From IMG/VR virus record IMGVR_UViG_3300031992_004563, positions 32,001 to 96,000 of that record: a stretch of DNA of 64,000 bases; one strand, 5' to 3'. This DNA comes from a virus (lineage: Duplodnaviria > Heunggongvirae > Uroviricota > Caudoviricetes). Shown one piece after another: positions 1-64,000 of this stretch; positions within the stretch are counted from its first letter, which is position 1, and the number at the start of each line of letters is the position of its first letter. The translations under genes and the position numbers were made by a program. The notes below the pieces were generated by a model. It saw only the letters and a list, made by a program, of their open reading frames with translations, made no database searches and was not told the origin of the DNA.

Positions 1-190
1 TAATATCTGGAATTTCTCTATATCTAGAAACAGAAAAATTAAATCTTTCTATATCTTCTTTTGGAAGAGATTGTTTAAATTTATAATCACTTATAATTCC
101 ATCGAGATACCAATCATTATGTTTATAACTATCCCCATAATGGACAATCGCCCATGATTCATCATATTTAAAGTTTTCAAATAAAAACAT
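1..190 (-). CDS. Hypothetical protein, runs off window edge; paralogue of the N-terminus of 192..1277
   Basis: ATG at 190; MFLFENFKYDESWAIVHYGDSY resembles MLLFESFTYDDRWASLYYDNFY. Confidence 0.7.
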   Translation of the reverse strand, partial: MFLFENFKYDESWAIVHYGDSYKHNDWYLDGIISDYKFKQSLPKEDIERFNFSVSRYREIPDI

Positions 191-191
191 A

Positions 192-1277
192 TTATTTAAT
201 TTTAATTGTTACTTCATGTAATTTTTTATAATCTTGATAATATATTGCATTTACAACAGAATCCATTATAGATGGAAGCGCTTTAAATTTATATGAATGT
301 GATTTTTCATCATTCATAAAATGAGTATCTTTTAAATGCAAAGTAATAAAGAAGAAATCTTTACCAAGTTTTTCATCTTCATCAATAAATATTCTTCCAA
401 GATTGTCATTAGTTGTTTGAATATTAAATGCATTATCATATAATCCAGTAAATTGATATTTTTTAACTAACGCATTTTGATCAAGTTTTTTAGCAATTTC
501 ATAATATTTAGATGGGATTTTAGTATCTCCAATATGTTTATCAACACTCTAAATATCATTTATAATTTCCTATATATCTGGATCAATTTCATATTTTTCT
601 TTTGCATAGGCTTCTAAAACTTTTATAAATCTTGGAAATTTATCACTAAATCTTGCATAATTGCTTTTTGTTAATAAAAATGACATGATATCTGTTAAAA
701 CTATTTCGGCCTCTTCCCAACCAAGTTTTATTGCAATTATAAATTTAGCAGCTGCAGATTTTAAATTTGATTCTTTTGCAAAAATTCTTTTTGGCTATTT
801 CTTTTCAAATCTTGCATTTATCATATATAGCCATTGTTCAAATGATGGTTTACATTCTAAAACTTCATTGGATTTAAATGCGTCTTCATATTTTGCATGT
901 TCTTCATTCCAACGATTTTCATCCATTTTAATATCATATCTAATAATAATATCGCTCTAATTATCACCATCTTTTTCTTCTGGCCAACAACCTGGTGCAA
1001 CAGTTATTGCATCACCATAACTTTTTAATTTTTCATATGCATATACAAATGCATCATATGGAAATCTATTATCAAATATATCAGCATTATTTGTATATGA
1101 TATGTGATATCTATCATTATCATGATCTTTACTATAACACATATCAACACCAAAATGTCCATTTTCAGTGTATCCATCATTTAGCAATTTTTCTATATAT
1201 TCAGAAGAATTATAGAAATTGTCATAATATAATGACGCCCATCTATCATCATATGTAAAACTTTCAAATAATAACAT
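192..1277 (-). CDS. Hypothetical protein, 361 aa with TAG=Gln
   Basis: Track ORF 957..1277 continues in frame through TAG at 957-959, 570-572 and 549-551 to TAA at 192-194. Confidence 0.75.
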
Positions 1278-1297
1278 TAAATCCTAATTTAAATTTA

Positions 1298-1507
1298 TTA
1301 ATATTGCCCAAACATATTATCCCAACATTCTGGGCAAGTTCTTGTTAATAATAATTCACGTTTTGAAGGTGAAAGATATGGAAATGCTTCTTGAACTAAT
1401 TTATCACCATTTTGCCATGCTTCTAAATCATTTAAATATAATCTTACTGGATGTTCTTTACCACAACATCTACATTTGATTTTAAGTGTAATTTTTTCGT
1501 TATCCAT
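1298..1507 (-). CDS. Small zinc-ribbon protein
   Basis: CRCC and CPEC pairs, 69 aa. Confidence 0.65.
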   Translation of the reverse strand: MDNEKITLKIKCRCCGKEHPVRLYLNDLEAWQNGDKLVQEAFPYLSPSKRELLLTRTCPECWDNMFGQY

Positions 1508-1598
1508 ATCTATATTAATATTAAATTTTATTCAATATATTTATTAAAAACTTTAATTATGACGATAAATACAATAATAAAAATAATTGTTTACTATA

Positions 1599-2168
1599 AT
1601 GGATGTAATTAAAACTAATATTGATGGTGTAGTTATTATTGAACCAAAAATTTTTAAAGACAACAGAGGATATTTCTTTGAATCATTTAATGAAAAAGAA
1701 TTTAAAGAGAAAGTTGCAGATATTAATTTTGTACAAGATAATGAAAGCAAATCAAGTTATGGTGTTTTAAGAGGCATTCATTTTCAAGCGCCACCATTTG
1801 CACAATCTAAATTAGTTCGTGTAGTTAAAGGTAAGGTTCTTGATGTTGCAGTAGATCTTAGAAAAGATTCACCAACATTTGGTCAATGGACAAGTGTTAT
1901 ATTATCAGCACGAAATCACAAACAATTTTTCTTACCTCAAGGAATGGGGCATGCATTTGTTGTTCTAACAAAGACAGCTGTATTCCAATACAAATGCGAT
2001 AATTTCTATAATAAAGAATCTGAGGGTGCAATTATATGGAATGATAAAACTTTAAATATTGATTGGGGAGTTCAAGAAAAAGATATTGTATTATCAGAAA
2101 AAGATAAGCATCATCCAACATTAGAAGAATTTAATAAAACAAATCCATTTAGTGGAGACCAATTGTAA
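1599..2168 (+). CDS. rmlC: dTDP-4-dehydrorhamnose 3,5-epimerase
   Basis: DNRGYFFES, FVQDNESKS, LRGIHFQ, QSKLVRVVKG, DVAVDLR, GMGHAF motifs; ATG at 1599. Confidence 0.95.
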   Translation: MDVIKTNIDGVVIIEPKIFKDNRGYFFESFNEKEFKEKVADINFVQDNESKSSYGVLRGIHFQAPPFAQSKLVRVVKGKVLDVAVDLRKDSPTFGQWTSVILSARNHKQFFLPQGMGHAFVVLTKTAVFQYKCDNFYNKESEGAIIWNDKTLNIDWGVQEKDIVLSEKDKHHPTLEEFNKTNPFSGDQL

Positions 2169-3655
2169 TTTTTTAATATAAATTTATTAACTTTATATAA
2201 ATTTATTAATCAAAGCTTGCAATTTTTATATATGACTTTGATGTAAAAAATCTAGAAAACTATAAATTAAATTTATCTATAGAAAGTCTATACAACACTT
2301 TAGACTTTTTGAATATATAATATAATTCTTTTAAAGATAGTGACTTATCTTCTATTTGAAATTCTTCCAATGACTTCTTATAGAAGTGTCTAAAATCACT
2401 AATCCTTGGCTGAATTATATTTTTTATTTGTTCTTTAGTTCTTGCTATATATTGATTATAATATTCGTATCCTCTTCTTCCTAATTCTATAGAAGCTAAT
2501 ATCATATCTGGAAGATTTAAACTTCTATATAAAAAGTTTCCTATAAAAGAACTATATTCTGGTTTAACTTTTAATAGTTTAATATTAAATATATTACATC
2601 TCTTAGTTAAATTATTGACAAACTAGTTTCTATTCCAAGAATTGTTAACTAGTTTATTAAATTTAGCTCCTAATTCTTTATCTGAAGACTTTATATTTAA
2701 ATCTTCAATACTAACTATCTAACATTTATAATAAATTGATTTATTAATTATGTTTTTAACTATCTAGATAGTTTCATAGTTTCTCTTATTAGATATATAA
2801 ATTCTTTCTTTAGAACTAGAATTTAATCCTTTTCCTTTAAGTTTAAAGTCTTTATCATTTAGTTCTTTAATAGAATAAATTCCAGATTTAATAACTTTAA
2901 ATTCTGATTCTGATTTCCAATCAACTATAGACCAACCTATATAATTTGGATTCATATCTATTCCTAAAACTCTATTATTAATCTACTAATATTTTATATT
3001 ATCTAATTTATTTTCTTCATAACTAATATAAACATAATTCTAATCTAATTTATAAGATATTGGAAGATCTTTATTTTGTTGTCTAATATATAATTTCTTT
3101 AATATCTATTTATAATTCTATATATGAAGTTTTAGTTCTATATGAGTTTTTCTATCTGGTTTAAATATAACTGTTTCTAAATCTTCTTTAAGTTCAAACT
3201 TCTAATTTCCTTTATATGGTTTTGCTGTTCCTATAGAATATAAAGGATTTAATTTTTTATTTTCTAGAAACTAATCTCTAGATATTAAGCCTTTGCACCT
3301 TTTAATAAAATTTCCTTTTCCTCCAAATATAATTTTAGTTTTTTCAATATTAAATTTAATTAACTAATAAGCTTCTCCAATTGCAGATCTGCAAAACCAG
3401 TCATTCATCAAATCTATATTGTTTAATTGTTTAAACTTCTATTTAAGAATTGAATCAGTTTTTAAATAACTATATTCTGGTTGAAGTTCTTGTTCTTTAG
3501 ACAACTATTGATAGAAAACATGAAGCATAGAAGAATATTGTCTCTAATATTTTTGAATTAGAGATTGATATTCTTGTTCAACATCATATTTTAATTTAAT
3601 AGTTATCATTTAATTAAATTATATTATAATAAAATTTAATTTATATATTATTTAT
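2161..3655 (-). mobile_element. TnpB-only IS200/IS605-like element, copy 1
   Basis: Near-identical ends shared with 7749..9239 (2161 matches 7749; 3627-3655 matches 9211-9239); no tnpA seen. Confidence 0.75.
2206..3609 (-). CDS. tnpB: TnpB-related RuvC nuclease lacking a Zn finger, 467 aa with TAG=Gln
   Basis: About 15 in-frame TAG; RuvC-I VLGIDMNP, RuvC-II VSIEDL, VKPEYSSFIG, RuvC-III LPDMILASIELGRRG. Confidence 0.8.
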
Positions 3656-3734
3656 CTAAGTCTTCTACAAAATATTAAAAATAATATGTTGTTTTAATTT
3701 AAATTCTGGGAAAATAAAACATTATTTTAAAACA

Positions 3735-3760
3735 TAAGAGAATCAAAATTGATTCTCTTA
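3735..3760 (-). terminator. Intrinsic terminator-like hairpin
   Basis: TAAGAGAATC/GATTCTCTTA perfect inverted repeat at the stop of 3758..4588. Confidence 0.6.
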
Positions 3761-4588
3761 TTTATTATATACTGCCCTTATTGAATATCCTGTATATCTA
3801 TATCTATTTTCTATTTCTGCAGGTTCGCCTGGATTCCTAATAGATTCTGCATTTGACATAATTAAAATGGATGCTAAATCAGATCTTACACTATGTGTTT
3901 GTGTTGATGACCATATTCCACATATTTTCTAAATGTTGCATATATTTTCACTACCATAATATCCAGATGCAGGAATAAAAATATATTTTGTTATGTCTTT
4001 AGTATTTATAAATAAGCATCCATCTAAATTTTTTATGCCATTATAATCTGTTACCCATTTTTGTAATGTATATTGTACCAATTCTTCAAGCTAATTATGC
4101 GTTGGCATATGAATGTGTCTATTTTCACCATTTTTTATATATGCAACATCATCTTCATTTTGTAATTGTTTTAAATTATCTAATTTATCAATTGCAAATC
4201 GTTCATTTGAAACATATTTATCAAATAATGCATGCCCGCCTGGTGAAAATTTATATGTTTCCCAAGTATGTTTACATTTTTTAGACTATATTTCTCCCCA
4301 TGAATAATAATCTCCAAAATACGCAAATATGCCCATTTTATCAACCATATAATCTAAATTTTTAGAATCAACTCCTAAATTATATTTAGCCCATAAAGTT
4401 CCTGATGGAAGGCCTAAATCAACCCATTCACTCCAAAAATCTATTTGCTATTGAATAACGTCTTCTGTATCTATGACATCACTAGTTTGAGATACAGAAC
4501 TATTTGGATCTATATCTTGATAATCATCTAGTGCCAACTAGATACCTCTATTGACTGCTTCTAATATTTTATTATTAGTTATTCTCAT
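3758..4588 (-). CDS. VDLGLPSG-type Bacteroidota domain protein (DUF1566/FISUMP-like), 276 aa with TAG=Gln
   Basis: WVDLGLPSGTLWAKYNLG, GDYYSWGE, EDDVA, HMPT, IFIPASG, GYSIRAV; 5 in-frame TAG; missing from ORF track. Confidence 0.8.
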
Positions 4589-5420
4589 TAAATACTGGTC
4601 TTATTTGTAATCCATGATGTTTATACATGCCATACATATATCTAAGTCTTGTACGCCATGATGCTCCTGTGCAAAATGAAAGAGTTTGAGCACATGTATT
4701 AAATGAATCTGCCATTGCTGACCTATGATCACATACAGTTGATGTCCATAAACTTGTTGAAGGTGTATCATCATATATAATACGTCTACCTTCATAATGA
4801 CCGGTATGTGGAATGTAAATATATCTTCCATTTATTTTGCTAACCAATAACCAGCCTTCATTATAATCACCATATGTTTCAAATTGTGGTATTCCATTTG
4901 CATAGTCAAAAGGCTTTGTCTTATTTATACAATATAAATCTGTATTATCAATTAATTCTTGGGCTTGGTCTAATGTTGGCATATGATATCGTGAGTCTTT
5001 ATATGTTTGTGTAACAACATCATCTTCTGGAAGCAACTAATTTATTCCATCTTCTCTATTATATTTAGTTGAACCTGCTTCTATTACATCATTACCAAAC
5101 TTATATCTTTTAATTGTAAATTCTTTTTTAGGCTTAAGCTCGCCCCATGCATAATATCCACCAATAAGAGATTTATTTGGATTTCGGCTTTTTAAACTTA
5201 CACCTAAATTATATTTACACCACCATGTTTTTGATGGCAATCCTAAATCTACATAATGATACAATTCTACATAGCGTCTTAGAACATCATCTTCATCAAT
5301 ATATTCTTTACTTGCAGATATGGATGGTAAACTATTTTCAAAATCATCTATATAATCATCTAAGGCAAGTTTAACACCTTTATTAACTGCTTCTATTATT
5401 TGTTTATTAAAATCTTTCAT
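4575..5420 (-). CDS. VDLGLPS-type domain protein, tandem paralogue, 281 aa with TAG=Gln
   Basis: Track ORFs 5037..5420 and 4575..5036 join through TAG at 5037-5039; YVDLGLPS, GGYYAWGE, HMPT, GLQIRPV. Confidence 0.85.
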
Positions 5421-5439
5421 ATATAGTATTTATTTTTTA

Positions 5440-5490
5440 AACTTCTATTTTTTCATGTATATAAAATATATTATTTTTGTAACGTTAAAT
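5440..5490 (+). promoter_or_regulatory. Repeated phage promoter, class A (AACTTCTATTTTTT-N-TAnTTTTGTAnCGTTAA)
   Basis: One of 11 copies; contains the Bacteroidota -7 element TAnnTTTG. Confidence 0.75.
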
Positions 5491-5506
5491 TTAAAAATGA
5501 AATAAT

Positions 5507-6085
5507 ATGATGGAAATTAATCAAAATCAAACGAATCAGAATTTTGGTTCAAAAGTAGTTTGGCTTATTATTGGCCTTTTTGTAGTTGTACTTGGCATTG
5601 CATCATTGTCAATGTACTTTAGTTATAATAATGAAGAGGTTGCTCTTCGTAAACAAGCTGAAGCACAACGTGGTAAAGTTGAAGGTGTATTTGATACTAT
5701 GTGGAAAACCATTTCTCAACAAGCTCAAGTATCTAATGAATATAAGGATGCATTTAAGGAGATTTATCCTGATTTGATTGCCGGCCGTTATTCTCAAGGT
5801 GATGGCAGTCTTATGAAATGGATTCAAGAAGCTAATCCAGAGTTTGATACATCTTTGTATAAACAATTGATGCAAACTATTGAAGTACAACGTATTCAAT
5901 TTCAGAAGTCACAGGAACGAATGTTGGATCTGATTCGTGAACATGAAACCCTTTGTGAAACATATCCAAGTAAATGGTTCATTTCTAATAAGACACCTAT
6001 TGAATACACTGTTATTTCGTCAACCAAGTCAAAAATGACTATGGAGACTGGTATTGATGATGATGTCGAACTTTTTAAAAAGTAA
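5507..6085 (+). CDS. Single-TM coiled-coil protein (LemA-like)
   Basis: N-terminal TM followed by helical domain; family call tentative. Confidence 0.6.
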   Translation: MMEINQNQTNQNFGSKVVWLIIGLFVVVLGIASLSMYFSYNNEEVALRKQAEAQRGKVEGVFDTMWKTISQQAQVSNEYKDAFKEIYPDLIAGRYSQGDGSLMKWIQEANPEFDTSLYKQLMQTIEVQRIQFQKSQERMLDLIREHETLCETYPSKWFISNKTPIEYTVISSTKSKMTMETGIDDDVELFKK

Positions 6086-6090
6086 TTATT

Positions 6091-6300
6091 ATGAAAGTAT
6101 ATTTTCCAGATAAACAATATGGCAAATATGTCGTAGCTGAGTTTAGACTTGGTGTACTATGGAAACGTATGGATGAAATTAGTTTACTAAAGTTTTTAAA
6201 GAAATGCTATTTTTCAAAAAAGAAATGCCAACAGTTTTGTGATTGGGAAAATACACCAGATATTGATTTTGGTGGAGTTCTTCAAATCAAAGATCATTAA
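6091..6300 (+). CDS. Hypothetical protein
   Basis: Operonic ORF. Confidence 0.6.
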   Translation: MKVYFPDKQYGKYVVAEFRLGVLWKRMDEISLLKFLKKCYFSKKKCQQFCDWENTPDIDFGGVLQIKDH

Positions 6301-6337
6301 ATTATGACAATATCATTTAATATTTAATACTGAAATT

Positions 6338-6523
6338 ATGACAGTTAAAGAGTTAATTGAACAACTTCAAAATCTTCCAGAAGATTACAAAGTTGAACTT
6401 CGTATAAAATATCAAGAGGTTGGTGATGTTGGGGATGGATGGAGAACTTTGTGGACTGATGATATTGAAACACCTGTTGTTCTTGAAGATAAGAAAACAG
6501 TATCTATAAAAGCCTGGGAATAA
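6338..6523 (+). CDS. Hypothetical phage protein
   Basis: MTVKELIEQLQNLPED N-terminus typical of small phage proteins. Confidence 0.7.
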   Translation: MTVKELIEQLQNLPEDYKVELRIKYQEVGDVGDGWRTLWTDDIETPVVLEDKKTVSIKAWE

Positions 6524-7695
6524 TGTTAATCATCTGTTTTATCATACCATTTGTTGTTTGTCTAATTCTATATTTTGGATTTAGACAAGCAACCGTGTGG
6601 TGGGAATATATTGCTTTAGTATTTCCTAGTATTTTAGTATCAATTATATTATATTTTTCATTAAAATATGTAGGAATAACTGATACAGAATATCTTGGTT
6701 ATTATGTCACAAAGGTTTGCTATTATGAGCCTTGGAATGAGTATATTCATAGAACATGTACTCGTGAGGTTTATGATGGAACTGATAGTGAAGGGCATGC
6801 AAAATACCACACAGAAACATATGATTGTTCATATGTTGATTACCACCCGGCGGAGTGGACAATGATTAATAATGTTAATCATGAAACTTATATTTCAGAA
6901 AGTTTATACAATTATATTTGTAGACGATTTGGAACACCAAAACAATTTGTAGATATGCATCGTCATTATTATACAATTGATGGTGATAAGTATGAATGTT
7001 ATTTTAATGGTGATCGAAACAGAATGTATACACTAACTGAAAGCCATCACTATAAAAATAAAATATTAAAAAGCAAATCATTATTTAATTATTCTGATGT
7101 GCCTGAAGATATTAAAAAGGATTATAGATTATTTGATTATTCCGATTTTTCATATAAAAATGATCAAAATCCTATAATGTCTGAAATTCCCATTCCACAA
7201 TATGTAGTTGATTCATTTAAATATGTAAATGCATTTTATGGATTAAGATATCAATTCAGAACATATGTAATGATTTGGCAAAATGCTCCAATAGAAACAT
7301 CTACATACCAAGAAGATTATTTTGTTGGTGGAAATAAAAATGAATTATGCATATGTATTTCAGTTAATAATTCAAATCAAATTCAATGGGTTAGAACATT
7401 TTCTTGGGAAGATAAACCAGATTTGGAAGTTGAGATAGATCATTTATGGGAATATGGAGCATATTTGGATCTTATGAAACTTAATAGATATTTACTTCAA
7501 AATGTTCCAAAGAAATGGCATAGAAAAGCGTTTGCAGATTTTGAATATATTAATACAATGTTAACAACCGGCCAATGGTGGATAATAATTATTTTAACAT
7601 TTATATTTAACATTGGAATGCTTATATACATAGTTGGAAATGAGTATACAGAAGATAATCCAGATGGCATAAAACGATATAATTATCGATATTAA
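6523..7695 (+). CDS. Membrane protein (2 N-terminal TM, 1 C-terminal TM)
   Basis: 390-aa ORF coupled to the upstream stop (TAATG). Confidence 0.8.
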   Translation: MLIICFIIPFVVCLILYFGFRQATVWWEYIALVFPSILVSIILYFSLKYVGITDTEYLGYYVTKVCYYEPWNEYIHRTCTREVYDGTDSEGHAKYHTETYDCSYVDYHPAEWTMINNVNHETYISESLYNYICRRFGTPKQFVDMHRHYYTIDGDKYECYFNGDRNRMYTLTESHHYKNKILKSKSLFNYSDVPEDIKKDYRLFDYSDFSYKNDQNPIMSEIPIPQYVVDSFKYVNAFYGLRYQFRTYVMIWQNAPIETSTYQEDYFVGGNKNELCICISVNNSNQIQWVRTFSWEDKPDLEVEIDHLWEYGAYLDLMKLNRYLLQNVPKKWHRKAFADFEYINTMLTTGQWWIIIILTFIFNIGMLIYIVGNEYTEDNPDGIKRYNYRY

Positions 7696-7723
7696 GAGCT
7701 TCTAAAAAATGAAGCTCTTTTTT
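7694..7723 (+). terminator. Intrinsic terminator
   Basis: AAGAGCTTC/GAAGCTCTT followed by T run. Confidence 0.75.
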
Positions 7724-7748
7724 AAACTTAAATGCATTATTAAAATAT

Positions 7749-9239
7749 AATTGTAATTTTTTAATATAAATTTATTAACTTTATATAAATTTATTAATCA
7801 AAGCTTGCAATTTTTATATATGACTTTGATGTAAAAAATCTAGAAAACTATAAATTAAATTTATCTATAGAAAGTCTATACAACAATTTAGACTTTTTGA
7901 ATATATAATATAATTCTTTCAAAGACTACTAATTATCTTCTATTTGAAATTCTTCCAATGACTTCTTATAGAAGTGTTTAAAATCACTAATCTTTGGTTG
8001 AATTATATTTTTTGTTTGTTCTTTTATTCTTGCTGTATATTGATTATAATATTCATATCCTCTTCTTCCAAGTTCTATAGAAGCTAGAATCATGTCTGGC
8101 AAGTTTAAACTTCTATATAGAAAGTTTCCAATAAATGAACTATATTCTGGTTTGACTTTCAATAATTTAATATTGAATATATTGCATCTCTTGGCTAAAT
8201 TATTGACAAACTAGTTTCTGTTCCATAAATTATTGACTAGTTTATTGAACTTCTTTCCTTTATTTTTGTCATCACTATTTATTTTTAGGTCTTCTATAGA
8301 AACTATCTAACATTTATAATAAATTGCTTTATTAATTATGTTCTTTGCTATTTGAAGAACTTCATAGTTTCTTTTGTTTGATAGATATGTTCTTTCTAGT
8401 GAACTAGAATTTAATCCTTTTCCTTTAAAACTAAAGTCTTTATCATTAAAGTCTTTAATTGAATAAATTCCAGATTTGATAACATTAAACTAGTTTTCAG
8501 ATTTCCAATCAACTATAGACCAGCCAATATAATTTGGATTCAAGTCTAATGCCAACACTCTATTCTCTATTTGTTCATATTTAACTGATTCTAGTTTATC
8601 TTCTTCATAACTAATATAAACATAATTCTAGTCTAGTTTATATGTTATTGGAAGATCTTTAGACTATTGTCTTAAATAAAGTTCCTTTAGTTTCTATTTA
8701 TAGTTCTATAAATGAAGTTTTAATTCTATATGTGTCTATCTATCTGGTTTAAATATAATAGTTTCTAAGTCTTCTTTGATTTCAAATTTTTGATTTCCTT
8801 TATATGGTTTGCAAGTTCCAATAGAATATATTGGATTCAATTTTTTATTTTCTAAAAATTGACTTCTAGTTATTAGGCCTTTGCATCTTCTAATAAAGTT
8901 TCCTTTGCCACCAAATATAACTTTAGTTTCACTGTTAGATTTAACTAATTGATATGCTTCTCCAATTGCAGATCTGCAAAACCAGTCATTCATCAAATCT
9001 ATATTGTTTAGTTGCTTAAACTTTTGTTTAAGAATTGAATTAGATTTTAAATAACTATACTCTGGTTGAAGTTCAGTCTCTTTAGACAACTATTGATAGA
9101 AAACATGAAGCATAGAAGAATATTGTCTCTAATATTTTTGAATTAGAGATTGATATTCTTGATTGACATCATATTTTAATTTAATAGTTATCATTAAATT
9201 ATTTTATATATAATAAAATTTAATTTATATATTATTTAT
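7749..9239 (-). mobile_element. TnpB-only IS200/IS605-like element, copy 2
   Basis: Shares both ends with copy 1. Confidence 0.75.
7794..9194 (-). CDS. tnpB: TnpB-related RuvC nuclease, 466 aa with TAG=Gln
   Basis: Paralogue of 2206..3609; VLALDLNP, VSIEDL, LPDMILASIELGRRG. Confidence 0.8.
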
Positions 9240-9337
9240 TTAAATTTTTCTAGAAATTTTTCAATGAAACAAAGAAAACATATTTATATATAATTAATAA
9301 ATATGATTTATTTAAAAATAAAAATTAATTTTTTGTT

Positions 9338-10249
9338 ATGAATATTTTAGTGACAGGTTGCAATGGCCAATTAGGAAATTGTATTAGAGATTATCGTTCA
9401 GAGATGCCAGCTGATTTTATTGTAAATAATAAGTTTATTTTTACTGATATTAATATTGAAAAAGATGTTAATACTGATACAATGCGATTTACAAAACTTG
9501 ATATTACTAATTATGATGATATATTAGCTTTATTAAAAGAAGAGAATATTAACATGATTATTAATTGCGCTGCATATACAAATGTTGATAAAGCTGAAGA
9601 TGAAGCAAATATAGCATATGTAGTTAATGCTGCAGCGGTTGATGATTTAGCTAGAGCCGCCGCAGAAGTTGGTGCTAAAATGATTCATATTTCAACGGAT
9701 TATGTTTTTGATGGCAAAGGACACAAACCATATACCGAAAATAATATTACAAACCCAATTGGAATGTATGGCCAAACAAAATGTGCTGGAGAAAATAGAG
9801 TATTTGAGAGATTAGGCGATAATGGAATTGTAATTAGAACTGCATGGTTATATTCTAATTATGGAAAGAATTTTGTTAAGACAATGATTAAACTTGGCCA
9901 AGAAAAAGACGAATTGAAAGTTGTTTTTGATCAAGTTGGAACTCCCACATTTGCAATGGATTTGGCAGATGCAATATTTAAAATTATTAATTCAGGAAAA
10001 TGGAAAGGTGGAATTTATCATTATACTAATGAGGGTGTATGTTCTTGGTATGATTTTGCAGATGCTATAATGCATATATATAATTTACCATGTGATATTA
10101 TCCCTGTACATTCAGATGAATATGAAACAAAGGCAGAAAGACCACATTATAGTGTATTAGATAAAACAAAGATTAAAGAAACTTATGGAATTATAATTCC
10201 ACATTGGAGATATTCGCTTGAAAGATGTTTAGAAATTCCATTTGTATAA
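9338..10249 (+). CDS. rmlD: dTDP-4-dehydrorhamnose reductase
   Basis: VTGCNGQLG, NCAAYTNVDKAE, HISTDYVFDG, YGQTK, DQVGTPT. Confidence 0.95.
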   Translation: MNILVTGCNGQLGNCIRDYRSEMPADFIVNNKFIFTDINIEKDVNTDTMRFTKLDITNYDDILALLKEENINMIINCAAYTNVDKAEDEANIAYVVNAAAVDDLARAAAEVGAKMIHISTDYVFDGKGHKPYTENNITNPIGMYGQTKCAGENRVFERLGDNGIVIRTAWLYSNYGKNFVKTMIKLGQEKDELKVVFDQVGTPTFAMDLADAIFKIINSGKWKGGIYHYTNEGVCSWYDFADAIMHIYNLPCDIIPVHSDEYETKAERPHYSVLDKTKIKETYGIIIPHWRYSLERCLEIPFV

Positions 10250-10266
10250 AATTAATTAATTAAATT

Positions 10267-10620
10267 ATGATAGATAGAGTAGTATATATGATAAATGGTT
10301 GGCTTGTAAGAGATGAAGAAGCTAAATAGATGGATAATGAATTGTATGAGATAAATGAAGATTATCCAAATGATATAGATGGATTTTTTATTTATGACAC
10401 AATGGGAGGTGGGAATTATGCATTTTTTGGACCAATTCTTGATAGATGTGATGTCAAATATGAAGATTCTGGATATACGGTTATTGATGAAAAACTTTTA
10501 CATGATGGTGATGAAAAGTGGAATGAGTTTCTAAAGAAATATCCTAAATATGAAGAAGTATTCAAAAAACATATCAATAATGAACCTCCACAAGTAATGG
10601 TTGTATTGCATGTTTGGTAA
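10267..10620 (+). CDS. Hypothetical protein
   Basis: Track ORF extends upstream through TAG 10327-10329 to ATG 10267. Confidence 0.65.
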
Positions 10621-10652
10621 AAACTTTCCATTATTTTTTCAATATAATATAT

Positions 10653-12599
10653 ATGGAAAATGAAATAACAAAAGAACATATAGAAAAACAAGTTCATGAA
10701 TGGGCTGATAATAATTTGACATTATTTTCATTCAGAGAACATCAATTTGAATATATAGTTGATACTATATATTCAATTTTATCTGGCAATCATATTAATA
10801 TTATTGAGGCTCCAACAGGTTCAGGAAAATCAATTATGGTTATTATAATGGCTGGAGTTCTTTTTGAATATTATGACAAAAAGTCATATATTCTTTGTTC
10901 GGATTTATATCTATGGGATCAATATAATAAAGCCATTGACAAATATAGATTACAAAAATTTGGTAGAATAAAAGGATTACGTGGAAATTATATATGTGAT
11001 GAAACTGAAGAAGATATAGTTGCAGCACCGTGTAGATTAGCATTAATTCCTTTTACCAGTCTTGGTAATAGAGACTGGGCTCTTAAAAATAATTGGCCAT
11101 GTGCTATTTCATGCAAATATGTTAGAGAAAGATTTAGAGCTATAAATTCAGGTATAACATTAATGACATATCAATTATGGTTTGAATATATGATGATATG
11201 TAATGGAACATATGGCACAGATTCTCCATTTAAAGAACGTCAAATTATATTTTGTGATGAGTGTCATAAAGTTCCATCATTATGTCAAGAAGCTAGAGCA
11301 ATTTGTGTAGATGAACATAATATGTTAAATGAAGTTAGTGAAATATTAACATATTGCAAAGAAAATGATTTTATGCTTGATCATCTTGAATTTATGAGAG
11401 ATGTTGATATTGATAGATTTTTGAGAGAATTTAAAGATGTTATTGAAAAGTTTATTAATATTCCAAAAGAAAATCAAGATGAAATATGTGAAGTTTTGGA
11501 AGAATATCAAAGCTATGTTGCATCATATCCAGTTCAATGCTATAATGCAATGAGAACAATGTATGAACAATTATCTAAAGAAAACCCAGAACAAAAACCA
11601 CATCTTTCTAAAAAAGAATTTAAAATCTATAATTTAGCAAAGAAAATGGATGCACATATGTGTGATATTAACAAATACTTTAAAATGGTTAGTATAATGA
11701 GTGATGAATATGCACAAGACCCAAATCATGTTGAAGACCCAAAACACCCATATGGCACAAGATATATTGTTAAAACAGATAATAAAGTTATAAATGAAAT
11801 AACTGGAAGAAAAGAATGGCCAGACAATCCAGTAATAACTTTAAAATTTGCCAAAGAAGATTATTTAGTTTATGACACTTTATTAACTCCATCGCCATAT
11901 GTTGTTATGCTATCAGCAACAATTGGAGGTCATGCAGCATTTGATGAAAATATTGGAACTAAATACACAGTAGATAAGAATTCAATAATGTTTAGAATTC
12001 CATCAACATTTGATTTCTCTAAGTCACCAATATATTATTTACATGGCAAAAAAATGTCAAGAGAATCTATTAATGAGAATTTTCCAATTAATGCAGCTAT
12101 TATTAATAAGATTTTAAAATCGCCAAAACATGAAAATGAAAAAGGCATAATTCATACAGGTTCATATAAAAATGCATGGGATTTGTTTAAATTATTAGAT
12201 AAAGATGTGCAGGAACGCGTGTTTATTTATAATGATTCTAAAGAGAAACAAGATATATTGAAAAAATATGCAAAATCAAAGAATGGCGTTTTAATTGGGC
12301 CTACTTTAACTGAGGGTATTGATTTACCAAATGATGGATGTAGATTCATAATTATATTTAAGATTCCATATCCATACCTTGGTGATGAATTGGTCAAAGC
12401 AAAAGTTTCATTATTCCCAAAATGGTATAATTCAGAAACATCTAAATCTATTATTCAAGGTGTTGGACGTGGAAATAGAACACCAACGGATTGGTGTACA
12501 ACATATATTTTAGATGGATGTTTTGCAAGATTATATGAGGAAACAAGAGAACAATATGCTCCTGAATTTAGAGAGCGAATCAAATTATTAAATAGTTAA
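10653..12599 (+). CDS. DinG/Rad3-like SF2 helicase
   Basis: EAPTGSGKS, DECH, SAT, EGIDLP, QGVGRGNR motifs; Cys cluster for Fe-S. Confidence 0.9.
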   Translation: MENEITKEHIEKQVHEWADNNLTLFSFREHQFEYIVDTIYSILSGNHINIIEAPTGSGKSIMVIIMAGVLFEYYDKKSYILCSDLYLWDQYNKAIDKYRLQKFGRIKGLRGNYICDETEEDIVAAPCRLALIPFTSLGNRDWALKNNWPCAISCKYVRERFRAINSGITLMTYQLWFEYMMICNGTYGTDSPFKERQIIFCDECHKVPSLCQEARAICVDEHNMLNEVSEILTYCKENDFMLDHLEFMRDVDIDRFLREFKDVIEKFINIPKENQDEICEVLEEYQSYVASYPVQCYNAMRTMYEQLSKENPEQKPHLSKKEFKIYNLAKKMDAHMCDINKYFKMVSIMSDEYAQDPNHVEDPKHPYGTRYIVKTDNKVINEITGRKEWPDNPVITLKFAKEDYLVYDTLLTPSPYVVMLSATIGGHAAFDENIGTKYTVDKNSIMFRIPSTFDFSKSPIYYLHGKKMSRESINENFPINAAIINKILKSPKHENEKGIIHTGSYKNAWDLFKLLDKDVQERVFIYNDSKEKQDILKKYAKSKNGVLIGPTLTEGIDLPNDGCRFIIIFKIPYPYLGDELVKAKVSLFPKWYNSETSKSIIQGVGRGNRTPTDWCTTYILDGCFARLYEETREQYAPEFRERIKLLNS

Positions 12600-12603
12600 A
12601 AGT

Positions 12604-13116
12604 ATGAAAACATTAAAAGAAGTTAAATTAGAAAGATTTGGTCATCAAAATAGATATAAACAAATATATACTTATTATCAAATAACATATATTTGGGAAT
12701 ATAAATTTTTAGGGATGACATTTCATAAAGAAGAGAAAGTTCCAATATTATTTGAAAATGAAGTTGATGCAACTAACTTTATTGAATGCGGGTGTAATGT
12801 TGAAATGGATATTGGGGAAAATCTATATAGAAAACCACTTTATCAATTTTATGCATATAAAATGGATGATCCGGATAAAAAATATAAAATACAGGTGGAT
12901 GGACCGCTAGATGGATATGAATCTTTATTTGTAGTTAAGGGGTATGAACAAGAAGAAACATGGGTTTCTTCAAGTGGTGGAAAAATAAGTGATTTTTTTG
13001 AAAAACTAAAACTGCATGAAGACTTTGTTGCACAGCAAAATGAAAAAGAAAGAAAAAATAAAGAATATGTTGATAGTTTATATGAGGTAAAAACATATAA
13101 AATTGAAAAAATTTAA
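12604..13116 (+). CDS. Hypothetical protein
   Basis: Operonic 170-aa ORF. Confidence 0.7.
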   Translation: MKTLKEVKLERFGHQNRYKQIYTYYQITYIWEYKFLGMTFHKEEKVPILFENEVDATNFIECGCNVEMDIGENLYRKPLYQFYAYKMDDPDKKYKIQVDGPLDGYESLFVVKGYEQEETWVSSSGGKISDFFEKLKLHEDFVAQQNEKERKNKEYVDSLYEVKTYKIEKI

Positions 13117-13160
13117 CTTCTATTTTTTATTTTGAATAAAAAGATATAATTTTGTTATAG
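13115..13160 (+). promoter_or_regulatory. Class A promoter
   Basis: AACTTCTATTTTTT...TAATTTTG. Confidence 0.7.
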
Positions 13161-13182
13161 AAAATTAAAAATTAGTAAAATT

Positions 13183-13536
13183 ATGGAAATTATTGATTTA
13201 ACTAAAGAAAATGCACAAGGCCATTTTGGGCATGACCAAATAGATGGGTTAACACAACCAGGTAATTATCGAATTCCTATTCGTACATATACTGATGATA
13301 AAGGTGAACATCACCGTTCAATTGCGGTAGAAGTTGTATCAGTATTTGTTGATAGAGGAACTCAGCTTATTGTAGTTCCAGATGATATGCATGATTATTA
13401 TTACATCTTTTATTATAATGGCAATGAACAATGTTTCAAACCTAATTGGGACCCAGATGAAGATTATCAAAAAGTTCTTAATTGGATCAATATTGAGGTT
13501 GAAACCGATGAAGACGGAAATATTATAGAAGATTAA
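13183..13536 (+). CDS. Hypothetical protein
   Basis: ORF downstream of class A promoter. Confidence 0.7.
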   Translation: MEIIDLTKENAQGHFGHDQIDGLTQPGNYRIPIRTYTDDKGEHHRSIAVEVVSVFVDRGTQLIVVPDDMHDYYYIFYYNGNEQCFKPNWDPDEDYQKVLNWINIEVETDEDGNIIED

Positions 13537-13583
13537 GTAAACTTTTTTCAAAAACAAAATATAATAAATAATAAAAAATTTAT

Positions 13584-13630
13584 CTTCTATTTTTTAGTTT
13601 GATTAAAAAGATGTAATTTTGTATCGTTAA
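13584..13630 (+). promoter_or_regulatory. Class A promoter
   Basis: CTTCTATTTTTTAG...TAATTTTGTATCGTTAA. Confidence 0.75.
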
Positions 13631-13645
13631 ATTAAAAAATATATT

Positions 13646-13819
13646 ATGGAAGACCTTTTAATATCTATTAATGATAAAATTTTTAGTTCATCTGATATTA
13701 AATATCAATGTGATTTAGATGGAACTATTATTAAAAGAAGTGATGGTAAACAATGGGAAATTAAATATAATTATAAAAAACATCAATTATATTTAAAAAA
13801 ATTGAAACAAAATAAATAA
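13646..13819 (+). CDS. Small hypothetical protein (57 aa)
   Basis: ATG right after promoter; MEDLLISINDKIFSS... Confidence 0.55.
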   Translation: MEDLLISINDKIFSSSDIKYQCDLDGTIIKRSDGKQWEIKYNYKKHQLYLKKLKQNK

Positions 13820-13870
13820 ATAAAATATAATAAATAAAAAGAAAAATAATAATTTAATTACTGAATTACA

Positions 13871-13969
13871 ATGATGAAGAGTTTTAAAAATAGTAGATGT
13901 TTTGCAAGCAGTACTTTTAAAAGCACTAGCTGTAAACTTTTTTGGCTCTTTGAGAAGGGTATTCAGTGA
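13871..13969 (+). CDS. Leader peptide of tRNA operon 1 (MMKSFKNSRCFASSTFKSTSCKLFWLFEKGIQ)
   Basis: 21 of 32 residues are K/F/S(AGY)/C/W/L(CTY), matching downstream tRNAs; stop codon lies within the antiterminator strand. Confidence 0.75.
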   Translation: MMKSFKNSRCFASSTFKSTSCKLFWLFEKGIQ

Positions 13970-14064
13970 TTAAAGAAGATTATACATTTTAAGCGATTAT
14001 ATATTTCTTAAGATTAGACATTTACAAAGTTCTTTAGTCACTATGATTAAAGAACTTCATTTTT
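13965..14064 (+). promoter_or_regulatory. Attenuator: antiterminator 13965-13977, terminator 14027-14064
   Basis: AGTGATTAAAGAA and TGATTAAAGAACTT both pair with AAGTTCTTTAGTCA(CT); T run follows; first tRNA starts 5 nt later. Confidence 0.75.
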
Positions 14065-14068
14065 ATAT

Positions 14069-14141
14069 AGATCGGTAGTTTAATTGGTAGAATGACGCAC
14101 TCCAAATGCGTGGGATATGGGTTCGAATCCTGTCCGGTCTG
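14069..14141 (+). tRNA. tRNA-Trp(CCA)
   Basis: Cloverleaf; ACGCA CTCCAAA TGCGT; TTCGAAT. Confidence 0.9.
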
Positions 14142-14245
14142 CAAAACAAAATGATTAAAAGGATAAAACAATGAAACGAAAACAAGTCAAACATATTTAA
14201 TGTCTCGTTAAATCAGAGAGATTACGAGGCATTGTAAAAACAAAC

Positions 14246-14321
14246 GCACTCGTAGCTCAGTTGGTTTTAGAGCACGCGCCTTTTAAGCGTGGGGTCCCGG
14301 GTTCGAATCCCGGTGGGTGCA
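14246..14321 (+). tRNA. tRNA-Lys(TTT)
   Basis: Cloverleaf; CGCGC CTTTTAA GCGTG. Confidence 0.92.
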
Positions 14322-14337
14322 CAAATTAAATAAGTTT

Positions 14338-14411
14338 GGTCTTATAGTTTAATTGGTAAAATCTCGCACTTTTAATGCGTAAGAGTCTCGGTTCGAATCC
14401 GGGTGGGACCA
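14338..14411 (+). tRNA. tRNA-Lys(TTT)
   Basis: Cloverleaf; TCGCA CTTTTAA TGCGT. Confidence 0.88.
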
Positions 14412-14438
14412 CAAAAATGAACATTGAAATTTTATTAT

Positions 14439-14678
14439 GGAGCTTTGGCAGACATGGTGTATGCGCCGGACTGATCATAGATTAGCAACTATAATAAAGA
14501 GCTAATTATCATATGAATGGGAATTGGGATACCATCGCTTGAGATAATATCAAAATAGTGGGAGAGGAAGGTGTTCTCCATAAAGGTTGATAAAATTTTT
14601 AAAAAATTTTATAATTTAGGTTCGAGTCCTAATATGGTAACAAATCCGGTTAACGAGGTTCGAGTCCTCGAGGCTCCG
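14439..14678 (+). tRNA. tRNA-Phe(GAA) with ~167-nt anticodon-loop intron (14475-14641)
   Basis: 5' half GGAGCTT...CCGGA CTGA; 3' half AAA TCCGG...TTCGAGT...AGGCTCC. Confidence 0.8.
14506..14641 (+). ncRNA. tRNA-like element nested in the tRNA-Phe intron
   Basis: 8-bp acceptor TTATCATA/TATGGTAA, D-like arm, T arm TTAGG TTCGAGT CCTAA; no canonical anticodon arm. Confidence 0.6.
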
Positions 14679-14702
14679 CAAATTTGAACATTGAAATAAT
14701 AT

Positions 14703-14775
14703 GGACCAGTAGCTCAAATAGTAGAGCACATCCCTGAAGAGGATGGTGTAGGCGGGGCAGTACCGTCCTGGTCCA
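14703..14775 (+). tRNA. tRNA-Phe(GAA), variant T loop
   Basis: CATCC CTGAAGA GGATG; T loop GGCAGTA. Confidence 0.85.
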
Positions 14776-14780
14776 CAAAT

Positions 14781-14960
14781 GGGTCAGTAGCTTAAAATGG
14801 ACAAAGCACGGTAAAAAGAAGTGGCCGCGGTGTCAATCAGTAATCTGAAATATGGTACTGTAATTTTGCGGAAGCACCGAAAAGAAGTGATATTCGAGTA
14901 AGGAAGCGCATTTTATGTGGCACCTTAAACATAATGCGGGTTCAAATCCCACCTGATCCA
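14781..14960 (+). ncRNA. tRNA scaffold with large inserts in anticodon and variable regions
   Basis: GGGTCAG/CTGATCC acceptor, D arm GCTT/AAGC, T arm GCGGG TTCAAAT CCCAC. Confidence 0.65.
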
Positions 14961-14972
14961 CGAAAATTAAAT

Positions 14973-15049
14973 GACCGAGTGCTCGAGTGGTTTAAGGGGT
15001 GTGGCCGCAACCCACATATTTTTCGTCAGTTCGAATCTGACCTCGGTTT
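14973..15049 (+). tRNA. tRNA-Cys(GCA)
   Basis: TGTGG CCGCAAC CCACA; U73; C at position 33. Confidence 0.85.
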
Positions 15050-15061
15050 CAAAAATAAAAT

Positions 15062-15151
15062 AGAGGAGTACCCAAGTTGGTGAAGGGACCGCATTGCTAA
15101 CGCGGCAGGTCGGAGAAATTCGGCGCAGGAGTTCGAGCCTCCTCTCCTCTA
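15062..15151 (+). tRNA. tRNA-Ser(GCT)
   Basis: Long variable arm; loop TTGCTAA. Confidence 0.9.
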
Positions 15152-15198
15152 CAAAATTATGTATTAATGTGTTTACCAATTTTGTCACTATAGTACTT

Positions 15199-15217
15199 AA
15201 ATAAATATAATATAAAA
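15199..15217 (+). promoter_or_regulatory. Class C (late-like) motif AAATAAATATAATATAAAA
   Basis: Identical 19-mer at 15199, 30644 and 37341, each just upstream of an endonuclease gene. Confidence 0.6.
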
Positions 15218-15233
15218 AGTATTTTATTTAATT

Positions 15234-16247
15234 ATGGAATATAAATGTATATGTGGAAAAGAATTTGATAATGCATTAGCATTAGGCGGGCATAAAGGTA
15301 ATTGCCAATAGGCTAAAGAAGAAAGATAGAAACAATTAAAAATTTTAAAATTAAAAGAAGATAATTATAATTGTATATGTAATTGTGGAAGAAAATTTAA
15401 AACACTAAAAAGTCTAAATTCACATGCTAGATTTTGTGATCAATATTAGAAAAAAGATAAATAGCTATCTAAATATTTAAATACAGAAACATTAATATAT
15501 AAATGTGAATGTGGGTATGAAACAAAAAATTATTAGTCATTAAATTCACATTTTTCTCATTGTAAATTACATAGGCAAATAAATAATAAAGATTGTTCAG
15601 ATGAATATTGGAATAAAAGAAATCATCCGGGTAAAATGTTAGGGTGGGATAATTTTTCAGAAGAGAAAATAAAATCAATATATAAAAAATGTTAGTTAAC
15701 ATTACATAATAAGTATAAATCTGGTGAATTAATACCGACTTTTATGGGAAAACAACATACTGAAGAAACTAAAAAACATTTATCAGATATTGCGGTAGAA
15801 CATAAATTAAATGGAACATCTCCAGCACATTTAGGTGAGCATATGTCATATTTAGAAAAATGGTTTTATAATGAAATTTTATAGAAATATAATATTTTAA
15901 ATAAATTTGATGTTGTAAGAGAATATTGCGAAAAACCATATTTTATTGATTATTCTTTTCCTAATATTAAAGTTGGGTTTGAAATGGATGGCATGTTTCA
16001 TTTAACAGATGAAAATCATATAAGACATGATAAAAAACGAGATGAATATTTAACTAGTATTGGTTGGACACTATATAGATATAATTATGAACAAATTAAA
16101 TATGATACTGATAAAACAATTGAAGATATATTAAATGTAATTCAAAAATATACAGATAATAAATTAGGAGAAGCTAAATTATATAGTTATCAAGAATATA
16201 AAAAATTAATTACCCCAGTACCCGAATTGGTATAGGGGCCAGATTAA
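15234..16247 (+). CDS. Free-standing homing-type endonuclease: 3 Zn fingers, NUMOD3, DUF559/Vsr-like domain (TAG=Gln)
   Basis: CxCG...HxxxC three times; FMGKQHTEETKKHLS; FIDY...FEMDGMFH; 8 in-frame TAG; stop falls inside tRNA-Leu. Confidence 0.8.
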
Positions 16248-16293
16248 GGATCTGGTGTCACAAGACATGAGGGTTCGAGTCCCTCCTGGGGTA
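16212..16293 (+). tRNA. tRNA-Leu(AAG)
   Basis: CCAGA TTAAGGA TCTGG; long variable arm; ACCCCAG/CTGGGGT. Confidence 0.88.
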
Positions 16294-16323
16294 CAATAAA
16301 TATTTAAATGAATAATTTAATCT

Positions 16324-16674
16324 ATGAATATTGAATATTCAGTTAAAGAAGAAACAACAGATTTTGGAAAGGTTTGGTATTTTACCGATGAAGAGAATGT
16401 ATCAAGATTTGCTCTTTATATGTATAATGATGAACCCCAAAATTTTTATTTATCTAATATATATGTAGATATTAAATATAGACAATCTGGGCGAGGAAAT
16501 TATATTTTAGAAAAAGCAACAGAAATTGCTAAAAAATACAATGCAGAAAAGCTAATGTTAAAGGTTCTTGATAAATCTTTTATGCATGAATGGTATGAAC
16601 GGCATGGATTTAAAGATTTAATATATGATGAAGAAGAAAATGAATATATTTGGATGATTAAAGAACTTAAATAA
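16324..16674 (+). CDS. GNAT acetyltransferase
   Basis: IYVDIKYRQSGRG motif A; WYERHGF. Confidence 0.85.
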   Translation: MNIEYSVKEETTDFGKVWYFTDEENVSRFALYMYNDEPQNFYLSNIYVDIKYRQSGRGNYILEKATEIAKKYNAEKLMLKVLDKSFMHEWYERHGFKDLIYDEEENEYIWMIKELK

Positions 16675-16704
16675 AATAGAAAATAAAAATAGAGGTTTAA
16701 TTGA

Positions 16705-16753
16705 AACTTCTATTTTTTCTTTTATATAATTTTTATTATTTTTGTATCGTTAA
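16705..16753 (+). promoter_or_regulatory. Class A promoter overlapping a terminator-like hairpin
   Basis: AAAATAGAGGTTT/AAACTTCTATTTT hairpin, then TATTTTTGTATCGTTAA. Confidence 0.7.
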
Positions 16754-16770
16754 TTAAAATACATAATTAT

Positions 16771-17085
16771 ATGAGCAAAAGTTATTCAAAAATAAAAAAA
16801 TTTGGTATTTGTACTGGTAGCAATACTGAATATTATCGTGAGAAGCGTCGTACTATTCGTGCAAAGGATAAACAGTTAATTCGTAATACCCTTGCTCATC
16901 ATAATGTATCTGAGTTTGATGAAGTATATACACCGCTTAATTTACCATTTAAAAACGATTGGAATGAGCCTACTGATGGTACTTTTGTAATGGATGCAAA
17001 ATCTATAGATAGAGATACAATTAAAAGTCCACATGGTGGATATGCAGGAATATATACCACAAAAGATGGTAAGATTAAAAAATAA
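16771..17085 (+). CDS. Hypothetical basic protein
   Basis: First ORF after promoter. Confidence 0.7.
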   Translation: MSKSYSKIKKFGICTGSNTEYYREKRRTIRAKDKQLIRNTLAHHNVSEFDEVYTPLNLPFKNDWNEPTDGTFVMDAKSIDRDTIKSPHGGYAGIYTTKDGKIKK

Positions 17086-17283
17086 AAATAATATGAAGTG
17101 CGAAAATTACATAAGAGACAAATATTGTAGAGGCTATAACATTTGGCCATGTACAAGAGAGGCAAGATGGAGATTGACATATTGGAATGGAAATTCTCAA
17201 TGCCTATGTGGAATATGTAAAGGCAAAATAATGCACGCAATTCGTGAAGAAGGTGGAGAAAACAGAACAAAAATTGAAAAATT

Positions 17284-17700
17284 ATGATAACAGTAAAAAG
17301 ACTTAAAGAGATAATAACATCAGAAGGTGATAATTGGAAAATTGAGTTTCATAAATGGGAACATATGTCTCCAACACCTGATGGTCCTTACCAAGGCTAC
17401 AAAGGTATGCCCAATATTGTTGGTGTTCGTATCATTGATATTAGCGAAAGAATTAGTGATATTGTTGGTTGTAAAATTCGAACATTCACAGTAGAGGATG
17501 ATATTGATGAGGATTTATTTGGCACACCTCAAGAAATTATTGATAAACTTTGTAAAGGTTTAAATGACAATGATTTCATTGATTTTGTTCTTGAGGTTGA
17601 AGAAACACCTGGCCATTCAGATCATATTCCTTTGCATATTAGGCTTTGCGATAAAGGTTACAGTGATAGAACAATTATAATTAGTGTTGATGAAGAGTAA
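17284..17700 (+). CDS. Hypothetical protein
   Basis: Operonic ORF. Confidence 0.7.
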   Translation: MITVKRLKEIITSEGDNWKIEFHKWEHMSPTPDGPYQGYKGMPNIVGVRIIDISERISDIVGCKIRTFTVEDDIDEDLFGTPQEIIDKLCKGLNDNDFIDFVLEVEETPGHSDHIPLHIRLCDKGYSDRTIIISVDEE

Positions 17701-17714
17701 AAAATTAAAATTAT

Positions 17715-17993
17715 ATGAAAAAAGCAAATAACAAAGAAAATAATATTAATGAATATTTGTTGGCCTTTTTAGGTCCATTGCTTGGAGTTGCTTTAGTAAC
17801 TCTTCCAACGTTGAGAACAATGTCCTTTATTAACTATCTTATTTTAGTTGGAGAAGTATATCTTTGTATTATTGGTTTTGTGGTAGCCTTTCTCATTTTG
17901 CTTGGGCTTGTAATGTTATTTGTAAGAATTCCGCTAATTGATAAGATACTTTTTTCAGAGGCATCAAAACATGATTATAGTGATGATATATGA
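17715..17993 (+). CDS. Small membrane protein
   Basis: Two hydrophobic segments. Confidence 0.65.
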   Translation: MKKANNKENNINEYLLAFLGPLLGVALVTLPTLRTMSFINYLILVGEVYLCIIGFVVAFLILLGLVMLFVRIPLIDKILFSEASKHDYSDDI

Positions 17994-18162
17994 GAACTAA
18001 TTTAGACGAAATAGAAGCAGACTTACATCAATGGGATAATACATGTGAACATTTAGGAGGTTATGAATGTGCAGAATGCTTATTAAGTCAAAACAATATA
18101 ACTTGTTTTTATTTAGAAAATCAAGAATGCTGTCCTAATTTTAAATCAAAATTTGAAGTATT

Positions 18163-18573
18163 ATGAATAAAGACATGGTAAACATTATTTCAAATGCATT
18201 AGTAACAATGGGTTATCGTACATCCGATTTTGAGACATATATGAAGCCTATTGGTTTTGCATTATTAATTGCAAAAATTAAACTTTCAAGTGAAAGCGAT
18301 GGTATAATTGTTGAAATTAAACTTGCATTTAATAATGCTACTACAGGTGAGATAACTTTTTGGGATCATAAAGATTTTGCTTGGGATTCTGCTGATGTGA
18401 ATGTTATTAAAGAAAAAGAAAATAAAACAGAGGAAGATATTTATAATGATGCATGCACTGAAATTGCATATGCAGAAGCATTTATTGGATTGGAACATGT
18501 TAGCATACAGCATAAATATCAGACATTTGCATTTAAAACATCTAACGATATTTTTCAACTTATAAAAATATAA
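18163..18573 (+). CDS. Hypothetical protein
   Basis: Operonic ORF. Confidence 0.7.
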   Translation: MNKDMVNIISNALVTMGYRTSDFETYMKPIGFALLIAKIKLSSESDGIIVEIKLAFNNATTGEITFWDHKDFAWDSADVNVIKEKENKTEEDIYNDACTEIAYAEAFIGLEHVSIQHKYQTFAFKTSNDIFQLIKI

Positions 18574-18579
18574 TAATTT

Positions 18580-18942
18580 ATGGCAAAAATTGGAGATAGA
18601 ATATATTTTCGTTGTTGGGATGGTAAAATCGAAACAAAGATTATTACCACCATTGAAGACAGACATGGTGTAGTTTACGATGATGGAAAAACTCGTATCG
18701 AGGACGACTATCAGATGTATAGCACTGGTCCTAATGAGGCAATTGAGTCTTATAACTGTTTGCCATCTGATGATCCAGATGTTGTAGAATTTATTCAATG
18801 GCATGGTGGCGAACAAGCAATGTCTGTAAAAGAGGAAATTGCGGCTTGGTTATTTTCAAAAGGCTATATTAGCGAACCTGATGATATTTTGGTAAAAAGT
18901 TTTTTTATCAATTTATATAATATTGATGAAGACGATTTATAA
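18580..18942 (+). CDS. Hypothetical protein
   Basis: Operonic ORF. Confidence 0.7.
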   Translation: MAKIGDRIYFRCWDGKIETKIITTIEDRHGVVYDDGKTRIEDDYQMYSTGPNEAIESYNCLPSDDPDVVEFIQWHGGEQAMSVKEEIAAWLFSKGYISEPDDILVKSFFINLYNIDEDDL

Positions 18943-18988
18943 ACTTTATCAAAATAATTTGATATAAAATATAAAACTTATAAAAAGT

Positions 18989-19183
18989 ATGGCAAAAATT
19001 ATTACTATAGAAGAACATTCTAAATTGAAGAGTTGCCACTGTGATAAAGGAAAACATCGATTTAGAGAAAATCCATTTGGAATTACATGGTGTGTTATTT
19101 GTGGACAACTATCAGTAAATAACAAAGGCAAAATTGAGCCATTACAAGAAGATGAAAAATTAATTATTAAATGTTATGAATGA
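18989..19183 (+). CDS. Small Cys/His protein
   Basis: CHC...H...CVICG. Confidence 0.6.
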   Translation: MAKIITIEEHSKLKSCHCDKGKHRFRENPFGITWCVICGQLSVNNKGKIEPLQEDEKLIIKCYE

Positions 19184-19493
19184 ACAAAAACCAAAAATAA
19201 CTTGGAAAAATTTTAAGATTTGGCTTAAAGACCAATTTAGTAGAAAGAGATTTTTCTATAATATGTTTATTAGTAGAAATGCATGGGGTGCATTCTCTAT
19301 TAATTCTCATATTAACCAGCATACTGGACAACCAAAGGTAACATATAATCATTTTAAAACTGCACAAAAATCTGCAGAGAAAATGAGTCAAAAACATAAT
19401 ACTCATTTTAGTGTATATAAATGTTTGTTCTGTGATGGTTATCATATTGGAAAGAATAGAGATAATAAAACAGATTATGATAAACAAAGTTAA
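19176..19493 (+). CDS. Hypothetical Zn-binding protein
   Basis: VYKCLFCDGYHIG. Confidence 0.7.
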   Translation: MNEQKPKITWKNFKIWLKDQFSRKRFFYNMFISRNAWGAFSINSHINQHTGQPKVTYNHFKTAQKSAEKMSQKHNTHFSVYKCLFCDGYHIGKNRDNKTDYDKQS

Positions 19494-19495
19494 TT

Positions 19496-19729
19496 ATGCC
19501 AAGAAAAGTAAATTTTGATGTAACATGTCGTTATGGCATAACATACAATGTAGAACTTCATGGAAGTGAAGGTGCAAAATGGCGTACAGTTGATATGCTT
19601 GGAAGGTGTTGTTGTTTTGTATGCCATAATCATGATTGTAAAGAACCACGCGATGAAAGAATACCATGTTCAATGTGGTGTAAAGTATATGGTGCAAAAA
19701 CACCTTGGTGCGAAGAAACTAAAAAATAA
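19496..19729 (+). CDS. Small Cys-rich protein
   Basis: Operonic, many Cys. Confidence 0.55.
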   Translation: MPRKVNFDVTCRYGITYNVELHGSEGAKWRTVDMLGRCCCFVCHNHDCKEPRDERIPCSMWCKVYGAKTPWCEETKK

Positions 19730-19734
19730 AAATT

Positions 19735-20181
19735 ATGGATATTGGAAGTGGAAATAGTTATCCTAATGCAGCATTATCAAATTTTGCTCCACACCCATTT
19801 GTAATAGATGGAGTTGAATGCAATTCAATGGAAGGATTTTTGCAATCATTGAAATTTGAATCAGTTGATATGCAAAAGTATGTATGCACATTGGTTGGGA
19901 AAGCCGCTAAGTTTAAAGGCAAAAAGAAAAAGTGGTGGAAAACACAAACTCTTTATTGGCAAGGAAAACCAATTACTCGTCAATCTGATGAATATCAAAA
20001 GTTATTAGATAGAGCATATAATGCATTAAATGAAAACTCCAGTTTTCGAAAAGCATTGGAAGCAACCAAAGGATGCACATTAACTCACTCAATAGGAAAA
20101 AGTGATAAAACAAAAACAGTATTAACCCAATCTGAGTTTTGTTCAAGATTAACAAAACTTAGAGATAATGGAAAACTATAA
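19735..20181 (+). CDS. Phage NADAR-family protein (T4 gp30.3-like)
   Basis: ALSNFAPHPFVIDGVECNSMEGFLQSLKF...LYWQG...LTHSIG recognised as the gp30.3/NADAR pattern. Confidence 0.75.
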   Translation: MDIGSGNSYPNAALSNFAPHPFVIDGVECNSMEGFLQSLKFESVDMQKYVCTLVGKAAKFKGKKKKWWKTQTLYWQGKPITRQSDEYQKLLDRAYNALNENSSFRKALEATKGCTLTHSIGKSDKTKTVLTQSEFCSRLTKLRDNGKL

Positions 20182-20834
20182 TGAAAGCAAAATCCCCGGA
20201 TGAATATATTATTACGATCAAATCATGGTCATTAAAAGAGCACAAGCCTCTTAGAAATAAAAAAACTAATGCAAAAGAATTAGTTGATTTTTTAACAAAA
20301 CCTAATTTATGTGGAGATATACCTGTTGTTAAAAGATACATTTCTGGTTCTTCTATTCCATGTGCATATTTGTTTATGATTGATTTGAATTATAATAATT
20401 ATGTTCGTGATTACATTTATTCTATTACACTTATTGGCCATAGCATAAATGTTTACCATAGGTATGACAAAATACATACCAGTTATATATTTAGTTCGGA
20501 AGAATGTGCAAATAAATTTTGGGAAGCTTACATAGAAAATAATAGTCATTTGCTTAAAACTTTATATGTATTGCGTTTTAAAAAAGAATATTTTAAAAAC
20601 GTAGATAAAGTTAAAAATATAAATGGCATGACATTTAAATCAAGATGGGAGATGTATAAGCATCTTGGTGACAAATATGGAGTAGATAGTAAAGATGGCT
20701 GGGTATTTGGGCATGGCTATACTCCATTAATTAGAAAGCAATTATATTTTCCATTTGATGATCCTAAAAATGAATATGAAACTTGTGAAGTTTATTTCAC
20801 ACATGAAGATTCAACACCAATAATTACAACTTAA
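20181..20834 (+). CDS. Hypothetical protein
   Basis: Coupled 217-aa ORF. Confidence 0.7.
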   Translation: MKAKSPDEYIITIKSWSLKEHKPLRNKKTNAKELVDFLTKPNLCGDIPVVKRYISGSSIPCAYLFMIDLNYNNYVRDYIYSITLIGHSINVYHRYDKIHTSYIFSSEECANKFWEAYIENNSHLLKTLYVLRFKKEYFKNVDKVKNINGMTFKSRWEMYKHLGDKYGVDSKDGWVFGHGYTPLIRKQLYFPFDDPKNEYETCEVYFTHEDSTPIITT

Positions 20835-20963
20835 AACATGAAAAGACCAAAATGGTGTGGTGGAAAATACATCCCACAATGTTATAATTTATCATTTAAT
20901 TTGGAAATTACTAAAGGATATTGTAAAAATTGTCAATATTATAAAGAAAAATAAGTATAGAAA

Positions 20964-21012
20964 AACATCTATTTTTTAATATAAACAAAAAGTATTATTT
21001 TTGTATCGTAAA
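20964..21012 (+). promoter_or_regulatory. Class A promoter
   Basis: AACATCTATTTTTT...TATTTTTGTATCGTAAA. Confidence 0.65.
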
Positions 21013-21030
21013 TTTAAAAAGGAATAAATT

Positions 21031-21861
21031 ATGAAACAAACAAAAGGAGATAGCCTTGGAGATCGTATGAAACGATATGAGGCAGTAAGTAAAACAAGTT
21101 TGGTATCTCGTATGCCAGTAATTCTTCGTATTGATGGTTGTCATTTTCACACATTTACAAAAGGATTTGTAAAGCCTTTTGACGAAGTAATGATGAAGTC
21201 AATGCAAGACACTATGAAATATCTTTGTGAGAATATTCAGGGATGCGTTCTTGGATATACACAATCAGATGAGATTACATTGGTTCTTGTTGATTACCAG
21301 AATTTAAATTCATCTGCATGGTTTGATAATGAAGTTCAGAAGATTTGTTCTGTAGCATCTTCAATGGCTAGTATGGTATTTAATAAAGCATTTAAAGAAA
21401 ATTATCAATTAGCTTATTCAATAGATGAGATTAATGATAACACCGTAGATTTTGAAACATATAATAGCCATCAGGCATTGCGTTCAATATATGAACGTGC
21501 AATTACTCGTGGTGCATATTTTGATTGTCGAGCATTTAATGTTCCTAAAGAGGATGTAACAAATTGCGTATTATGGCGTCAACAAGATGCAACCCGTAAT
21601 TCAATTCAATCTGTAGCACAAGCTAATTTTTCACAAAAAGAAATGTTTGGATTAAGTTGTAATAAGCTTCAAGATAAATTGTTTGTAGAAAAGGGAATTA
21701 ATTGGAATGATCTTCCAGTTGAAGAGAAACGAGGTGTATGTTGTGTTAAATCATATTTTACTCAAGATGGAAAAGAACGTTCTAAATGGGTAATTGATTA
21801 TGATATTCCTATTTTCTCGCAAAATCGAGATTATATTGAAAGATTAATTAATTTTGATTAA
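21031..21861 (+). CDS. Thg1-like 3'-5' tRNA polymerase (tRNA-His guanylyltransferase family)
   Basis: RMKRYE, LRIDGCHFHTFT, KPFD, YTQSDEI, FDCR, WRQQDATRNS, GINWN. Confidence 0.92.
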   Translation: MKQTKGDSLGDRMKRYEAVSKTSLVSRMPVILRIDGCHFHTFTKGFVKPFDEVMMKSMQDTMKYLCENIQGCVLGYTQSDEITLVLVDYQNLNSSAWFDNEVQKICSVASSMASMVFNKAFKENYQLAYSIDEINDNTVDFETYNSHQALRSIYERAITRGAYFDCRAFNVPKEDVTNCVLWRQQDATRNSIQSVAQANFSQKEMFGLSCNKLQDKLFVEKGINWNDLPVEEKRGVCCVKSYFTQDGKERSKWVIDYDIPIFSQNRDYIERLINFD

Positions 21862-21862
21862 T

Positions 21863-22147
21863 ATGAAAATAAAATTACATAGAGTAAAACATATTCCAAC
21901 TGGATTATATTACCAGCCAGGTGAAAATAATCTTTCTGAAAAAGGAAAAATATATCAGAATAATCAAGATTGTTTAATGGGTGGACATGGAAATCGTTTA
22001 GGTTTATCGATGTTAAAATCTGCTAAACTTTTGAAAAAACACCTAGAATGGTTCAAAGACTGGGAAGAATCTAGTTGGGATCATAAAAGAATTTTTAAAA
22101 ATGTAAGTTTTAGCGAATTTGAACGAGAAGAAATTAAGACTGAATAA
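21863..22147 (+). CDS. Hypothetical protein
   Basis: KHIPTGLYY; operonic. Confidence 0.65.
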   Translation: MKIKLHRVKHIPTGLYYQPGENNLSEKGKIYQNNQDCLMGGHGNRLGLSMLKSAKLLKKHLEWFKDWEESSWDHKRIFKNVSFSEFEREEIKTE

Positions 22148-22379
22148 TTATGATTTGTGGAAGTAAATGTGAAAATTGTATATATCATCATTCTGGAGAA
22201 GATACTTGTAATTTTACATATTGCATTAAAGAAGAGTATGATGAATATGATGGTGTAGGAAATTATAAAAATAATTATTAATCATGCCAAAGAACTTTGT
22301 AAATATTATGTGTTAGCACAAAGAAATGAGTGACATATAAATATAAAGTTATTTTGGTAGATTTTTAAAAACAAAAATA

Positions 22380-22883
22380 ATGGTTCAGAAAATAATTAAT
22401 ATGCTTGAGCATTTCAAGGAAGTTGCACATTATATTCTTTTAGATGATGCAAATGAAGACCTTGAAAACAAAGAAGAACGATTAAGCCATGCAATAGAAC
22501 AAGCAATTGATAGCAAAATTGCTTGTCTTAAATCTGATTTATATTTAGATAATATGATTAGAACAGATACATGGGATATCATATGTGGGTATTGTGATAA
22601 TTATGATGGAATGGTCGGATGGTTTTGTGATGATGATTCACTTCGTATATATGCATTAGGAAATGAAGGTGGTATTGCACTTATTTTTTATAGAAGTAAA
22701 CAACCTTTAGCAGGAGTTGATAATAGATATGCGAGGCTTCAAATTCATACATTAGGAAAAGATGATGGTGCATATTTTATTGATAGCCAATCTTGTTATA
22801 CTGCATGTCATGGTTCAATAAAAGAATTTTCTATTCTTATGAAAGCTGTGCTCGATAAATTTAATAAATTGGAGAATTTATAA
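22380..22883 (+). CDS. Hypothetical protein
   Basis: 167-aa ORF. Confidence 0.7.
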   Translation: MVQKIINMLEHFKEVAHYILLDDANEDLENKEERLSHAIEQAIDSKIACLKSDLYLDNMIRTDTWDIICGYCDNYDGMVGWFCDDDSLRIYALGNEGGIALIFYRSKQPLAGVDNRYARLQIHTLGKDDGAYFIDSQSCYTACHGSIKEFSILMKAVLDKFNKLENL

Positions 22884-23205
22884 AAATAATTATTAATTAT
22901 GGCAGAAAATCCTTGTTGTAATTGTAGTGAGGTCTATAGAAAAAGACCAAGGTGCAAAAGTCTTAAATGTCCAATGTATTTTGAACATTTAAAAGAAGAT
23001 GAAATTTTTGAAAAGGCTGTAAAAGAAGGATATTTCAAAAAGAAAGTAGATGAATTAAAAGAAAAAGGAGAATTATAATGAAAGCGCATCAAACATTATT
23101 TCAAACAATTGAAAGACCATGTGAGCATTGTATTTATAATGCAGAATGCCCAGATTGGGTTCATGATAAAGATCATTTAAAATGTAAATATTCACAGTGT
23201 TAATT

Positions 23206-24051
23206 ATGAAAGATGGTTGTAAAGAATGTATCGAATCTATTCGAAAACATCCAAGATGCGAAAAATTAAATTGCCCAGTTTTATTTGAAAGTGAAGAACA
23301 AAATAAAAAGGAAGAAAACTATATGAGTGAAGTAAGTAAATATTTTGATAAACAAATTTTGAAATTAGATTCATCTAAGGTAAAAATCTGGTTTACATCT
23401 GATACCCATTTTTCGCATGCAAATATTATCAAATATTGTAATCGTCCATTTTCAAATGAAAAGGAAATGAATGAATATCTTATTGCACGCTGGAATAAAA
23501 TGATTGGGCCAAATGATATTGTTTTTCATCTTGGTGATTTTGCATGGGGTGGTTCGGAAGTTTGGAATAATGTTCTTGACAGATTGAATGGACATATCTA
23601 TTTGATTATTGGTAACCATGATATGAAAAATCTTCGTCAAGGATATATTTCTAAATTTGAATCTGTTGCATTCCAAATGTATGTTTATATTGATGGACGA
23701 GCCGTTTATATGAATCATTATCCATTCCTTTGTTATGGAGGATCATATAGAGGAAAAGATGCTGTATGGCAAGTATTTGGGCATGTTCATTCTAAAAAAG
23801 AACATTATAATATTGAACATATTAATGATGCAGAAGTGAAAGAAATTCTTGGTAAAGATGTTATTCGTCTTCAATATTTAATGCCTACACAATATGATGT
23901 TGGCGTAGATAACAATAACTATACTCCTGTTAGTTGGGAAGAAGTAAAAGAAAAAATCGAGAAACAAATTGAAGATTTTGAATATAATCAAAACAAGAAA
24001 GAATCTTGGTTTAAGAAATTTATTAATAATATTTTAAATCTTTTTAAATAA
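23206..24051 (+). CDS. Calcineurin-like metallophosphoesterase
   Basis: SDTHF, HLGDF, GNHD, NHYP, GHVH, DVGVD; start uncertain (23206 or 23323). Confidence 0.9.
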   Translation: MKDGCKECIESIRKHPRCEKLNCPVLFESEEQNKKEENYMSEVSKYFDKQILKLDSSKVKIWFTSDTHFSHANIIKYCNRPFSNEKEMNEYLIARWNKMIGPNDIVFHLGDFAWGGSEVWNNVLDRLNGHIYLIIGNHDMKNLRQGYISKFESVAFQMYVYIDGRAVYMNHYPFLCYGGSYRGKDAVWQVFGHVHSKKEHYNIEHINDAEVKEILGKDVIRLQYLMPTQYDVGVDNNNYTPVSWEEVKEKIEKQIEDFEYNQNKKESWFKKFINNILNLFK

Positions 24052-24064
24052 AAAATTTTTGATT

Positions 24065-24574
24065 ATGTATTTTTATAGTAAATGGGATAAATTTAAGTAT
24101 TGGTTTAAATTTTGGTGGGTTATTATACTTACTGTGTATTCAATTGGAATATCATATTTATATTTTAGTAAGTTAAATAGTGAACACCCATTAATTTATG
24201 TTACTCGTTATGAACAACATAATGATACTATTAGTGGAAAACTTAGGTTTCATTATAAATATAACCCAGTAATTTATAATGTTATAGAGAATACTGATTT
24301 TATTATTCCAGATGGTATATATGAGGTTCAAAACACTTATTCTCCTAAGTTTAATAAATCAATGCCAATAATTGTAAATGTTCCTGGAAGGGCTGGAATT
24401 AGAATTCATTACGGTTCATGTCCAGAACATTCTAAAGGATGTGTATTGGTAGATGAATATACACTCAATAAAATTATTGAATTTGTGGATAAGAATAAAG
24501 CTAATGAACGAAAAACATTTATATACATAAATACAATTAATTTAATAGATCACAGAAATGAAAAAGGAAAATAA
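24065..24574 (+). CDS. DUF5675-like (L,D-transpeptidase-like) protein with N-terminal TM
   Basis: IPDGIY, SPKF, VPGRAGIRIHYG, HSKGCVLV. Confidence 0.7.
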   Translation: MYFYSKWDKFKYWFKFWWVIILTVYSIGISYLYFSKLNSEHPLIYVTRYEQHNDTISGKLRFHYKYNPVIYNVIENTDFIIPDGIYEVQNTYSPKFNKSMPIIVNVPGRAGIRIHYGSCPEHSKGCVLVDEYTLNKIIEFVDKNKANERKTFIYINTINLIDHRNEKGK

Positions 24575-24705
24575 TCTAAATTGGCCAAATATAAATTTTG
24601 ATTACATATCACTTTATGATAAATGCAGAAATCACCATCCATCTGATTTTGATAAAATAGTAAGATATGTAACAGAACTTCGTAAGAAATATAAAAACCA
24701 ACAAA

Positions 24706-24942
24706 ATGGATAAATTAATTCAATATACTAAAAATTATTTTAAACCATCTAAACAATATACTTCTGTTATTAATATTGATAAAATGGTGGATGAAGCCCA
24801 AGAATGGGTATTAAATATAATTTCTGTTAATAATTGGCCAAGTGGTGGGTTTGATTTAAATTTATTTAGAAAAGAAATGGCTAATTGGTTTTCAGATAAT
24901 TTAGAATATTTTTATAAAGGAGGAGCTTCATATTATTATTAA
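24706..24942 (+). CDS. Hypothetical protein
   Basis: Operonic ORF. Confidence 0.6.
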   Translation: MDKLIQYTKNYFKPSKQYTSVINIDKMVDEAQEWVLNIISVNNWPSGGFDLNLFRKEMANWFSDNLEYFYKGGASYYY

Positions 24943-25044
24943 TTATGAGTGAAAAGAAAAATTATCCAATATGTATTGGACCGGTAGGAACTAAACTTGC
25001 TAAACTTTTTTCTAAATTAATAGAAAAAGAAATAAAAAAGAAAA

Positions 25045-25947
25045 ATGAGTGAATTTGAAGATATAAATATTGATGATATGCTAAAAGGCATAACACCAAA
25101 TTTTGAAGATAATCCTATTGAATATAAAGGATCAACTGTTTTAGAAAAACCAAAGGTTTTAAAGCGGTTGATTCTTGGTGATATTCATGGCCATTGGGAT
25201 AATCTAAAAAAGATATATGATTTGGAAGACCCAGATGAAGTAATTGTTCTTGGCGATTACTTTGATAACTTTAATGGTTCTGACCAAAGCATATATGATT
25301 GTTATCGTGATATTCTACAACTTCGTGGAGATCATTTAGCAAATAAAACTGGTGATTTTATAATGTTAATTGGCAATCATGATTTTCATTACAATCACTG
25401 GTATGAGAAATGTTCTGGGTATCGTTCAAGCATGGCTGTTAAAAATGCAATTATCTTGAATAGCTATTCTCAACATCTTAAGTTTGTATATTTAGATGAA
25501 GTCAATAATACTTTATATTCACATGCAGGTGTAACAAAACATTGGCTAAAAGAAAATCTTCAAGATAAGTATGATAAAGATTCATATAAGTATATAAATG
25601 AAATGAATCATAATGCATTTAAATTTACTTATAAAGGTGACACTGGACGTTCTGGAAATTCAATATATGCTAGTCCTATTTGGTGTCGTCCACAATCATT
25701 AAATCTTGATGCAATTGATAATGAAAATGGAGAACCAATAGTTCAGATAGTTGGACATACACATTGTGATTTTCCATTATGTTATAATTTTCAAGGATAT
25801 GAAATGCCTGATGATTTAGATATAATTAATGAACATTTTAATGATGTAAAAATTTATATAATGGATACAATGCCAAAGTATTATATGGTTGAAGAGCTTG
25901 ATGAAAATAGAAAGATTATTAAACGTGTTATAAAACAATTGGCATAA
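25045..25947 (+). CDS. Calcineurin-like metallophosphoesterase
   Basis: GDIHG, GDYFD, GNHD, SHAG, VGHT. Confidence 0.9.
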   Translation: MSEFEDINIDDMLKGITPNFEDNPIEYKGSTVLEKPKVLKRLILGDIHGHWDNLKKIYDLEDPDEVIVLGDYFDNFNGSDQSIYDCYRDILQLRGDHLANKTGDFIMLIGNHDFHYNHWYEKCSGYRSSMAVKNAIILNSYSQHLKFVYLDEVNNTLYSHAGVTKHWLKENLQDKYDKDSYKYINEMNHNAFKFTYKGDTGRSGNSIYASPIWCRPQSLNLDAIDNENGEPIVQIVGHTHCDFPLCYNFQGYEMPDDLDIINEHFNDVKIYIMDTMPKYYMVEELDENRKIIKRVIKQLA

Positions 25948-25981
25948 TTTATATATAATTTAAAAATAAAGTGTAAAAACT

Positions 25982-26563
25982 ATGGCATACGAAGTATATT
26001 TTAGAAACATACCAGAAGATGTTATGGAAAAGTACAATCATAAAAATAAAGGTACTTTTAATCGATTTGGTGGTGCTCAAGAATATAAATTAGCATTATT
26101 AATTTATACAATGCAAAAATCTAAAGATAATGATAATGATATATTAAGGGTTGTTAAGGATTGTGCATTTAATATTAAATTATATTTAGGTGGGCTTCAA
26201 TTAGAAGTTGATAAAAGAGAAGAACAATTTGCATATGATAGATGGAAAGAAGAAAATGGAGAGCTTTGGTATTGCGGAAATAATTATGAAGATGCATATG
26301 ATCTTAATGAATACAGAACAAATTTAATAAATGATACAGTTGAGAACTTAGCAATTCTTAAATATTGTGCAGAATCTGGAAATTATTTTGATGAACACAA
26401 TCATCATTATGAAAAAGTTAGAGAAATTCGAGAAATTCTTGATAATTTTGAAACAGAAATGCAAGAAATTAAAGTTGCTGAAATTGAAAAAGAATTAAAG
26501 GATTATCGAGTTCCAGATTCTGATTATAATGATATAAAAGAAGAATTAGAAAATAAAGATTAA
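25982..26563 (+). CDS. Hypothetical protein
   Basis: 193-aa ORF. Confidence 0.7.
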   Translation: MAYEVYFRNIPEDVMEKYNHKNKGTFNRFGGAQEYKLALLIYTMQKSKDNDNDILRVVKDCAFNIKLYLGGLQLEVDKREEQFAYDRWKEENGELWYCGNNYEDAYDLNEYRTNLINDTVENLAILKYCAESGNYFDEHNHHYEKVREIREILDNFETEMQEIKVAEIEKELKDYRVPDSDYNDIKEELENKD

Positions 26564-26582
26564 CTAATTAAAATTAAAAATT

Positions 26583-27278
26583 ATGAAACTATTTGAAAAC
26601 ATTAAACAACTTTATTCTAAGTATGATTTGTATATTGAACGTACATTTTGGCTTATAATTTTAGGTGTAATATTTGTATGTGCAATTATTGATATTAGTT
26701 ATAAAGTACAATATTCAAATAAAGAATCTAATAAATATAACCCATTATATGTGCAAACATGTATGTATACATTAAAATATGATGCAGCTAAATTAGAATT
26801 AGCTAATGAGGTTGATAAGTATATTAAAAATATTGCATCACAATCAGCATTAGATGGATATGTTATTGTTGAGGAATGTTTAAATAGCGGAATTGATATT
26901 TGTTTTGTATTAGCACAAGGAGAGCAAGAATCACATTTTGGAACTACAGGTTTAGCAAGACGAACAAATTCTGTATTTAATGTATATGCATTTGACGGCC
27001 AATCACATGATGAAATTTCAAACAAAGGCAAATACAAACACCCTAATTATTCTGTGGCACCATATATAGAATTATTAAAGAAAGATTATTTGGTGAATGG
27101 AAAGACTGAATATGACCTAATGGATGGACAATATGTTAATAAAGATGGAAAACGATATGCAAGTTCTGAAACATATGAAAAAGCATTATTGAGTAAATAT
27201 ACTAAAATTAGACAGGACACAAAAATTGATTCATTATGTCAAGAAACAAACAAATACAAACTTTTTCTTGGGATTTAA
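26583..27278 (+). CDS. Membrane-anchored glucosaminidase-like (lysozyme-fold) hydrolase
   Basis: N-terminal TM; LAQGEQESHFGT, NSVFNVYAFD, RYAS. Confidence 0.75.
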   Translation: MKLFENIKQLYSKYDLYIERTFWLIILGVIFVCAIIDISYKVQYSNKESNKYNPLYVQTCMYTLKYDAAKLELANEVDKYIKNIASQSALDGYVIVEECLNSGIDICFVLAQGEQESHFGTTGLARRTNSVFNVYAFDGQSHDEISNKGKYKHPNYSVAPYIELLKKDYLVNGKTEYDLMDGQYVNKDGKRYASSETYEKALLSKYTKIRQDTKIDSLCQETNKYKLFLGI

Positions 27279-27374
27279 ATAAATAATAAAATTTCTTTAA
27301 TAAATAAAAAGAGCAAATAAACTTTTTTATACATTTGACTAAAATAAATAAATAGAAAAATAAATAAATTACAA

Positions 27375-27491
27375 ATGCTACAAAATTATAAGGAACATAT
27401 GAATACCATTATTCTTGGTGGAAATGAACAACGACCATCAACAGTGTCTTCATCTGCTGCCTATAATAATGATGCACGATATGTGAGGTAA
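27375..27491 (+). CDS. Leader peptide of tRNA operon 2 (MLQNYKEHMNTIILGGNEQRPSTVSSSAAYNNDARYVR)
   Basis: 38 aa using 17 amino acids, no F/C/W, Ser only TCN; antiterminator strand starts right after the stop. Confidence 0.75.
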   Translation: MLQNYKEHMNTIILGGNEQRPSTVSSSAAYNNDARYVR

Positions 27492-27557
27492 AACCCAATG
27501 AAATAGAGATACACTAAAGTTCCTTGGGTTGAAAAACTTAAGGAACTTTAAATTTTT
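27492..27557 (+). promoter_or_regulatory. Attenuator: antiterminator 27492-27502, terminator 27515-27557
   Basis: AACCCAATGAA competes with AACTTAAGGAACTTTA for TAAAGTTCCTTGGGTT; GAAA loop; T run. Confidence 0.72.
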
Positions 27558-27559
27558 AT

Positions 27560-27609
27560 AACTTCTATTTTTTAGATTAAATAAAAAGATATAATTTTGT
27601 ATCGTCAAT
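27560..27609 (+). promoter_or_regulatory. Class A promoter
   Basis: AACTTCTATTTTTTAGATT...TAATTTTGTATCGTCAA. Confidence 0.75.
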
Positions 27610-27641
27610 TTCAAAAAGGCGTTCTTTAACAAATTGAAACA

Positions 27642-27745
27642 TGGTTGGTAGTTTATCCCGTAGATAAAACAATAAGCCTTTACCCAATAGCGCTATTAAG
27701 TAATGTAAGTCTTATAGAAGTCAGGTGCGAATCTGGCCCGACTGC
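27642..27745 (+). ncRNA. tRNA-like RNA with extended anticodon arm
   Basis: TGGTTGG/CCGACTG acceptor; T-like arm GTCAG GTGCGAAT CTGGC. Confidence 0.5.
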
Positions 27746-27769
27746 AAATAAAAAATATGAACAAAATTT

Positions 27770-27816
27770 AACTTCTATTTTTTAGATTAAAATAAAAGTA
27801 ATAATTTTGCATCACA
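27770..27816 (+). promoter_or_regulatory. Class A promoter
   Basis: AACTTCTATTTTTTAGATT...TAATTTTGC. Confidence 0.7.
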
Positions 27817-28325
27817 TTTGGAAAATAATGGTAATTTTTAAAAAAGATTATTTCATTATAAACTTTTTTGAAAAACCTTATATAAATTATAAATGCAACA
27901 GAGAAATCTGAAAACATTTTAAAAAGAGATCTTTGACGTATTGAGATTAGAAATTAAAAGAAAGAAATTTAATTGCCTAACTGAAATCCTGAAATATGGT
28001 TGCTAACCGTCAATTGTGGATCACACCACATAGTAATGGGAACCAGAGGGAAGGCAATACAATTATATAGCCAACATTCTTCCTGTGAAGGTTTTTTAGT
28101 TGGCAATTCGCCAACGCTTTGACGCAACAAGCGTTACCCTTAAGGGATTAGGAGTTGAGTCAATATTGTGAGGGAAAACACATAGAATTGACCCTATATG
28201 GGTTGATAAAACCTTTCTCGTTAAATTAGTCATTTGTACTATGATGCTTCGAGGACAATAAGAGAGATAGGTTGAGCAACCCTATCAAACCTTAGTTGAA
28301 ATAAACAACTATAAAAATATAAATC

Positions 28326-28426
28326 TTGGTAAAGTGGGTGAGCGTCTTGTAACTCAAGAAGAGAGCTCCTCTTAAACGGGTGGCGAGTGTCCAGAATAAC
28401 CAATCTCTGATATAGGCTTTACCAAA
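28326..28426 (+). ncRNA. Stem-closed structured RNA between two pseudoknot repeats
   Basis: TTGGTAAAG/CTTTACCAA closing stem; internal hairpins. Confidence 0.45.
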
Positions 28427-28874
28427 TCTAATAGTTGAAAGAAACAACTTTAAAAACTGTATAATAGAAATATTATATTTTATCTACTTTTGTAGATGCG
28501 TAATGATATAATACATATTGTTACAAAGTTTATAAGTGTTAGGATTGGAAGTGTCCATACTTAATGAGTGGTTGCCCACCGGATCTATTAAGGCCCATCG
28601 GTAACAGATGGAAACTCAACTTAGTCGGATAAATGGAAAAAGAAACTTTAAGTTCAATTTTGTACGAGTATGACTGAAAAGGGATTGTGCAAAATATATT
28701 TACCTTTGGTGTAATAACACGCTTATAAATCATTTTTATTTTACCATAGTGTATGAAACTATCTCGGTATAGAATGCACGCCTCAAGTAGGAAGGCTGGT
28801 TAGAACAGCAGGTAAAATAACAAGTTTAAGGTTCCTGCTTATAAACCTTTGACAATCTGGAAAGACAGATGACT

Positions 28875-28946
28875 GGGAGATTAGTATATCGGTTATTACG
28901 CTGGCCTGTTAAGCCATGAAGCCTGGTTCGACTCCAGGATCTCCCG
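28875..28946 (+). tRNA. tRNA-Asn(GTT)
   Basis: GGGAGAT/ATCTCCC; loop CTGTTAA; TTCGACT. Confidence 0.88.
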
Positions 28947-29307
28947 CAGGTCCTGGTTTCTTTAGTGGAGATAAAATTACATGGCGATTAAAAAGACGAA
29001 ACTCCACAAATTTTTAAGCTAATCAGCCTAGTCTGAAAAGTAAGGTCAGTGTTTAGTCATTGGTAAAACGTCAATTCGTACGCCTGAAATAAAGATACTT
29101 AGCTTAAGTTTTCCGGATAACACCGGAGGTACATCTTCAAGCTTAGAAGAGACGAAGCACTGGATTTTACCAGTAGTAGCGAGGGGCGGTTCCTCGGAAG
29201 ATGGCAAAAATTCCAAAACTCTTGCTACAACAAGATGAGGTGGCGTTTATATAAACTATTTGTAATTGGTTGTAGACTTTTACAAACAAGTATATGTTCG
29301 AAAAATT

Positions 29308-29381
29308 GGAACATGGTGTAAGAGTGGTGAGCACGCTGGTTGTGAAGACCGGAGACTGGTGTGGTTCGATTCCCCCGCCCA
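29308..29381 (+). pseudogene. Degenerate tRNA-like sequence
   Basis: D-like arm, CTGGT/ACCGG stem, GGTTCGATTCC; acceptor stem does not pair. Confidence 0.35.
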
Positions 29382-29586
29382 AACTAAAATCCATAAGTTT
29401 AGTAGTATCTTATACGCGTTAAAAAACTACTCGGGTTTATAGCCCCAACCTGAATTTTAATATATTACTGATGGGGCATTTCAAACTGAGCGAGTAAACA
29501 CTGCAATGTTGAAACACTCTGGCGTTCATAATATATTAGTAAATCATTGCTTGCAGGTTTTGATCGAAAGTTGAATGTTCGTAAAA

Positions 29587-29704
29587 TGATAATGGTGTAA
29601 ATTGGACAGCACGCCCCATGGTGGGGAGGTAGAAGACCAAGGTTGGGCAGCCGTAAAACCGAAAGGGGAACCTGGTGGCAGTTGGTTCGAGTCCGCTTTA
29701 TCAA
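29587..29704 (+). ncRNA. tRNA scaffold with 3-nt TGG anticodon loop and ~50-nt variable insert
   Basis: TGATAA/TTATCA; GTGT/GCAC D stem; CCCCA TGG TGGGG; GG TTCGAGT CC. Confidence 0.6.
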
Positions 29705-30106
29705 CAACGTAGTTATATAGGACGCTATATAACGAACAGACTACATGGATGAAGGAAAGCCGCCTCCACAAGGAAGGAGAAACCAGGATCGAAACTGGGG
29801 GTAGTCCTAAATTTTCTCTAAGTCCAATTTTTTAGAGTGATAGCTTTGTATACCAAGCGAAGAAGGTGGGGTATTACGGATGTGAAGATTCCTTTGAGAA
29901 TAAATTCTTGCGCAAGGGTTTATTTGAAATGCATTCAAAAATTGTAGTGATAATGGACATCCAAAAACAATTAAAGAATCTTATTTTTGGCGGAGGCCAC
30001 TAATCCTCTTAGCCAGTGTATAAGTCCTATTACGTGAACGGAGACCCACATTAAACGACCTTTAATAGGCGGCATGTACAGTGAACGGTGAATCACTATA
30101 AAAACG

Positions 30107-30193
30107 CGTTGATGGTACACATTTAGAAAGAACCATACAAGGAACGATATTAGTGGTCAGGTCCCAAGAGAGATAAACACACTAGGCTCTCAA
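30107..30193 (+). ncRNA. Three-hairpin ncRNA family, copy A
   Basis: CGTTG-H1-ACAA-H2-CA-H3(GAGAG..TAG..CTCTC)-AA, shared with 32589 and 32886. Confidence 0.55.
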
Positions 30194-30531
30194 TTTTATT
30201 AAAGGTTAAACACTGAGTGACGCTGGATGGCGTTCCTAAGGGTGTCGGGTAAGTGCATCAAAGGCTAAGCGAAGCATAACAGCCACATTTAAAGGGTGAT
30301 TAGCTAGTTCCCTCATTTTATAATGATTTTATATTAATAATAAGTTTTTTGAGTAAAAACAAAAAGAAACTCAATTCTTTAATTACAATGTTAATTGAAG
30401 TCTTATCTTTACCACCGGAGGTTGTTATACCACGGGCTTATTTTAGAAATTAGAAAGTAAGAGTTTTAATTATGTTTTTTAAGGTTTCTTTTCCTAATTT
30501 TCTTTAACTGACTAAAGTAAAATTTGAAACC

Positions 30532-30612
30532 GCCTCAATGGGACAGTTGGTCGACTCCGCCACCCTTGTAATGTGGAATTATACATCGTCGGTTCGAATC
30601 CGGCTTGAGGCT
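30532..30612 (+). tRNA. tRNA-Thr(TGT)
   Basis: GCCTCAA/TTGAGGC; loop CTTGTAA; enlarged variable loop. Confidence 0.82.
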
Positions 30613-30677
30613 CAAAAGATTACAATTTTTTGTAATTGATTTGAAATAAATATAATATAAAAGAAATATTATTATTT

Positions 30678-31709
30678 ATGAGAATGAGAAATGGTTTAAG
30701 TGAAAGTGAAGCTGGAAAATTAGGAGCTATTGCTGCAAAAAAGATTTATGAAGAACGTAAATTAAAAGCAATTCAAATATATAATGAAAATCCTAATTTA
30801 TGTGCTTATTGCAATAACCCAATTCCATATATAAAACGTGGAAATAAATGTTGTTGTCAAAGTCATTCAGTTTCATATTCAAATTTACAAAGAACACCTG
30901 AACAAAATAAAAAGAAAGCATAGAGTATTAAAAAATATTATGAAAATAAATTAGTAATTAAAGATAATATACATGATCGTAAAGTATTTACAAAACCAGA
31001 AGATATCGAAAAACATAGAAAGATAAAATATTGTAAATATTGTGGTTGTGAAAAAGGTAAATGTATTGATGAATATGTATGTAAAAAACATCAAATATTT
31101 AAAACTTTAGAAAAATTTGGATTTGATAATTCAAAAATTGGAACAGTTGATATAGTAGATGAATATTATAAAATAAGAAATATAATTTTAGATTTTTATT
31201 TAAAAAATGGTTCAGATGAAACATTATTAAAAGATTAGTTTAATTATATTTCGGGTGGAGCAAATTTTCATAAAATATTAAAATCTTTAGATATTAATAG
31301 TAGAAATCAATCTGATGCTCAATAGTTTTCTATTGAGCATAATAGAAGAGATTTAATTCCAGTAGGAATACATTATAAATTTAAAGATGAATATCATATA
31401 ACATGGGATAATAGAGAAGTTTATTTACGATCAAGTTATGAAACTGATTTTGCAAATGAACTTGATAATAAACAAATTTATTATGAAGTAGAAACATTAA
31501 GAATAAAATATTTTGATACACAAAGGAATCAATTTAGATTAGCAGTTCCTGATTTTTATCTACCTGAAACAAATATGATAATTGAAATAAAATCTATATT
31601 TACTTTAGACATTCAAAATATGAAAGATAAAGTTAAAGCATATAAAGATTTAGGATATAATTTTAAATTAATTCTTGAACATCAAGAAGTTGATTTAAAT
31701 TCATTATAA
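30678..31709 (+). CDS. Free-standing PD-(D/E)xK (TnsA-like) endonuclease, 343 aa with TAG=Gln
   Basis: 3 in-frame TAG; Cys clusters; YLRSSYE, VPDFYL, IIEIKS. Confidence 0.82.
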
Positions 31710-31711
31710 AT

Positions 31712-31828
31712 AAGTGTAAAAGATATCGGTTCGAATCCGGCTCGCACGGAAGCAGAGAGTCAGACTTCCAAGTGATAGTTGGCCTGAAATTGGTCTTAGA
31801 ATATAATTGGCCTAAAACATTTACACTT
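31712..31828 (+). ncRNA. Circularly permuted tRNA-like element
   Basis: Order: AAGTGTAAA, T arm, TCGC, linker hairpin, GTGA-TA, D-like region, TTTACACTT. Confidence 0.5.
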
Positions 31829-32114
31829 TAAACTATAAAATCCAAATATGACTAGTTTGGTTGACACCATGAAAGAATGGTCCGCTATAGGGTGATGTAG
31901 TCGTTTGCAGACCCGTTAGTTTACCGTTAAAGATCCACGGGATGCATGGTTAATTGGTTTTACCGCAGGATGGAGATTAGTCACTTCAAAACCAAACCTT
32001 AGTAAGAAGATGCAAATTCCGAACAGTGGCTTGGGGAAATATAATTGCATGTTTATTTCCCTATAATCCAATAGTTGAGAAAACAACTTAAATAAATCAA
32101 AGTAAATTTACTTC

Positions 32115-32196
32115 AGCGAGATAGTTTAATATTTGCTACCAGAATACTGTGCACATGACACAGTGGATGTCAGTTGAAGTCTGGCTCTCGCAACCA
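32115..32196 (+). tRNA. Atypical tRNA-Met-like (CAT) with encoded CCA
   Basis: A1-A72 mismatch; CTGTG CACATGA CACAG; T loop TTGAAGT; ACCA end. Confidence 0.65.
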
Positions 32197-32588
32197 ATAG
32201 TTGATGTAAACAACTTTAAAAACCAATATTAAACCACGAAAAAGACTAGAGTTACAGCGATTTCCAGTAGCCGAGGACGAAGCCGTGTGGGTCACCATTG
32301 AAATCAAGACCTCTTCTAGTGAGAAGGGTGACATTACTCTCTGGAATTTACGAGTAATGGGATGGGCCAAAAACAACACTATGTGGTTTATACTTATAGT
32401 TGAAGGAAAACAACTTTAAAAAAGACAATAACCTATGAATAATTAGGTGCGTTAAACCAGCTACACAAATGCTGTATGTGATAGTGATAAAATGCAGCCA
32501 TGGAGGCTAACAAAAAGATTGCAAGCTTTTTGAATGCATTAATAACTTCCATGATTAAATAGTTGAAGGACATACAACTTTAAAAACC

Positions 32589-32671
32589 CGTTGGTGTTTC
32601 AGCGGATACAAACACACAAAGGGAGCGTCGGCCGAGTCCACAGAGGGTTGAACCCGTAGACCCTCAAACTT
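32589..32671 (+). ncRNA. Three-hairpin ncRNA family, copy B
   Basis: GTGTTT/AAACAC, ACAAA, H2, GAGGGT/ACCCTC, AAACTT. Confidence 0.55.
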
Positions 32672-32885
32672 ATAGTTGAGGTACAACAACTGAAAAAACC
32701 AATAAAAGTATTATAACTGAAGTTATTTTACTACGTTAACATATCCACAACCGTATATCTTGAAAAATAGTGGTGGTTCACAAAACAAATGTTTATCATT
32801 CGAATAATTCATAAGTATCCATGGAAGGCTTATGATGCGGATACTGTTAATATTTTATAGTTGAGGGACAACAACTTACCAAACC

Positions 32886-33007
32886 CGTTGATGGCTCAGT
32901 GCTGGAATATGCGAGTTGGAACCATACAAAGTGCGGTTACGTTACGAGGCACCACGAGAGTTGATTGGGTATCAGGTATTTAACCGTCGGACTAGACTCT
33001 CAAACTT
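32886..33007 (+). ncRNA. Three-hairpin ncRNA family, copy C
   Basis: ATGG/CCAT, ACAAA, GTGC/GCAC, GAGAGT/ACTCTC, AAACTT. Confidence 0.55.
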
Positions 33008-33103
33008 ATAAAATATCTTATTTAAGGGCTGTCTTAAGGACACTTTGGATAGGGTGGAGAATACATAAAAAGAGTATTCGTATAAAATAAGATATTTTAA
33101 TAT

Positions 33104-33177
33104 TGCCCTGTAGCTCAATTGGCTAGAGCGTCTGATTTTGGTTCAGAAGGTTGGGGATTCGAACTCCTCCAGGGCAA
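33104..33177 (+). tRNA. tRNA-Gln(TTG)
   Basis: TCTGA TTTTGGT TCAGA; U1-A72. Confidence 0.88.
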
Positions 33178-33184
33178 CATAGTG

Positions 33185-33273
33185 AAATATATAGCTCAAT
33201 GATGGCGCACTAAAACATGTAGAGCACCGGCCAGTTAAGTCGGCGATATGAGGTTTGATTCCCATTATATTTT
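33185..33273 (+). tRNA. Atypical tRNA-Asn(GTT) with enlarged D loop
   Basis: CCGGC CAGTTAA GTCGG; all-AT acceptor; 24-nt D loop. Confidence 0.6.
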
Positions 33274-33370
33274 GAATCGGTCACTGATATTGTCAGGAAG
33301 CAATTTCTGGCTGGGATATAAAAGTATCACACTGATAAACTATTTTGAAACTTATATATAAATTATATTA

Positions 33371-33660
33371 TATTAGTAAAACTAAAGAGATAAAGAAAAA
33401 TATAGTTAGACCAAATCTGACTGAATTTAGAGAGTTATATCTTAAGTCATTGGAAGAATTTGAGTTATAGCCAATTTATAAAGATTTGATTGAACTATAT
33501 TATGAATTCAAAAAGTCTAAACTTAAGTATAGACTTTCTATAGACTAGTTTGATCTATAGTTTTCTAGTTTAAACTCATCTAAATCTAATAAGTGCATTT
33601 ATATTTTGATTCTTTTGAATTTTTGTTCTAAAAGTTATAAAATTGTATAAATGTTAATAG
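33371..33660 (+). pseudogene. 3'-only remnant of a TnpB gene of the 2206/7794 family (candidate stand-alone omegaRNA)
   Basis: Translates YISKTKEIKKNIVRP...KSLEEF...YYEFKKSKLKYRLSIDQFDLQFS, matching the TnpB C-terminus; no start or RuvC motifs. Confidence 0.8.
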
Positions 33661-33753
33661 TTTAAATACCTAATAAACAATATTGCATAAGGATGTTCCT
33701 ATTTTATAATCACAAAGTTTGATTGCAGTTCATACTCCTCGCAATATTTAAAT

Positions 33754-33826
33754 TGGGAGATCAGCTAATCGGTTAGGCTTCATCTCTGATAAGGATGCCA
33801 TCCGGGTTCAAGTCCCGGTCTCCCAA
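33754..33826 (+). tRNA. tRNA-Ile(GAT)
   Basis: CATCT CTGATAA GGATG. Confidence 0.85.
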
Positions 33827-33870
33827 CAAATGAAACAATTTAATATATTTGTAATATAATATATAAATAA

Positions 33871-33945
33871 CGGGTAGTAGTTCAGTCCGGTTAGAATGCT
33901 GCATTTGGGATGCAGAGGTCGTGAGTTCGAATCTCGCCTACCCGA
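33871..33945 (+). tRNA. tRNA-Pro(TGG)
   Basis: CTGCA TTTGGGA TGCAG; C1-G72. Confidence 0.92.
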
Positions 33946-34532
33946 CAAAATAATAATTAAAAATATTGTTTAATGCATTTGGGCGAGAAGCATTGAACGA
34001 TTGATGCTCATCCTGAACAATGGTTTGACTCCAATACGTCCATGCTAAACGGCAATATAAAATAAGGATTTATTATTAAATAATAGAAAATAATAATTCA
34101 ATGTCTCTCATGTTAGGCGATCAGGTACAGAGACGGATGATTATAGATAGTATAATTTGTTAATTAAAAAGTCGGTGCAAATCCGGCGTAAAATTTAAAA
34201 AATAATTTAATTTTTGCACATAGTATTAAATTATAATTTGTTGTTAAATAAAAGTGCAATATAAAAATTAAATTATAATACATAAATTTTAAATAGATTT
34301 AAATGAAATTGAATTATTATTTAAATTTCCAAGTAAATTTAAAAATCGCTAATATGCTCGGATAGGTATAAGCATACATTAATTCGATGGCCAAATGATT
34401 AATTATGAGTTGGTGGGTGATTATATTGAAAATTGCATATTGAAAAGGAGCAAATTTAATAGAGAAATATTATAATTATTTGTTTAATTATAATAGAGTA
34501 GCTCGCAACAATTATTTTCCGAATTTTTAAAT

Positions 34533-34675
34533 GGCCCATTCGTCTATCGGCTAGGACGCCAGATTTACGTTGGAAAGAAAACCATACTATTAAAAACTCC
34601 AGTTTGGAATATAATATTTGATTATATTATATTTCACTCATTCTGGAAAGAGCAGTTCGATTCTGCTATGGGCTA
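34533..34675 (+). tRNA. tRNA-Glu(TTC) with ~71-nt anticodon intron (34567-34637)
   Basis: CCAGA TTT [insert] TCAT TCTGG; spliced arm equals that of the adjacent intact tRNA-Glu. Confidence 0.85.
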
Positions 34676-34699
34676 CTTTACAATTAAAATTAAAAATAT

Positions 34700-34778
34700 G
34701 GATCATTCGAATATCGGTTAGTTCGCCAGATTTTCATTCTGGAAAGGTTTTAGGGTTCGACTCCCACATGATCTACCA
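34700..34778 (+). tRNA. tRNA-Glu(TTC)
   Basis: CCAGA TTTTCAT TCTGG; encoded CCA. Confidence 0.85.
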
Positions 34779-34897
34779 AATTAAACTTGCAATCCAACGA
34801 TTACTATATGTAAGTTCGGGATTTGGATGGGCACTACCAAACGGACCGAGAACCGCGTGCATTCGAGATTGGTGACGGTGTGGAGAGACACACTCTT

Positions 34898-34972
34898 GGT
34901 CCGGTAGCTCAGTGGTGTAGTAGCAGGACACTCATAATGTCAAGGTCGGGGGTTCAAATCCCTCTCGGACCA
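34898..34972 (+). tRNA. tRNA with CAT anticodon (Met or Ile2)
   Basis: GGTCCGG/TCGGACC; loop CTCATAA. Confidence 0.82.
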
Positions 34973-35350
34973 CGTGAAAAACCGTAGTGTATACTTTATA
35001 TGTTTCACCAAAATGCGGTAACCTCCATATGCCGGCAAACATAAAATATGGCAAGGACAAAGTGAAAACGTATTTTCAGAAAAAAGTTGAAATTATATAC
35101 TGAATGTAATAGAGTCTGGTCATGGCCTGACATTTTGTAGGAGAGTTAACTATTCTGCAAGGTCATATGGAATCAACCCAGTGAAAGACTACGTATATAT
35201 CTCATGAGATTTCAACTTCATTATGGTGCTCTTCTAGAGAGCATGCGGGACAGCGACGTGGCAACCGCAGTGGAAGATTCTCTTCTCCAATAAATACTAG
35301 GCGTCTCCAATAGTTGAAATATGGATAACAACTATAAAACCATATAATAT

Positions 35351-35422
35351 AGCGGGGTAGAGCAGTGGTAGCTCGTCAGGCTCATAACCTGAAGGCCGGG
35401 GGTTCGAATCCCTCCCCCGCAA
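35351..35422 (+). tRNA. Initiator tRNA-fMet(CAT)
   Basis: 1-72 mismatch; GAGC/GCTC D stem; TCAGG CTCATAA CCTGA. Confidence 0.9.
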
Positions 35423-35427
35423 CAGAG

Positions 35428-35527
35428 GCCCATGTCTGAAATGGCTTGCAGGTTCGAGTCCTGTCTTTGGTGTTTCATCATTTTATGGTGTTCCTACCGA
35501 GGTGGCGAAAGTGGTAAACGCGTGGGT
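35428..35527 (+). tRNA. Circularly permuted Leu-type tRNA gene (3' half first, break in anticodon loop)
   Basis: GCCCA, long variable arm, T arm, CTTTGGT-G, 23-nt linker, ACCGAGG, TG, GCG..GGTAAA..CGC, G, TGGGT. Confidence 0.75.
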
Positions 35528-35736
35528 AAGATTGTTGTTGGCTATAACAACATTAAACAAATATAGCAACTTTAACTAATATATTATGTTAGACACTAAT
35601 TATATTCCTTAAATGAAAAGTAAAGTATTGAGTAATAGAATACATGAGGGTTCGTACCCTGGAGTAGAAATCGACCAAGAAATGCATATAATTATATGGG
35701 TGCAACTCCCATAATAATATTTTAGTTAATCATATT

Positions 35737-35811
35737 GGTATCATCGTTCAACGGCTAGGATGCAACACTGTCACTGTTGTGATGCGGGTTCGATTCCCGC
35801 TGGTACCGCCA
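35737..35811 (+). tRNA. tRNA-Asp(GTC)
   Basis: CAACA CTGTCAC TGTTG; G73; encoded CCA. Confidence 0.92.
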
Positions 35812-36127
35812 ATTTAGGTTAAGTCCAAAGATATCCAGGTAGTTTGTAAGGATTAAAGAATAGAACTTTAAACACTTCGCTAATATGCTTTTGAGGGAGC
35901 ACATGGAATATCGAATTGTTACCGGCGTAACATGAACCGGGAGTCGTAAGGAACATAGTCCGAAGTCAACAAAATGAGAATTTGATGCGTAAGCCAGGTG
36001 TGCGACGAACTGGACATCGCCTCTCAATAACGCAAACTGGACAAGTGTAACCAGATAGCTGTCGTATATTAGTCTATTCAATGGTATACGTCTCAGAGCA
36101 CTTCGGCGGACCTCTAATCCTAAATTT
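35811..36127 (+). ncRNA. ~315-nt stem-closed structured RNA of unknown family
   Basis: AATTTAGG/CCTAAATT closing stem; GC-richer than flanking genes; no credible ORF. Confidence 0.45.
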
Positions 36128-36554
36128 TTAATTTAAACATAAATTTGTAAATCAAATCCTGGGTTAATCGCCGGGTTGACGGTTCGGAAAAAAGACGAAC
36201 TAGGCATGCAATACTGCTAAGAGAAACTTTTTGTATTGCGCGGACTTTGGTGGTTGAAGCGCAGAATGCAGATATTGATTAACTGAAAACCATCTTTTGG
36301 ATATATGTTATTGGTTTAACATATATTCACTCTAAAGCAACACGCATTATCAATTAAGTAGGTTGCTCCATATTAAGTGAAAGTAATAGTTGACTACTAT
36401 ATGATAACTTAAAGAAGAGTTGAAGTGGTACATAGACTAATTAGGGCTAAATAAATTGGTTGACGAGATAAAATGGGAACTAGTCATTCCCATTCTCGAA
36501 AAAGTTAATTCTTTAAGAATTTTTGGAAAACTTTAAAAACGAAAAATTCACCGA

Positions 36555-36629
36555 GGGCCCTTCATATAGTCTGGTTTAGTATGTCAGCTCTGCAAGCTGA
36601 TCACGCCGGTTCGAATCCGGCAGGGTCCA
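36555..36629 (+). tRNA. tRNA-Ala(TGC)
   Basis: G3-U70; TCAGC TCTGCAA GCTGA. Confidence 0.88.
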
Positions 36630-37376
36630 CTGATTTTCAATAAGTAACAGAAACGAGGTTGAGGTATAGATGATGGGAAAATATGACAGAGACTAAACAG
36701 AGACGACTTATTGAAACAACACTATAATATCTAATATTCAGTGGGGAGTAGGCTTGACCGAAATTAAAACATCTGACCCATGTTGGTAGTTAGATATTTG
36801 AAATAACGTACGAAAAAGATGAAACAAACTCCACCGTTTCATACATTGGGAGATGATCTTTTGGTGTTGTGGAAGCCTGCAATGGTGTAAGAAAATCGCA
36901 ATGGTTTATCCATATTATAACGTGTAATATGGGATTTAAATTCCACCAATTTTTGAATTATAATTAAATGCGTAGAACGATCAATAAAATGCGACATACG
37001 AAAGTCACATGGGATAAATGGAATTTGCTATTATACCGCAATTCATAAGTATGTTCACTGTGGAGAATCGGGAATCAGTGGTTTAATTATTTACACTTGG
37101 AGATTACGTATCAATATAGGTGTGTATATTTTAAAAGTGACGGTCGGGGTGAAAATCCAAGCGAGTTTAAACGGGAAGGAAGAGAGAAAATTTATCAAGT
37201 CATATGCTCCTGATAAATATACGGCTTTTAAAATAAATTATATCCTGTATGGGTTCTATACACCGAGCACTTATAATCCTCGTCATTATATACTGCTCGT
37301 TAAAATTATTTGGTTTATAGCACTAGTCTTGATTTTTCTTAAATAAATATAATATAAAATACATTTATTAGTTAAT

Positions 37377-38093
37377 ATGTTATATTGTAAATATTGTGGC
37401 AAAGAATGTAAAAATTTAAATTCATTAAGACAGCATGAGATTAGGTGTAAACAAAATCCTAATAGAATTAAAATGGATTTATCAAAATGGAAGTGCCCAC
37501 CAGAAAAAAGAAAATTAGGAACAAAAAATAAAGTTGCTTTAACTAATGGAAATAAAAACAAATATCTATTTCCTAATGAAGCAGAAGAATTTTTACAAAA
37601 TAATTTAGATTGGCATAAAGGATTTACAATTATAAATCATGGTCCAAATTTAGGAATTGCATCCACTCCTGAAAAAGAGGCTGAGAGAAAAAGAAAAATT
37701 TCAGAAACAATGAAGAAAAATCCATTAGCTGGTGGTAGAAGAATAGGTAGTGGACGAGGAAAACAAGGATGGTATAAAGGAATTTATTGTGATAGTTCTT
37801 GGGAACTTGCATTTTTGGTATATTATTTAGATCATAATAAAAATATAAAGAGATGTGAAGAACGAAGAGAATATATTTTTAATAATGAAAAACATACTTA
37901 TATTCCTGATTTTATAACAGATGATGGTATTATAGAAATAAAGGGATATAAAACACAACAATGGAAATCCAAATTAGAACAAAATCCTGATATAAAAGTT
38001 TTATATGAAGATGATATTAAACCATATTTAGATTATGCAACATCATTATATGGCCAGTATTATTGGGAAGTTCTATATGAAAATAAAAAATAA
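37377..38093 (+). CDS. Free-standing PD-(D/E)xK (TnsA-like) endonuclease with Zn finger
   Basis: CKYCGKEC..H...C; RKRKISETMK; CDSSWELAF; YIPDF; IIEIKG. Confidence 0.85.
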   Translation: MLYCKYCGKECKNLNSLRQHEIRCKQNPNRIKMDLSKWKCPPEKRKLGTKNKVALTNGNKNKYLFPNEAEEFLQNNLDWHKGFTIINHGPNLGIASTPEKEAERKRKISETMKKNPLAGGRRIGSGRGKQGWYKGIYCDSSWELAFLVYYLDHNKNIKRCEERREYIFNNEKHTYIPDFITDDGIIEIKGYKTQQWKSKLEQNPDIKVLYEDDIKPYLDYATSLYGQYYWEVLYENKK

Positions 38094-38097
38094 GTTT

Positions 38098-38182
38098 GGA
38101 GGCATGCCGAAGTGGTCATAACGGCACTGACTTGAAATCAGCTGTGGCTCACGCCCCGGGGGTTCGAATCCCTCTGCCTCCG
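38098..38182 (+). tRNA. tRNA-Ser(TGA)
   Basis: Loop CTTGAAA; long variable arm; G73. Confidence 0.9.
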
Positions 38183-38316
38183 CCGTTAAATATAAACCTG
38201 CATAGTAAAGTTCCTATTATAGGTTCGATTCCTAAAATTACTGGATGGTTATTACTTTCCGCGGGTTTAACTTATAATAAAATGCATAAAGTTGTTCCTA
38301 TTTAGTTTATTGAAAA

Positions 38317-38397
38317 GCAGGAAGTCGGGGGTTCGAGTCCCTCTCTCCACACAAATAATATAAAATGTGGAGATAACTCAGATGGTAGAGTGCCCGC
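38317..38397 (+). tRNA. Circularly permuted class-I tRNA gene (anticodon ambiguous)
   Basis: GCAGG AAGTC GGGGG TTCGAGT CCCTC TCTCCAC A, 15-nt linker, GTGGAGA TA ACTC AGATGGTA GAGT G CCCGC. Confidence 0.8.
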
Positions 38398-38995
38398 CTA
38401 AACATACACTTCGCGTTTTATCCCCCTTATAATAGTTTGAACATTGCTATTTAAATAATGTTACGCCTTACCCGGTTTAAGTTGAAAGAGTGCCCGGGCT
38501 GTAGATCTAAAAGCCAAAAGCTAATCTATAAAAAACTTATCGCTCCATTTGCACTTGGAAGGTTGAGTGCAATTTTTAATATATCATTACTGAGGTGGAT
38601 AGGAGAAGCATATAAAACCCGAATCCTGAGGAAATGGCGTAACGACAAAAAGTTAGAAGGGCCGAAGAAACCGTCGTTGCTTGATATACGGTGTGGAAAG
38701 GCGTGGTAAGTAATGATTATTTTTATAATTCTCAAACCTTGTGGGTGCCAGAAAACACCACATGCAGAAAGTATTTAATATTGCTAGCGATTAAAGAAAT
38801 TTGGTTCGTTATTGAGAATTTTTTCTTTAATAAACATTATCGAATCCATTTAAGTAATATTCGATATAACTGAGAATAATTACATTAATATTAAATGGCG
38901 TTGCTACTCATCTGGTATGGAGGCATACTGAGTACCTTGGTCTATTACGAGAAGATAGGCCGGTGTTTAAATTTAAGATAATGTTTATTTTTAAT

Positions 38996-39078
38996 GGGAG
39001 AGTTCCTAATGCGGTAATTAGGACCAGACTGTAAATCTGGCGGCTTAGCCTTCGGGGGTTCGAATCCCTCCTCTCCCA
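38996..39078 (+). tRNA. tRNA-Tyr(GTA)
   Basis: CCAGA CTGTAAA TCTGG; variable arm. Confidence 0.9.
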
Positions 39079-39099
39079 CAGTTTTTAATAAACTTATAT

Positions 39100-39173
39100 G
39101 GTGTCCGTAGCTCAATTGGTAGAGTGCTGGATTGTGGTTCCAGTGGTTCTCGGATCATACCCGAGCGGGCACC
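39100..39173 (+). tRNA. tRNA-His(GTG) with encoded G-1
   Basis: CTGGA TTGTGGT TCCAG; G-1:C73; T loop ATCATAC. Confidence 0.88.
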
Positions 39174-39307
39174 CCTACTTAGGATGTACACCAGGCAGAC
39201 TGTTGAGTCATATAAACAGTATAATCCTATTTTGAATGTTGGTTTTAGAGTGAGGGGTTCTGAAAGACTTAAAGAGAACTCACCTACTGGATGCATACAG
39301 TGATTAT

Positions 39308-39376
39308 CGCCACGGGAATCGTAGTTGATTTTTAGAGCCCTTAGCTAAGGTGTCGGAGCGTTACCGGCCGTGGTGT
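39308..39376 (+). tRNA. Atypical tRNA, probably Arg(CCT)
   Basis: CGCCACG/CGTGGTG; loop GCCCTTA; non-canonical D and T loops. Confidence 0.5.
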
Positions 39377-39387
39377 CAAAATTACAT

Positions 39388-39469
39388 GGGCTTATGGCGT
39401 AATAGCGAGCCGCGCCAGACTTAGGATCTGGTTCCGAAAGGAGTAAGGGTTGGAGTCCCTTTAAGCCCA
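39388..39469 (+). tRNA. tRNA-Leu(TAG)
   Basis: CCAGA CTTAGGA TCTGG; variable arm; T loop TTGGAGT. Confidence 0.88.
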
Positions 39470-39680
39470 CATTTAAAAAGAATAATCATTCGATATTTTT
39501 ATGATGTTATATTAAGGGTTCAAATCCCAATTGGGGGCTTGTCGACGAACAAGATATGTATCTTATATAGCTATACTCAAAGTCCCTCGCATTTTTCGAG
39601 TGTTATATAAGTAAGGTCGGACATTATAAAGAAATTGTTAAAACCGTGGAGAGGTGCACATCAAAACGTGAATGATTAAT

Positions 39681-39756
39681 GGTCCTTTAGCTCAGCTGGT
39701 ATTAGAGCACTTGGCTTACATCCAAGGGGTCGTAGGTTCGAATCCTACAGGGACCA
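39681..39756 (+). tRNA. tRNA-Val(TAC)
   Basis: CTTGG CTTACAT CCAAG. Confidence 0.92.
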
Positions 39757-39850
39757 CAATAAGAATAAGAAAAAATAAAGGATTCCAAACAGTTATTCAA
39801 AGTATCTTTTCTTTTTATGTTGTTTTTCTTGGTTCTAACTTTGAATATTT

Positions 39851-39921
39851 GCAGGTATAGCACAACAGTCGTGCACCAGTTTGCCATACTGGGGATCCCG
39901 GGGCAGCACCGGGTATCTGCT
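39851..39921 (+). tRNA. tRNA-Gly(GCC)
   Basis: CCAGT TTGCCAT ACTGG; U73; T loop GGCAGCA. Confidence 0.85.
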
Positions 39922-40035
39922 CAACATTGCAGGTTCTTATTAGAATGAAAGTCTGGAAAATCCAGTGCTAATAAGGTGAAATTAAAATTGTAAGAGACTG
40001 CAAAGGGGTTGAATAATGTGGTCAACCCATAAAAA

Positions 40036-40111
40036 CTAGGTGTAGAGGAGCCCGGTTTATCTCGCGTGAATTGGAATCACGAGCACGCAGGTTCGAATCC
40101 TGCCATCTAGA
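40036..40111 (+). tRNA. tRNA-Pro(TGG)
   Basis: CGTGA ATTGGAA TCACG. Confidence 0.85.
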
Positions 40112-40114
40112 CTT

Positions 40115-40319
40115 CGCGAATTAGTGTAATATGTGCCCGTAAAATTTCAGATGTACGGTTAACACAACGGCCAATGTTAATTAGTCTGAATGGTGTTCCT
40201 TTAGTATGAAATGTATATACAATGTACAGTGTGTATACAAAGTAAGAAACAGGTTGGGAGGATCAGAGCACGGCACCCGGAGATGGTGTTAGTTACGTGG
40301 AAGTCGTAGTTCGCAACCA
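40115..40319 (+). ncRNA. 205-nt tRNA scaffold with initiator-like acceptor, encoded ACCA and large inserts
   Basis: CGCGAAT/GTTCGCA-ACCA; GTGT/ACAC D stem; TTACG TGGAAGT CGTAG T-like arm. Confidence 0.6.
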
Positions 40320-40793
40320 ATAAATTAATATTCGAGGGTCTACGAGTGAATTAACACGGAGAGCCAAACCAAAAACAACCGAGTAGGTTTGGAGAGAGTA
40401 GAGATGGTGTGGCGTAAGTGGACAGGTTGTAGTTTGTGATATGCCTAGAAGTGGTGGCCTGCTGGAAAATGGTGGCATGTAGAATATTGATTTTTAATTT
40501 TTTAATGTGAAGGATAACACAATAAAACCCTTGTTGCTAACATTCTTGGGCAGGTAATGAAAATGGCTAGGTGTATGACCGGTGACTTGGTGAAATTCCA
40601 ACATTCCTAGTGAAGAAAAATGATTCGCGGTTAATTTTTCTTAAAGGTCATTTTTAAATATAATCACGATACTAAGACGCGTACCGACGGGTCAGTTCCA
40701 GTATTCTGGTATAAAACTCTCATATATGTCCAAATATATTTTGGTGCACCTGAAGTTGGATGAAGAGAGGAACATTAGTATGTGTGGTTTTTT

Positions 40794-40865
40794 GCCCCGG
40801 TGGTGAAATGCATATCACGAGTGACTACGGATCACTTATTCTGGGTTGGAATCCCAGCTGGGGTA
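40794..40865 (+). tRNA. tRNA-Arg(ACG)
   Basis: AGTGA CTACGGA TCACT; T loop TTGGAAT. Confidence 0.87.
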
Positions 40866-40925
40866 CTATAGAAACAAAGTTCATTTAGAGCCTATAATAA
40901 TTAAAATAATAAAACTATATTATAT

Positions 40926-41471
40926 ATGAGAATCGATTCATTAGAAAGCATCTGGAATAACTTGGGGTATGTTATTCAGAAACATAATGATTATAAAAAG
41001 ACTAAGAGAAATCTTAGAAAGCTGGTTTATAATTGTTCTCCAAAACATATGAAAGATGGTTCAATAAAAAACACTTTTATTGAAGTTGGATATCTTTATT
41101 TAACAAGTGCTGTTAAAGATGATTCTCAAGGTTTTGTATGGTTTGATTGTACTGATCATATTAATTATGATGAAGAACATAGAATTATATTCCCAACAAT
41201 GCCTGCACAATTTTGGGATAAATTAGTTGGAAAGCATAATACTAATATTGCTCAACTTTATAATGATAAAACAAAAGAATATTTGCATAAAGATTCTAAT
41301 ATAGAATGGAATATTGTAAAGGGCCAAGCATTATTTACTACAAGGCAAGAAGCAGAGGATTATATTAAACAATGTGAAAATGGTGAAATTGAGCTTCCTG
41401 AATTCTTTTTAAAAGTTGAAAGAGTTATGACTAATCCAACACGAGAAGATTATGAGAACATTGGAAAATAA
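40926..41471 (+). CDS. Hypothetical protein
   Basis: 181-aa ORF. Confidence 0.75.
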   Translation: MRIDSLESIWNNLGYVIQKHNDYKKTKRNLRKLVYNCSPKHMKDGSIKNTFIEVGYLYLTSAVKDDSQGFVWFDCTDHINYDEEHRIIFPTMPAQFWDKLVGKHNTNIAQLYNDKTKEYLHKDSNIEWNIVKGQALFTTRQEAEDYIKQCENGEIELPEFFLKVERVMTNPTREDYENIGK

Positions 41472-41483
41472 ACAACAATAATT

Positions 41484-41723
41484 ATGGAACTTAAAGATAT
41501 TGTAAAAGGCCAAGCCGATTTATCTTGTGTAATTGCAGGAGGAATTGCTGAATATATTTTAACAGATATAAATGGAATCAAATATCAATTGCAAATTAAT
41601 TTGGCAGATAAACATGATGTTGGTGAAACTGCTACATTCCAAACACATTATGATAAAGCAATTATTTTAATGAGATGGATTCGTAGAGCAATTGAAAAAG
41701 ATGAATTAATTAAACTTAATTAA
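41484..41723 (+). CDS. Hypothetical protein
   Basis: KAIILMRWIRRAI C-terminus; operonic. Confidence 0.7.
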   Translation: MELKDIVKGQADLSCVIAGGIAEYILTDINGIKYQLQINLADKHDVGETATFQTHYDKAIILMRWIRRAIEKDELIKLN

Positions 41724-41731
41724 TAATTCTT

Positions 41732-41804
41732 GAGCCGGTAGCTCAGATGGTAGAGCAGCAGACTCTTAATCTGCGGGCCGTGGGTTCGAGTCCCACCCGG
41801 CTCA
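41732..41804 (+). tRNA. tRNA-Lys(CTT)
   Basis: GCAGA CTCTTAA TCTGC. Confidence 0.93.
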
Positions 41805-41809
41805 CAAAT

Positions 41810-41883
41810 GGCGAGGTAGCTCAGTTGGTTAGAGCGCAGCATTCATAATGCTGAGGTCGTGGGATCGTGACCCTCCCTCGCTA
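41810..41883 (+). tRNA. Elongator tRNA-Met(CAT)
   Basis: CAGCA TTCATAA TGCTG; T loop ATCGTGA. Confidence 0.87.
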
Positions 41884-41890
41884 CATAAAT

Positions 41891-41964
41891 ATCCTATTAG
41901 CCCAATCGGTAGAGGCAATAGTTTCAAAAACTATACAGTGTTGGTTCGAATCCAACATGGGATA
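41891..41964 (+). tRNA. tRNA-Leu(CAA) with short variable loop
   Basis: ATAGT TTCAAAA ACTAT; 5-nt variable loop; A73. Confidence 0.82.
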
Positions 41965-42032
41965 CAAAAGATAAATGACATTTATGGTTATTGCACATCC
42001 AAAAAGCATGTATAAAAATAAAAATAAATGTT

Positions 42033-42359
42033 ATGAAGAAGATTTTTTTAATTATGTGTCTTCTATCATCATTTATCTTTTGTAATGCCGAACCTTCGTA
42101 TGAAAGTTCAACAAAAAAGGCAAAAGAATCACGCATAGAAGTGGTGAATGAGAAGACAGTTATTTTCAAAAATGTCGTAAAAATAGAAATAATTACTAAA
42201 GATAAAAATCAAATAACATATGTATATGATTTGAAAAACAGTAAATTAGTAATTGTTGCTAAAGGTGCATTTGAGATTGATACAAAAATGGGTGATTATT
42301 TAGTTCAATCTTCTAAGAAAATAACAAAAACCGAATATGATTTTATTGAAGAAATTTAA
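42033..42359 (+). CDS. Secreted hypothetical protein
   Basis: MKKIFLIMCLLSSFIFCNA signal peptide. Confidence 0.7.
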   Translation: MKKIFLIMCLLSSFIFCNAEPSYESSTKKAKESRIEVVNEKTVIFKNVVKIEIITKDKNQITYVYDLKNSKLVIVAKGAFEIDTKMGDYLVQSSKKITKTEYDFIEEI

Positions 42360-42582
42360 TCATATTTATTTATGTTAAATATAATTAAATATATTTATGA
42401 ATAATTATATTTTTATATTTAACAAAATTTTTGAAATAAATATAAAAAGAAAATAATTTTTAAGAGGTGGTATCCTTAAAAACTATTTTTAGAAATATAA
42501 GTTATAATTATAAAGCATTTTAATGTTTTATTATACAAGATACCACTTTTAAGTATAATAATCATTTTAATGCTTTTATTTT

Positions 42583-43791
42583 ATGAAGTTAGTTGAACAA
42601 CATATTATAAAATCTAATCATTAGTTTTACAAAGAACTTGATAATTTATGCTTTTTATCTAAGAATCTATATAATCAAGCTCTTTATAGGATTAGACAAT
42701 AGTTTTTTGAAGATAAAACTTTTAAAAATTATTATGATTTAAATAGAGAGCTTCATGATGAAAACTAGATAGACTATAGATCACTTCCATCTAATACATC
42801 ACAAGAAACATTAAAACTAGTTAACCAAAATTATAAATCATTTTTCTAGAGTTTAAACAAACAAATTAAAGGCGTTAAAATTCCTAAATATTTAGATAAA
42901 ATTAAAGGAAGATAGATAGTTGTTTATAATTATTCAACAATATGTGGAAAAAAAGATTTAGGATTTTTTAAAATTCCAAAAACTAATTTACAATTTAAAA
43001 CTAAATAGAAAAATATTAAGCAAGTTAGAATAGTTCCTAAAAATAATTATATAGTTTTAGAAGTTATTTATGAAGCTTCTATCAAAGAATTATTAAAAGA
43101 TAATAAAAGATATATGTCTATTGATTTAGGAATTGATAATTTAGCTAGTTGTTCTAGTAATGTAACTAAATCTTTTATAATCAATGGAAAACCTGCCAAA
43201 TCAATAAATCAATATTATAATAAAAAGAAAGCTAATCTTCAATCTGAATTAAAACTTAAACAAAATAAAAATACATCAAAGCAAATATAGAATTTAACTT
43301 TAAAGAGAAACAATAAAATAAAAGATTATTTTCATAAAGCATCCAGATATATTGTTAATCAATTAGTTAACCAATCCATTAATACACTTATAATAGGAAA
43401 GAATGATGGATGGAAACAAGAGACAAATCTAGGTGTTGTTAATAATCAAAATTTTGTAAATATTCCTCATTAGATGTTTATAAATCAACTAAAATATAAA
43501 TGTCAATTAGAAGGAATAAATGTCATTGAACAAGAAGAAAGTTATACTAGCAAAGTAAGTTTTTTTGATAATGACTATATTCCAACTTATAAACAAAATG
43601 ATGAACTATTTAATCCATCTGGAAAAAGAATCAAAAGAGGTTTATATAAAACTAAAAATAATTTATTAATTAATGCTGATATAAATGGTTCATTAAACAT
43701 AATGAGAAAATATTTAAATGTAGTTTGTGATGACTTAATTAGTTTAACAAATAGAGGGTTTGTGATTAATCCAGTTAAAATTTAGTTTTAA
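42583..43791 (+). CDS. tnpB: IS200/IS605-family TnpB, 402 aa with TAG=Gln
   Basis: MKLVEQHII..SKNLYN; MSIDLGIDNL; IIGKNDGWKQ; QEESYTSK; GKRIKRGLY; INADING; several in-frame TAG. Confidence 0.9.
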
Positions 43792-43854
43792 CAAATAAAA
43801 ACTTGTGAATAGTTTTTAATATCATTTGATTCCAAATGTATCAGAAATTTATAA

Positions 43855-44028
43855 GAATTTATGCAGTCCATCGCGCCCATTCCAAAAGATATAAGAGGTG
43901 AGGAAGTTCAGGACACTTATTTGGAAGTGAAAGTCTAAGTATAGGAGGTTACCCAAATTACTGCCCCATGGTAAGACGAATAGTTAAATGATGGAAATAG
44001 GTACAGAATCCTGGCTATTACATAATTC
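43855..44028 (+). ncRNA. rnpB: Minimal RNase P RNA (catalytic core, specificity domain reduced to one hairpin)
   Basis: GAGGAAGTTCAGGA (43900-43913) pairs with ACAGAATCCTGGCTA (44003-44017) as P4; CCATC/GATGG as P2; GAATTTATG/CATAATTC as P1. Confidence 0.75.
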
Positions 44029-44060
44029 ATATATTTAATAAAAATAAATGTTTAATAATT

Positions 44061-44129
44061 ATGATACCAACATTAACAGTTTACATGCTAATTGCTATAC
44101 CTATTATCTATATAGCAATTAAAAAATAA
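44061..44129 (+). CDS. 22-aa hydrophobic peptide
   Basis: MIPTLTVYMLIAIPIIYIAIKK; single TM with basic tail. Confidence 0.4.
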   Translation: MIPTLTVYMLIAIPIIYIAIKK

Positions 44130-44197
44130 ATAAAATGGTGTTATAATTAAAATTTACAACACCATTTATTTTTATTTAAAATTAAAACCTAAACACA

Positions 44198-44596
44198 ATG
44201 AATTACAACATTCAAGAAAAGAAACACTATTTCATTGTAAATGGCGTTAAAGTTCATTGGAATTTTAAATTATTGCCTAAAGGTTTTGAAGCAATAACAT
44301 TATTTGGGCATGTTTATGATGTTCATCCAAAAAATGAATTAAAAACATTTTTAGAAACCTATTGGGGAAGAGTAATGGTTAATCATGAAAGAATTCATAT
44401 AATGCAAGCCGAATCTTTTAAACTTAGATATTTTGCATTTTATATAATATATCTATGGTGGTGGATAAAAGGTTTGTTTAAATATAATTTTAGTAATTTT
44501 GAATCATACTATAAAATTCCATTTGAAAGAGAAGCTTATCATAATGAAAAAGATTTTTATTATGATGAAGTACATTGGAAAGAATTTAAATGGTGA
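44198..44596 (+). CDS. HExxH-containing hypothetical protein
   Basis: AITLFG, NHERIHIMQ, PFEREAY. Confidence 0.75.
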   Translation: MNYNIQEKKHYFIVNGVKVHWNFKLLPKGFEAITLFGHVYDVHPKNELKTFLETYWGRVMVNHERIHIMQAESFKLRYFAFYIIYLWWWIKGLFKYNFSNFESYYKIPFEREAYHNEKDFYYDEVHWKEFKW

Positions 44597-44640
44597 TTTT
44601 TGTAATGGTCTTTACAAAAATGATCATTTATTTTTTATTT

Positions 44641-44715
44641 GCGGGTGTAGCTCAGTTAGCTTAGAGCGTCTGACTTCCAATCAGAAGGCCCTGGGTTGAA
44701 GTCCCAGTACCCGCA
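44641..44715 (+). tRNA. tRNA-Gly(TCC)
   Basis: TCTGA CTTCCAA TCAGA; T loop TTGAAGT. Confidence 0.88.
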
Positions 44716-44800
44716 CGAATGTTAAGGTAGCGCCTTAACTAGTTGCAGTTATGAGATCGCGGAATCTGCAATGAATAAAAATAATAAAAGCCGCGTACAT

Positions 44801-44886
44801 GTCTCCGTAGCTCAGTTGGTTCCGCAAGGCTTGAGAGCACCCGCCTTTTAAGCGGGGGGTCGTGGGTTCGAATCCCACCGGGGACA
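44801..44886 (+). tRNA. tRNA-Lys(TTT) with hairpin insert in D loop
   Basis: CCCGC CTTTTAA GCGGG; D loop contains CCGCAAGG. Confidence 0.85.
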
Positions 44887-45189
44887 CAAAAATCCAATTT
44901 AATTTGGTTGACTAAATTTCAATAAGAAATTCGCTACAAACACATAGCGTTACGATTGCTGTTTGACTTGAATATTCAAAACGAATATTAGATTTGTTAA
45001 TTAGATTAAATTAACACTATTTAGGACTATATTAGATTGCTATGAAAAATGAGTGATTCTAATGATATGGCGAGGAGTCCTTCACGAGGTCAGTGTTTTA
45101 GAGCCATATCTTATTTTTAATCTCAATACGCAAGTATATGAAAAAGGAGACTGGAATGAGTCTCCTTTATTTTTTATTTTTATTAAATT

Positions 45190-45238
45190 AACTTCTATTT
45201 TTTAGATTACATAAAAAATTATAATTTTGTATCGTTAA
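45190..45238 (+). promoter_or_regulatory. Class A promoter
   Basis: AACTTCTATTTTTTAGATT...TAATTTTGTATCGTTAA. Confidence 0.78.
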
Positions 45239-45257
45239 TTTAAAAAAGATAAAAATT

Positions 45258-45446
45258 ATGGCATTTATCAAAAATGAAAGTCCAAAAATTGGCGATTGGG
45301 TAATCACACAGAAATCACACTCTGCATGTGCTGGTACAATGACTAAAGGCAGTCGTGTAAAAATCACTGACGTTGATCCAATGAGAGGTTATTCAATTGT
45401 TGATGAGGAAGGAAATCGTCTTTGTGAAATTGGGTGGATAATTTAA
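45258..45446 (+). CDS. Small hypothetical protein
   Basis: First ORF after promoter. Confidence 0.65.
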   Translation: MAFIKNESPKIGDWVITQKSHSACAGTMTKGSRVKITDVDPMRGYSIVDEEGNRLCEIGWII

Positions 45447-45457
45447 AACATAAAATT

Positions 45458-45658
45458 ATGGAAGGTTGGTTAGCACGAGATAAATCTGGTTCTTTATGTT
45501 TTTATATATATGAACCATATAAGTCAGCTGCTGGTTTTTGGAAGCCAGTTGAGGATGAACCATTAGGAAACCAAGTAGATGAATGTGAAGCATCTAAAAA
45601 TATTAAATGGGAAGATAATCGAGCCACTCATGTAAAAGTTAATTTTGAAATTTTGTAA
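45458..45658 (+). CDS. Small hypothetical protein
   Basis: MEGWLARDKSGSL. Confidence 0.65.
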   Translation: MEGWLARDKSGSLCFYIYEPYKSAAGFWKPVEDEPLGNQVDECEASKNIKWEDNRATHVKVNFEIL

Positions 45659-45662
45659 TAAT

Positions 45663-45848
45663 ATGAAAACATCTATTAGAAAAAATGCATATGCTGTTCC
45701 AAGTGGAAGTTGGGATATCGCTGAACGAGTTCATGTTTCCGGAAAACATGGACGTGATAGAAAACAACATTATCTTTCCAAACAAGCGCGTTTGGCTGTT
45801 AAAAATGGAAAGGTTGATGGTGTTGATCTTAAAAATATTGAGGAGTAA
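45663..45848 (+). CDS. Small basic protein
   Basis: Operonic ORF. Confidence 0.6.
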   Translation: MKTSIRKNAYAVPSGSWDIAERVHVSGKHGRDRKQHYLSKQARLAVKNGKVDGVDLKNIEE

Positions 45849-45872
45849 ATAACTACAAAATAAATTTTAAAA

Positions 45873-46100
45873 ATGGATTCAAAACGACAACAAGAAATTA
45901 AAAATGAAATGGCAGGCCGAATAATTGATGCCTGTGGTAGCACCGGGGTTTTAGCGGCAGTGGATAACGATAAACTGGAAGGCGATGTTAAAGTTCGTCA
46001 TCAGAAAGCTATGGCAGAAGCTAAAAAGCTTACCGGTCGAAAGAAACGAATTGATCCTAATGTTCAAGCAATATTTGCACGAATGTATGGATTAATTTAA
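45873..46100 (+). CDS. Small hypothetical protein
   Basis: Operonic ORF. Confidence 0.65.
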   Translation: MDSKRQQEIKNEMAGRIIDACGSTGVLAAVDNDKLEGDVKVRHQKAMAEAKKLTGRKKRIDPNVQAIFARMYGLI

Positions 46101-46221
46101 AGCAAAGTAGACTTTTTCAGAAAATAGTCTATAATAAATAATAAGAATTAATTTTGTATAAGGTTTATTCAAAAGGTTGAATTTATATACCTTACAAAAT
46201 TTATTTTGATCTTTGATTTAT

Positions 46222-46309
46222 GGCGCGGTGGTGGAATTGGTATACACGAGGGACTTAAAATCCCTTGGGGGCCTATTGCTCCTTGAGAGTTCGAGTCTCT
46301 CCCGCGCTA
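46222..46309 (+). tRNA. tRNA-Leu(TAA)
   Basis: AGGGA CTTAAAA TCCCT; long variable arm. Confidence 0.92.
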
Positions 46310-46404
46310 CAATCATTAAAAGCTAGATGATTAATTTCATCTAGCTTTTTTCATTAAACTATCTTTTATTTTTTTCATATAATATAAAAATTAATTTTAT
46401 ATTT

Positions 46405-46788
46405 ATGGATAGTTTAAAAGAAACTTTTGAAAAACACGGAATTTCTGCTAAAGAATTTGATGATTTTTTAAAAGGCAGATTGAATTTAGAAGTTATTAAA
46501 GATTTGAAAACATGTTGGGATAAACACGCATTAAGTTTTTATACTAAAAAGACATATAATGATTTTGAAGAATGCGTAAGAAATGCTCTAAATAGAATAG
46601 GATTAGGAGAGCATTCATTTGGTGTTGTTTGTGATGAAAGAAATAATCCGCCTGAAATTATAGATAGTCAAAAATTACGAGTGGCAATTAGATTTTGCGC
46701 ATTAATATATGGGTCATTTTATGAAACAGAATACACATTGCCAGATGCATTTGAACAATTAGAACTTAAAAAACATTTATTGGTATGA
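46405..46788 (+). CDS. Hypothetical protein
   Basis: 127-aa ORF. Confidence 0.65.
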   Translation: MDSLKETFEKHGISAKEFDDFLKGRLNLEVIKDLKTCWDKHALSFYTKKTYNDFEECVRNALNRIGLGEHSFGVVCDERNNPPEIIDSQKLRVAIRFCALIYGSFYETEYTLPDAFEQLELKKHLLV

Positions 46789-46936
46789 GAGGAGTTATTA
46801 CATTAACACAAGATGAGATTAAGAAGTTATATAAAACTATTAAAAAATGGAATGACCCATCTGCATTATTAAAATACTCTTCAGACAAAATAGAAATATT
46901 AATTGAAGATTTAGAAAATTATAAAACACATAAATT

Positions 46937-47272
46937 ATGAAATATAGAAAAAAACCTGTTATTATAGAAGCATTACAATGGAATTGTGATATGCTGCATA
47001 TAGATGAAATGATACATTTTTTAGGTTATTCTGATGATCTAAAATTTACATTTGAAAATGAGTATGAAATTGATACACCAACATTTAAAATGAAATTATG
47101 GCCAGATCCAGAATATACAAGTTTTAATAATGAAGTTACTTTAGATATTAAAACGCTTGAAGGATTAATGCATGTTAGCAAAGGTGACTATGTAATTAAA
47201 GGTGTAGAAGGAGAATATTATCCTTGTAAACCAGACATTTTTGAGAAAACATACGAAAAAGTTGATGAGTAA
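46937..47272 (+). CDS. Conserved phage protein (PGDYG-like)
   Basis: YRKKPVIIEALQW; TLEG; GDYVIKGVEGEYYPCKPDIFEKTY. Confidence 0.85.
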   Translation: MKYRKKPVIIEALQWNCDMLHIDEMIHFLGYSDDLKFTFENEYEIDTPTFKMKLWPDPEYTSFNNEVTLDIKTLEGLMHVSKGDYVIKGVEGEYYPCKPDIFEKTYEKVDE

Positions 47273-47747
47273 TAAACCAACAAATATTATTGATCGTGCT
47301 GACGAATATAGAGAATTATGGAGAACTAATCGTCAACAAGGATTTAGATTTGCCAGATTAGATTATGAAGATTTCAATTATTTTTTGAAAAAATCTGATT
47401 TAATAATGTGCAAAAGAAATAGTTTTAGAAAGAATAGTGAATTTTATGTATTAACATATGGATATGATAATTCTGGTGATATTCTTGCTGCAGCATGTGT
47501 TATTGAAAACCCTGAGCCAAGGAAACTATTTATAAAACTATTTGAAGTCTCTCCAAGTTTTTATAGGCAAGGCCTTGGAACTGATTTATTTACATGTATA
47601 AAGGATTTTAATCATGATAGATGGTACTATTGCACGTATGAATTAGAATCTCTTGATGATGAATCAACTGAATTTTGGAAAAAACTTGGGTTTAAAGAGT
47701 TTGTAAATGAAGAGGGTGAAATATTAATGTCAAAAACAACTGTATGA
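47265..47747 (+). CDS. GNAT acetyltransferase
   Basis: FEV...RQGLGT; FWKKLGF. Confidence 0.8.
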   Translation: MSNKPTNIIDRADEYRELWRTNRQQGFRFARLDYEDFNYFLKKSDLIMCKRNSFRKNSEFYVLTYGYDNSGDILAAACVIENPEPRKLFIKLFEVSPSFYRQGLGTDLFTCIKDFNHDRWYYCTYELESLDDESTEFWKKLGFKEFVNEEGEILMSKTTV

Positions 47748-47965
47748 TAAAATGTGATTTATATTTACATGGAAGCAAAAAGTTTATAATAACTTTGTCA
47801 TTTTATGAAATTCCAAAAGTTAATGAATCAATTCATTTGGATGGATTTAATATGTATTATGTTACTGAAGTTAGACATGTATTTAGTTGTAAATATATTA
47901 ATAGTAACACAATTGAAACAATTACTGATGAAAGTGAAATACAAATATTTGTAAAAGAATTATGA
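47744..47965 (+). CDS. Hypothetical protein
   Basis: ATGA-coupled ORF. Confidence 0.6.
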   Translation: MIKCDLYLHGSKKFIITLSFYEIPKVNESIHLDGFNMYYVTEVRHVFSCKYINSNTIETITDESEIQIFVKEL

Positions 47966-48342
47966 AGAAATTTATTATAGCTATAGATTTTGATGGTGTA
48001 ATTGCGCAAATTAACAAAGATTGGGTACCAGGTACACCAAACTATCCAGGACCACTTGTTGAAGATGCAGCAAAATATATTCGTCAATTACATAAAGATG
48101 GGCACCAAATAATTATTTGGACATGCCGTGGAGGACAAAATCTTTATTTAGCAGAACAATTCCTTGATGAACATAATATTCCATATGATAGAATCAATGA
48201 TAATGTTGATGGGTTTTATGATAGATTTAAACATAACACAAGAAAGGTTCATGCTGATATTTATATTGATGATAATCAGATAGGAGGCCTTCCTTCATGG
48301 GCAGAAATGTATGAAATAATAACAAATAAAAGTAAACAATAA
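47962..48342 (+). CDS. HAD-superfamily phosphatase (cap-less)
   Basis: IAIDFDGVI; IWTCR; RKVHADIYIDD. Confidence 0.88.
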   Translation: MKKFIIAIDFDGVIAQINKDWVPGTPNYPGPLVEDAAKYIRQLHKDGHQIIIWTCRGGQNLYLAEQFLDEHNIPYDRINDNVDGFYDRFKHNTRKVHADIYIDDNQIGGLPSWAEMYEIITNKSKQ

Positions 48343-48343
48343 T

Positions 48344-48616
48344 ATGAGAATAAAAGATTGTAAACATTATGCAGTTGTTAATATTTTTACTGCAACATCT
48401 GTTCTACAAGAACAAATTATGCGTGATGAACCATTTAATGAAGAGGCCGATGTATATGAAGAGAATGAACAGCCTGGGCTTAATGGCCATCAATTAACAT
48501 ATATTGGTTATATAAACATTAAGAATTCTTTTAATTTTTTTAAAAGTGAGCCAAATTCTTTTAAATTACATATTTTTGTAGATAATTATTGGGGTGTTTC
48601 ATCTGGTGAAAAATGA
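48344..48616 (+). CDS. Hypothetical protein
   Basis: Operonic ORF. Confidence 0.6.
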   Translation: MRIKDCKHYAVVNIFTATSVLQEQIMRDEPFNEEADVYEENEQPGLNGHQLTYIGYINIKNSFNFFKSEPNSFKLHIFVDNYWGVSSGEK

Positions 48617-48631
48617 TTATGAAATTTAATT

Positions 48632-49729
48632 ATGGAATTATTTAAAGATGCATATTTCTCAAAGTCTGGAATGTTGGTTGGTAAAGAACTAGATCATTGT
48701 TTTGATTGTGCTTATTGTCGAGCACATAATGGTGAATTATTAAATTATACAAAATATTTACCAACAGATTTAAATCCTGATTTTACAAATATACCAGTAT
48801 TGGTTAATTTATTTTATGGTGATCCTACATTACAAACAGATGAAACTATTGATATTCTTGATAGATTAGAAAAAGCCGGACATGAAGGCCATATTGTTAT
48901 TATCACAAAAGGCGATATGAACAAATTAGCAAAAAATTGGTGGCCACTTAATATTCATTATGGAATTTCTACATTTGGAATTAACTCTAAATATGATGGT
49001 AGCACAATAGAACGGTTTGAGAAAAATTTAAACATTTGTAAAAATAATAAATTATCATATTCAATTGAGTTCAGACCTATAATCAAAAACATAAATGATT
49101 CTGATGAAGTATTCAATTATGTAGTAAGTGTAGCAAAGAAACACAATGTAGGAATTGGATATTGTGGTTTACAAGTTTCAGATGAAACTAGAGAGAGATT
49201 AAATCGTGAAGGTATTGTATTTGAGCCTTATAATGAAAAAGTTGGGTTTGGATTAAAGAAATTTATTTCAAAAGAACGTGATAATGCACTTAGAAATATT
49301 GCTCATAATAATGATGTAAATGTATTTAAGAAAACTTCGTGTCTAATTGCAACTGCAAATCATGTGCCTGATTATAATGCACATTATTATAGACCTAATG
49401 AAGTAGGTTGTCCTGATTGTCCAAATAAAAAGATATGTCAAGAATATAAAGACAATTTATTTAACAATCCGGACATTTGGAAACTAAGGGCAACAATTCC
49501 ATTTAAATTTGATTTGATTGATAAAGTTGATCATGTATGTACATTATATCAAAATGGATTGTGTCAATTTCCAAGCAATGATTGTATGCATATAACTGGT
49601 AAGATGATTAAAATAGATGATGAAATTACAACAACAGATGTAAGACTTATCAAATGGCTCACAGGATATACGGTAGACGCAAAATTTATTGAATCTCCTT
49701 ACATGAGTAAAGCATGGCTTAAAAAATAA
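48632..49729 (+). CDS. Radical-SAM-like Fe-S protein
   Basis: CFDCAYC near N-terminus; YGDP; IITK; RPII..IND; C-terminal Cys clusters. Confidence 0.65.
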   Translation: MELFKDAYFSKSGMLVGKELDHCFDCAYCRAHNGELLNYTKYLPTDLNPDFTNIPVLVNLFYGDPTLQTDETIDILDRLEKAGHEGHIVIITKGDMNKLAKNWWPLNIHYGISTFGINSKYDGSTIERFEKNLNICKNNKLSYSIEFRPIIKNINDSDEVFNYVVSVAKKHNVGIGYCGLQVSDETRERLNREGIVFEPYNEKVGFGLKKFISKERDNALRNIAHNNDVNVFKKTSCLIATANHVPDYNAHYYRPNEVGCPDCPNKKICQEYKDNLFNNPDIWKLRATIPFKFDLIDKVDHVCTLYQNGLCQFPSNDCMHITGKMIKIDDEITTTDVRLIKWLTGYTVDAKFIESPYMSKAWLKK

Positions 49730-49791
49730 AATGCAAATATATTATAAACTATATAAATTTATAAAATCTATAAAAATTAACAAACAAATTT

Positions 49792-50700
49792 ATGAAGTAT
49801 AAAATTGAGTATACTGGTAAATCAATACCAGAATGGGTTATTAATAATAGCCTAACAGTTGAATTAGCTAATCGTGGAACAAATTTCCAATTTGATAAAT
49901 GGCTAATGAATAATACCAATTTATTTGGTAATGAAAAAAATTTTTCTTTTAGCGATGAACATCGTGAAATTATTTCTTGTTTTTTAAAAGCAGGATTTAC
50001 ACCAATTGTAAATTGTTATGGAACATCATTAAAAGATGATCCCCGTAAAATAGTTGTTGAAAATGATATAACTTGGTTTTTATTTGATGGATGTGATAAT
50101 ACACATTTTATTAATATTGCTGTAAATTATAATAAAAATAAAGGAAATTTTACTGTTTATAATCATTCAGGAAAAGACAATAGTAGAATTGGCATATTTG
50201 ATAATATGTTTACAATTTTAAATATGACTAGATGTTATATGCCTATTAATATTATACATGCTGGAACAGATTTTTATAAACCAGATTGGGAAAAATTAAT
50301 TCTAAAAAATTCTGTTAATTTAGTAGACTCTAAATTATTTGATGAAAATTTAAAATACATAATTTCAAAAGTTGCTGAATCTTCATGGCATCAAGAAGGA
50401 ATAATTCCAAGGTTTAGTGATTCACCTAATGAAAGTTCAATTCAAATAGATAATTACTATTATTTAAAATTTAAAATTGTAAACCATCATATACGAATAA
50501 CATTATGTACACCAAAAAATAAATTTACATCAGATTCTATATATGGCAGTGATTATAATAGTGATTGTTACATTGATGTTTTTAGAGAAAATGATTATAA
50601 AGAGGGTGAAGATGATTCACAAATATTACATTCAGAAATTTTGGAATTATTACCAAAATTAGGAATTATTATAAGAGAAGATAAAAAGGCTGGTGAATAA
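49792..50700 (+). CDS. Hypothetical protein
   Basis: 302-aa ORF. Confidence 0.75.
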   Translation: MKYKIEYTGKSIPEWVINNSLTVELANRGTNFQFDKWLMNNTNLFGNEKNFSFSDEHREIISCFLKAGFTPIVNCYGTSLKDDPRKIVVENDITWFLFDGCDNTHFINIAVNYNKNKGNFTVYNHSGKDNSRIGIFDNMFTILNMTRCYMPINIIHAGTDFYKPDWEKLILKNSVNLVDSKLFDENLKYIISKVAESSWHQEGIIPRFSDSPNESSIQIDNYYYLKFKIVNHHIRITLCTPKNKFTSDSIYGSDYNSDCYIDVFRENDYKEGEDDSQILHSEILELLPKLGIIIREDKKAGE

Positions 50701-50765
50701 CTAGCCTTAATTTTTTAAACTTTTAAAATGAATTAAATATAATTTTAAATTTAATATTTTAAAAT

Positions 50766-50814
50766 AACTTCTATTTTTTAATTTAAAAAATTTTTATTAA
50801 TTTTGTAACGTTAA
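50766..50814 (+). promoter_or_regulatory. Class A promoter
   Basis: AACTTCTATTTTTT...TAATTTTGTAACGTTAA. Confidence 0.75.
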
Positions 50815-50830
50815 TTAAAAAATGTAATAT

Positions 50831-51232
50831 ATGAAGTTAGGTTATGTGTATCATGATGGTGGCCGTTCTAATTACTTCAAGGCCGGTAATGTTGGGGATT
50901 GTGTAATTAGAGCGCTTGCTATAATTAAAGGAATGAATTACAAAGAGGTATATGATACTGTTAAAAGTATCATTGGAGAAAGTCCACGCAATGGTGTTCC
51001 ACGTAAAAAATTGCAAAATGTTATGAAACATTTTGGTGGTGTATGGGTACCATTATCTGGAATAGGCACAGGTTGTAAAGCACATTTGGCTGCATATGAA
51101 ATTCCAATGTCAGGAAAAATCATATGTAATGTTAGTAAACATGTAACAGCTGTTATTGATGGAGTAAATTATGATACATATGATTCCAGCCGAAATGGAA
51201 CACGATGTGTATATGGATATTGGAAATTTTAA
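50831..51232 (+). CDS. Conserved phage protein, possible Cys-His papain-like fold
   Basis: GDCVIRAL; HVTAVIDG..YDTYD. Confidence 0.7.
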   Translation: MKLGYVYHDGGRSNYFKAGNVGDCVIRALAIIKGMNYKEVYDTVKSIIGESPRNGVPRKKLQNVMKHFGGVWVPLSGIGTGCKAHLAAYEIPMSGKIICNVSKHVTAVIDGVNYDTYDSSRNGTRCVYGYWKF

Positions 51233-51243
51233 ATAATAAATTT

Positions 51244-51906
51244 ATGAATAATGAACGAATAAAATATCCTAGAACATTTCATTTGCCTTATTCACAATCA
51301 AAGACAGATGATGATAAGACATTGCCAAATGATGATCAATTCAAAGGAATGGAAGTCGTGGTAACAATCAAGATGGATGGTGAAAATACAACTGTCTATC
51401 CTGATGGTTATATTCATGCTCGTTCTCTTGATGGAACTGGCTATACATGGCAAAATTGGTTGAAGTCATATGTTTGGGAATTTTGTGGCGCACTTGCAGA
51501 TGATGAACGAATAATTGGTGAAAACTTGTATGCAAAACATTCAATTGGTTATAAGTTCAATGATATAAAAGATACATTCCAGGTATTTGCAATGTGTTTT
51601 AATTTTGATGGTGTTGATTATTTCTATGATTGGGACTATATTGAAATGTTTTGTGAAGGTTATGGATTAAAACATGTTGATGTAATATATAGAGGTATTT
51701 ATGATAAAGAAAAAATCATGGAGGCCTTTGAAAATAAGAAAAAAGAACTAGCAGAACAAGGACAAGATATTGAAGGTTTTGTTGTTCGTGATGCTTATGA
51801 ATTTCCAACAAGTGAATTTCAAAAACACGTTGCAAAGTTTGTTCGCGCAAATCATGTTCAAACTGATAAACATTGGAGAGAAACTTGGACTAAAAATGAA
51901 TTTTAA
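51244..51906 (+). CDS. ATP-dependent RNA ligase family protein
   Basis: KYPRTFHLP; motif I KMDGEN; GENLYAKHS; motif IV EGFVVR; motif V AKFVR. Confidence 0.88.
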   Translation: MNNERIKYPRTFHLPYSQSKTDDDKTLPNDDQFKGMEVVVTIKMDGENTTVYPDGYIHARSLDGTGYTWQNWLKSYVWEFCGALADDERIIGENLYAKHSIGYKFNDIKDTFQVFAMCFNFDGVDYFYDWDYIEMFCEGYGLKHVDVIYRGIYDKEKIMEAFENKKKELAEQGQDIEGFVVRDAYEFPTSEFQKHVAKFVRANHVQTDKHWRETWTKNEF

Positions 51907-52309
51907 AACTATGGCAGAAGTATATACATCATATTTTGCAAACTTAAAAAATCTACCAGATAATTTATGTCCAATATCAATCTGTGGTAAAGCCCCAGAT
52001 TGGTATAATGGCATTCAATATAAAGTACTTGCACCTAAATATTGGTTCTTTAAGAAATATGAGGAAGATGGCGATAAGGAATTTTATACTGAAGCATTTA
52101 ATCGTGATGTATTAAATAATCTTAAAGCCTGGGAAGTACTTAATAAATTAAAAGAACTTGCAGGTAATAAAATACCATGTTTGATATGTTATGAAAAACC
52201 GGATGATTTTTGCCATAGACATCTTGTAGCAGAATGGCTTCAAAATAATTGTAATATTAAAGTTGAAGAATTTGAAATAGAAAAAACACATAAATTATTT
52301 AAATTATGA
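51896..52309 (+). CDS. DUF488-like protein
   Basis: YTSYF; LAP; LICYEKPDDFCHRHLVAEWL. Confidence 0.75.
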   Translation: MNFKTMAEVYTSYFANLKNLPDNLCPISICGKAPDWYNGIQYKVLAPKYWFFKKYEEDGDKEFYTEAFNRDVLNNLKAWEVLNKLKELAGNKIPCLICYEKPDDFCHRHLVAEWLQNNCNIKVEEFEIEKTHKLFKL

Positions 52310-52539
52310 AAGTACGAATTGAATATCGATATAGTAATGATCATGGATATTGTCGTGATTTTGTTTGCGATGAAAATAATATGCCTTTACCTGGTATGAA
52401 AGTGCGGGATTTGGTTAGTTATTCAACATTAGTTAATATTCAACAAACTAGAATCGATGGAGATGGATTAAAACATTATGTTGGGTTAATTAAGGAAGAT
52501 AATGGTGAATCAAGCAATGGGCAAATATATGATTTCTAA
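52306..52539 (+). CDS. Hypothetical protein
   Basis: ATGA-coupled ORF. Confidence 0.6.
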   Translation: MKVRIEYRYSNDHGYCRDFVCDENNMPLPGMKVRDLVSYSTLVNIQQTRIDGDGLKHYVGLIKEDNGESSNGQIYDF

Positions 52540-52542
52540 TAT

Positions 52543-53007
52543 ATGAAATACTATAAAGGCAATATAAATCCGGAACCTAATACAATTTTTGTATTTGGCA
52601 GTAATCCAGAAGGTAGACATGGCGCAGGTGCAGCAAAAATAGCAAGAGAAAAATTTGGTGCTATTTATGGAGTTGGTGAAGGATTACAAGGTAATGCATA
52701 TGCATTGCCTACAAAGGATTTAAGAGTAAAAGAAAATAATGGTTATCGTTCTATTTCAAAAGAACAAATTATTGAGAATATCAAAAAACTATATAAATGT
52801 GCAATTGAATATCCGGAATTAGATTTTAAAATTGCATATCGAAATATAGAAAAACCATCATTAAATGGATATACTGGAATTGAAATGATAAAAATGTTTG
52901 ACAATGCAGGCCCTATTCCAGAAAATATTTGGTTTTCACAAGAATGGCATGATTTTTATTACAGACATTTACATAATGATGGGCAAACAGTAGAAAATTG
53001 GTTTTAA
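52543..53007 (+). CDS. A1S_2505-like phage protein (macrodomain-like)
   Basis: IFVFGSNPEGRHGAGAAKIA..KFGAIYGVGEGLQGNAYALPTK. Confidence 0.75.
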   Translation: MKYYKGNINPEPNTIFVFGSNPEGRHGAGAAKIAREKFGAIYGVGEGLQGNAYALPTKDLRVKENNGYRSISKEQIIENIKKLYKCAIEYPELDFKIAYRNIEKPSLNGYTGIEMIKMFDNAGPIPENIWFSQEWHDFYYRHLHNDGQTVENWF

Positions 53008-53012
53008 ATAAT

Positions 53013-53441
53013 ATGAGAACAATTAAATTTAGAGGTAAATTTGTTTATGCAAATCCTGATGGATCTCTTAAATGGGTTTATGGAGATTTTGGCCATAGTG
53101 TTGTACCTGGAAAAGCAGTAATTAATGAAATAATTCCTTATAATGAAGGTGATTTTATTGCACATACAGAAGTATTAATTGGAACAATTTGCCAATTTAC
53201 TGGGGTTCATGATAAAAATGGTGTAGAAATATATGAAGGTGATATTATTCGTGCATATGATAGTAAAAATAATGTAATTCTTCATCAAATTTATTATCTT
53301 GAAAAAGATGCACGATTTGCTACAAAGTTAATTGGATATGATGAATTAAGCGAAGGTGAGCTTACACAAAAATGGGTTAATGAAATAGGTTTTGAAGTTA
53401 TTGGAAATATATTTGATAATCCAGAATTAATTAAAAAATGA
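53013..53441 (+). CDS. YopX family protein
   Basis: MRTIKFRG; QFTGVHDKNGVEIYEGDII; EVIGNIFDNPEL. Confidence 0.9.
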   Translation: MRTIKFRGKFVYANPDGSLKWVYGDFGHSVVPGKAVINEIIPYNEGDFIAHTEVLIGTICQFTGVHDKNGVEIYEGDIIRAYDSKNNVILHQIYYLEKDARFATKLIGYDELSEGELTQKWVNEIGFEVIGNIFDNPELIKK

Positions 53442-54076
53442 TTGATTTAAATAAACATATTATTTGTAGTTTTCCATACGGTTCTGCAACATATGGAATT
53501 AAACCTACTGAATATTCAGATGTAGATATAGTTACTATAGTGGATGATTCTGTAGATTTTTCAGCATATTATAATGAAATATATGAGGAAAAAATATCTA
53601 AAGATGGTGTAGAAATTGATACTCAATATATAAAAGAGTCTAATTTTATTGAGATGGTTAAAAACCATCATATTATTGGCTTGGAAAGTATGTGGCTTCC
53701 TAAAGAAATGATTAATGGTGATTATAAATATGCTCAATATTTTGAATTGGACCTATGGAAACTACGTCAAACCATTTCAAGCATTGTAAGTAATGCATGG
53801 GCAAAATGTCATAAGAAACTTACAGTAGAAAAAGATTATGATTTTTATCGTGGTTTAAAATCATTATTTCATTGTTTAAGATTACTTGATTTTGGTATTC
53901 AAATTGCAACATATGGAAAGATTGTAAATTATGCATCAGCAAATCATTATTGGATAGATTTATGGGATAATGATATAGTTCCATCTCATAAATGGGAAGA
54001 TTATAAAGCAAAGTATCAACCAGAATTGAATAGACTAAAGAGTGAATTTGTAAAACTTTGCCCAAAACCTATATAA
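53438..54076 (+). CDS. Pol-beta-superfamily nucleotidyltransferase
   Basis: YGSATYG...SDVD; KSLFHCLR. Confidence 0.8.
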   Translation: MIDLNKHIICSFPYGSATYGIKPTEYSDVDIVTIVDDSVDFSAYYNEIYEEKISKDGVEIDTQYIKESNFIEMVKNHHIIGLESMWLPKEMINGDYKYAQYFELDLWKLRQTISSIVSNAWAKCHKKLTVEKDYDFYRGLKSLFHCLRLLDFGIQIATYGKIVNYASANHYWIDLWDNDIVPSHKWEDYKAKYQPELNRLKSEFVKLCPKPI

Positions 54077-54098
54077 AATATAAAAATAAAAATTTTAT

Positions 54099-54395
54099 AT
54101 GAAAACTTATATTGTATCATGTATATCATATTATACAGGCTTTGATGATAAATTTTATTTAGAAAAAGTACATCCATCATTTTTTGAAGGAAATTGTAGA
54201 GTTGATTTAGAATGGACGGATGACATATATAAAACACGATGTTTTTGTGATAAACAAACCGCTAATTATTTTATTAAAGAAATTAAAGCTAAATTAAACA
54301 ATAAATCATCTATCGTACGTAGTCTTGGATTACATGATACAATAAAAGATTTAAAGGTTCAAAAAATTGAAATTAATATTAAAGAATTGGATTAA
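54099..54395 (+). CDS. Hypothetical protein
   Basis: Operonic ORF. Confidence 0.6.
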   Translation: MKTYIVSCISYYTGFDDKFYLEKVHPSFFEGNCRVDLEWTDDIYKTRCFCDKQTANYFIKEIKAKLNNKSSIVRSLGLHDTIKDLKVQKIEINIKELD

Positions 54396-54708
54396 ATAAT
54401 GAAAAATAAATTTAAAAATTTTATAAAAAGAATTAAATTTCTTGATTTAATAATATTTCCAATTGTAATTGCACTAATTGGATGTGCAATATATTTGAAA
54501 CCGGAGGTTTTAATATATTTGTTTGTTGGTATAATATTTTTGTATATATATGAGCGATTAAAATGAATTAATTATGGAGGAACACAGTAAAACTGCTGGT
54601 GCACTTATATATGATAGTATATATAGTTTTGCACTTAAACAATTTCATTTAAATCATGGGAAATTGTGTAATATTAAACCAAAACAAAGTAAACGCAAAC
54701 ATTAAATT

Positions 54709-55266
54709 ATGTTAACTGCATTAGGATCTTGGATATATTGGTGTATATGGCCATTAATATGTACAATAATTGTATATTTAATAGTAACACATGGAGATTT
54801 AAACAGATGTGTAATTGATCATGTGAAAGGAAGTTTAATAATTTTGCCTTTTTCATATTTAATAGGCGTATTAACAGGAATACTTGTTTTTATGGTGCCA
54901 TTTTGTATGGCATATAGTGATGCTACAGTTAAAACTATAGCAGTTAATGAAATGTCTATTAAATCTTTATCAAGTACAGATAAATCGTTTCAAATTGGCC
55001 AAAGTGATATTGATGGAGAAAAGTCATATATTGTATTAGTATATAAAGATAGTCATTATGATCCAAAAGAAGTACGTGCTGATAAATTTAAAATTGTATG
55101 TACAGATTCAATACCTCCAAAAATATCTATAGTTATAAAAGATTGTACAACACCAAAAAAGTTTAAATGGCTATTTAATGAAATGATAATGGATAATGTT
55201 GAAGAATTTCAATATGGTACAATATATGTGCCAAAAAGATATACATTAATGCCATATAAAAAATAA
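54709..55266 (+). CDS. Membrane protein
   Basis: Two N-terminal TM segments. Confidence 0.7.
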   Translation: MLTALGSWIYWCIWPLICTIIVYLIVTHGDLNRCVIDHVKGSLIILPFSYLIGVLTGILVFMVPFCMAYSDATVKTIAVNEMSIKSLSSTDKSFQIGQSDIDGEKSYIVLVYKDSHYDPKEVRADKFKIVCTDSIPPKISIVIKDCTTPKKFKWLFNEMIMDNVEEFQYGTIYVPKRYTLMPYKK

Positions 55267-55286
55267 GAAAAATAAATTTAATAATT

Positions 55287-55628
55287 ATGATACCATACGA
55301 TAAAGAAGATGTAAAAACCTTTCATGAAAAAGGATTAATGTGGATGGTTTTTGGAATATTAATTCCATCAGATACATTTGCAAAACTTAAAGAATATGAA
55401 GATTCCATTAGAATCTTAGGAAAACTTCAAAAATCTATTCCTGAAGCAGATATTAATCAAGAAGATAAGGATAAGTATATTGAAAAAGCAAATAAAGTTA
55501 TGGATCTTCTTCAAAAGGAATATGATGAAAAGAAGAAAAAGATTGAGAAAAGAAAGAAATATACTAAAAAGCATAAATCTCAACAACTAAAAGAGATTAA
55601 AGTAACAGATGGAAAGCTCTATTTGTAA
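55287..55628 (+). CDS. Hypothetical protein
   Basis: Operonic ORF. Confidence 0.65.
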   Translation: MIPYDKEDVKTFHEKGLMWMVFGILIPSDTFAKLKEYEDSIRILGKLQKSIPEADINQEDKDKYIEKANKVMDLLQKEYDEKKKKIEKRKKYTKKHKSQQLKEIKVTDGKLYL

Positions 55629-55808
55629 AAATATTATTTAGAATGATAATGTTTATAGTTCAAAGAAAAAATTAGAACAAATAATTAAAGAATTTCCAAT
55701 ATTATATAAAGGAGTAAATTTTATAACATATTTAGAAAGTTTACAATATTGGGCAAAAAACATTTGCCCCTTTTTACAATATAATTTTTAAATTATATTT
55801 TATTAAAT

Positions 55809-56177
55809 ATGAATATTGATGAACAACGTTATTCTCAAGATGAGATTAAAAAACATACAGATAAAAAATTAAATGAATTAATTGATTATAAAATTATTGT
55901 TTCATTAGATTATTATTTAAATGTATTACCAAATAATCCATTTTACTGGTCATATTTTTGTGAAGGCACAATGAAGGGAAAGCCAGATATAATACATGGC
56001 GATGATGTTTACTTTATAGGCGCAATAATTGATGCAACTTCAAAAATTGGAGTATATGTATTTGCTGATGAATTTAACAAATATCATGAAGAACAAATAC
56101 AAAAATATAGAGAACAATGTAAAAGAGAAAGAGAAGAACGATTAAAACAATATAATGAAGCAAAACTAGAAAAATAA
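55809..56177 (+). CDS. Hypothetical protein
   Basis: Operonic ORF. Confidence 0.65.
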   Translation: MNIDEQRYSQDEIKKHTDKKLNELIDYKIIVSLDYYLNVLPNNPFYWSYFCEGTMKGKPDIIHGDDVYFIGAIIDATSKIGVYVFADEFNKYHEEQIQKYREQCKREREERLKQYNEAKLEK

Positions 56178-56567
56178 ATGAAAAATGATATGTCAGAAGT
56201 AATAGAAGAGTTATTGTATACAAAGGACCATGAATGGGTTCGTATTGAAGGTGATGAAGCATATGTAGGTATTACCGATTATGCACAATCTGAGCTTGGT
56301 GAAATTGTATTCATTGATGTTCCATCAATTTGTGAAAGTATTCAGCAATTTGATATTTTTGGTTCTATTGAAGCTGTTAAAACTGTTGCTGATTTAAATA
56401 TGCCAATGTCTGGTACCGTTAAAGAGTTTAACAAAAGACTTGATAATGAGCCTGAATTGGTAAACAATGATCCTTATGGTGATGGATGGATTATTAAAAT
56501 TTCACTTGATGATCCACGAGAAGTTGCTAATCTTTTAGATGCAAAACAATATAGAGAAATTTGTTAA
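56178..56567 (+). CDS. gcvH: Glycine cleavage system H protein
   Basis: YTKDHEWV; [16 protein letters not shown]; IEAVKTV with lipoyl Lys; [13 protein letters not shown]. Confidence 0.95.
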
Positions 56568-56569
56568 TT

Positions 56570-57232
56570 ATGAAAGAACAAACACAATATTATTTAAGAA
56601 TATTTTTCTCTGCAATATTTGCAGGAATTTGTATAGGCCTTGCAGGTTTTGGTTTTTTAACTAATCCTGCAATTGGTATGTTTTTATTCGTATTTGGATT
56701 GGCTGCGGTAGTTAATTATCAAGTCAAATTATTTACAGGCACGGCTGGATTTTTAGATAAGCCATCTGACTTATGGATGCTTTTGGTATGTCTATTAGGA
56801 AATTTAGTTGGGTGTTATTTTATGTCATTAATTAGTATGGCATCACCAGCCGAATTAGCATTAGCAGCAGAAGCAATATTAACTAAACGAATTTCACTCG
56901 GTTATTTGAAAGCTGGTGTAATGGCAATTGGATGTGGTATATTAATGTCTGCATCTGTTGAATTCGCAAGAAAAGGAAAAGATTTTGGATATTGGCTTCC
57001 ATTATGTATGGGTGTTCCTTTGTTTATTTTATGTGGATTCCCTCACTGTATAGCCGATGCATTTTATTACATGAGTTGTTCTAATTCATTTTTAGCATCT
57101 CATTGTTTAGAAACATTGGGAACCTATGGATCTATAGTTTTAGGAAACTTTATTGGTTGTAATGTTTATCATATTAAAGATGTTATTAAAGAAAAGAAAG
57201 ATGATATATCTAATATGACGTTGAATGATTAA
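56570..57232 (+). CDS. Formate/nitrite transporter family channel
   Basis: AGICIG; LFTG; GNLVG; GFPHCIAD; GNFIG. Confidence 0.88.
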   Translation: MKEQTQYYLRIFFSAIFAGICIGLAGFGFLTNPAIGMFLFVFGLAAVVNYQVKLFTGTAGFLDKPSDLWMLLVCLLGNLVGCYFMSLISMASPAELALAAEAILTKRISLGYLKAGVMAIGCGILMSASVEFARKGKDFGYWLPLCMGVPLFILCGFPHCIADAFYYMSCSNSFLASHCLETLGTYGSIVLGNFIGCNVYHIKDVIKEKKDDISNMTLND

Positions 57233-57249
57233 AATAAAGTAAATTAATT

Positions 57250-57612
57250 ATGTTTGAACAAATGAATTGCGATGCATTTAAGCATTTAATAGAATATGAT
57301 AATAATGAAAAAATAGATTTATATTTAATTTTTAAACCAACTCGTGAAGAATATTCATTTATATTTACAGATGGGAGCAGTTTATATACAGATGTTATCA
57401 AAGGTAGATATAGTATAAAAAGAAATGGTATTGAAGAGGAAATGTGTACAACTAAAATAATTTCATGGAAAGAATTAGCTAAAGGATTTGATGGCATTGA
57501 TGAAAATAATTATAATGAAATTATAAGAAATTGTAAAAAGGTTGGAGAACCTATAAATTTTTCTAATAAAAAGATTAAAAAACAAATACATCATACAATT
57601 GAGCGTGATTAA
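57250..57612 (+). CDS. Hypothetical protein
   Basis: Operonic ORF. Confidence 0.65.
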   Translation: MFEQMNCDAFKHLIEYDNNEKIDLYLIFKPTREEYSFIFTDGSSLYTDVIKGRYSIKRNGIEEEMCTTKIISWKELAKGFDGIDENNYNEIIRNCKKVGEPINFSNKKIKKQIHHTIERD

Positions 57613-57659
57613 AAACTTTAAAATAAATTTAATATATAATATTTAAATATAAAGTGAAT

Positions 57660-57926
57660 ATGTTATCAATTTTATCAATTTTATTAAGTGGTGGATATTT
57701 AGCAATAATTTTATATGCACTATTATTAAATAATGATGGATTTAGAGATTATGTAACAGCATTTGCAGAAACTATTATAAAGATGTATAAAATTAAAAAA
57801 ATGCATCCTTATTCATTAATACAAATTTTTGGTGTTATATTATTATTAACTTCATGGCTAGGAATAGCAATAATCATACTATTATTAGTTGATTATTGTT
57901 TCAATTATAAAAATAAACAAGATTAA
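57660..57926 (+). CDS. Small membrane protein
   Basis: Two TM; ..LLTSWLG.. resembles ..ILSWIG.. in 58171..58446. Confidence 0.6.
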   Translation: MLSILSILLSGGYLAIILYALLLNNDGFRDYVTAFAETIIKMYKIKKMHPYSLIQIFGVILLLTSWLGIAIIILLLVDYCFNYKNKQD

Positions 57927-57929
57927 AAT

Positions 57930-58151
57930 ATGAAAAATTGGACATGGAAAGAATGGACTGCATTTGGTTTGGTTGCAGCTGTTATTGTAGCTGAAGTTGT
58001 TTCAGTATTTGTTGCTCCTTGGGCAGCTGTTCTTGGTGCTGGTACAGCAGTATTTGCATTTGTTGCAGGTTGGCTTGCTGGAAAGCATGTTGTAATTAAA
58101 GATAACGATAACAATAAAGAAGAAAATGCAGCTCGAATGAGTCAACGTTAA
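57930..58151 (+). CDS. Small membrane protein
   Basis: Two TM. Confidence 0.65.
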   Translation: MKNWTWKEWTAFGLVAAVIVAEVVSVFVAPWAAVLGAGTAVFAFVAGWLAGKHVVIKDNDNNKEENAARMSQR

Positions 58152-58170
58152 AAAATAAAATTAATTAAAT

Positions 58171-58446
58171 ATGTTTTACTATATTTTAGGTGCTTGTGTA
58201 TCTGGGTTATTATTTTTATTATTAACTTTTAGTTCTTCATTTTATGAGTTTTTAATAGATAATGTTGAGAATGCTAAAAATGAAATAAAAAGTAGTGAAA
58301 AATATAACACTGTTGAAAAAACCTTATTAGACGGGGTTGATAATAATTCAGTAATTAATTGTCTAAATTGGACAATCGCCATATTATCATGGATAGGGCT
58401 TTTATTAGTACTTTATTATATAATAGCATATTTGTTTAATAAGTAA
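58171..58446 (+). CDS. Small membrane protein
   Basis: Two TM. Confidence 0.6.
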   Translation: MFYYILGACVSGLLFLLLTFSSSFYEFLIDNVENAKNEIKSSEKYNTVEKTLLDGVDNNSVINCLNWTIAILSWIGLLLVLYYIIAYLFNK

Positions 58447-58465
58447 AAATTAAAATTTTATAATT

Positions 58466-58621
58466 ATGAAGAAAATTGTATTTATTGTATGTGCATGTGT
58501 TGCAATGGTATTTGCATCTTGCACAGGTTGTAGAGGTGGCCAAGGTCAACATGATCAAGATACGGTTGTAGTTGAAGACACCGTAGTAGTTGAAGAAGTT
58601 GATACTTTGGTTGCAGAGTAA
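58466..58621 (+). CDS. Small lipoprotein (51 aa)
   Basis: MKKIVFIVCACVAMVFAS-C lipobox; acidic DTVVVE repeats. Confidence 0.7.
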   Translation: MKKIVFIVCACVAMVFASCTGCRGGQGQHDQDTVVVEDTVVVEEVDTLVAE

Positions 58622-58743
58622 TTTAAATTTGAAAACTAATTGAATTATTCGAAGGAGGATTATCTTAATTGATAATTCTCCTTTATTATTAAACTATTAA
58701 TATTTTTAAACATATAATATTTGAATAAAATTTAAATTATAAT

Positions 58744-59925
58744 ATGGGAAAATTAAAAACAGTAGGTTATGAATTAAGAGATGTTGCAGTAATGCAAGCA
58801 CCTGTTTCATTTTGTAATCATCGTGGAGATGTAAATCCATTTATTGAAGTATGTGGTAGAGAGGTATATCCAATTTTTGTATCACCGATGGCATCTGTCA
58901 CAGATCAGAATAATTATAAAACATGGATTGAAAATAAATTGACACCAGTAATTCCACGTAGTGTTCAAAAGAGTGAGAATAACCCAAATGGTTTAACATT
59001 TGAAGAGCGAATGGAATTAGCAAAAGAAACATTTGTATCTATATCATTAAAAGAATCGCAAAATGAATTATTAAATTATTTAAGAGGGCAGGTAGTTTAT
59101 CATACTGAAATAAGCTTTAAAATTAATAATGTTTATTATATATGTATTGATATTGCGCATGGAACATTAAGCGAGTTATATGATATCTGTAAAAAGATTA
59201 AAGGACTATATAAAGAACAAGTTCAAATTATGACAGGTAATGTAGCAAATCCAAGTGCATATTCATTTTATGCTGATGCAGGAATTGACTGGATGCGAGT
59301 TGGAATTGGTGGTGGTTCAAGATGTACATCTTCAGCAAATGTTTCTATTCATTATGGAATGGCAACACTTTTGGATCAATTGAATGAAGACCGTAAATCC
59401 TATGCACATAGTCATAATGGAAATGCTCCTACAAAACTTATTGCAGATGGTGGTATTGGTTGGTTTGATGATATTCAAAAAGCCCTTGCACTTGGAGCAG
59501 ATGCAATTATGGCAGGAAAAATCTTTGCTGAATGTGAAGAAGCATGTGAACCTACATATTGGCTTGGATGTTATGATAGAAAATTACCTGATAGGATAAC
59601 AAAACATACAATTAAATATGAAGATGAATGGCATGTACAACGTGCATTTAGTGGAACATCTGCCGCGCCAGTTCGTTGTAGAGATTATTTTGGAATGAGT
59701 AGTAAGCGCGCCCAAAAAATTACCGGTGGATCTGGAAATAAAACATCTGAAGGTATTGATAGACCTGTAGAAGTTAAATATCCAGTAGCTAAATGGATTG
59801 ATAATATGCAATCATATCTTCGTTCTTGCATGACATATACAAATTCACATACTATTAAAGAACTTAGAGAGAATGCACAGGTTATTATTCTTGGCGGTTC
59901 TGGTGATGCTGCATATAGAAAATAA
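58744..59925 (+). CDS. IMP dehydrogenase/GMP reductase family protein
   Basis: IDIAHG; MTGNVA; RVGIGGGSRCTS; IADGGI; KALALGAD; FGMSS; SEG; LRSCMTY. Confidence 0.9.
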   Translation: MGKLKTVGYELRDVAVMQAPVSFCNHRGDVNPFIEVCGREVYPIFVSPMASVTDQNNYKTWIENKLTPVIPRSVQKSENNPNGLTFEERMELAKETFVSISLKESQNELLNYLRGQVVYHTEISFKINNVYYICIDIAHGTLSELYDICKKIKGLYKEQVQIMTGNVANPSAYSFYADAGIDWMRVGIGGGSRCTSSANVSIHYGMATLLDQLNEDRKSYAHSHNGNAPTKLIADGGIGWFDDIQKALALGADAIMAGKIFAECEEACEPTYWLGCYDRKLPDRITKHTIKYEDEWHVQRAFSGTSAAPVRCRDYFGMSSKRAQKITGGSGNKTSEGIDRPVEVKYPVAKWIDNMQSYLRSCMTYTNSHTIKELRENAQVIILGGSGDAAYRK

Positions 59926-59936
59926 AATTTATAAAT

Positions 59937-60380
59937 ATGAAACTAACATTTAATAATTATTAGAAATATGCCAGAGAAACTGCTATCTATAAAGATGGAA
60001 TATTTTATCCCGCTTTAGGATTATGTGGTGAATCTGGTGAAGTTGCAGATAAAATTAAAAAGATTTATCGAGATAATAATGGTATAATTAGTGAAGATAA
60101 TAAAGAACAACTTGTTAAAGAAATGGGAGATGTTCTTTGGTATCTTGCTAATATGGCAACTGATTTGAATGTGACATTAGAAGATGTCGCAAAGAAAAAT
60201 TTAGAAAAAATTCAAATTCGCCAACAAAAGAATTTAATTCATGGTGAAGGGGACAATAGAGAAGAATTAGATCCAGAAAAACTAATGTGGGAATTATTGC
60301 ATAGCCCAGATTATCTTGAATAGGGTAAAGAATTTGATCAAAAATTGGCAAAACAAATATTATCACCTGATTTAGCATAA
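59937..60380 (+). CDS. MazG-like nucleotide pyrophosphohydrolase (TAG=Gln)
   Basis: FNNY(TAG)KYARETAIY; LGLCGESGEVADKIKK; KEMGDVLWY; GEGDNR. Confidence 0.88.
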
Positions 60381-60428
60381 CTTCTATTTTTTAGATTGAA
60401 TTAAATTTATTAATTTTGTATCATTAAT
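60379..60428 (+). promoter_or_regulatory. Class A promoter
   Basis: AACTTCTATTTTTTAGATT...TAATTTTGTATCATTAA. Confidence 0.75.
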
Positions 60429-60444
60429 TTAAAAATATAATAAT

Positions 60445-60714
60445 ATGGAGAAAGAAGAGATTAAATTCAACATTGTTATTTTAGGTGATCCATTGCTTAA
60501 GTATAGTCCTTTTGCATTTGGAAATGCATTTATCAATATTGAATATTTGTTAGATGAAAAAGTATCCAAAACACAGAAAAATCTTGATGATTACTTTAAG
60601 ATTTATGGGCCAATTACTGATTATGAAGGAAACTCATATGTATTTAAAAGTGTTACAACTTTTTATGATATGGGAAAAGAATCTTATCATATAAATTTCA
60701 AAAAAATAAATTAA
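60445..60714 (+). CDS. Hypothetical protein
   Basis: First ORF after promoter. Confidence 0.65.
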   Translation: MEKEEIKFNIVILGDPLLKYSPFAFGNAFINIEYLLDEKVSKTQKNLDDYFKIYGPITDYEGNSYVFKSVTTFYDMGKESYHINFKKIN

Positions 60715-60721
60715 AAACAAT

Positions 60722-61684
60722 ATGCCATTAAATGTAAATGAAACAGAACATGCAATAAAACTTATTAAAGATACTTTTGAAACTTTACTATCCAGTTCCT
60801 TACATCTTCGTAGGGTAACTGCACCATTATTCGTTAAAAGCAATCAAGGATTAAATGATACTCTTAATGATAATGCAGATCCAATAAAGTTTAAAGTACC
60901 TGCGCTTAATAATGAAGAATGCGAAATTGTTCAATCACTTGCTAAGTGGAAAAGATTAAAGCTCGCTGAAATGAAAGAACAACCAGGGTTTGGTATTTAT
61001 ACTGATATGAATGCTATTCGCCCAAATGAAACACTTGATTTTCTTCATAGCTTATATGTAGATCAGTGGGATTGGGAAAAGGTTCTTACACCTAATCAAT
61101 TCAATAATGGCAATATAACAGGTATGTCATATGCAATACAGATTTATTCTGCAATTAAAAACACAGATTATGTATTGCGTGAACATTATAAAGATCTTGG
61201 TAAATCATTTTTGCCTGATCAAATACAACCTATAATGTCTAGCCAACTTGCGACAAAATACCCAGATTTATCACCAGCTGAAAGAGAATATGAATATTGT
61301 AAAAAACATAAGGCTGTATATATTATGTGTATTGGTGGAAAAAATCATGATGGAATGAGAGCGCCTGATTACGATGATTGGGATAAAAATGGAGATATTT
61401 TAATCTGGTCACCTATTTTAAATAGACCAATAGAAATATCATCTATGGGTATTAGAGTGAATGCAGAGTCATTACATAAACAACTAGAGGCATCTGGTCA
61501 TTTAGATTGGGAAAAATATGAATATCATAAAAAGATTTTAAATAATGAATTGCCACAAACAATTGGAGGTGGAATTGGCCAATCTAGATTATGTATGTTA
61601 TTACTTCAAAAGAAACACATTGGTGAAGTTCAAGTAAGTGTTTGGCCAGATAATGAAATAAAAAAATATGAAAATATACTATGA
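60722..61684 (+). CDS. asnA: Aspartate-ammonia ligase
   Basis: EIVQSLAKWKR; YTDMNAIR; HSLYVDQWDWEKV; RAPDYDDW; SSMGIRV; TIGGGIGQSRL. Confidence 0.95.
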   Translation: MPLNVNETEHAIKLIKDTFETLLSSSLHLRRVTAPLFVKSNQGLNDTLNDNADPIKFKVPALNNEECEIVQSLAKWKRLKLAEMKEQPGFGIYTDMNAIRPNETLDFLHSLYVDQWDWEKVLTPNQFNNGNITGMSYAIQIYSAIKNTDYVLREHYKDLGKSFLPDQIQPIMSSQLATKYPDLSPAEREYEYCKKHKAVYIMCIGGKNHDGMRAPDYDDWDKNGDILIWSPILNRPIEISSMGIRVNAESLHKQLEASGHLDWEKYEYHKKILNNELPQTIGGGIGQSRLCMLLLQKKHIGEVQVSVWPDNEIKKYENIL

Positions 61685-62022
61685 TACAAACAGATTTAGA
61701 TAAAATTAATTTAACTCAATCAATTCTAAAAGATAAAAGAAACAGATTCGGATATCAACCAAATTCATTATGGGTTGATGAAGATGATAATTATATTGAA
61801 GAAACTCATATTTGGATTTGGGGAGAAAGAAAAATTAGTAAATCATATGAAGAGGATGAATACCCATCATTTTTCATTGTTGAAGAGAAATTAGGAAATG
61901 GACATAATGCATATTATTTTAGGATTGCACCAGGAGATGCAAAAGTTAGATTAAAAACGGTAGGAGATTTACAACGACTTATGGATATTTTTAGAATTAA
62001 TAGAGATATTGTTTATGAATAA
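61681..62022 (+). CDS. Hypothetical protein
   Basis: ATGA-coupled ORF. Confidence 0.65.
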   Translation: MIQTDLDKINLTQSILKDKRNRFGYQPNSLWVDEDDNYIEETHIWIWGERKISKSYEEDEYPSFFIVEEKLGNGHNAYYFRIAPGDAKVRLKTVGDLQRLMDIFRINRDIVYE

Positions 62023-62037
62023 AATAGAGGTTAATTA

Positions 62038-62086
62038 AACTTCTATTTTTTAGTTTAAATAAAAAGTATTAATTTTGCATCGTTAA
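62038..62086 (+). promoter_or_regulatory. Class A promoter overlapping a terminator-like hairpin
   Basis: AAAATAGAGGTT/AACTTCTATTTT; TAATTTTGCATCGTTAA. Confidence 0.75.
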
Positions 62087-62125
62087 TTTATTAAGGCAAT
62101 AAACAAAATTAAAAATCAAAACATT

Positions 62126-62476
62126 ATGTTATCATCGTATTCAAATTCAAAATTCAAAATTTGTGATGTTGGCAGTTATTATCTTATCGAAACTAACTGT
62201 TACTCAAGTGAAAAAGTTGCTACTGTAAGTTATGGCGGCACTGTTCAATTTGATGGCAAATCAAATCACGACAAATCTTTACAAAAAGAGATACTTGAAT
62301 TTGTTGATGAATGGAATAGTAATTCATGTTTGCCGGTTGATAAATTCAAAGTAAGTCATCCAAGTGAAGATGAAGACAACAGCAATAAATCATCAAAAAC
62401 TCTATGGTACGAAGATGGTGAAGAAGAAGGCTATCGTCCATTAGGATATCCACAGCATGGCCCAGTATGGATTTAA
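62126..62476 (+). CDS. Hypothetical protein
   Basis: First ORF after promoter. Confidence 0.65.
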   Translation: MLSSYSNSKFKICDVGSYYLIETNCYSSEKVATVSYGGTVQFDGKSNHDKSLQKEILEFVDEWNSNSCLPVDKFKVSHPSEDEDNSNKSSKTLWYEDGEEEGYRPLGYPQHGPVWI

Positions 62477-62512
62477 TAAGAATATTTATACAAAACAAAA
62501 ATTTAAAAAGTT

Positions 62513-62866
62513 ATGAATTATCATGTTACTAAATTATGTGGAATTTATTGGGTTTATAATTGGAATAATCAATCTGTTGCAAGATTAGATTGGCTTGATA
62601 AAAATACATATAAATTACAAATTACTGATTATGATTATGTTCCTGATGATAAACTTAAGGATTTATTTAAAGTCGTTAAAGATTGGGGAGATAAAAATGG
62701 ATATATTATAAAATATTGTTCACACTCAAAATGGATAGAGCCAAAATATGAACAGAAAAAAGTATGGGTAGAACCAGAATATCCAGGATATGAATTTGGA
62801 CATTATGAAAATATTACAATTAAAAAGTCTGATGGTCATTGGAATAATCATTATGAAAATTTATAA
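62513..62866 (+). CDS. Hypothetical protein
   Basis: Operonic ORF. Confidence 0.65.
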   Translation: MNYHVTKLCGIYWVYNWNNQSVARLDWLDKNTYKLQITDYDYVPDDKLKDLFKVVKDWGDKNGYIIKYCSHSKWIEPKYEQKKVWVEPEYPGYEFGHYENITIKKSDGHWNNHYENL

Positions 62867-62936
62867 AATTATAAAAGAAGAAAACATATTGAATCTAGTT
62901 CATTAATAAACTGAATAACTAAATAAAAATAATTAT

Positions 62937-63404
62937 ATGAAACTTTTTAAAGACACAGAAAAATCAACATTTGCTTATTGGTTTGCACATTGGAAAGCAT
63001 TTAATCTTACTGCAATGCTTTTAGGTGTATGGCAGTTTAGATTTCTATTTCATGATATCGAAAAACCATTTTTGATGTGGTTTTGGAAAGATTATCCAAG
63101 AGTAAAGAAATTCCATCGTGCTCATGCTCGTCATCACTTTGCTTATGAAGGCGATAAAGGTTATGACTATCTTGGCATGGTAATTGATTGGGAATGTTCT
63201 CGTTTTTCAAAAGCAGATGCTCAAATGAATGCAATTGAAACATATGATTATGAATTGCATAAATACATGGATGCAGGTAATATGAGAATTGTTAAAGAAT
63301 TACAACTTAATATATTTCCTATTATAGTAAACTTAAATCTGGTTAAAACAGATAAAGATATCAAAGATTTATATGCAAATATAAAACCAATTGAAACAAA
63401 TTGA
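62937..63404 (+). CDS. HD-like (DUF5662-like) protein
   Basis: FHDIEK; HRAHARHH; MVIDWECS. Confidence 0.6.
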   Translation: MKLFKDTEKSTFAYWFAHWKAFNLTAMLLGVWQFRFLFHDIEKPFLMWFWKDYPRVKKFHRAHARHHFAYEGDKGYDYLGMVIDWECSRFSKADAQMNAIETYDYELHKYMDAGNMRIVKELQLNIFPIIVNLNLVKTDKDIKDLYANIKPIETN

Positions 63405-63451
63405 CAAATCTAAATAAAATAATATGAATTAAAATTTAAAACTTTAAAACT

Positions 63452-63514
63452 ATGGGTGCATTTATTCTTGGCGTAGTGATTACATACGCAATTATTAGGA
63501 TTGTAAATCGTTAA
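63452..63514 (+). CDS. 20-aa hydrophobic peptide
   Basis: MGAFILGVVITYAIIRIVNR, followed by a hairpin. Confidence 0.4.
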   Translation: MGAFILGVVITYAIIRIVNR

Positions 63515-63565
63515 CATTTAAAACTTAAATGGCAGGGATATTAATTCCCTGCCAATGACATTATT

Positions 63566-64000
63566 ATGGACAATAAAGAACAAACAACAAATTGTCTTGC
63601 ATATATTCAGAAAAAATATCCATGCATAACATCATTATCAATAAGAGATATTGTTAGCATTGCTTTACAATATGGTGAAGATGATGCACGTAAACATGCA
63701 GCTGAATATTATGAGGCTAAGCTTAAACGTGAAGAAGAACAACGAAAGTTAGAAGCTACACGTGAAGATTATAGAGAAGAGGTCGATGATGAAGGAAAGA
63801 TATGGTATCATGAAACACATGGTTCTCACCAACGTGATTCATCTAGAAAATTAAAGCCTGGAGATATTATTCAATATAAAGGATATTTGCCAGGATATGA
63901 AGGTGAAATGCATGGCATAATGCTTATTAATAGTTTTGATTTTAAATCAGATTTTGCATGTAGATCATATTTTAATTTTGAAGTATGTGAACGATATAAA
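63566..64000 (+). CDS. Hypothetical protein, runs off window edge
   Basis: ATG 63566, open to end of window. Confidence 0.65.
   Translation, partial: MDNKEQTTNCLAYIQKKYPCITSLSIRDIVSIALQYGEDDARKHAAEYYEAKLKREEEQRKLEATREDYREEVDDEGKIWYHETHGSHQRDSSRKLKPGDIIQYKGYLPGYEGEMHGIMLINSFDFKSDFACRSYFNFEVCERYK

Follow-up and report, generated by a model that had tools for sequence, protein, structure and literature searches.

Multivalent leader-peptide attenuators control amino-acid operons in enterobacteria, the ilvGMEDA, ilvBN and thr leaders among them, and in E. coli the Phe-codon leader of pheM-pheST controls phenylalanyl-tRNA synthetase. T-box riboswitches recognise uncharged tRNA by binding it themselves, without an ORF being required. 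To our knowledge, all leader-peptide attenuators described so far control genes of amino-acid biosynthesis or aminoacyl-tRNA synthetase genes. Why phages carry tRNA genes, and how these genes are controlled, has been debated for decades. The general principle of leader-peptide attenuation is set out in the available part of one source (PMC1183508), and phage tRNAs replace host tRNAs lost to defence nucleases according to the available parts of two others (PMC10264068, PMC11555353). In those parts the latter two concern the tRNAs themselves and apparently not a regulatory leader; they suggest what a phage would gain from having particular tRNAs, Lys among them, on demand. The literature search found no description of a leader-peptide attenuator for tRNA genes.

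Here we analyse such a candidate in the 380-kb genome of a giant gut phage (Caudoviricetes), within a stretch of 64,000 nucleotides (positions 32,001 to 96,000 of IMG/VR record IMGVR_UViG_3300031992_004563) that we call the window. Judged from its sequence, 13836-14068 is probably a ribosome-mediated (leader-peptide) transcription attenuator, multivalent in kind, of the tRNA array that begins at 14069. The locus has a short ORF between a promoter-like site and tRNA-Trp, an excess of codons cognate to the array, an intrinsic terminator and an exclusive antiterminator with the TGA inside it, and the genes behind it are tRNAs rather than amino-acid biosynthesis or aminoacyl-tRNA synthetase genes. 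Attenuation had been proposed in an earlier note on this DNA, and the conserved leader, the exclusive folds and the codons that follow tRNA content support it.

Like the ilvGMEDA, ilvBN and thr leaders, the locus combines a short ORF carrying several kinds of regulatory codon with an intrinsic terminator and an exclusive antiterminator, has an upstream strand that may be able to sequester the antiterminator, and places its stop so that a finishing ribosome would occlude it. It differs from them in being a phage element that controls tRNAs instead of biosynthetic enzymes, and in having region 1 in the 5'UTR beside the start codon, not inside the ORF. Because the controlled genes are tRNAs, the regulatory codons of the leader correspond to anticodons, Ser being AGY only and Leu CUY only, and not to amino acids. 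No match to the Rfam leader families was found at E<=1, and there is no sequence relation to the enterobacterial leaders. The proposed leader peptide would resemble pheM-pheST in sensing charged-tRNA supply and controlling a component of the decoding machinery, whereas pheM-pheST targets a synthetase, senses one amino acid and belongs to a cellular gene. As in a T-box, a terminator/antiterminator leader would report tRNA status; unlike a T-box, the window has a conserved ORF, and an Rfam search of 13000-17000 (E<=1) returned no T-box, just tRNA and chance matches. Nor does the locus resemble a TRAP-type site with its many close (G/U)AG triplets: it has five GATTA repeats spaced by about 10-34 nt and no triplet arrays.

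Leader and tRNA array

The features of the locus are collected in the table. The promoter-like TTGAAA-N18-TATAAT motif is kept in two relatives, L003 and L004. Separately, a Bacteroidetes-type -7 box (TAGTTTTG) lies within the leader ORF and is restricted to L003 to L005.

Table. Features of the leader and the tRNA array, in window coordinates
Feature	Position	Strand	Basis or remark
Promoter-like TTGAAA-N18-TATAAT, 5' of leader	13802-13831	+	Consensus scan, 11/12 matches; putative
Region 1, 5'UTR strand TTTAATTACTGAAT, ending 4 nt ahead of ATG	13853-13866	+	MFE fold of untranslated leader; duplex folds
Leader ORF, 32 codons + TGA	13871-13969	+	Sole frame to stay open in every lineage
Region 2, last codons + TGA + 8 nt beyond	13961-13977	+	Folds; stop codon within
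Small hairpin from GATTA-containing repeats, between regions 2 and 3	13986-14014	+	Predicted in every lineage
Terminator hairpin, 13-14 bp: region 3 (14027-14039) + region 4 (14045-14057)	14027-14057	+	Fold
Terminator U-run, 5 nt ahead of tRNA-Trp	14060-14064	+	Sequence
tRNA-Trp(CCA), first array gene	14069-14142	+	ARAGORN, Rfam
Two tRNA-Lys(TTT)	14246-14322, 14338-14412	+	ARAGORN, Rfam
Interrupted tRNA-like gene, ~195-nt insert in anticodon loop	14439-14680	+	Read by eye
tRNA-Phe(GAA)	14703-14775	+	Rfam tRNA match, 45.8 bits; anticodon from sequence; missed by ARAGORN
Interrupted tRNA-like gene	14781-14960	+	Sequence; conserved in L002
tRNA-Cys(GCA)	14973-15050	+	ARAGORN, Rfam
tRNA-Ser(GCT)	15062-15152	+	ARAGORN, Rfam
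Inserted endonuclease-like ORF (DUF559, zinc fingers, 8 in-frame TAG)	15234-16211	+	Absent at that place in L002
tRNA-Leu(AAG), last array gene	16212-16294	+	ARAGORN, Rfam

The array had been described as exactly Trp, Lys x2, Phe x2, Cys, Ser(GCT) and Leu(AAG). ARAGORN and Rfam bear out all of it but the second Phe: a single Phe(GAA) is found by program, and two interrupted tRNA-like genes stand beside it. The first of these may possibly be a second tRNA-Phe(GAA) with an insert, on a reading by eye alone; ARAGORN gave just an odd '???' call inside it. We regard as doubtful the intron-mode ARAGORN call of Leu(AAG) plus intron for the second, and do not trust the intron-mode calls on interrupted tRNAs generally (Leu, Ala, Ile). 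In L002, tRNA-Leu follows directly after tRNA-Ser. No comparable leader was found at other tRNAs, neither at 21 further tRNA gaps in the window nor at the tRNAs of G001. The tRNA-Gly at 44641 is preceded by a terminator-like hairpin and no ORF.

Competing folds and the proposed switch

Region 2 contains the sequence AGTGATTAAAGAA (13965-13977), with the TGA at 13967-13969, and has two partners: region 1, through 13961-13974 (helix P1), or region 3, through 13965-13977 (the antiterminator). Duplex folds confirm that the TGA-bearing segment can pair with the 5' arm of the terminator, as the earlier note had it, and the terminator does stand just ahead of tRNA-Trp. Both of the states that it envisaged, terminated and antiterminated, exist among the folds and exclude each other. 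Helix P1, between the 5'UTR and the stop region, was overlooked there. All three helices (5'UTR with stop region, stop region with hairpin 5' arm, and the terminator hairpin) are predicted to be mutually exclusive.

The antiterminator (13965-13977 with 14030-14042) has a duplex energy of -15.8 kcal/mol in the window and of -14.5 to -15.8 kcal/mol across all lineages, and in four lineages its pairing is outdone by only 1-6 of 500 dinucleotide shuffles. In folds that mask a ribosome stalled at codons 6-27, the antiterminator is predicted for the window, L002, L004 and L005, and for L003 at four of five stall positions, codon 11 being the exception. Helix P1 stands above shuffles in the window and L005 (beaten by 2 and 6 of 500) and not in L003 or L002 (54 and 76 of 500). 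It shows compensatory changes at three positions among lineages, and the base before GTGATT co-varies in both P1 and the antiterminator (A:U in the window, U:A in L002); these co-variations were taken from duplex folds and not from pair counts in an alignment, because MAFFT misaligns region 2 of L002. In the terminator helix 78 of 78 cells are paired over six sequences, with one two-sided change (U-A to C-G in L002), and a shuffle control with these six sequences was not significant (72/500). Thermodynamically the antiterminator is the weaker of the two helices in each lineage, and the switch must therefore be kinetic.

On this arrangement RNA polymerase would transcribe the leader while a ribosome translates it. 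A ribosome quick to reach the TGA would cover region 2, regions 3 and 4 would pair, and the transcript would terminate at about 14062-14066. Were charged tRNAs scarce, the ribosome would be slowed at Lys, Phe, Ser-AGY, Cys, Trp or Leu-CUY codons and would leave region 2 free to pair with region 3; no terminator would then form, and polymerase would enter the Trp-Lys-Lys-Phe-Cys-Ser-Leu array. On a leader free of ribosomes, region 2 would be bound by region 1, which would lead to termination. The outcome would be negative feedback: slow reading of their codons would be both necessary and sufficient for these tRNAs to be made. Because the mini-gene consists mostly of codons that these tRNAs read, the phage probably transcribes them only during slow decoding of those codons.

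Codon content, conservation and the Lak leaders

The leader ORF translates to MMKSFKNSRCFASSTFKSTSCKLFWLFEKGIQ, followed by the stop. A recount upheld the composition previously claimed for it: five Lys codons (AAA x3, AAG x2), five Phe (all TTT), six Ser (AGT x3, AGC x3), two Cys, one Trp and two Leu (CTT, CTC), together 21 of 32 codons readable by the array against an expectation of about 6, or 21/31 against 6.3 when the initiator is set aside. The same codon set makes up 20% of the 98,721 codons in the genome's long ORFs (background 20-21%). Among 1000 short ORFs with an ATG start, 28-40 codons long and taken from all six frames of the 380 kb, just 2 come up to 21/32 and 3 have at least six AGY codons; AGY accounts for 27% of Ser codons genome-wide and for 6/6 in the leader. 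CTC, a rare codon (0.08% of codons), recurs. By enrichment in the window leader, the array's six decoding groups fill the first six of 25 places (rank test, p=8.6e-5). A chance origin of this match is unlikely.

Conservation of the leader, on which the earlier reading had been made to depend, is found in all five array-carrying relatives (L002, L003, L004, L005 and L012). Each keeps an ATGATG start, a length of 32-33 codons and a single open frame, with the TGA inside GTGATT(T)AAAG, the antiterminator pairing and the terminator, despite saturated neutral sites (4-fold sites of the helicase are a mere 45-60% identical between lineages). The family of the window comprises three independent lineages only. 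L003, L004, L005 and L012 are mosaic relatives, and the 93-97% identity of their leaders may for that reason reflect recombination.

Codon content in these relatives largely follows the array. Leaders of relatives with tRNA-Val(TAC) in the array contain 2-4 Val codons, and the window, which has no tRNA-Val, has none. In L003, L004 and L012 it is again the array groups, seven of them, that hold the first seven of 25 places (p about 2e-5). The L002 leader gives a weaker match (17/31, p=8.6e-4) and has seven Asn codons, and its array is without tRNA-Asn.

Further relatives were sought in several collections. A search for close DNA relatives in GenBank phages gave tRNA-to-tRNA matches only. A leader pattern found four stretches in IMG/VR, which are the same four contigs already known, and a looser hairpin pattern found 119, from which filtering for true homologues left three of those four. 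GTDB genomes gave three chance matches to the GATTA-repeat pattern and no leader. A helicase-profile search of metagenomes yielded 37 loci, with the array only on L010 (the same contig as L002) and L012; helicase relatives at 38-40% had no tRNA within 10 kb.

The Prevotella Lak megaphages, whose helicase is about 40% identical to that of the window, provide a more distant comparison and an independent replicate of the design. In Lak-A2, Lak-B5 and Lak-C1 both arrays follow such a cassette: a promoter-like motif common to them, then a short ORF, and a hairpin with a U-run that adjoins the first tRNA. Leader (a) precedes His, Pro, Arg, Arg, Gly, Cys and Met tRNAs and has 21 of 41 codons for them (Met 6, Cys 4, Gly 5, Pro 3, Arg-CGN 1, His 2) against 6.2 expected; 18 of these 21 fall at codons 6-28, upstream of its antiterminator strand. 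Its Lak-B5 version has 19/41 (P=2e-5), and the array groups are six of the top seven of 24. Leader (b), which stands before the Trp-first array of 16-19 tRNAs, matches it at no more than chance level (26/36 against 23.8 expected; 30/36 against 25.3), and its Val codons do not follow tRNA-Val. Helix P1 in Lak is not above shuffles, save weakly in B5a (19/300). The prediction that leader codons track tRNA content accordingly stands for Val codons with tRNA-Val and for the His/Pro/Arg/Gly/Cys/Met leader, and is not borne out by the Trp-first leader, which is not above chance.

Tentatively, we suggest that Lak-type megaphages may possess a codon-addressed, on-demand tRNA supply, with each array behind a leader written in its own codons, in which loss of host tRNAs (through shut-off, codon mismatch or anticodon-nuclease defences) might stall ribosomes and turn on the matching set. 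If true, tRNA genes would for the first time be seen under the control of attenuation, and the phage would have a sensor of its own for tRNA-targeting immunity: it would gauge the decoding of specific codons and respond with the matching tRNAs, and classical attenuation would be extended from metabolite supply to the decoding machinery. From the combination of mini-ORF, switch and tRNA array, taken as a simple signature, one could then predict the tRNAs that are limiting for a phage. Being small and self-contained, the cassette lends itself to direct tests with reporters.

Alternative readings

The alternative that survives best, unlikely as we consider it, is a general translation-status attenuator, which would sense overall ribosome progress or initiation instead of the supply of these particular tRNAs, the codon match being a side effect of composition or shared rarity. 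The chance-level match of the Lak Trp-first leader to its 16-19-tRNA array fits this reading, as does the Asn-rich L002 leader, whose Asn is unserved by its array; moreover, initiation alone could free region 2, because helix P1 adjoins the start codon. Against it, the enriched groups nearly equal the array groups in two independent leader types (top 6/25 and top 7/25 here, six of the top seven of 24 in Lak-B5), Ser is AGY in 6/6 codons, the rare CTC recurs, and Lak leader (a) is without Ala, Asp and Trp codons though it is G+C-richer.

We think it quite unlikely that the hairpin is a constitutive terminator or insulator beside an unrelated small conserved ORF, with the tRNAs made by leak-through or from a promoter overlapping the hairpin. 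Such a reading gives no account of the codon match, and the complementarity of regions 2 and 3 is present in all lineages, above shuffles. The hairpin and U-run do have the shape of a plain intrinsic terminator and a weak -10-like TATGAT lies within the hairpin, but this box is not kept in L003 to L005, and the 5-nt gap between terminator and tRNA-Trp is too short for a promoter; repeated TGAACATTGAAAT motifs ahead of inner tRNAs could be internal promoters. Contigs from RNA libraries, which carry no information on ends or levels and may include DNA carry-over, speak for the attenuator and against an insulator, since they span the ORF and cross the hairpin into the tRNAs. One metatranscriptome contig matches the window colinearly over 13882-14497 (100% identity). 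A second RNA-library contig begins, past adapter sequence, at the 5' end of tRNA-Phe. X3 and X22 contributed only partial pieces of relatives, with no informative joints or ends.

Very unlikely, in our judgement, is a switch mediated by a factor, in which a phage protein or RNA, acting like TRAP or PyrR, would bind the five GATTA repeats (13968-14050) and select one of the folds, with the ORF left untranslated. The repeats are the best-conserved part of the leader (72-79% identity after the ORF, 60-72% within it), and the GATTAnAYATTT cluster is unique to this locus on this strand of the 380-kb genome, with one more match on the minus strand. These repeats can also be accounted for as a small hairpin plus strands of the two competing helices, however, and the Lak leaders keep the ORF and the switch without any GATTA repeats. 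One frame, moreover, has stayed open at equal length over saturated divergence.

That the ORF encodes a functional small peptide with its own terminator, incidentally placed before tRNAs, is the most improbable reading: the frame is conserved and the Cys, His and Met pattern of Lak leader (a) could bind metal, but the five leader peptides matched no Pfam or PHROGs family below E=0.07, changes within the L003 group are four synonymous to six nonsynonymous, and the amino-acid sequence is poorly conserved while the composition is kept.

The leader and the codons of its tRNA array

The 32-codon ORF and switchable hairpin that precede the Trp-first tRNA array are best accounted for as a multivalent, ribosome-mediated attenuator that would gate the tRNA genes. 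The phage has a G+C content of 29% in the window (positions 32001-96000 of a virus record of 380.5 kb), and its helicase finds its best named matches among 496 records in those of Prevotella Lak megaphages (39-40% identity). Long ORFs contain 6.8 in-frame TAG per 1000 codons and end in TAA (255) or TGA (40), indicating readthrough of TAG within genes. A TAG-suppressor tRNA (anticodon CTA) is present in a relative's record; the window's own record, which is 76% complete, yielded none. ARAGORN predicts 31 tRNAs in the genome, all except one inside the window.

Re-reading the sequence reproduced the ORF and every codon count of the earlier note. The array behind it comprises, in order, Trp, two Lys genes, one interrupted tRNA-like gene, Phe (detected by Rfam, not by ARAGORN), another interrupted tRNA-like gene, Cys and Ser(GCT), with a DUF559 endonuclease-like ORF separating these from Leu(AAG). 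The earlier note's statement that the operon encodes "exactly" the listed tRNAs is slightly too strong, because its second Phe depends on reading the first of the interrupted genes by eye, and the other can be called no more than tRNA-like.

Of the 98,721 codons of long ORFs across the genome, 20% are of kinds read by the array tRNAs. Among 1000 short ATG ORFs (28-40 codons, six frames), the leader's 21/32 was reached by 2 and at least six AGY codons by 3, while 431 of 760,848 32-codon stretches held at least 21 in the set. All six leader Ser codons are AGY, against 27% genome-wide, and CTC, which is 0.08% of codons, is yet present. When 25 decoding groups are ranked by observed/expected counts, the six for which the array has a tRNA rank first to sixth (Mann-Whitney p=8.6e-5).

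Features of the leader, the array and their surroundings (L002 and L003, related contigs with the same cassette; L185, a contig with the Lak motif; L202, a relative's record)
Feature	Window	Other contigs	Remarks
Helicase gene	10653-12596		
Bacteroidetes-type -7 box TAATTTTG	~13600-13625	L002 10895-10920; L003 7670-7700	~250 nt 5' of leader; conserved
57-codon ORF	13646-13819		between -7 box and leader; no such ORF in L003/L004
P1 helix, 5' strand	13853-13866		14 nt, ending 4 nt 5' of ATG
Leader ORF	13871-13969		32 codons
P1 helix, 3' strand	13961-13974		last codons and stop
Region-2 segment AGTGATTAAAGAA	13965-13977		TGA inside
Terminator hairpin arms	14027-14039 and 14045-14057		
U-run UUUUU	14060-14064		3' of hairpin
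tRNA-Trp	start 14069		
Trp-Lys tRNA spacer	14143-14245	L002 11283-11391	~100 nt; 10-bp hairpin AATGTCTCGT...ACGAGGCATT
Motif (A)TGAACATTGAAAT	14417-14429, 14685-14697	L002 11565, 11746; L003 8334	8-12 nt 5' of several inner tRNAs
Interrupted tRNA genes	14439-14680, 14781-14960	L003 8083-8233; L185 2935-3094	75-195-nt inserts in or near anticodon loop
Endonuclease-like ORFs in one gap	15234-16247	L003 8576-9450	differing kinds
GNAT gene, first codons ATGAATATTGAATAT (MNIEY)	compare 16324		after array
tRNA with anticodon CTA		L202 968-1042 (= G001 14467-14540)	
Hairpin and U-run before tRNA-Gly(TCC)	44586-44640		-17 kcal/mol
Lak motif		L185 560-660	~60 nt

The interrupted tRNA genes gave no match to Rfam intron families; introns in Lak tRNAs have been published previously (Devoto et al., PMC6784885). 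The second interrupted gene of the window is ~90% conserved in L002 and contains a direct repeat, GCACGGTAAAAAGAAGTG / GCACCGAAAAGAAGTG. The endonuclease gap is bordered by tRNA-Ser (tRNA-Cys in L003) on one side and tRNA-Leu(AAG) on the other; the window's ORF there, which has DUF559, zinc fingers and 8 in-frame TAG, extends into the tRNA-Leu gene, that of L003 is of another kind, and the gap of L002 has no insert. The Trp-Lys spacer, near-identical between lineages saturated at neutral sites, could be a small RNA or processing signal. The (A)TGAACATTGAAAT motifs resemble the first codons of the GNAT gene; they may serve as internal promoters or be scars left where tRNAs inserted at the start of that gene.

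Conservation among relatives

A helicase search identified four IMG/VR contigs (67-86% identity; L002, L003, L004 and L005), and a metagenome scan added L012. In all five, the Trp-first array is preceded by ATGATG, a frame of 32-33 codons, a TGA within GTGATT(T)AAAG, GATTA repeats, the hairpin and a U-run, which bears out the earlier expectation that the leader is conserved in related phages. Among the three independent lineages (the window, L002 and the L003 group, i.e., L003, L004, L005 and L012), pairwise identity at 4-fold sites of the helicase is 45-60% and thus saturated; leader identity is 60-72% in the ORF and 72-79% in the part after it. The peptide sequence is therefore barely kept, whereas frame, length, ends and composition are. 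In the window, L002, L003 and L005, the four lineages tested, the leader frame is the only one without TAA/TGA. The members of the L003 group are mosaics (L004 combines the helicase of L003 with the tRNA-Trp of L005), and their 93-97% leader identity may reflect exchange rather than selection.

The leader codons also co-vary with tRNA content, as the earlier note had proposed to check: the relatives' arrays have an additional tRNA-Val(TAC), and their leaders contain 2-4 Val codons against none in the window, whose tRNA-Val is located in a different array. In L003, L004 and L012 the seven groups served by the array rank first to seventh among 25 (p about 2e-5, with the window genome's codon usage applied to every lineage and p-values not independent across lineages owing to shared ancestry), and in L005 Gly ties with them. 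The match is weaker in L002, whose array has Arg(TCT) as well (17/31 vs 8.4 expected, p=8.6e-4; 7 Asn codons have no array tRNA).

One metatranscriptome contig is identical to 13882-14497 and extends from within the ORF across the hairpin to Trp, Lys and Lys, and a second from that run (14702-15124) has adapter sequence followed by the 5' end of tRNA-Phe. In another study's run a relative's leader is joined to its hairpin. A variant leader in an RNA-library contig of a relative has a Ser AGT to Cys TGT change that stays within the codon set. Such contigs, which give neither ends nor levels, fit read-through precursors and may also stem from DNA carry-over.

Competing helices and the proposed switch

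Duplex and constrained folds predict, for every lineage, three helices that exclude one another, among them the terminator and antiterminator of the earlier account. The terminator helix has a duplex energy of -16 to -22 kcal/mol, and the antiterminator joins region 2 (the stop region) to the hairpin 5' arm and loop CAC (13-16 bp, -14.5 to -15.8 kcal/mol). The third, P1 (-10 to -18 kcal/mol), is new to that account and pairs the strand before the ATG with the end of the ORF. With a ribosome stalled at positions from codon 6 to codon 27 and the hairpin 3' arm still untranscribed, folding predicts the antiterminator in the window, L002, L004 and L005, and in L003 at 4/5 stall positions tested, the exception being codon 11. 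A ribosome at the stop gives the terminator as the predicted fold; with no ribosome P1 is predicted in the window, and the nascent fold of L002 is instead the antiterminator.

Of 500 dinucleotide shuffles, 6, 1, 4 and 5 matched the antiterminator (window, L002, L003, L005) and 2, 76, 54 and 6 matched P1. Terminator pairing holds in 78/78 cells, with one pair changed on both sides and a weak shuffle control (72/500, six sequences). Three positions of P1 before GTGATT have changed on both sides among lineages, and by our by-eye reading of the duplex folds the base directly 5' of GTGATT (window A, L002 U) co-varies with its partners in both P1 and the antiterminator. The last sense codon is CAG in the window and TAG in the L003 group, a change compatible with TAG=Gln and likewise with P1.

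Sequence comparison shows the elements of the cassette and that they are conserved, together with the competing helices and the match in codons. In the attenuator proposed here, the leader would be translated, transcription would terminate at the U-run, the helices would compete kinetically and the outcome would respond to tRNA supply. The strongest rival is a switch sensing translation in general. Host anticodon nucleases, suggested earlier as the trigger, draw support from no result here. Full-text literature searches brought up no attenuator of tRNA genes, and "attenuat", "leader" and "terminator" have 0 occurrences in the main text of two Lak papers.

Leaders of the Lak megaphages

In Lak-A2, Lak-C1 and Lak-B5 both tRNA arrays are preceded by a short ORF, a strong hairpin and a U-run adjoining the first tRNA, with a shared promoter-like motif of ~60 nt upstream of the ORF; the Lak leaders are an independent replicate of the window's cassette. 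Array (a) encodes His, Pro, Arg(ACG), Arg(CCT), Gly (interrupted in Lak-A2, by a by-eye reading), Cys ... Met, and the leader, 42 codons long, contains Met 6, Cys 4, Gly 5, Pro 3, Arg-CGN 1 and His 2 (21/41 vs 6.2 expected; in Lak-B5 19/41 vs 7.2, P=2e-5, rank test p=0.005). Eighteen of these array-cognate codons lie within codons 6-28, 5' of the predicted antiterminator strand, which at -39..-26 from the stop pairs with the hairpin 5' arm (-11.9 to -16.5 kcal/mol; matched by 1-9/300 shuffles).

Array (b) begins with Trp and has 16-19 tRNAs. Its 37-codon leader, present in seven further IMG/VR Lak contigs, shows no enrichment above chance (26/36 vs 23.8 and 30/36 vs 25.3), a comparison with little power for so large an array. 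The 1:2 helix of leader (b) does not exceed shuffles; its antiterminator candidate does (matched by 5-6/300).

The shared motif, also seen in L188/L189 (Lak-A2, Lak-B5) before both arrays, includes a palindrome, TTTTGAAAAAAAGTTYTCAAAA, followed by AGACTTTTGAAAAAAATTTAGATATATATAAT, and looks like a common promoter and operator; a 26-nt core of it is present, as an exact match and in a single copy per contig, in 7 IMG/VR Lak contigs. Elsewhere in the window, the strong hairpin and U-run directly 5' of tRNA-Gly(TCC) have no leader ORF and are probably the terminator of the upstream gene.

Follow-up and report, generated by a model that had tools for sequence, protein, structure and literature searches.

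The window, a stretch of 64,000 nucleotides, comes from a Lak-like, TAG-recoded phage of the rumen with a 380-kb genome. Its source contig (G000, 380,519 nt) is estimated to be 76% complete, and the host was taken as a member of the Prevotellaceae by assumption from the Lak relatives. A first-pass annotation had described "about 18" small pseudoknots in the window, although its own list contained 20 positions, nine with an AGTTG/CAACT first stem and eleven variants. The motif is a compact, A-rich H-type pseudoknot of about 30 nt that heads many small RNAs. The pseudoknots of the array and their neighbours are the following (S1, first stem; S2, second helix):

28165..28195 (+), variant located at a cassette breakpoint, TGTG/CACA + AGGG/CCCT; no homologue found
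28292..28320 (+), AGTTG-family pseudoknot, S2 ATA/TAT
28431..28458 (+), AGTTG-family pseudoknot, S2 AG/CT
30078..30109 (+), family member with compensated S1 AGTGA/TCACT; AGTTG copies head homologous cassettes
30344..30373 (+), variant of the first-pass annotation, unsupported in 5 homologous slots
32071..32098 (+), AGTTG-family pseudoknot 2 nt past CCA, S2 GA/TC
32113..32196 (+), tRNA-like RNA with a CAT loop with A33 and an encoded CCA end, flanked by two pseudoknots
32197..32224 (+), AGTTG-family copy 2 nt past CCA, S2 degenerate (GG/CC in homologues)
32396..32423 (+), AGTTG-family copy without S2, hairpin and A run only
32559..32588 (+), AGTTG-family pseudoknot, S2 GG/CC
32672..32700 (+), AGTTG-family pseudoknot, S2 GGT/ACC
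32857..32886 (+), AGTTG-family pseudoknot, S2 GGG/CCC
34974..35019 (+), long-loop pseudoknot immediately past C74 of tRNA-Met; S2 compensated in related loci L125 and L137
35310..35345 (+), AGTTG-family pseudoknot 2 nt past CCA, S2 ATATGG/CCATAT
35424..35472 (+), Leu-type tRNA-like gene in circular permutation, 3' half; C74 of tRNA-fMet (35423) immediately precedes it
35496..35530 (+), 5' half of this Leu-type gene; the joined loop would carry atypical A32 A33
35531..35567 (+), pseudoknot that closes the same permuted gene, AT + TGTTGT/ACAACA, S2 GCTATA/TATAGC
36501..36549 (+), longer-loop pseudoknot; both stems compensated in L128
38429..38462 (+), cassette-leader pseudoknot; in 11 related loci, two further pseudoknots without relation to it occupy the slot
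40504..40534 (+), variant pseudoknot TGTG/CACA + AAGG/CCTT; no homologue found
44743..44796 (+), long-loop pseudoknot ahead of tRNA-Lys, conserved in L129 and L137

The RNAs between the pseudoknots are structured and 75-450 nt long, several of them being atypical tRNA look-alikes. The motif copies precede these non-coding RNAs and not open reading frames, and copies of the AGTTG family are nearly identical to each other in sequence.

All nine AGTTG-N6..12-CAACT copies proved present where they had been placed (9/9); the same inverted repeat occurs 14 times in the whole 380,519-nt contig. A stricter regular expression for the family, which misses the copy at 32859, matched eight times in non-coding tracts on the RNA strand and never antisense, compared with a mean of 0.0 in 200 shuffles and no match on either strand of the remaining 349 kb. 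With a covariance model of the family, 10 matches were obtained in the window at E<=0.005, nine of which belonged to the training set; all lie on the plus strand and within the array, while the best match in the rest of the genome reached only E 0.37. The nine AGTTG/CAACT copies are confined to the tRNA/ncRNA array.

The proposed covariation of the second helix held in part. S2 pairs as listed at 14477, 28167, 30344, 32674, 32859, 35312, 35533, 38431, 40506 and 44743, but is lost at 32398 (GG opposite GA) and degenerate at 32199; read by eye, 34569 pairs only with a bulge and 34974 with a long inner loop. Relatives hold about 120 copies of the motif (123 distinct copies were used for positional counts), across which the 2-bp S2 of the family covaries weakly. 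Loops other than GG were Watson-Crick matched in 7/17 cases versus 1.15 in shuffles, and two-sided changes filled 12 cells where 3.0 were expected; pairing in alignment A1 is just 70.8%, with S2 missing from some copies. G-U-compatible S2 variants fit the RNA strand only. In different genomes, three pseudoknots unrelated in sequence stand at the head of one and the same cassette, so selection acts on the fold. Across the variants, unpaired positions contain no invariant G or C, only adenines, whose conservation an A-minor triplex would explain.

Cassettes change partners between genomes at the motif, as seen for 26/35 cassette ends. This, together with the almost uniform sequence of the AGTTG family and the existence of intron-less alleles (PMC6784885), would also fit a site of recombination or insertion acting on the DNA, where cassettes are shuffled and mobile inserts marked without any role in RNA. 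We regard such a site as very unlikely: one slot is filled by unrelated sequences of the same fold, the G-U variants suit only one strand, no tyrosine integrase was found in the 76% complete contig, and ordinary recombination between repeats explains the shuffling, a RecA-family gene being present in the phage.

The generic architecture, as opposed to the AGTTG family, exceeds background only about twofold (29 matches versus 15.3 +/- 4.1 in 40 shuffles), with 15 matches antisense and a mean of 19.4 and a maximum of 31 in coding DNA. It is so common that single variants need support from homologues. Homologues or the slot back 30080, 34569, 34974, 35533, 36501, 38431 and 44743, among which 34974, 36501 and 44743 are longer-loop forms. 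For 14477, 28167 and 40506, no homologues were found; 14477 has its intron position as sole support, and 28167 sits at a cassette breakpoint. The pseudoknot at 30344 was not borne out, as 5/5 homologous downstream RNAs lack it, and is probably due to chance. As to the ends of permuted tRNAs, 35533 fits, whereas 38431 leads a cassette and lies about 30 nt away from the permuted Phe half. The permuted Leu gene is devoid of a C74 of its own and its L125 homologue of the upstream C74 element; RNA contigs begin at 35424 and 35425, the start of the 3' half in the window.

Two tRNA genes in the window are split by introns:

14439..14474 (+), 5' exon of split tRNA-Phe(GAA)
14475..14506 (+), intron-opening pseudoknot, TC + S1 ATAG/CTAT, S2 ATTAGC/GCTAAT
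14530..14641 (+), tRNA mimic closing the Phe intron, with T-arm, acceptor stem, A73 and C74, the predicted 3' splice site
14642..14679 (+), 3' exon of tRNA-Phe, up to its own C74
34533..34566 (+), 5' exon of split tRNA-Glu(TTC)
34567..34598 (+), Glu intron-opening pseudoknot, AC + S1 GTTGG/CCA(T)AC with one bulge, S2 AG/CT; homologues in L129, L147 and L157
34606..34637 (+), 12-bp tRNA minihelix + A73 + C74 closing the Glu intron
34638..34676 (+), 3' exon of tRNA-Glu

Both window introns (14475-14641 and 34567-34637) show the 2-nt offset noticed in the first pass, and the corresponding CCA-AT-stem arrangement is present at 3/3 sites; CCA directly precedes the motif, with the stem 2 nt on, in 19/123 distinct copies. 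We assembled 18 split tRNA genes from the window, relatives and Lak-A1, which by kinship represent about 13 independent introns. Sixteen of the 18 start 2 nt before a hairpin stem with an A-tail (stem at +3), two deviate with offsets of 3 and 5, and position +2 is a pyrimidine in 18/18 and position +3 a purine in 17/18. The background rate of a hairpin at +3 is 15%, or 3.4% with the Y/R signature. A second ruler, a C74-ended tRNA mimic at the 3' splice site, had been overlooked: in 18/18 introns, a T-arm/acceptor stack is followed by a closing N73-C74, as against 0-5 when the register is shifted, a count that is partly circular because the 18 registers were chosen by the 3' C74 rule. The mimics carry the features of RNase Z substrates, a 12-bp T-arm/acceptor stack ahead of a 3' trailer, with at least 4/5 T-stem pairs in 18/18 and 7/7 acceptor pairs in 17/18. 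C74 is encoded in 27/27 window, 127/131 relative and 32/33 Lak tRNA calls as well as in 50/50 Prevotellaceae tRNA genes examined; full CCA is rare. The splice position floats (after 34, 35 or 36), because both rulers lie inside the intron. Predicted junctions give canonical 7-nt loops that match Pro, Thr, Glu and Lys tRNA bodies. Reading the split tRNA at 14439 as Cys(GCA) is one base off and violates both intron rules.

These introns are short, non-group-I inserts in anticodon loops of Lak-clade tRNA genes. Group I introns have U before the 5' site, G at the 3' end, a P7 core and more than 200 nt, whereas the 18 introns span 70-167 nt and end in C; separately, relatives hold long, G-ending introns resembling group I. 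Group II introns (GUGYG start, domains V and VI) are dismissed, the introns starting with AT, TT, CT, AC, TC or GC and giving no Rfam match. Protein-spliced and permuted tRNAs of archaea and eukaryotes rely on a BHB motif and EndA, two cuts and a ligase, and a permuted gene needs a circular intermediate. Two cuts and a ligase are likewise predicted here and a permuted gene recurs, but the junctions by eye contain no BHB and PF01974 is absent from the 76% complete contig (controls matched in four archaea). The topology of the motif is similar to that of the preQ1-I riboswitch, yet there is no Rfam match, and copies precede ncRNAs rather than ORFs, while that riboswitch lies in the leader of a que gene. 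In CRISPR repeats and in the pseudoknot arrays of type III toxin-antitoxin systems, a nuclease cuts a small structured RNA that occurs in repeats into units; here, structured RNAs set copies 75-450 nt apart, without tandem repeats or short spacers. Type III toxin-antitoxin arrays have tandem 34-45-nt repeats beside toxN/abiQ, whereas the copies here are not tandem (PF13958 matched neither the contig nor the controls). A CRISPR array with even short spacers and cas6 is rejected (PF10040 absent, controls matched in four). An integron-like array, which would have a tyrosine integrase and attC-like sites, is likewise rejected (PF00589 absent from the 76% complete contig, controls matched in 14). 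An xrRNA, which halts a 5'-3' exonuclease at the cost of the RNA upstream, does not fit, the upstream RNA being a retained exon or a CCA end and RNase J exceeding the cut-off in 0/4 host genomes. The pseudoknots as a whole gave no match in the Rfam comparison, and a single H-type knot does not conform to the theta/HDV-like class with its nested double pseudoknot (P1, P1.1, P2, P3) and catalytic C in J4/2. A rough descriptor of that class matched once, at the T-arm of a tRNA (35425), and at none of the pseudoknots.

The motif lies between cassettes, after CCA and at intron starts, which supports the idea of a punctuation signal dividing the RNA polycistron. Among the three modes of action originally considered, a nuclease site is favoured. 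An exonuclease block is excluded for introns, because a 5' block destroys the 5' exon and a 3' block leaves the knot attached. We lean, somewhat above even chances, towards a pseudoknot-directed cut, an RNase Z cut after C74 and phage ligation; the motif with its position, the C74-ended mimics and the enzyme genes are observed, while cutting and ligation are predicted. RNA contigs that cross many pseudoknots uncut speak against this reading. The pseudoknot would serve as a shape signal, a protein endonuclease cutting 2 nt before the stem; host RNase Z would cut the nested tRNA mimic of the intron after C74, and the phage ATP-dependent RNA ligase would join the exons. The same 5' cut would make the 3' end of each array RNA, including finished CCA where encoded, and the pseudoknot would remain as leader on the next RNA. 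The candidate joining enzyme is encoded in the window:

51205..51906 (+), ATP-dependent RNA ligase (PF09414, E 1e-22), with a Lak-A1 homologue in three pieces

The phage encodes PNKP, a 2H phosphodiesterase, a CCA-adding enzyme and a pair of RNA ligases. Since cleavage by RNase Z gives the 3' exon a 5' phosphate, an ATP-dependent ligase would suit the joining step and RtcB would not; if the 5' cut left a cyclic phosphate, the kinase-phosphatase and the 2H phosphodiesterase could heal the end. RNase Z, RNase E/G and RNase Y are present in 4/4 Prevotellaceae genomes, and the RNase J profile exceeded the cut-off in 0/4. For the 5' cut, host RNase E/G and a phage protein lacking annotation are possible to the same degree, RNase Y being doubtful. 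That the host RNase Z would cut after C74 is inferred from C74 in 50/50 host genes and from precedent: a tRNase Z fraction from chloroplasts cleaves after C74 (PMC3161902), although C74 inhibits several RNase Zs (PMC7479834).

Self-cleavage, the remaining mode, appears rather unlikely. A very small ribozyme cutting 2 nt upstream, with phage healing enzymes and ligase finishing splicing, would share its position logic with theta ribozymes at tRNA 3' ends (PMC10879173), would tolerate any upstream sequence and would suit a phage that encodes PNKP and a 2H cyclic phosphodiesterase and in whose 76% complete genome searches identified no nuclease. However, the element measures only about 30 nt, lacks an unpaired invariant G or C across variants and resembles no ribozyme in Rfam. 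RNA contigs furthermore read uncut through 28167, 28294, 28433, 30080, 32561, 32674, 32859, 34974, 36501 and 38431, and bridging these 10 pseudoknots argues weakly against fast, complete cleavage.

Compact pseudoknots block RNase E scanning. The motif directly heads each cassette and RNase E/G occurs in all four host genomes, so it might set no cut at all and instead shield the 5' end of the downstream RNA from 5'-end-dependent decay after less specific AU-rich cleavage. This is improbable in our view, as an excised intron needs no protection, yet 16/18 introns bear the motif in fixed register, and RNase J stayed below the cut-off in the four host genomes.

In RNA run X4, one contig joins 34566 to 34638, the exact predicted Glu junction. 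Because it carries 309 foreign letters upstream, it probably represents a relative's allele without the intron, and the RNA contigs gave no spliced RNA attributable to an intron-bearing allele. Combined with the atypical tRNA look-alikes of the array, this would agree with both cuts occurring and the halves staying unligated, as tRNA halves or mimics that act as decoys for host anticodon nucleases or as dead genes. We consider this scarcely probable given that joining at these sites yields canonical 7-nt loops in keeping with the tRNA body, that no intact tRNA-Phe is among 33 tRNA calls for the contig, and that the phage encodes ligases.

The predicted combination of two cuts and ligation has partial counterparts. 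Theta ribozymes (HDV-like, PMC10879173) of recoded gut phages are likewise small RNAs with pseudoknots that lie next to tRNA 3' ends, and they cut at their own 5' side, but the motif described here is a single H-type knot of about 30 nt without nested double pseudoknot or catalytic C, and also serves at intron starts and between ncRNAs. In tRNA punctuation by RNase Z (PMC3161902), tRNA shape likewise directs the 3' cut, and the genes likewise encode C74 without CCA; here, the predicted cut would mark a splice site, and a bare minihelix of 12 bp can serve as the mimic. For RNase E, a U at +2 (PMC5222698) and a stem-loop downstream, acting as a ruler (10.1101/341578), have been described. In structure-ruled cleavage by RNase E and RNase Y (10.1101/341578; PMC5222698; PMC11321564), a downstream structure likewise positions the cut with a pyrimidine at +2, though the distance is 5 nt in MicL versus 2 nt here, and the element here is a pseudoknot.

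The 'enigmatic' tRNA introns of Lak megaphages, with four types in Table S6 of Devoto et al. 2019 (PMC6784885), are the same objects in the same phage group. In all four table entries, a hairpin with an A run stands at the start and a tRNA-like element at the end (three types measured on Lak-A1 DNA, the Gly intron by eye). In the available text of that paper, a possible tRNA is mentioned for the Thr intron alone, and neither a 5' signal nor a C74 rule nor a mechanism is given. By the present rules, the gene listed there as 'Tyr(GTA)' would instead be Asn(GTT), on the basis of G73 and a short variable loop; Lak-A1 has a separate class II Tyr.

On balance, we think it probable that these introns form a new class, in which a pseudoknot on the 5' side and a tRNA mimic on the 3' side bring in endonucleases that cut with single-base precision and a phage ligase splices. 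The pseudoknot would also serve as punctuation in a shuffled library of structured RNAs, dozens of them not described before, and as the closing element of a circularly permuted tRNA. Should self-cleavage apply instead, the 30-nt pseudoknot would, if true, be the smallest natural self-cleaving ribozyme. The preferred reading, cutting at both rulers followed by ligation, would account for the removal of the tRNA introns in Lak phages, which have so far lacked an explanation.

The first-pass annotation had listed nine copies of a pseudoknot with the first helix AGTTG/CAACT (28294, 28433, 32073, 32199, 32398, 32561, 32674, 32859 and 35312 of the window), and all nine were recovered at these positions, exclusively on the RNA strand of the non-coding tRNA/ncRNA array. 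The second helices proposed for these and other copies are present, but that at 32398 is lost and that at 32199 is degenerate. The generic architecture exceeds the shuffled background (29 matches against 15.3 ± 4.1), but coding chunks reach 31, and as proof the generic descriptor, which also gave 43 matches against a mean of 26.9 in 12 shuffles, is too permissive. A filter for flanking adenines (12 against 3.0) was rejected because it had been picked post hoc on data already seen. Since the generic architecture is weak evidence, each variant with another first helix was judged by its homologues. These support the variants at 30080, 34569, 34974, 35533, 36501, 38431 and 44743; the variant at 14477 is backed by position only, that at 30344 finds no support among homologues, and those at 28167 and 40506 were counted neither as supported nor as rejected. 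At the DNA level, the pseudoknot observation is real. A broad viral scan returned mostly chance matches, and an aquatic 'family' (loci L003, L005, L006 and L062) resembles the reverse strand of coding DNA.

The window corresponds to C1:32001-96000 in a phage record of 380,519 nt. This phage genome (G000, 76% complete) has a coding density of 0.84 when TAG is read as sense versus 0.60 with code 11. Among 50,697 phage records, the protein preceding the array matches none but the 15 Lak records, at 32-38% identity, and the sequencing runs with the best matches come from sheep gut metagenomes. Prevotellaceae are assumed as hosts, by analogy with what PMC6784885 reports for Lak relatives. No DNA-level homologue of the array was found in annotated phages, and Rfam gave nothing except tRNAs above the gathering score. 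Despite TAG recoding, the 33 ARAGORN tRNA calls of G000 comprise no amber suppressor, which may lie in the missing 24% or be split. G000 also encodes tmRNA and SmpB (269450-269849 and 255718-256161), Pfam-assigned anti-defence proteins (158217-159041 and 339127-340047; Acb3, a CBASS inhibitor, and Tad6, a Thoeris inhibitor) and three IS605/TnpB-type genes with TAG as sense (window 42583-43788; G000 6840-8108 and 143318-144505). Further elements of the window are:
Window 15234-16247, 30678-31709 and 37377-38093: free-standing putative endonuclease ORFs within the RNA array, two of which read through TAG.
Window 29031-29200, 29313-29390, 29590-29705 and 33180-33275: further tRNA-like elements with T-arms, uncalled by ARAGORN.

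Relatives were searched with a pattern in which the first helix and a GG loop were fixed, biasing the yield toward GG, and 36 loci were found, several of them overlapping. Together with the window they provide 123 distinct copies (with upstream context) and 115 distinct motif sequences. Both second-helix pairs are Watson-Crick in 77 of 114 scorable copies against 63.3 after shuffling, and in non-GG loops the second helix is matched in 7 of 17 copies against 1.15, with relatedness ignored in these shuffles. G-U pairs are retained as GG/TC (n = 9) and GG/CT (n = 3). In the family alignment, both-sided changes occupy 12 cells against 3.0, while the second helix is paired in only 70.8%, partly because linker length is unaligned. 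A swap of whole pseudoknots in one slot is stronger evidence than these counts: the cassette that follows 38431 is headed by AATAGT/GCTATT plus AACATT/AATGTT in the window, by AGTG/CACT plus TGCA/TGCA in nine loci and by AGTTG/CAACT plus AGG/CCT in two.

The RNAs between copies measure 75-450 nt, and in most of them the closing terminal helix lies just a few bases upstream of the next copy. Of 35 cassette ends present in at least two loci, 26 have two or more different partners downstream. In 19 of the 123 copies, the motif's AT is immediately preceded by CCA. The relatives' arrays (L125-L160) contain dozens of distinct structured RNAs of 75-450 nt that carry no Rfam names, many of them ending in CCA, and these are shuffled among genomes. 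One recurrent family, likewise lacking an Rfam match, combines ACAAAG, GAGAGATG and a closing CTAGRCTCTC helix; its copy at 32588 has its own pseudoknot at the start.
Window 30110-30200, 32588-32671 and 32886-33007, and many of L125-L160: the ACAAAG/GAGAGATG/CTAGRCTCTC RNA family.

The family model detected no copy of the AGTTG type in Lak-A1 and none among the 150 candidates scored in each of two host genomes, so that the Lak-A1 evidence rests on its introns. The tRNA introns of Lak megaphages were called enigmatic in a 2019 publication, and the available text of Crisci 2021 (PMC8346664) says no more than that Lak tRNAs have introns; our search, with subscription journals mostly outside its coverage, found no literature on their signals or mechanism. 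All four intron types of Devoto Table S6 (PMC6784885) share one layout, in which two bases, a short hairpin and then an A run stand at the start and a tRNA-like element at the end. Screening for excisions after which the anticodon loop again has 7 nt yielded 35 candidates. Seventeen of these, minus one near-duplicate and plus two added by hand (one from L137 and the Lak-A1 Phe intron of Table S6), form a set of 18 with about 13 independent introns. The 18 others were set aside: they connect halves of adjacent tRNAs or extend across a group I-like intron, and no register is common to them.

At the 3' end, all 18 introns have a register with N73-C74 after a T-arm/acceptor stack, provided by a cloverleaf mimic or a bare 12-bp minihelix, against 0-5 in shifted registers. 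Because the registers were chosen by this rule, the independent test is the 5' end. Here, position +2 is a pyrimidine in 18/18 and +3 a purine in 17/18, and a hairpin plus A-tail starts at +3 in 16/18 (background 15% for a hairpin, 3.4% with the Y/R signature). The exceptions, Lak Thr (offset 3) and L129 Ala (offset 5), and neighbouring registers, in which 8-14 cases still show a hairpin, make this ruler less sharp. The first helix varies freely (AGTG, GTTGG, AGTATC, AGATGT, TTCAG, ATAG, ACAGG). The registers yield canonical loops on Pro(TGG), Thr(TGT), Glu(TTC) and Lys(TTT) bodies, while a cut after N73 would give the anticodon of a different amino acid in the Pro, Thr and one Glu case. The splice position floats (after 34, 35 or 36), which places the rulers inside the intron. 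Under both rules, the published intron-bearing tRNA-Tyr(GTA) of Lak-A1 (L183, reverse strand, 18854-19018) reads Asn(GTT), in agreement with its G73 and short variable loop. A Cys reading of the gene at 14439 violates both rules and was rejected. An explanation of the universal TTA suppressor of Lak as an artefact of an intron was abandoned, since the only table row examined shows no intron. In PMC6784885 Table S6, a Leu tRNA of another large phage (JGI.trna6) carries a 23-nt insert that starts with AT, a 5-bp hairpin and an A-rich tail and, by eye, has no 3' mimic. Beside pseudoknot-type introns, the relatives have introns that look like group I:
L127:7767; L128:8604, 9336 and 16782; L133:2460; L146:1705; L148:1529; L162:6680 (oriented coordinates): long G-ending introns in tRNA-Leu/Lys/Ser.

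The 3' rule agrees with the tRNA genes themselves. C occupies position 74 in 27/27 window calls (one being an intron mimic), 127/131 in relatives and 32/33 in Lak-A1/B1 regions, and position 75 in 2, 8 and 1, respectively. In three Prevotellaceae genomes (30 loci), C74 is present in 50/50 tRNA genes and CCA in 4; C74 is therefore a host trait. RNase Z, RNase E/G and RNase Y exceed the cut-off in 4/4 Prevotellaceae genomes, RtcB in 1/4 and RNase J in 0/4; none of the five was found in the 76% of G000 at hand. A shifted RNase Z cut site is reportedly found in Synechocystis. Similarly, a spinach chloroplast tRNase Z fraction cut after C74 (PMC3161902), and other RNase Zs are inhibited by C74 (PMC7479834).

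Of the roles first suggested for the motif, an exonuclease block is excluded at introns by their geometry, which makes the 5' event an endonucleolytic cut. Only adenines are shared between the variants, which favours a protein as the agent; self-cleavage by the pseudoknot is unlikely, and theta ribozymes, described in PMC10879173 and functionally analogous, have a fold that is absent here. The 5' cut would probably be made by a protein endonuclease. RNase E has a preference for U at +2 (PMC5222698; PMC8682795) and can be positioned by a downstream stem-loop, but at a distance of 5 nt (10.1101/341578); RNase Y is positioned by downstream structure too (PMC11321564). A phage nuclease is equally possible. 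That the pseudoknot heads its RNA as a protective cap is quite improbable, and a role of the motif in DNA only is very improbable. Protein endonuclease cut, RNase Z cut and ligation together constitute a model that we consider somewhat more probable than its negation.

The RNA runs X3 and X4 stem from one sample, consist of contigs that lack molecule ends and may include DNA. Long exact contigs cross the array without a break at ten pseudoknot sites and at many tRNA ends; uncut precursors thus exist. The small-share runs X21 and X23 were set aside. In one X4 contig, 34566 is joined to 34638, the predicted junction, with 309 foreign letters upstream; its best reading is an allele without the intron, which fixes the register and is no proof of splicing. 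The coverage hole over the intron interior carries no meaning, as it recurs in the DNA run X1, and the loose contig ends at 34566/34638 are present in DNA too and agree with other genes for tRNA-Glu. Contigs of X3/X4 start at 35424 and 35425, a site bridged in X1; these starts, from one study, fit the predicted cut after C74 of fMet (35423) and give a weak hint.

In a permuted Leu-type gene, the 3' half follows this C74 and the 5' half stops 2 nt short of the 35533 knot. It is a weaker case because of its loop (A32 A33), its G73/T74 and its L125 homologue, which has no upstream C74 element. A second permuted gene, tRNA-Phe-like (window ~38305-38400), has an anticodon-stem mismatch and fits neither splice rule. 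The permuted Leu-type genes at L148:140-300, L156:4661-4820 and L160:7007-7170 do not fit the rules either; they lie directly 3' of an upstream tRNA C74 and are followed by a different G+C-rich pseudoknot-like element.

A Pfam scan of 277 G000 ORFs of 125-720 aa (shorter and longer ORFs and one paralogue family set aside) names two RNA ligases (window 51205-51906; G000 316367-317044), PNKP, a 2H phosphodiesterase, a CCA-adding enzyme and Thg1, and a third ORF has a weak Rnl5-type ligase match below cut-off. Large phages often carry RNA repair genes of this kind, whose presence therefore allows the model and does not prove it. Cutting with the halves left unjoined is rather improbable. EndA, Cas6 and an integrase were not found in G000, and a search for ToxN gave no match, its positive control being silent as well. 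In Lak-A1, the homologue of the window ligase (L418-L420, 290567-294073) is split into three parts spaced by about 1.4 kb, perhaps because introns interrupt it.

Two exact rulers bring the question within reach of a test on transcripts of 70-170 nt, using host RNases and a single phage ligase. If the model is true, it would provide a portable 30-nt RNA-processing tag, correct anticodon calls such as Lak 'Tyr' to Asn, show where dozens of new phage ncRNAs begin and end, and constitute a route of tRNA splicing in a bacterial cell that requires neither a self-splicing intron nor a splicing endonuclease.

Follow-up and report, generated by a model that had tools for sequence, protein, structure and literature searches.

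A candidate ribosome-mediated attenuator at the entry to a tRNA array of a Lak-like rumen megaphage

Do the short open reading frame, the stop-adjacent sequence and the hairpin that precede the second tRNA array of a Lak-like rumen megaphage form a transcription attenuator that responds to the ribosome? In biosynthetic operons, attenuation through a leader peptide serves to sense how well the cell is supplied with amino acids; trpL, hisL, leuL, thrL and ilvL are such transcription attenuators of enterobacterial amino-acid operons. If the same principle holds here, where the genes behind the leader encode tRNAs and belong to a huge phage, what is sensed would be the speed of decoding, and the response would be a change in tRNA output. 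Such a switch would be built from three short elements that fit into 190 bases. It would account for the ability of AT-rich, TAG-recoded megaphages to adapt their tRNA supply to a host whose codon usage differs from their own. Given its relation to Lak phages, this phage presumably infects a member of the Bacteroidota. An initial annotation of the window (the whole stretch of 64,000 nucleotides analysed here) placed one leader ahead of each of two tRNA arrays and described the second as a codon-sampling complement of the first. The features considered below are collected in Table 1.

Table 1. Positions of the leader, terminator, promoter and RNA gene features in the window
Feature	Position	Strand	Remark
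Leader ORF 1	13871..13969	+	32 codons plus TGA; before tRNA array 1
Leader 1 antiterminator TGATTAAAGAAG	13967..13978	+	Overlaps leader 1 stop codon
Leader 1 terminator	14027..14057	+	Directly before tRNA-Trp (14069)
A/T-rich element AAATAAACTTTTTT...AATAAATA	27315..27360	+	Candidate promoter, upstream of both leaders
Leader ORF 2	27375..27491	+	38 codons plus TAA, MLQNYKEHMNTIILGGNEQRPSTVSSSAAYNNDARYVR
Predicted antiterminator AACCCAATGAA	27492..27502	+	Directly 3' of TAA
Intrinsic terminator hairpin, predicted	27515..27550	+	16 pairs, GAAA loop
T-rich tail of terminator	27551..27559	+	
Class A promoter motif 1, AACTTCTATTTTTTAG...TAATTTTG	27560..27605	+	28 further genome matches
tRNA-like small RNA gene (acceptor stem + T-arm)	27643..27747	+	Consensus fold; first gene past terminator
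Class A promoter motif 2	27770..27815	+	
tRNA-Val(TAC), array 2	39681..39757	+	92%-identical counterpart in array 1 of G001

A conserved short frame ahead of array 2

Leader ORF 2 has the composition first ascribed to it. Its 38 codons specify 17 amino-acid types and lack Phe, Cys and Trp, all four of its Ser codons are TCN, and CTA, AAG, AGG, CAA, GAA, CCA, GGT and GGA are each present. Conservation was assessed in nine DNA copies from three clades, namely the window, seven of 60 loci in the neighbourhood of upstream-gene relatives, and one locus (L130) recovered by a DNA-pattern scan. All nine keep a frame of 37 to 38 codons with an identical ATG and an identical AGG-TAA end. The frame is open under table 11 in the four copies of the window clade and L024, and in the five clade-3 copies provided that TAG is read as sense; TAG is sense in 116 of the 179 long ORFs of this genome. 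A MAFFT alignment places three gaps inside the ORF, each of 3 nt.

A profile of the leader 2 peptide matched six small peptides (33-38 aa) in a library of 1.84 billion proteins, with E-values of 1.5e-18 to 7.8e-4. They share a core, [G/D/A]EQRPS[T/N], and an N-terminal MQNY[K/R]EH. The profile is absent from both Lak-A1 and Lak-B2 (0/2). DNA-level searches were less productive: a blastn search of the phage collection with 26500-29000 gave no match, a single-protein scan of viral contigs found no relatives, and a C-terminal pattern of the leader gave four matches, none of them real. The pattern GAACAACGNCCATCAA matched 48 times, including two contigs of relatives (L092 and L094). For GAGGTAAA...TTCCNTGGGTT, two of four matches in viral contigs were real, and none of 35 matches in genome contigs proved alike by blastn. 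An Rfam search of 27200-33200 (E up to 1) returned nothing in the leader, only tRNAs and two weak, unrelated matches elsewhere. A T-box riboswitch was considered and rejected, as the region is an ORF and no T-box match appeared in that search.

Evidence that leader ORF 2 is translated is indirect and comes from the conservation of the frame and from RNA-library contigs. Contigs of this kind, which may contain DNA, cover the ORF in libraries X3, X4 and X21, and a single X3 contig, with the same qualification, spans 26540-28253. No Shine-Dalgarno sequence is evident before the ORF. A rare-codon bias (P = 0.013-0.13 across copies) is too weak for use. In X4, contigs lie over 27373-27487 and 27903-28558 and none over 27492-27855, although such gaps prove nothing. 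Nor do contig depths, which are 20.6 over the glucosaminidase gene, 56.6 over the leader and 158 over 27903-28558. The contigs that end at 27373 do so at the edge of a masked repeat (27340-27372).

Upstream of the ORF, the A/T-rich element forms an invariant block in all eight aligned copies, and in the window, G002 and L135 leader 1 is preceded by a near-identical element. A narrower motif, TAAACTTTTT, was tried as a general promoter and rejected, its 15 genome copies lying in mixed contexts. The shared ATTACA before the leader ATG is a weaker signal than had been claimed; it is seen in the window and is not kept in relatives.

Terminator, stop-adjacent pairing and a probable conditional switch

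The hairpin behind leader ORF 2 is conserved as a terminator-like structure. Its 16 pairs are kept across eight sequences, the sole exception being a basal pair that one sequence has lost; three pairs show compensatory change on both sides and four have changed on one side only (GU/GC/AU), and the stability stays at about -20 kcal/mol in all copies. Of the terminator-like sites in a stretch of 15.6 kb, this hairpin and the one that follows leader 1 have the longest stems.

The proposed pairing between AACCCAATGAA (27492-27502) and TTCCTTGGGTT (27520-27530) was confirmed at 10 of 11 positions. Since these 11 post-stop bases can pair with the 5' arm of the terminator, the two structures are mutually exclusive. 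In the window, the 16 nt counted from the stop pair with that arm at -10.8 kcal/mol (shuffle P = 0.007). Post-stop pairing with the arm reaches -11.4 kcal/mol in L024 (P = 0.0015), where the gain of a G-C pair makes up for the loss of an A-U pair; in L009 the corresponding 16 nt give -7.4 kcal/mol (P = 0.033) and the entire spacer gives -9.4 (P = 0.03). The sequence A(A)ACCC directly after TAA is invariant in all nine copies, and the spacer behind it varies. As AACCC:GGGTT never varies, that pairing offers no covariation test. All seven partial transcripts that were folded adopt the same topology, with folding energies that are unexceptional against dinucleotide shuffles (z -1.8 to +0.5).

The pairing was set against a genome-wide control of 96 hairpin-plus-T-tail sites with an ORF stop 10-60 nt upstream, drawn from the 380-kb genome. 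Leader 2 ranks first (-10.8 kcal/mol) and leader 1 second (-10.7, or -9.1 with slightly different arm limits); the next site reaches -5.3, and the median is -1.45. The stop-adjacent pairing of leader 2 therefore exceeds chance. The attenuator anatomy put forward at the outset is borne out, with a conserved open frame, a covarying terminator and an antiterminator that abuts the stop and is an outlier in the genome. No conserved partner for 27492-27502, which would form an upstream "protector" (1:2) hairpin, was found inside leader ORF 2, and the leader contains no run of regulatory codons.

Because the stop-adjacent pairing is such an outlier, we read leader ORF 2, the AACCC sequence and the hairpin at 27515-27550 as a likely ribosome-mediated transcription attenuator at the entry to array 2, a reading that we hold with modest confidence as probably correct. 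A ribosome at the last codons or at the stop would, to judge from its footprint, cover AACCCAATGAA. With this segment masked, the terminator would form and stop transcription arriving from upstream at about 27552-27559. If instead the ribosome were held up more than about four codons short of the stop, AACCCAATGAA would remain free to pair with TTCCTTGGGTT once the latter is made, and polymerase would then continue into the tRNA-like gene and array 2. Any slowly decoded codon would thus raise read-through; and since the codons of leader 2 are of many kinds, the leader would respond to the speed of decoding in general, not to one amino acid.

The reach of such a switch is limited by promoters. 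The class A motifs, as the initial annotation had cautioned, start at 27560 and 27770; both sit between the terminator and tRNA-Asn (28875), the first tRNA, and both are conserved in all clades seen. We take the class A motif to resemble the Bacteroidetes -7 box TAnnTTTG. With two promoters in this position, gating would act only on upstream transcripts, and array 2 does not depend on read-through. Upstream, a class A promoter at 20966 opens a run of same-strand genes, of which leader ORF 2 forms the end. The tRNA-like gene between the two motifs drew no call from ARAGORN or Rfam. A scan for sigma-70-type promoters was uninformative, with 126 found against 111 expected.

Codon content of the leaders and the tRNA arrays

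The argument from a partition of codons between the two leaders is a weak one. The tRNAs for Trp (CCA), Cys (GCA) and Phe (GAA) do lie in array 1, as proposed, the last as an Rfam match at 14703-14775 with its anticodon read by eye. Array 2 holds Leu-TAG, Lys-CTT, Gln-TTG, Glu-TTC, Pro-TGG and Ser-TGA. Of the two Gly tRNAs expected there, only one (TCC) was found, and the Arg-CCT-like tRNA, which looks atypical, appeared only under relaxed ARAGORN settings (39308-39377). The choice of codons in leader 2 is within chance (P ~0.06-0.09). In simulations at least 17 amino-acid types arose with P = 0.41, and the absence of Phe, Cys and Trp with P = 0.058; among 85,271 real 37-codon stretches of this genome, 8.6% lack all three. 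Codons served by array 1 only (W, F, C, AGY and CTY) number one in 37 against 4.0 expected (P = 0.077), and codons of array 2 are not enriched. An apparent signal from Lys-AAA as an "array 1" codon (P = 0.005) was withdrawn, Lys-TTT tRNA genes being present in both arrays (array 2 copy at 44801-44886). The partition is not conserved in relatives either. A Phe codon is present in leader 2 of L020, which is 99% identical, and both Phe and Cys codons in that of L024; AGY-Ser occurs in four of the five clade-3 copies, and four of the six database peptides contain Phe and two contain Cys.

Leader 1 gives a clearer picture. In it, 21 of 31 codons specify K, F, C, W, Ser-AGY or Leu-CTY, which are served by array 1 tRNAs, and this enrichment is strong (P = 1e-8). 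The small-array leader of Lak-B2 is likewise strongly enriched in the codons of its own array (9e-6); leader 2 is not. Leader 1 shares the stop-adjacent antiterminator with leader 2. The terminators of leader 1 and of the Lak-B2 leaders directly precede a tRNA, with no promoter between terminator and tRNA-Trp in the case of leader 1, whereas that of leader 2 precedes a promoter. Leader 2 is the weaker of the two instances in the window, because of the promoters past its terminator and its unclear codon logic.

The two-leader design recurs in Lak-B2, where the leader 2 peptide profile is missing. Lak-B2 (MK250021.1) has two leader-terminator modules (L174:1208-1336 and L177:1165-1278) whose amino-acid sets fit their arrays. 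Leader 1, leader 2 and the Lak-B2 leaders each combine a short ORF (32-42 codons) with a strong hairpin and stand ahead of a tRNA array, but they have no sequence similarity to one another. The Lak-B2 large-array leader resembles leader 2 in that its codons are mixed and leave out H, P and G, which belong to the other array (P = 0.021). Synteny around the glucosaminidase gene is not kept with Lak-A1 and Lak-B2.

A move of one tRNA gene offers a further view of the relation between leaders and arrays. The window carries its tRNA-Val(TAC) gene in array 2; G001, G002 and L135 carry theirs in array 1. Leader 1 has no Val codon in the window and four, three and three, respectively, in the other genomes. 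In leader 2, Val codons number 2, 2, 4 and 2 among the copies of the window clade and L024, against 0, 0, 0, 0 and 1 in clade 3, the exception being G002, where leader 2 has one Val codon despite tRNA-Val in array 1. This move, a single evolutionary event with one exception, and the Lak-B2 modules lend indirect support to the view that leader codons follow the arrays.

Competing readings and relation to known systems

Leader ORF 2 could instead be an ordinary small-protein gene at the end of an operon, its 37-38-residue peptide acting in trans, the hairpin terminating the glucosaminidase operon and shielding the promoters, and the post-stop pairing having no regulatory role. We consider this unlikely, although it accounts naturally for several observations, including the position of the ORF at the end of the same-strand run, the promoter immediately past the terminator, and the recurrence of the peptide core and N-terminus in six database peptides. 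The third base of an Arg codon, a synonymous position, is the one change in the 20-nt core and the one variable base of GEQRPS, and such constancy of amino acids would suit a peptide with a role of its own. Outside the core, however, non-synonymous changes exceed synonymous ones (11 vs 3, window vs L009), an excess of third-position changes was not found, and PHROGs contains a family for neither leader peptide. A protein-coding role also leaves the invariance of the non-coding A(A)ACCC unaccounted for, as it does the first rank of the stop-adjacent complementarity among 96 sites, where the only comparable case is the leader of the other tRNA array.

An attenuator driven by the peptide itself would retain the switch and change its input. 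The EQRPS segment would arrest the ribosome on a ligand or factor, as in TnaC or SpeFL, and free the antiterminator, and codon content would be irrelevant. Geometry allows this, since a ribosome arrested at codons 18-22 would not cover 27492-27502, and the core retains its amino acids whereas the residues on either side of it drift. Yet no known arrest motif is matched, we know of no candidate ligand, and in leader 1 and the two Lak-B2 leaders the logic is one of codon content; we judge this reading improbable.

An untranslated RNA element or chance ORF, conserved for its RNA structure or as a promoter-proximal element with a frame open by accident, would suit a small region with no evident Shine-Dalgarno sequence and no proteomic evidence, but is highly improbable, given that all nine copies, drawn from three clades, keep the frame open, their gaps all being of 3 nt, that no Rfam family matches, and that the consensus fold has only weak, invariant or broken pairs and no supported structure within the ORF.

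Beyond the preferred attenuator reading of this one locus, a wider proposal can be made, tentatively and at somewhat less than even confidence. Lak-type megaphages may exert decoding-speed feedback on their own tRNA supply, with every array fronted by a mini-ORF/terminator switch and codon sets following tRNA sets, as Val codons would have moved with tRNA-Val. Leader 2 would then be the broad sensor of the large array and would raise transcription when phage-type codons are decoded slowly. Full-text literature searches found no description of such a switch, and the terms "attenuat", "leader", "terminator" and "promoter" are absent from the main texts of the Lak papers PMC6784885 and PMC8346664.

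Leader 2 resembles the enterobacterial attenuators in having a short ORF, an intrinsic terminator and an alternative hairpin that excludes it, with the position of the ribosome near the stop as the variable that would decide between them. The distance from stop to terminator end (~60 nt in leader 2) is of the same order in trp. Leader 2 differs in that tRNAs and small RNAs, not biosynthetic enzymes, lie behind it, that it has neither a regulatory codon run nor a 1:2 protector hairpin, that its antiterminator abuts the stop and promoters lie between terminator and genes, and that its host is presumably of the Bacteroidota. The arrest-peptide leaders TnaC, SpeFL and ErmCL, which act via Rho or by unmasking a ribosome-binding site, are similar in that a conserved short peptide is present and the state of its translation controls a downstream decision in transcription or translation; in contrast to these, leader 2 has an intrinsic terminator next to its stop and neither a known ligand nor a matching arrest motif. 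The pheM leader of pheST attenuates via Phe codons only, and T-box leaders, which precede aminoacyl-tRNA synthetase genes, have no ORF and themselves bind the uncharged tRNA. To our knowledge, neither controls tRNA genes. The likeness to both lies in attenuation that tunes a component of the translation apparatus by tRNA or its charging state.

Phage context and conservation of the leader 2 reading frame

The window covers bases 32001-96000 of a virus record that is 380,519 bases long, with a G+C content of 28%. Matches in the phage collection to the PF01832 glucosaminidase gene upstream of leader 2 were confined to the 15 records of Prevotella phages Lak-A, Lak-B and Lak-C, with identities of 32-38%, which identifies the virus as a distant Lak-like megaphage. 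In four runs, all labelled sheep gut, 50% or more of the words sampled from 26000-29000 were present, and two of these runs may be the source. TAG is considered a sense codon, since it occurs in frame in 116 of 179 ORFs (at least 250 codons, bounded by TAA or TGA), with up to 33 per ORF. Despite TAG being sense in most long genes, ARAGORN called no tRNA with a CTA anticodon in the 380-kb record (76% complete). The window contains 30 tRNA genes by ARAGORN, in two groups, and Rfam adds a tRNA at 14703-14775, within the range of array 1, whose anticodon loop reads GAA (Phe). Short insertions were seen in the D-loop of the Lys-TTT tRNA (44801-44886) and before the T-arm of the Trp-CCA tRNAs (L125:4577-4666; L134:1588-1678) of G001 and G002, two records with leader 1 relatives; these agree with the short 'introns' described in tRNAs of Lak phages (PMC6784885).

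Positions of the leaders, arrays and associated features in the window
Feature	Position	Description
Leader 1	13871-13969	MMKSFKNSRCFASSTFKSTSCKLFWLFEKGIQ; 32-codon ORF, antiterminator overlapping the stop codon
Leader 1 terminator	14027-14057	directly before tRNA-Trp, no promoter between
tRNA array 1	14069-16294	ARAGORN
Glucosaminidase gene	26583-27278	PF01832
Leader 2 ORF	27375-27491	38 codons, 17 amino-acid types, without F, C, W; four TCN Ser codons
Predicted antiterminator, leader 2	27492-27502	AACCCAATGAA, directly after TAA
Terminator hairpin, leader 2	27515-27550	16 pairs, GAAA loop, then T-run
Class A promoter-like motifs	starts 27560 and 27770	one repeated class
tRNA-like small RNA	~27643-27747	acceptor stem and T-arm, just after the first class A promoter
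tRNA array 2	28875-46310	ARAGORN

The ORF, post-stop stretch, hairpin and promoter motifs reported for leader 2 by the initial annotation are present as described. Among 60 loci around glucosaminidase relatives (11 from viral contigs and 49 from metagenome contigs), the leader 2 region was present in seven, and an eighth copy, L130, was found by a DNA-pattern scan. The copies form clade 1 (the window, L020 and L025; 96-99% identical), clade 2 (L024; 73%) and clade 3 (L009, L021, L022, L023 and L130; 66-69%). All nine copies, the window included, have an ORF of 37-38 codons with an identical ATG and an identical AGG-TAA end, and the three gaps placed within it by MAFFT are each 3 nt long, gaps in the flanks being of any length. 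All five clade-3 copies have TAG in frame at four codons from the end, consistent with the TAG-sense code. Clade-3 copies of both leaders (L009:4304-4414 and others) carry an in-frame TAG near the end, where leader 1 of the window has CAG.

A profile of the nine peptides, searched against 1.84 billion protein representatives (E up to 0.001), matched seven proteins, six of which are 33-38-residue peptides with the core [G/D/A]EQRPS[T/N]; the seventh, of 292 residues, was discounted as repetitive. Outside the core the peptide drifts, and the window and L009 differ by 3 synonymous and 11 non-synonymous codons, with no excess at third positions. A kept frame and a kept core amid drifting residues argue for selection on the frame and a short core, not on most residues, and conservation of EQRPS, an argument against a simple attenuator, could mean that the peptide is important in itself. 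RNA-library contigs in X3, X4 and X21, which may contain DNA, cover the ORF, and a single X3 contig spans 26540-28253, across the terminator; such contigs show neither ends nor levels.

Terminator, stop-adjacent pairing and proposed mechanism

In every copy the leader 2 hairpin has a folding energy between -19 and -22 kcal/mol. The consensus fold keeps all 16 pairs, bar one foot pair in one sequence. Both partners differ between copies in three pairs (AU/UA, AU/GC, UA/CG), and a single partner in four others. A simple scan of 15.6 kb (13400-29000) returned 10 terminator-like sites against 4.5 expected, and the longest stems among them are those of the leader 2 terminator and the terminator after leader 1.

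Transcripts folded up to the terminator 5' arm adopted one topology in 7/7 sequences, in which A(A)ACCC(A) pairs with (U)GGGUU(U) and G(G)AA with UUC(C); the folding energies of these partial transcripts were not exceptional against dinucleotide shuffles (z -1.8 to +0.5). Pairing of the 16 nt from the stop codon with the terminator 5' arm was compared with spacer shuffles. For leader 2 it reached -10.8 kcal/mol in the window (P = 0.007), -11.4 in L024 (P = 0.0015) and -7.4 in L009 (P = 0.033; -9.4 and P = 0.03 with the whole spacer), and for leader 1 -9.1 in the window (P = 0.0035) and -9.3 in G001 (P = 0.0015). The block GAGGTAAA(A)CCC, whose last six bases are non-coding, does not vary in any copy, and the spacer behind it is variable. 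The shared arm of L024 carries a T-to-C change for which the terminator compensates; the antiterminator loses an A-U pair, offset by a G-C pair that it gains. As a genome-wide control, a hairpin-plus-T-tail finder was run on the 380-kb record, yielding 475 sites, 96 of them with an ORF stop (at least 25 codons) 10-60 nt upstream. Stop-adjacent pairing at these 96 had a median of -1.45; leader 2 (-10.8) and leader 1 (-10.7) were the strongest, followed by a third site at -5.3, and such complementarity is therefore specific to the mini-genes before both tRNA arrays.

These comparisons show that in leader 2 the ORF and the terminator hairpin are conserved, and that a pairing incompatible with the hairpin begins with the base immediately following the stop codon. 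By covering the antiterminator, a ribosome at the stop or the codons just before it would allow the terminator to form and the upstream transcript to end. A ribosome delayed earlier in the ORF would leave the antiterminator free to pair with the 5' arm before the 3' arm has been transcribed, and polymerase would continue into the small-RNA genes and array 2. Given the many codon types in leader 2, slow decoding at any of them would increase read-through; AGG, which is rare (0.12% of codons) and invariant, is a candidate dominant codon. We lean, somewhat cautiously, towards leader 2 being a translation-coupled attenuator; that it is a sensor tuned to the tRNA set of its array is a tentative proposal that we rather doubt.

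Codon content of the leaders and their arrays

The initial annotation held that the codon set of leader 2 complements that of leader 1, which proved weak. Drawing 37 codons from the genome usage of 277 long ORFs gives at least 17 amino-acid types with P = 0.41 and no F, C or W with P = 0.058, and 8.6% of 85,271 real 37-codon stretches of phage genes lack these three. Array-1-only codons (W, F, C, Ser-AGY, Leu-CTY; genome frequency 0.109) number 1/37 against 4.0 expected (P = 0.077), and 0 to 3 across eight leader 2 copies (L130 excluded; P = 0.016-0.44). The partition is also not conserved: a Phe codon occurs in L020 (99% identical), Phe, Cys and CTC in L024, AGY-Ser in 4/5 clade-3 copies, and among the six small database peptides Phe in four and Cys in two. 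A P of 0.005, obtained with Lys-AAA counted as an array-1 codon, was withdrawn because a second Lys-TTT tRNA was located in array 2. This tRNA carries a D-loop insertion, and Lys-TTT is present in both arrays. One Gly tRNA was found where two had been claimed, and the 'Arg-CCT-like' tRNA was called, under relaxed settings only, and is atypical in appearance.

Leader 1 differs in kind. The array 1 set (K, F, C, W, Ser-AGY, Leu-CTY) accounts for 21/31 of its codons (P = 1e-8), a density reached by no 37-codon stretch of any long gene, and its relatives retain the bias (19/32 in G001, 18/32 in G002 and 19/32 in L135). The tRNA-Val(TAC) gene lies in array 2 of the window (39682-39757) and in array 1 of these three records; the G001 gene is 92% identical to that of the window, and the corresponding slot in G001 array 2, between Leu-TAG and Arg-ACG, is empty. 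Leader 1 has no Val codon in the window and 4, 3 and 3 in G001, G002 and L135. Leader 2 has two in the window, L020 and L024, four in L025, and 0, 0, 0, 0 and 1 in clade 3, the leader 2 of G002 being an exception with one GTA codon. In both leaders these counts go in the direction predicted if Val codons follow tRNA-Val; they represent one evolutionary event, with tRNA-Val located in the window, G001, G002 and L135.

Prevotella phage Lak-B2 (MK250021.1) is a second, independent lineage with the same two-leader design; the amino-acid set of each of its leaders fits the array behind it, which supports leaders tracking their arrays. A 42-codon ORF and 14-pair terminator (L174:1208-1420) lie directly before tRNAs for His, Pro, Arg-ACG, Arg-CCT, Gly-TCC, Gly-GCC, Cys and Met, and 19/41 of its codons specify H, P, R, G, C or M (P = 9e-6, with window-genome frequencies as a stand-in). 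Ahead of the 19-tRNA array come a mixed ORF of 37 codons and a terminator before tRNA-Trp (L177:1165-1387); H, P and G are missing from this ORF (P = 0.021), which has one Cys. As a mixed peptide avoiding the amino acids of the other array, this leader is the closest analogue of leader 2, with which it shares no sequence similarity; the leader 2 profile was absent from Lak-A1 and Lak-B2 (0/2). Both Lak-B2 modules follow a near-identical promoter-like stretch.

Known attenuators, promoters and the downstream small RNA

Leader 2 would work much as classical leader-peptide attenuators do. These normally have no promoter between terminator and genes, whereas leader 2 has class A promoters there. 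Neither the 'protector' hairpin of classical systems nor a run of regulatory codons was found in leader 2, and for want of such a run it is not filed as a plain classical attenuator. Within the text reached by a full-text literature search, no description of attenuators before tRNA genes was found, and the main texts of PMC6784885 and PMC8346664 do not mention attenuation, leader, terminator or promoter.

The class A motif has 11 plus-strand copies in the window, nine of which sit immediately ahead of protein genes, and another 28 matches in the genome. The leader 2 terminator is followed by a class A promoter (within 10 nt), the tRNA-like RNA, the second class A promoter and, after an ORF-free stretch of about 1 kb, tRNA-Asn; this order is retained in relatives whose contigs extend that far. 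Array 2 can thus be transcribed from promoters of its own, which speaks against a simple attenuator; the switch would gate only transcripts from upstream.

Neither ARAGORN nor Rfam called the tRNA-like RNA. In L025 its clade-3 version occurs together with a leader 96% identical to that of the window, which makes the region mosaic. Over 26583-27640, the glucosaminidase of L025 is only 58% identical to the window's and the adjoining leader region 96%, which points to recombination between lineages at this junction. Both leaders, in the window (27315-27360 and 13538-13580) and in relatives, have upstream of them an A/T-rich element of roughly 40 nt, TAAACTTTTTT..AATAAATAATAAAA, which may be a second promoter class. 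In the window a 59-codon ORF and a class A promoter (13637-13816) separate this element from leader 1; G002 lacks both, and G001 and L135 lack the ORF. The region 27903-28558 is ORF-free, richer in G+C and without Rfam match, and lies under RNA-library contigs; sequencing-adapter letters next to 27903 (X4) and 28253 (X3) hint at defined RNA ends.

Follow-up and report, generated by a model that had tools for sequence, protein, structure and literature searches.

RNase P RNA is regarded as a hallmark of cellular life, and its two-domain design, catalytic (C) plus specificity (S), is textbook knowledge. Whether a phage can encode such an RNA, and do so with the C domain alone, is the question raised by positions 43855-44028 of the 64,000-nucleotide stretch of phage DNA analysed here (hereafter the window). 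Working from the letters only, an earlier annotation, the sequence-only reading, had proposed that these ~174 nt encode a miniature RNase P RNA with its S domain reduced to one hairpin, and had suggested an Infernal search with RNase P models as a check.

That search supports the identification. The archaeal RNase P model of Rfam, RF00373 (RNaseP_arch), matches end to end over exactly 43855-44028 on the plus strand, with a score of 32.5 bits and an E-value of 4e-8 (cmscan, 196-nt search of 43845-44040), equivalent to about 1.3e-5 when scaled to the whole 64-kb window; the ends are those originally proposed. The alignment runs over model positions 1-288; at the S domain site, 2 nt stand in for 129 of them. 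The score falls short of the gathering score of 84 for this family, and of every other RNase P gathering score in Rfam. A scan of the whole window at gathering thresholds yielded 28 tRNA matches only and no RNase P, and a 651-nt Rfam scan at E<=10 missed the RNA, which is taken to be a filter effect. Our own covariance models, R1 and R2, score 207.5 and 151.6 bits respectively over the same positions, and the RNA is single-copy within the 380-kb record to which the window belongs. Single-sequence folding gave z = +0.70 on the plus strand, with 151 of 200 shuffles folding as well, and z = +0.30 on the minus strand; the minimum-energy fold departs from the fold derived from covariation at the centre of the RNA. 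Since the single sequence folds no better than its shuffles, the case for an RNA rests on homology and comparison and not on folding energy.

Table 1. Features at the predicted RNase P RNA locus, numbered from the first letter of the window; a slash separates the two strands of a helix.
Feature	Position	Strand	Basis or remark
Predicted miniature RNase P RNA gene, C domain only, 174 nt	43855-44028	+	RF00373 match at same ends; own covariance models
P1	43855-43863 / 44021-44028	+	8 pairs, one bulged U; all standard
P2	43867-43872 / 43990-43995	+	covariation
P3 hairpin	43874-43900; stem 43874-43877 / 43897-43900	+	covariation
CR-I GAGGAAGUUCAGGAC	43900-43914	+	aligned to RF00373 CR-I columns
P4	43905-43913 / 44009-44016	+	8 standard pairs around bulged U (5' strand)
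P5	43914-43918 / 43925-43929	+	stem closed by hexaloop AUUUGG, 43919-43924
P6-like pseudoknot	43919-43924 (AUUUGG) / 43953-43958 (CCAAAU, P17 loop)	+	covariation
P15-P17 arm	43933-43977	+	P15 43933-43936 / 43974-43977; P16/17 43944-43949 / 43963-43967
GGU	43970-43972	+	within internal loop of P15-P17 arm
CR-IV-like AGUUAAAUGAUGG	43982-43994	+	aligned to RF00373 CR-IV columns; 3' part is P2 3' strand
CR-V ACAGAAUCCUGGCUA	44003-44017	+	aligned to RF00373; contains P4 3' strand, 44009-44016
tnpB (IS200/IS605-type)	42583-43791	+	Pfam: OrfB_IS605 8.5e-24, Cas12f1-like TNB 3e-10
Right end of tnpB element	43792-43825	+	ends ...GUUUUUAAUAUCAU; other phages' copies diverge beyond about 43825
Terminator-like hairpin	44133-44167		T-rich runs both sides; about 105 nt downstream of RNA

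In the window copy every one of the 46 proposed pairs is standard (Table 1). The RNA retains P1-P5, a P6-like loop-loop pseudoknot, P15-P17 with GGU, and the conserved regions CR-I, CR-IV and CR-V; P7-P14 and P18 are absent. The RNase P hallmark, in which a GAGGAAAGUCC-like CR-I and an ACAGAA..GGCU-like CR-V pair as P4 around a bulged U, is present. P4 departs from the Rfam consensus (GAGGAAAGUCCGGgC and ACAGAACCCGGCUUA) at four pairs, each exchanged in both strands, and its bulged U has not moved, in agreement with the compensatory changes that had been noticed in both strands from the letters alone. The P1, P2 and CR-IV-like block picked out at the same time are likewise all present, with P1 and P2 covarying in relatives (see below). 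Inspection of the CR-IV-like block reveals the AG...AAUG pattern running into the 3' strand of P2. It is separated from the 3' strand of P15 by only 4 nt (GAAU, 43978-43981), so that P18 is absent. The GGU of the P15-P17 arm occupies the position at which bacterial RNase P RNAs bind the 3' CCA of tRNA.

The P5 hairpin occupies the place of the whole S domain (P7-P14) of full-size RNAs, and it is here that the deletion in the RF00373 alignment falls. Between the P5 strands lie six loop bases only, with no P7-P14, no CR-II or CR-III and no T-loop binding site. The proposal of a phage-borne miniature RNA is thus upheld, in a form without an S domain and with P4 altered yet paired throughout, both by the RF00373 alignment with its 129-position deletion and by the covariation fold. 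The particular hairpin suggested as the remains of that domain, UAUUUGGA/UCUAAGUA, can be drawn, but none of its eight pairs changes on both sides; 86.1% of its cells pair among the 33 distinct sequences described below, and 500 of 500 shuffles do as well. Its bases are better explained as P5, as the hexaloop pairing with the P17 loop (P6), and as P15. The S domain is wholly lost, not shrunk to a hairpin.

The comparison set comprised 46 rows including the window copy, 33 of them distinct, with lengths of 156-177 nt where complete. A P4-independent pattern gave 5 viral stretches and a CR-IV/GGU pattern gave 41 metagenome stretches; R1 matches all the stretches obtained with either pattern. The relatives come from viral contigs and from ruminant-gut metagenome contigs. 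Five weak R1 matches (L127, L091, L108, L139 and L160; 14-20 bits) were excluded from all counts as unconvincing. With the metagenome relatives selected by the CR-IV/GGU pattern and the viral ones by CR-I, the invariance of those blocks is partly by construction; GGU is nevertheless found in all five distinct viral-contig sequences.

The 33 distinct rows give 1397 cells, of which 98.7% pair, and changes on both sides are seen at 31 of the 47 pairs. On none of the five measures do any of 500 shuffles come up to this, and in slid controls 24-40% of cells pair. The non-pseudoknot helices were counted on a model-fitted alignment, which works in their favour: P1 pairs in 99.5% of cells (7 of 7 modelled pairs changing on both sides), P2 in 97.2% (5 of 7) and P3 in 99% (3 of 4), while all five pairs of P5 change on both sides; pairing across these four helices is 94-99.5%. 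On the same alignment P15 pairs in 100% of cells and all six P16/17 pairs change on both sides. P4 and P6, which were left out of the model that built the alignment, pair without exception: P4 in every cell of 31 rows, with an A:U to G:C swap in one of them (L233), and P6 in 100% of cells with three of its six pairs changing on both sides. Loop-loop complementarity of at least 6 bp is seen in all 31 full-length distinct sequences, which show six core haplotypes (AUUUGG/CCAAAU, AAUGGG/CCCAUU, ACUUGA/UCAAGU and GGAUAC/GUAUCC are examples). A more diverse set of 10 rows, including forms of 191-278 nt, has 95.4% of cells paired and 24 of 33 pairs changing on both sides, and supports P1, P2, P3 and P5 too. 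From this comparative evidence, 43855-44028 is almost certainly a genuine RNase P RNA homologue with the fold given in Table 1.

Variation among the relatives takes several forms. The length of P3 varies, the shortest being a 3-bp stem with a GAAA loop. One sequence, found both in a viral contig (L215:323-492, plus strand) and in a metagenome contig (L232), reads ACUGAA ahead of the P4 3' strand, where nearly all others read ACAGAA. A 163-nt sub-clade of four metagenome loci (L247, L226, L241 and L244) has longer P5 and P17 arms, the loops of which stay complementary (GGAUAC/GUAUCC, GGGUAC/GUACCU and GAGUAC/GUACUC).

Larger phage-borne relatives were also found. The CR-I 15-mer occurs in at least 120 viral loci in the 34 of 64 parts of the viral collection that were scanned. 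Among the 120 CR-I loci listed, 12 also have ACAGAAUCCUGGCUA, 104-266 nt downstream, and for nine of these 12 there is a match to an RNase P family of Rfam. Two exceed the RF00010 gathering score of 100, L137 at 111.8 bits and L163 at 100.2 bits; L126 and L203 score 79.6 and L200 scores 40.2 against Rfam RNase P models, while L122, L105, L162 and L133 reach 39.6-46.6 bits against RF00373. The other three, the 158-nt L204, L166 and L109, have no Rfam match at E<=1. For the two closest viral relatives the scores are 45.0 and 44.4 bits, with E about 3e-10. The miniature form thus stands at the lower end of a range of sizes among phage-borne RNase P RNAs with the same P4, a range that connects it with full-size RNAs, and the larger phage relatives matching RF00010 point to bacterial type A ancestry for it. 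Synteny with L105 upstream of the RNA is loose and was given no weight.

The clade has so far been met in few places. Neither the window RNA nor two larger relatives had a BLAST match among GenBank phages, and no cultured phage carrying the clade was found. In four megaphage records sharing the tnpB gene of the window, BLAST matches were at chance level only and the best R1 match, 20.7 bits over 68 nt, was unconvincing. The published Lak-A2, Lak-C1 and Lak-B5 and a complete 504-kb relative gave no match with R1, R2 or RF00373, in a search whose positive control for R2 was the phage's own genome at 151.6 bits and whose first-look filter may miss diverged forms. A search for the clade motif in one genome each of 185,579 species produced a single match, not recognised by R1. 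Within the limits of the first-look filter, then, the miniature clade is restricted in its occurrence and is not shared by all Lak-like phages.

The record carrying the RNA has 380,519 bp, 28% G+C, 31 tRNA genes and a tmRNA, and is estimated to be 76% complete. With the standard code (code 11), 53.8% of the record lies in open reading frames of at least 150 aa, a share that rises to 78.5% when TAG is taken as a sense codon. The phage helicase shares 39.6% identity, across 99% of its length, with helicases of Prevotella Lak megaphages, and the sequencing runs in which the stretch occurs come from the gut of sheep, cattle and goats. The gain in coverage with TAG, the Lak-like helicase and the ruminant-gut runs together indicate a TAG-recoded, Lak-like ruminant-gut megaphage. 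Eighty-four ORFs of at least 200 aa contain three or more TAGs, TAG being apparently recoded genome-wide; among the tRNAs that ARAGORN found in these 380 kb, none has a CUA anticodon. The tmRNA gene (G000:C1:269450-269849, minus strand) lies outside the window and encodes the tag peptide GEDEYAMAA. Two near-identical TAG-recoded ORFs of 466-467 aa, at 2206-3609 and 7794-9194 on the minus strand and with 13-15 TAG each, look duplicated and are possibly mobile; neither has a PHROG family at E<=1e-5. In the 380-kb record, at its estimated 76% completeness, neither a full-size RNase P RNA (RF00010) nor rnpA nor 16S rRNA was found.

The window holds 30 tRNA genes, spanning 14069-46310. It had been supposed that loss of the S domain suited non-canonical tRNAs of this phage. 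This link does not hold: 24 of the 30 tRNAs have the canonical GTTCRA T loop, with Rfam scores of 40-74 bits, and non-standard T loops are confined to six (Gln, His, Leu-tag, Arg-acg, one Met and Gly). The tRNAs being mostly ordinary, the loss of T-loop reading cannot be pinned on odd ones. The 3' CCA is encoded in two of the 30 genes only, and its absence from the other 28 leaves the role of the conserved GGU in doubt. For one 94-nt tRNA (14548-14641) the anticodon called by ARAGORN is undetermined, with two letters (aa); its T loop is normal, and it may be intron-bearing or otherwise odd.

Of 45 related loci, 29 have a same-strand tRNA 2-62 nt upstream of the RNA and 23 have one 4-12 nt downstream, as judged from flanks of 300-400 nt, within which a missing tRNA does not amount to absence. 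The usual position of the miniature RNA is thus inside tRNA arrays. The window copy has no abutting tRNA, its nearest being a tRNA-Leu at 41891-41965, from which it is separated by the tnpB element and an ORF, and a tRNA-Gly at 44641-44716. Since no tRNA abuts the window copy, the ends of its RNA cannot come from tRNA processing there. A scan for terminator consensus gave one site against 0.3 expected from shuffles, and a promoter scan was without information, with 9 sites where 11.8 were expected. At 44062-44130 a hydrophobic mini-ORF of 22 codons, recognised by eye and in none of the ORF calls, lies between the RNA and the symmetric terminator-like hairpin of Table 1. The ORFs adjoining the RNA have no Pfam family. 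Contigs from RNA libraries of four ruminant-gut studies contain this stretch or relatives 90-99% identical to it, and an identical 1,511-nt contig from one sheep-gut RNA library covers 43196-44706. DNA may be present in such libraries, and ends, strand and level cannot be read from the contigs, which are therefore a weak hint of expression; gaps in contig coverage were given no weight.

How does the RNA compare with RNase P RNAs already known? It resembles bacterial type A (E. coli M1 RNA, the rnpB product; RF00010) in CR-I, CR-IV, CR-V, the bulged U of P4, P1-P3, P5, the P6 pseudoknot from the P5 side to the P17 loop, and P15-P17 with GGU. Unlike that type it is phage-encoded, lacks P7-P14 and P18, has four P4 pairs swapped, and is 174 nt long, compared with the 340-420 nt given as typical of bacterial P RNA by Klemm et al. 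(2016, PMC4919922). Among archaea, the Pyrobaculum-type RNA (type T, type P; Pyrobaculum and other Thermoproteaceae) is described in the same source as a catalytic domain only, and for type T RNAs the models include P6 but no P18 (Mao et al. 2018, PMC5839562). The miniature RNA shares with them a C domain, almost no S domain, the presence of P6 and the absence of P18, a likeness of architecture, cmscan reporting only the best family of the clan (CL00002). Type T is, by contrast, archaeal and works with several archaeal proteins, whereas the present RNA belongs to a phage of bacteria. Moreover, the larger relatives match the bacterial type A model, which argues for a reduction independent of type T.

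A further parallel is an engineered one. In Mao et al. (2018, PMC5839562), the C domain of E. coli alone cleaves substrates and works with the C5 protein, requiring P15-17 and a "P6-mimic" with P18 dispensable, and deletion of the S domain lowers efficiency about 500-fold on a model substrate. That construct, 'Eco CP RPR', has the same parts as the miniature RNA (PMC5839562). It is a laboratory deletion, about 500-fold less efficient, whereas the phage RNA is a natural conserved gene with a covarying P6. Among phage RNAs, the HDV-like theta ribozymes, which lie beside the tRNAs of recoded gut phages and have been proposed to make the phage independent of the host's tRNA-processing enzymes (Kienbeck et al. 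2024, PMC10879173), share with it phage encoding, a place beside phage tRNA genes and stop-codon-recoded gut phages as carriers. They are, however, small and self-cleaving in cis, with a proposed part in 3'-trailer removal (PMC10879173), while RNase P acts at the 5' end in trans; fold and chemistry are unrelated. All Rfam models applied to megaphage genomes gave only tRNAs and a tmRNA according to Lui et al. (2021, PMC8172020). In the literature searched, outside which most subscription journals lay, there was no description of a phage- or virus-encoded RNase P RNA. The RNA described here is a natural bacterial-type C-domain-only RNase P RNA encoded by a phage.

As to function, the RNA is predicted to be an active ribozyme, cleaving the 5' leaders off the pre-tRNAs of the megaphage itself, and we consider this probable. 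It would be transcribed together with neighbouring tRNAs and, where tRNAs abut it, would be cut free by the processing of their ends. The metal-binding active site would be made up of P4 with its bulged U and of GAGGAA and ACAGAA on its flanks, and the P15-P17 arm, positioned by P6, would use the conserved GGU to dock the pre-tRNA by its acceptor end. Without an S domain there would be no check of the T loop, and substrate binding would lean on a protein cofactor and on acceptor-stem contacts, as in the engineered C-domain-only E. coli RNA. Given the about 500-fold loss in the S-domain-deleted E. coli RNA, such an enzyme may be weak. Use of the host RnpA is plausible, and we hold to it less firmly than to activity itself; the lack of rnpA in the record, estimated to be 76% complete, is compatible with that use without demonstrating it.

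Could the RNA instead be non-catalytic, soaking up host RnpA or pre-tRNA and so disturbing or retuning host tRNA maturation? The C-domain regions around P2, P3, CR-IV and CR-V, presumably the seat of RnpA in the Thermotoga holoenzyme structure, are retained and the record is without rnpA. Loss of the S domain, too, strongly lowers the activity of engineered RNAs (PMC5839562). Yet a decoy would not need all the parts that serve chemistry only, and across 31 rows the bulged U of P4, GAGGAA, ACAGAA and the A-rich J5/15 are fixed or change in compensatory fashion only; the location in phage tRNA arrays also fits a processing role, and we regard sequestration as distinctly unlikely. Also unlikely, in our view, is an active ribozyme that dispenses with host RnpA, relying on an unrecognised phage protein or acting mainly in cis on its own tRNA transcript. 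The layout at the 23 of 45 loci where a tRNA closely follows would permit cis action, and the neighbouring ORFs without a Pfam family leave room for an unknown cofactor, but the window copy has no abutting tRNA, no conserved protein gene accompanies the RNA at the loci inspected, and its neighbours vary between them.

The existence of larger phage versions with the same P4, and the mobile tnpB element adjoining the window copy, might suggest a decaying, functionless remnant of a formerly full-size phage rnpB. Neutral decay would break helices, whereas the 33 distinct sequences keep 98.7% pairing through many compensatory changes, two pseudoknots included, and clade size is constant at 156-177 nt; decay is very unlikely. 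The tnpB gene raises a further alternative, namely that 43855-44028 is the guide-RNA scaffold (omega RNA) of the element. In IS200/IS605 TnpB systems the omega RNA is located at the element's 3' end, and the stretch in question is structured; the tnpB ORF (readable only with nine in-frame TAG as sense) ends 64 nt upstream of it. For this gene 148 relatives were found in viral contigs and 80 kept, with up to four copies in one 121-kb contig. Seven close copies (77-86% protein identity) match the window DNA only up to ...AAUAUCAU, about 43825, and none of the seven carries the RNA. BLAST of the downstream DNA against other tnpB copies returned 43801-43828 only, and nothing of 43855-44028. The RNA lies beyond the right end of the element (~43825), and it occurs at 45 other loci without an adjoining tnpB, mostly between tRNAs. 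The omega RNA reading was accordingly rejected, and we give it almost no credence. The window copy of tnpB is without a hairpin of ~35 nt that other copies have just after the stop codon.

We return, then, to a phage-encoded RNase P ribozyme. The boldest reading, to which we give a probability of roughly 60%, is that ruminant-gut megaphages carry the smallest bacterial-type RNase P ribozyme yet seen (156-177 nt), natural, C-domain-only and buttressed by P6, that with host RnpA it takes over the 5' maturation of their own tRNA arrays, and that it is a recurrent viral gene overlooked by standard annotation. RNase P genes of this kind appear, indeed, to be systematically overlooked at default thresholds. 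As a natural C-domain-only RNA with the parts found sufficient in E. coli deletions, it would offer a test case for the minimal ribozyme, and its shortness makes for easy synthesis, mutational scanning and structure work. If the reading is true, large phages would bring their own catalyst of tRNA 5' processing beside tRNAs, tmRNA and a recoded genetic code.
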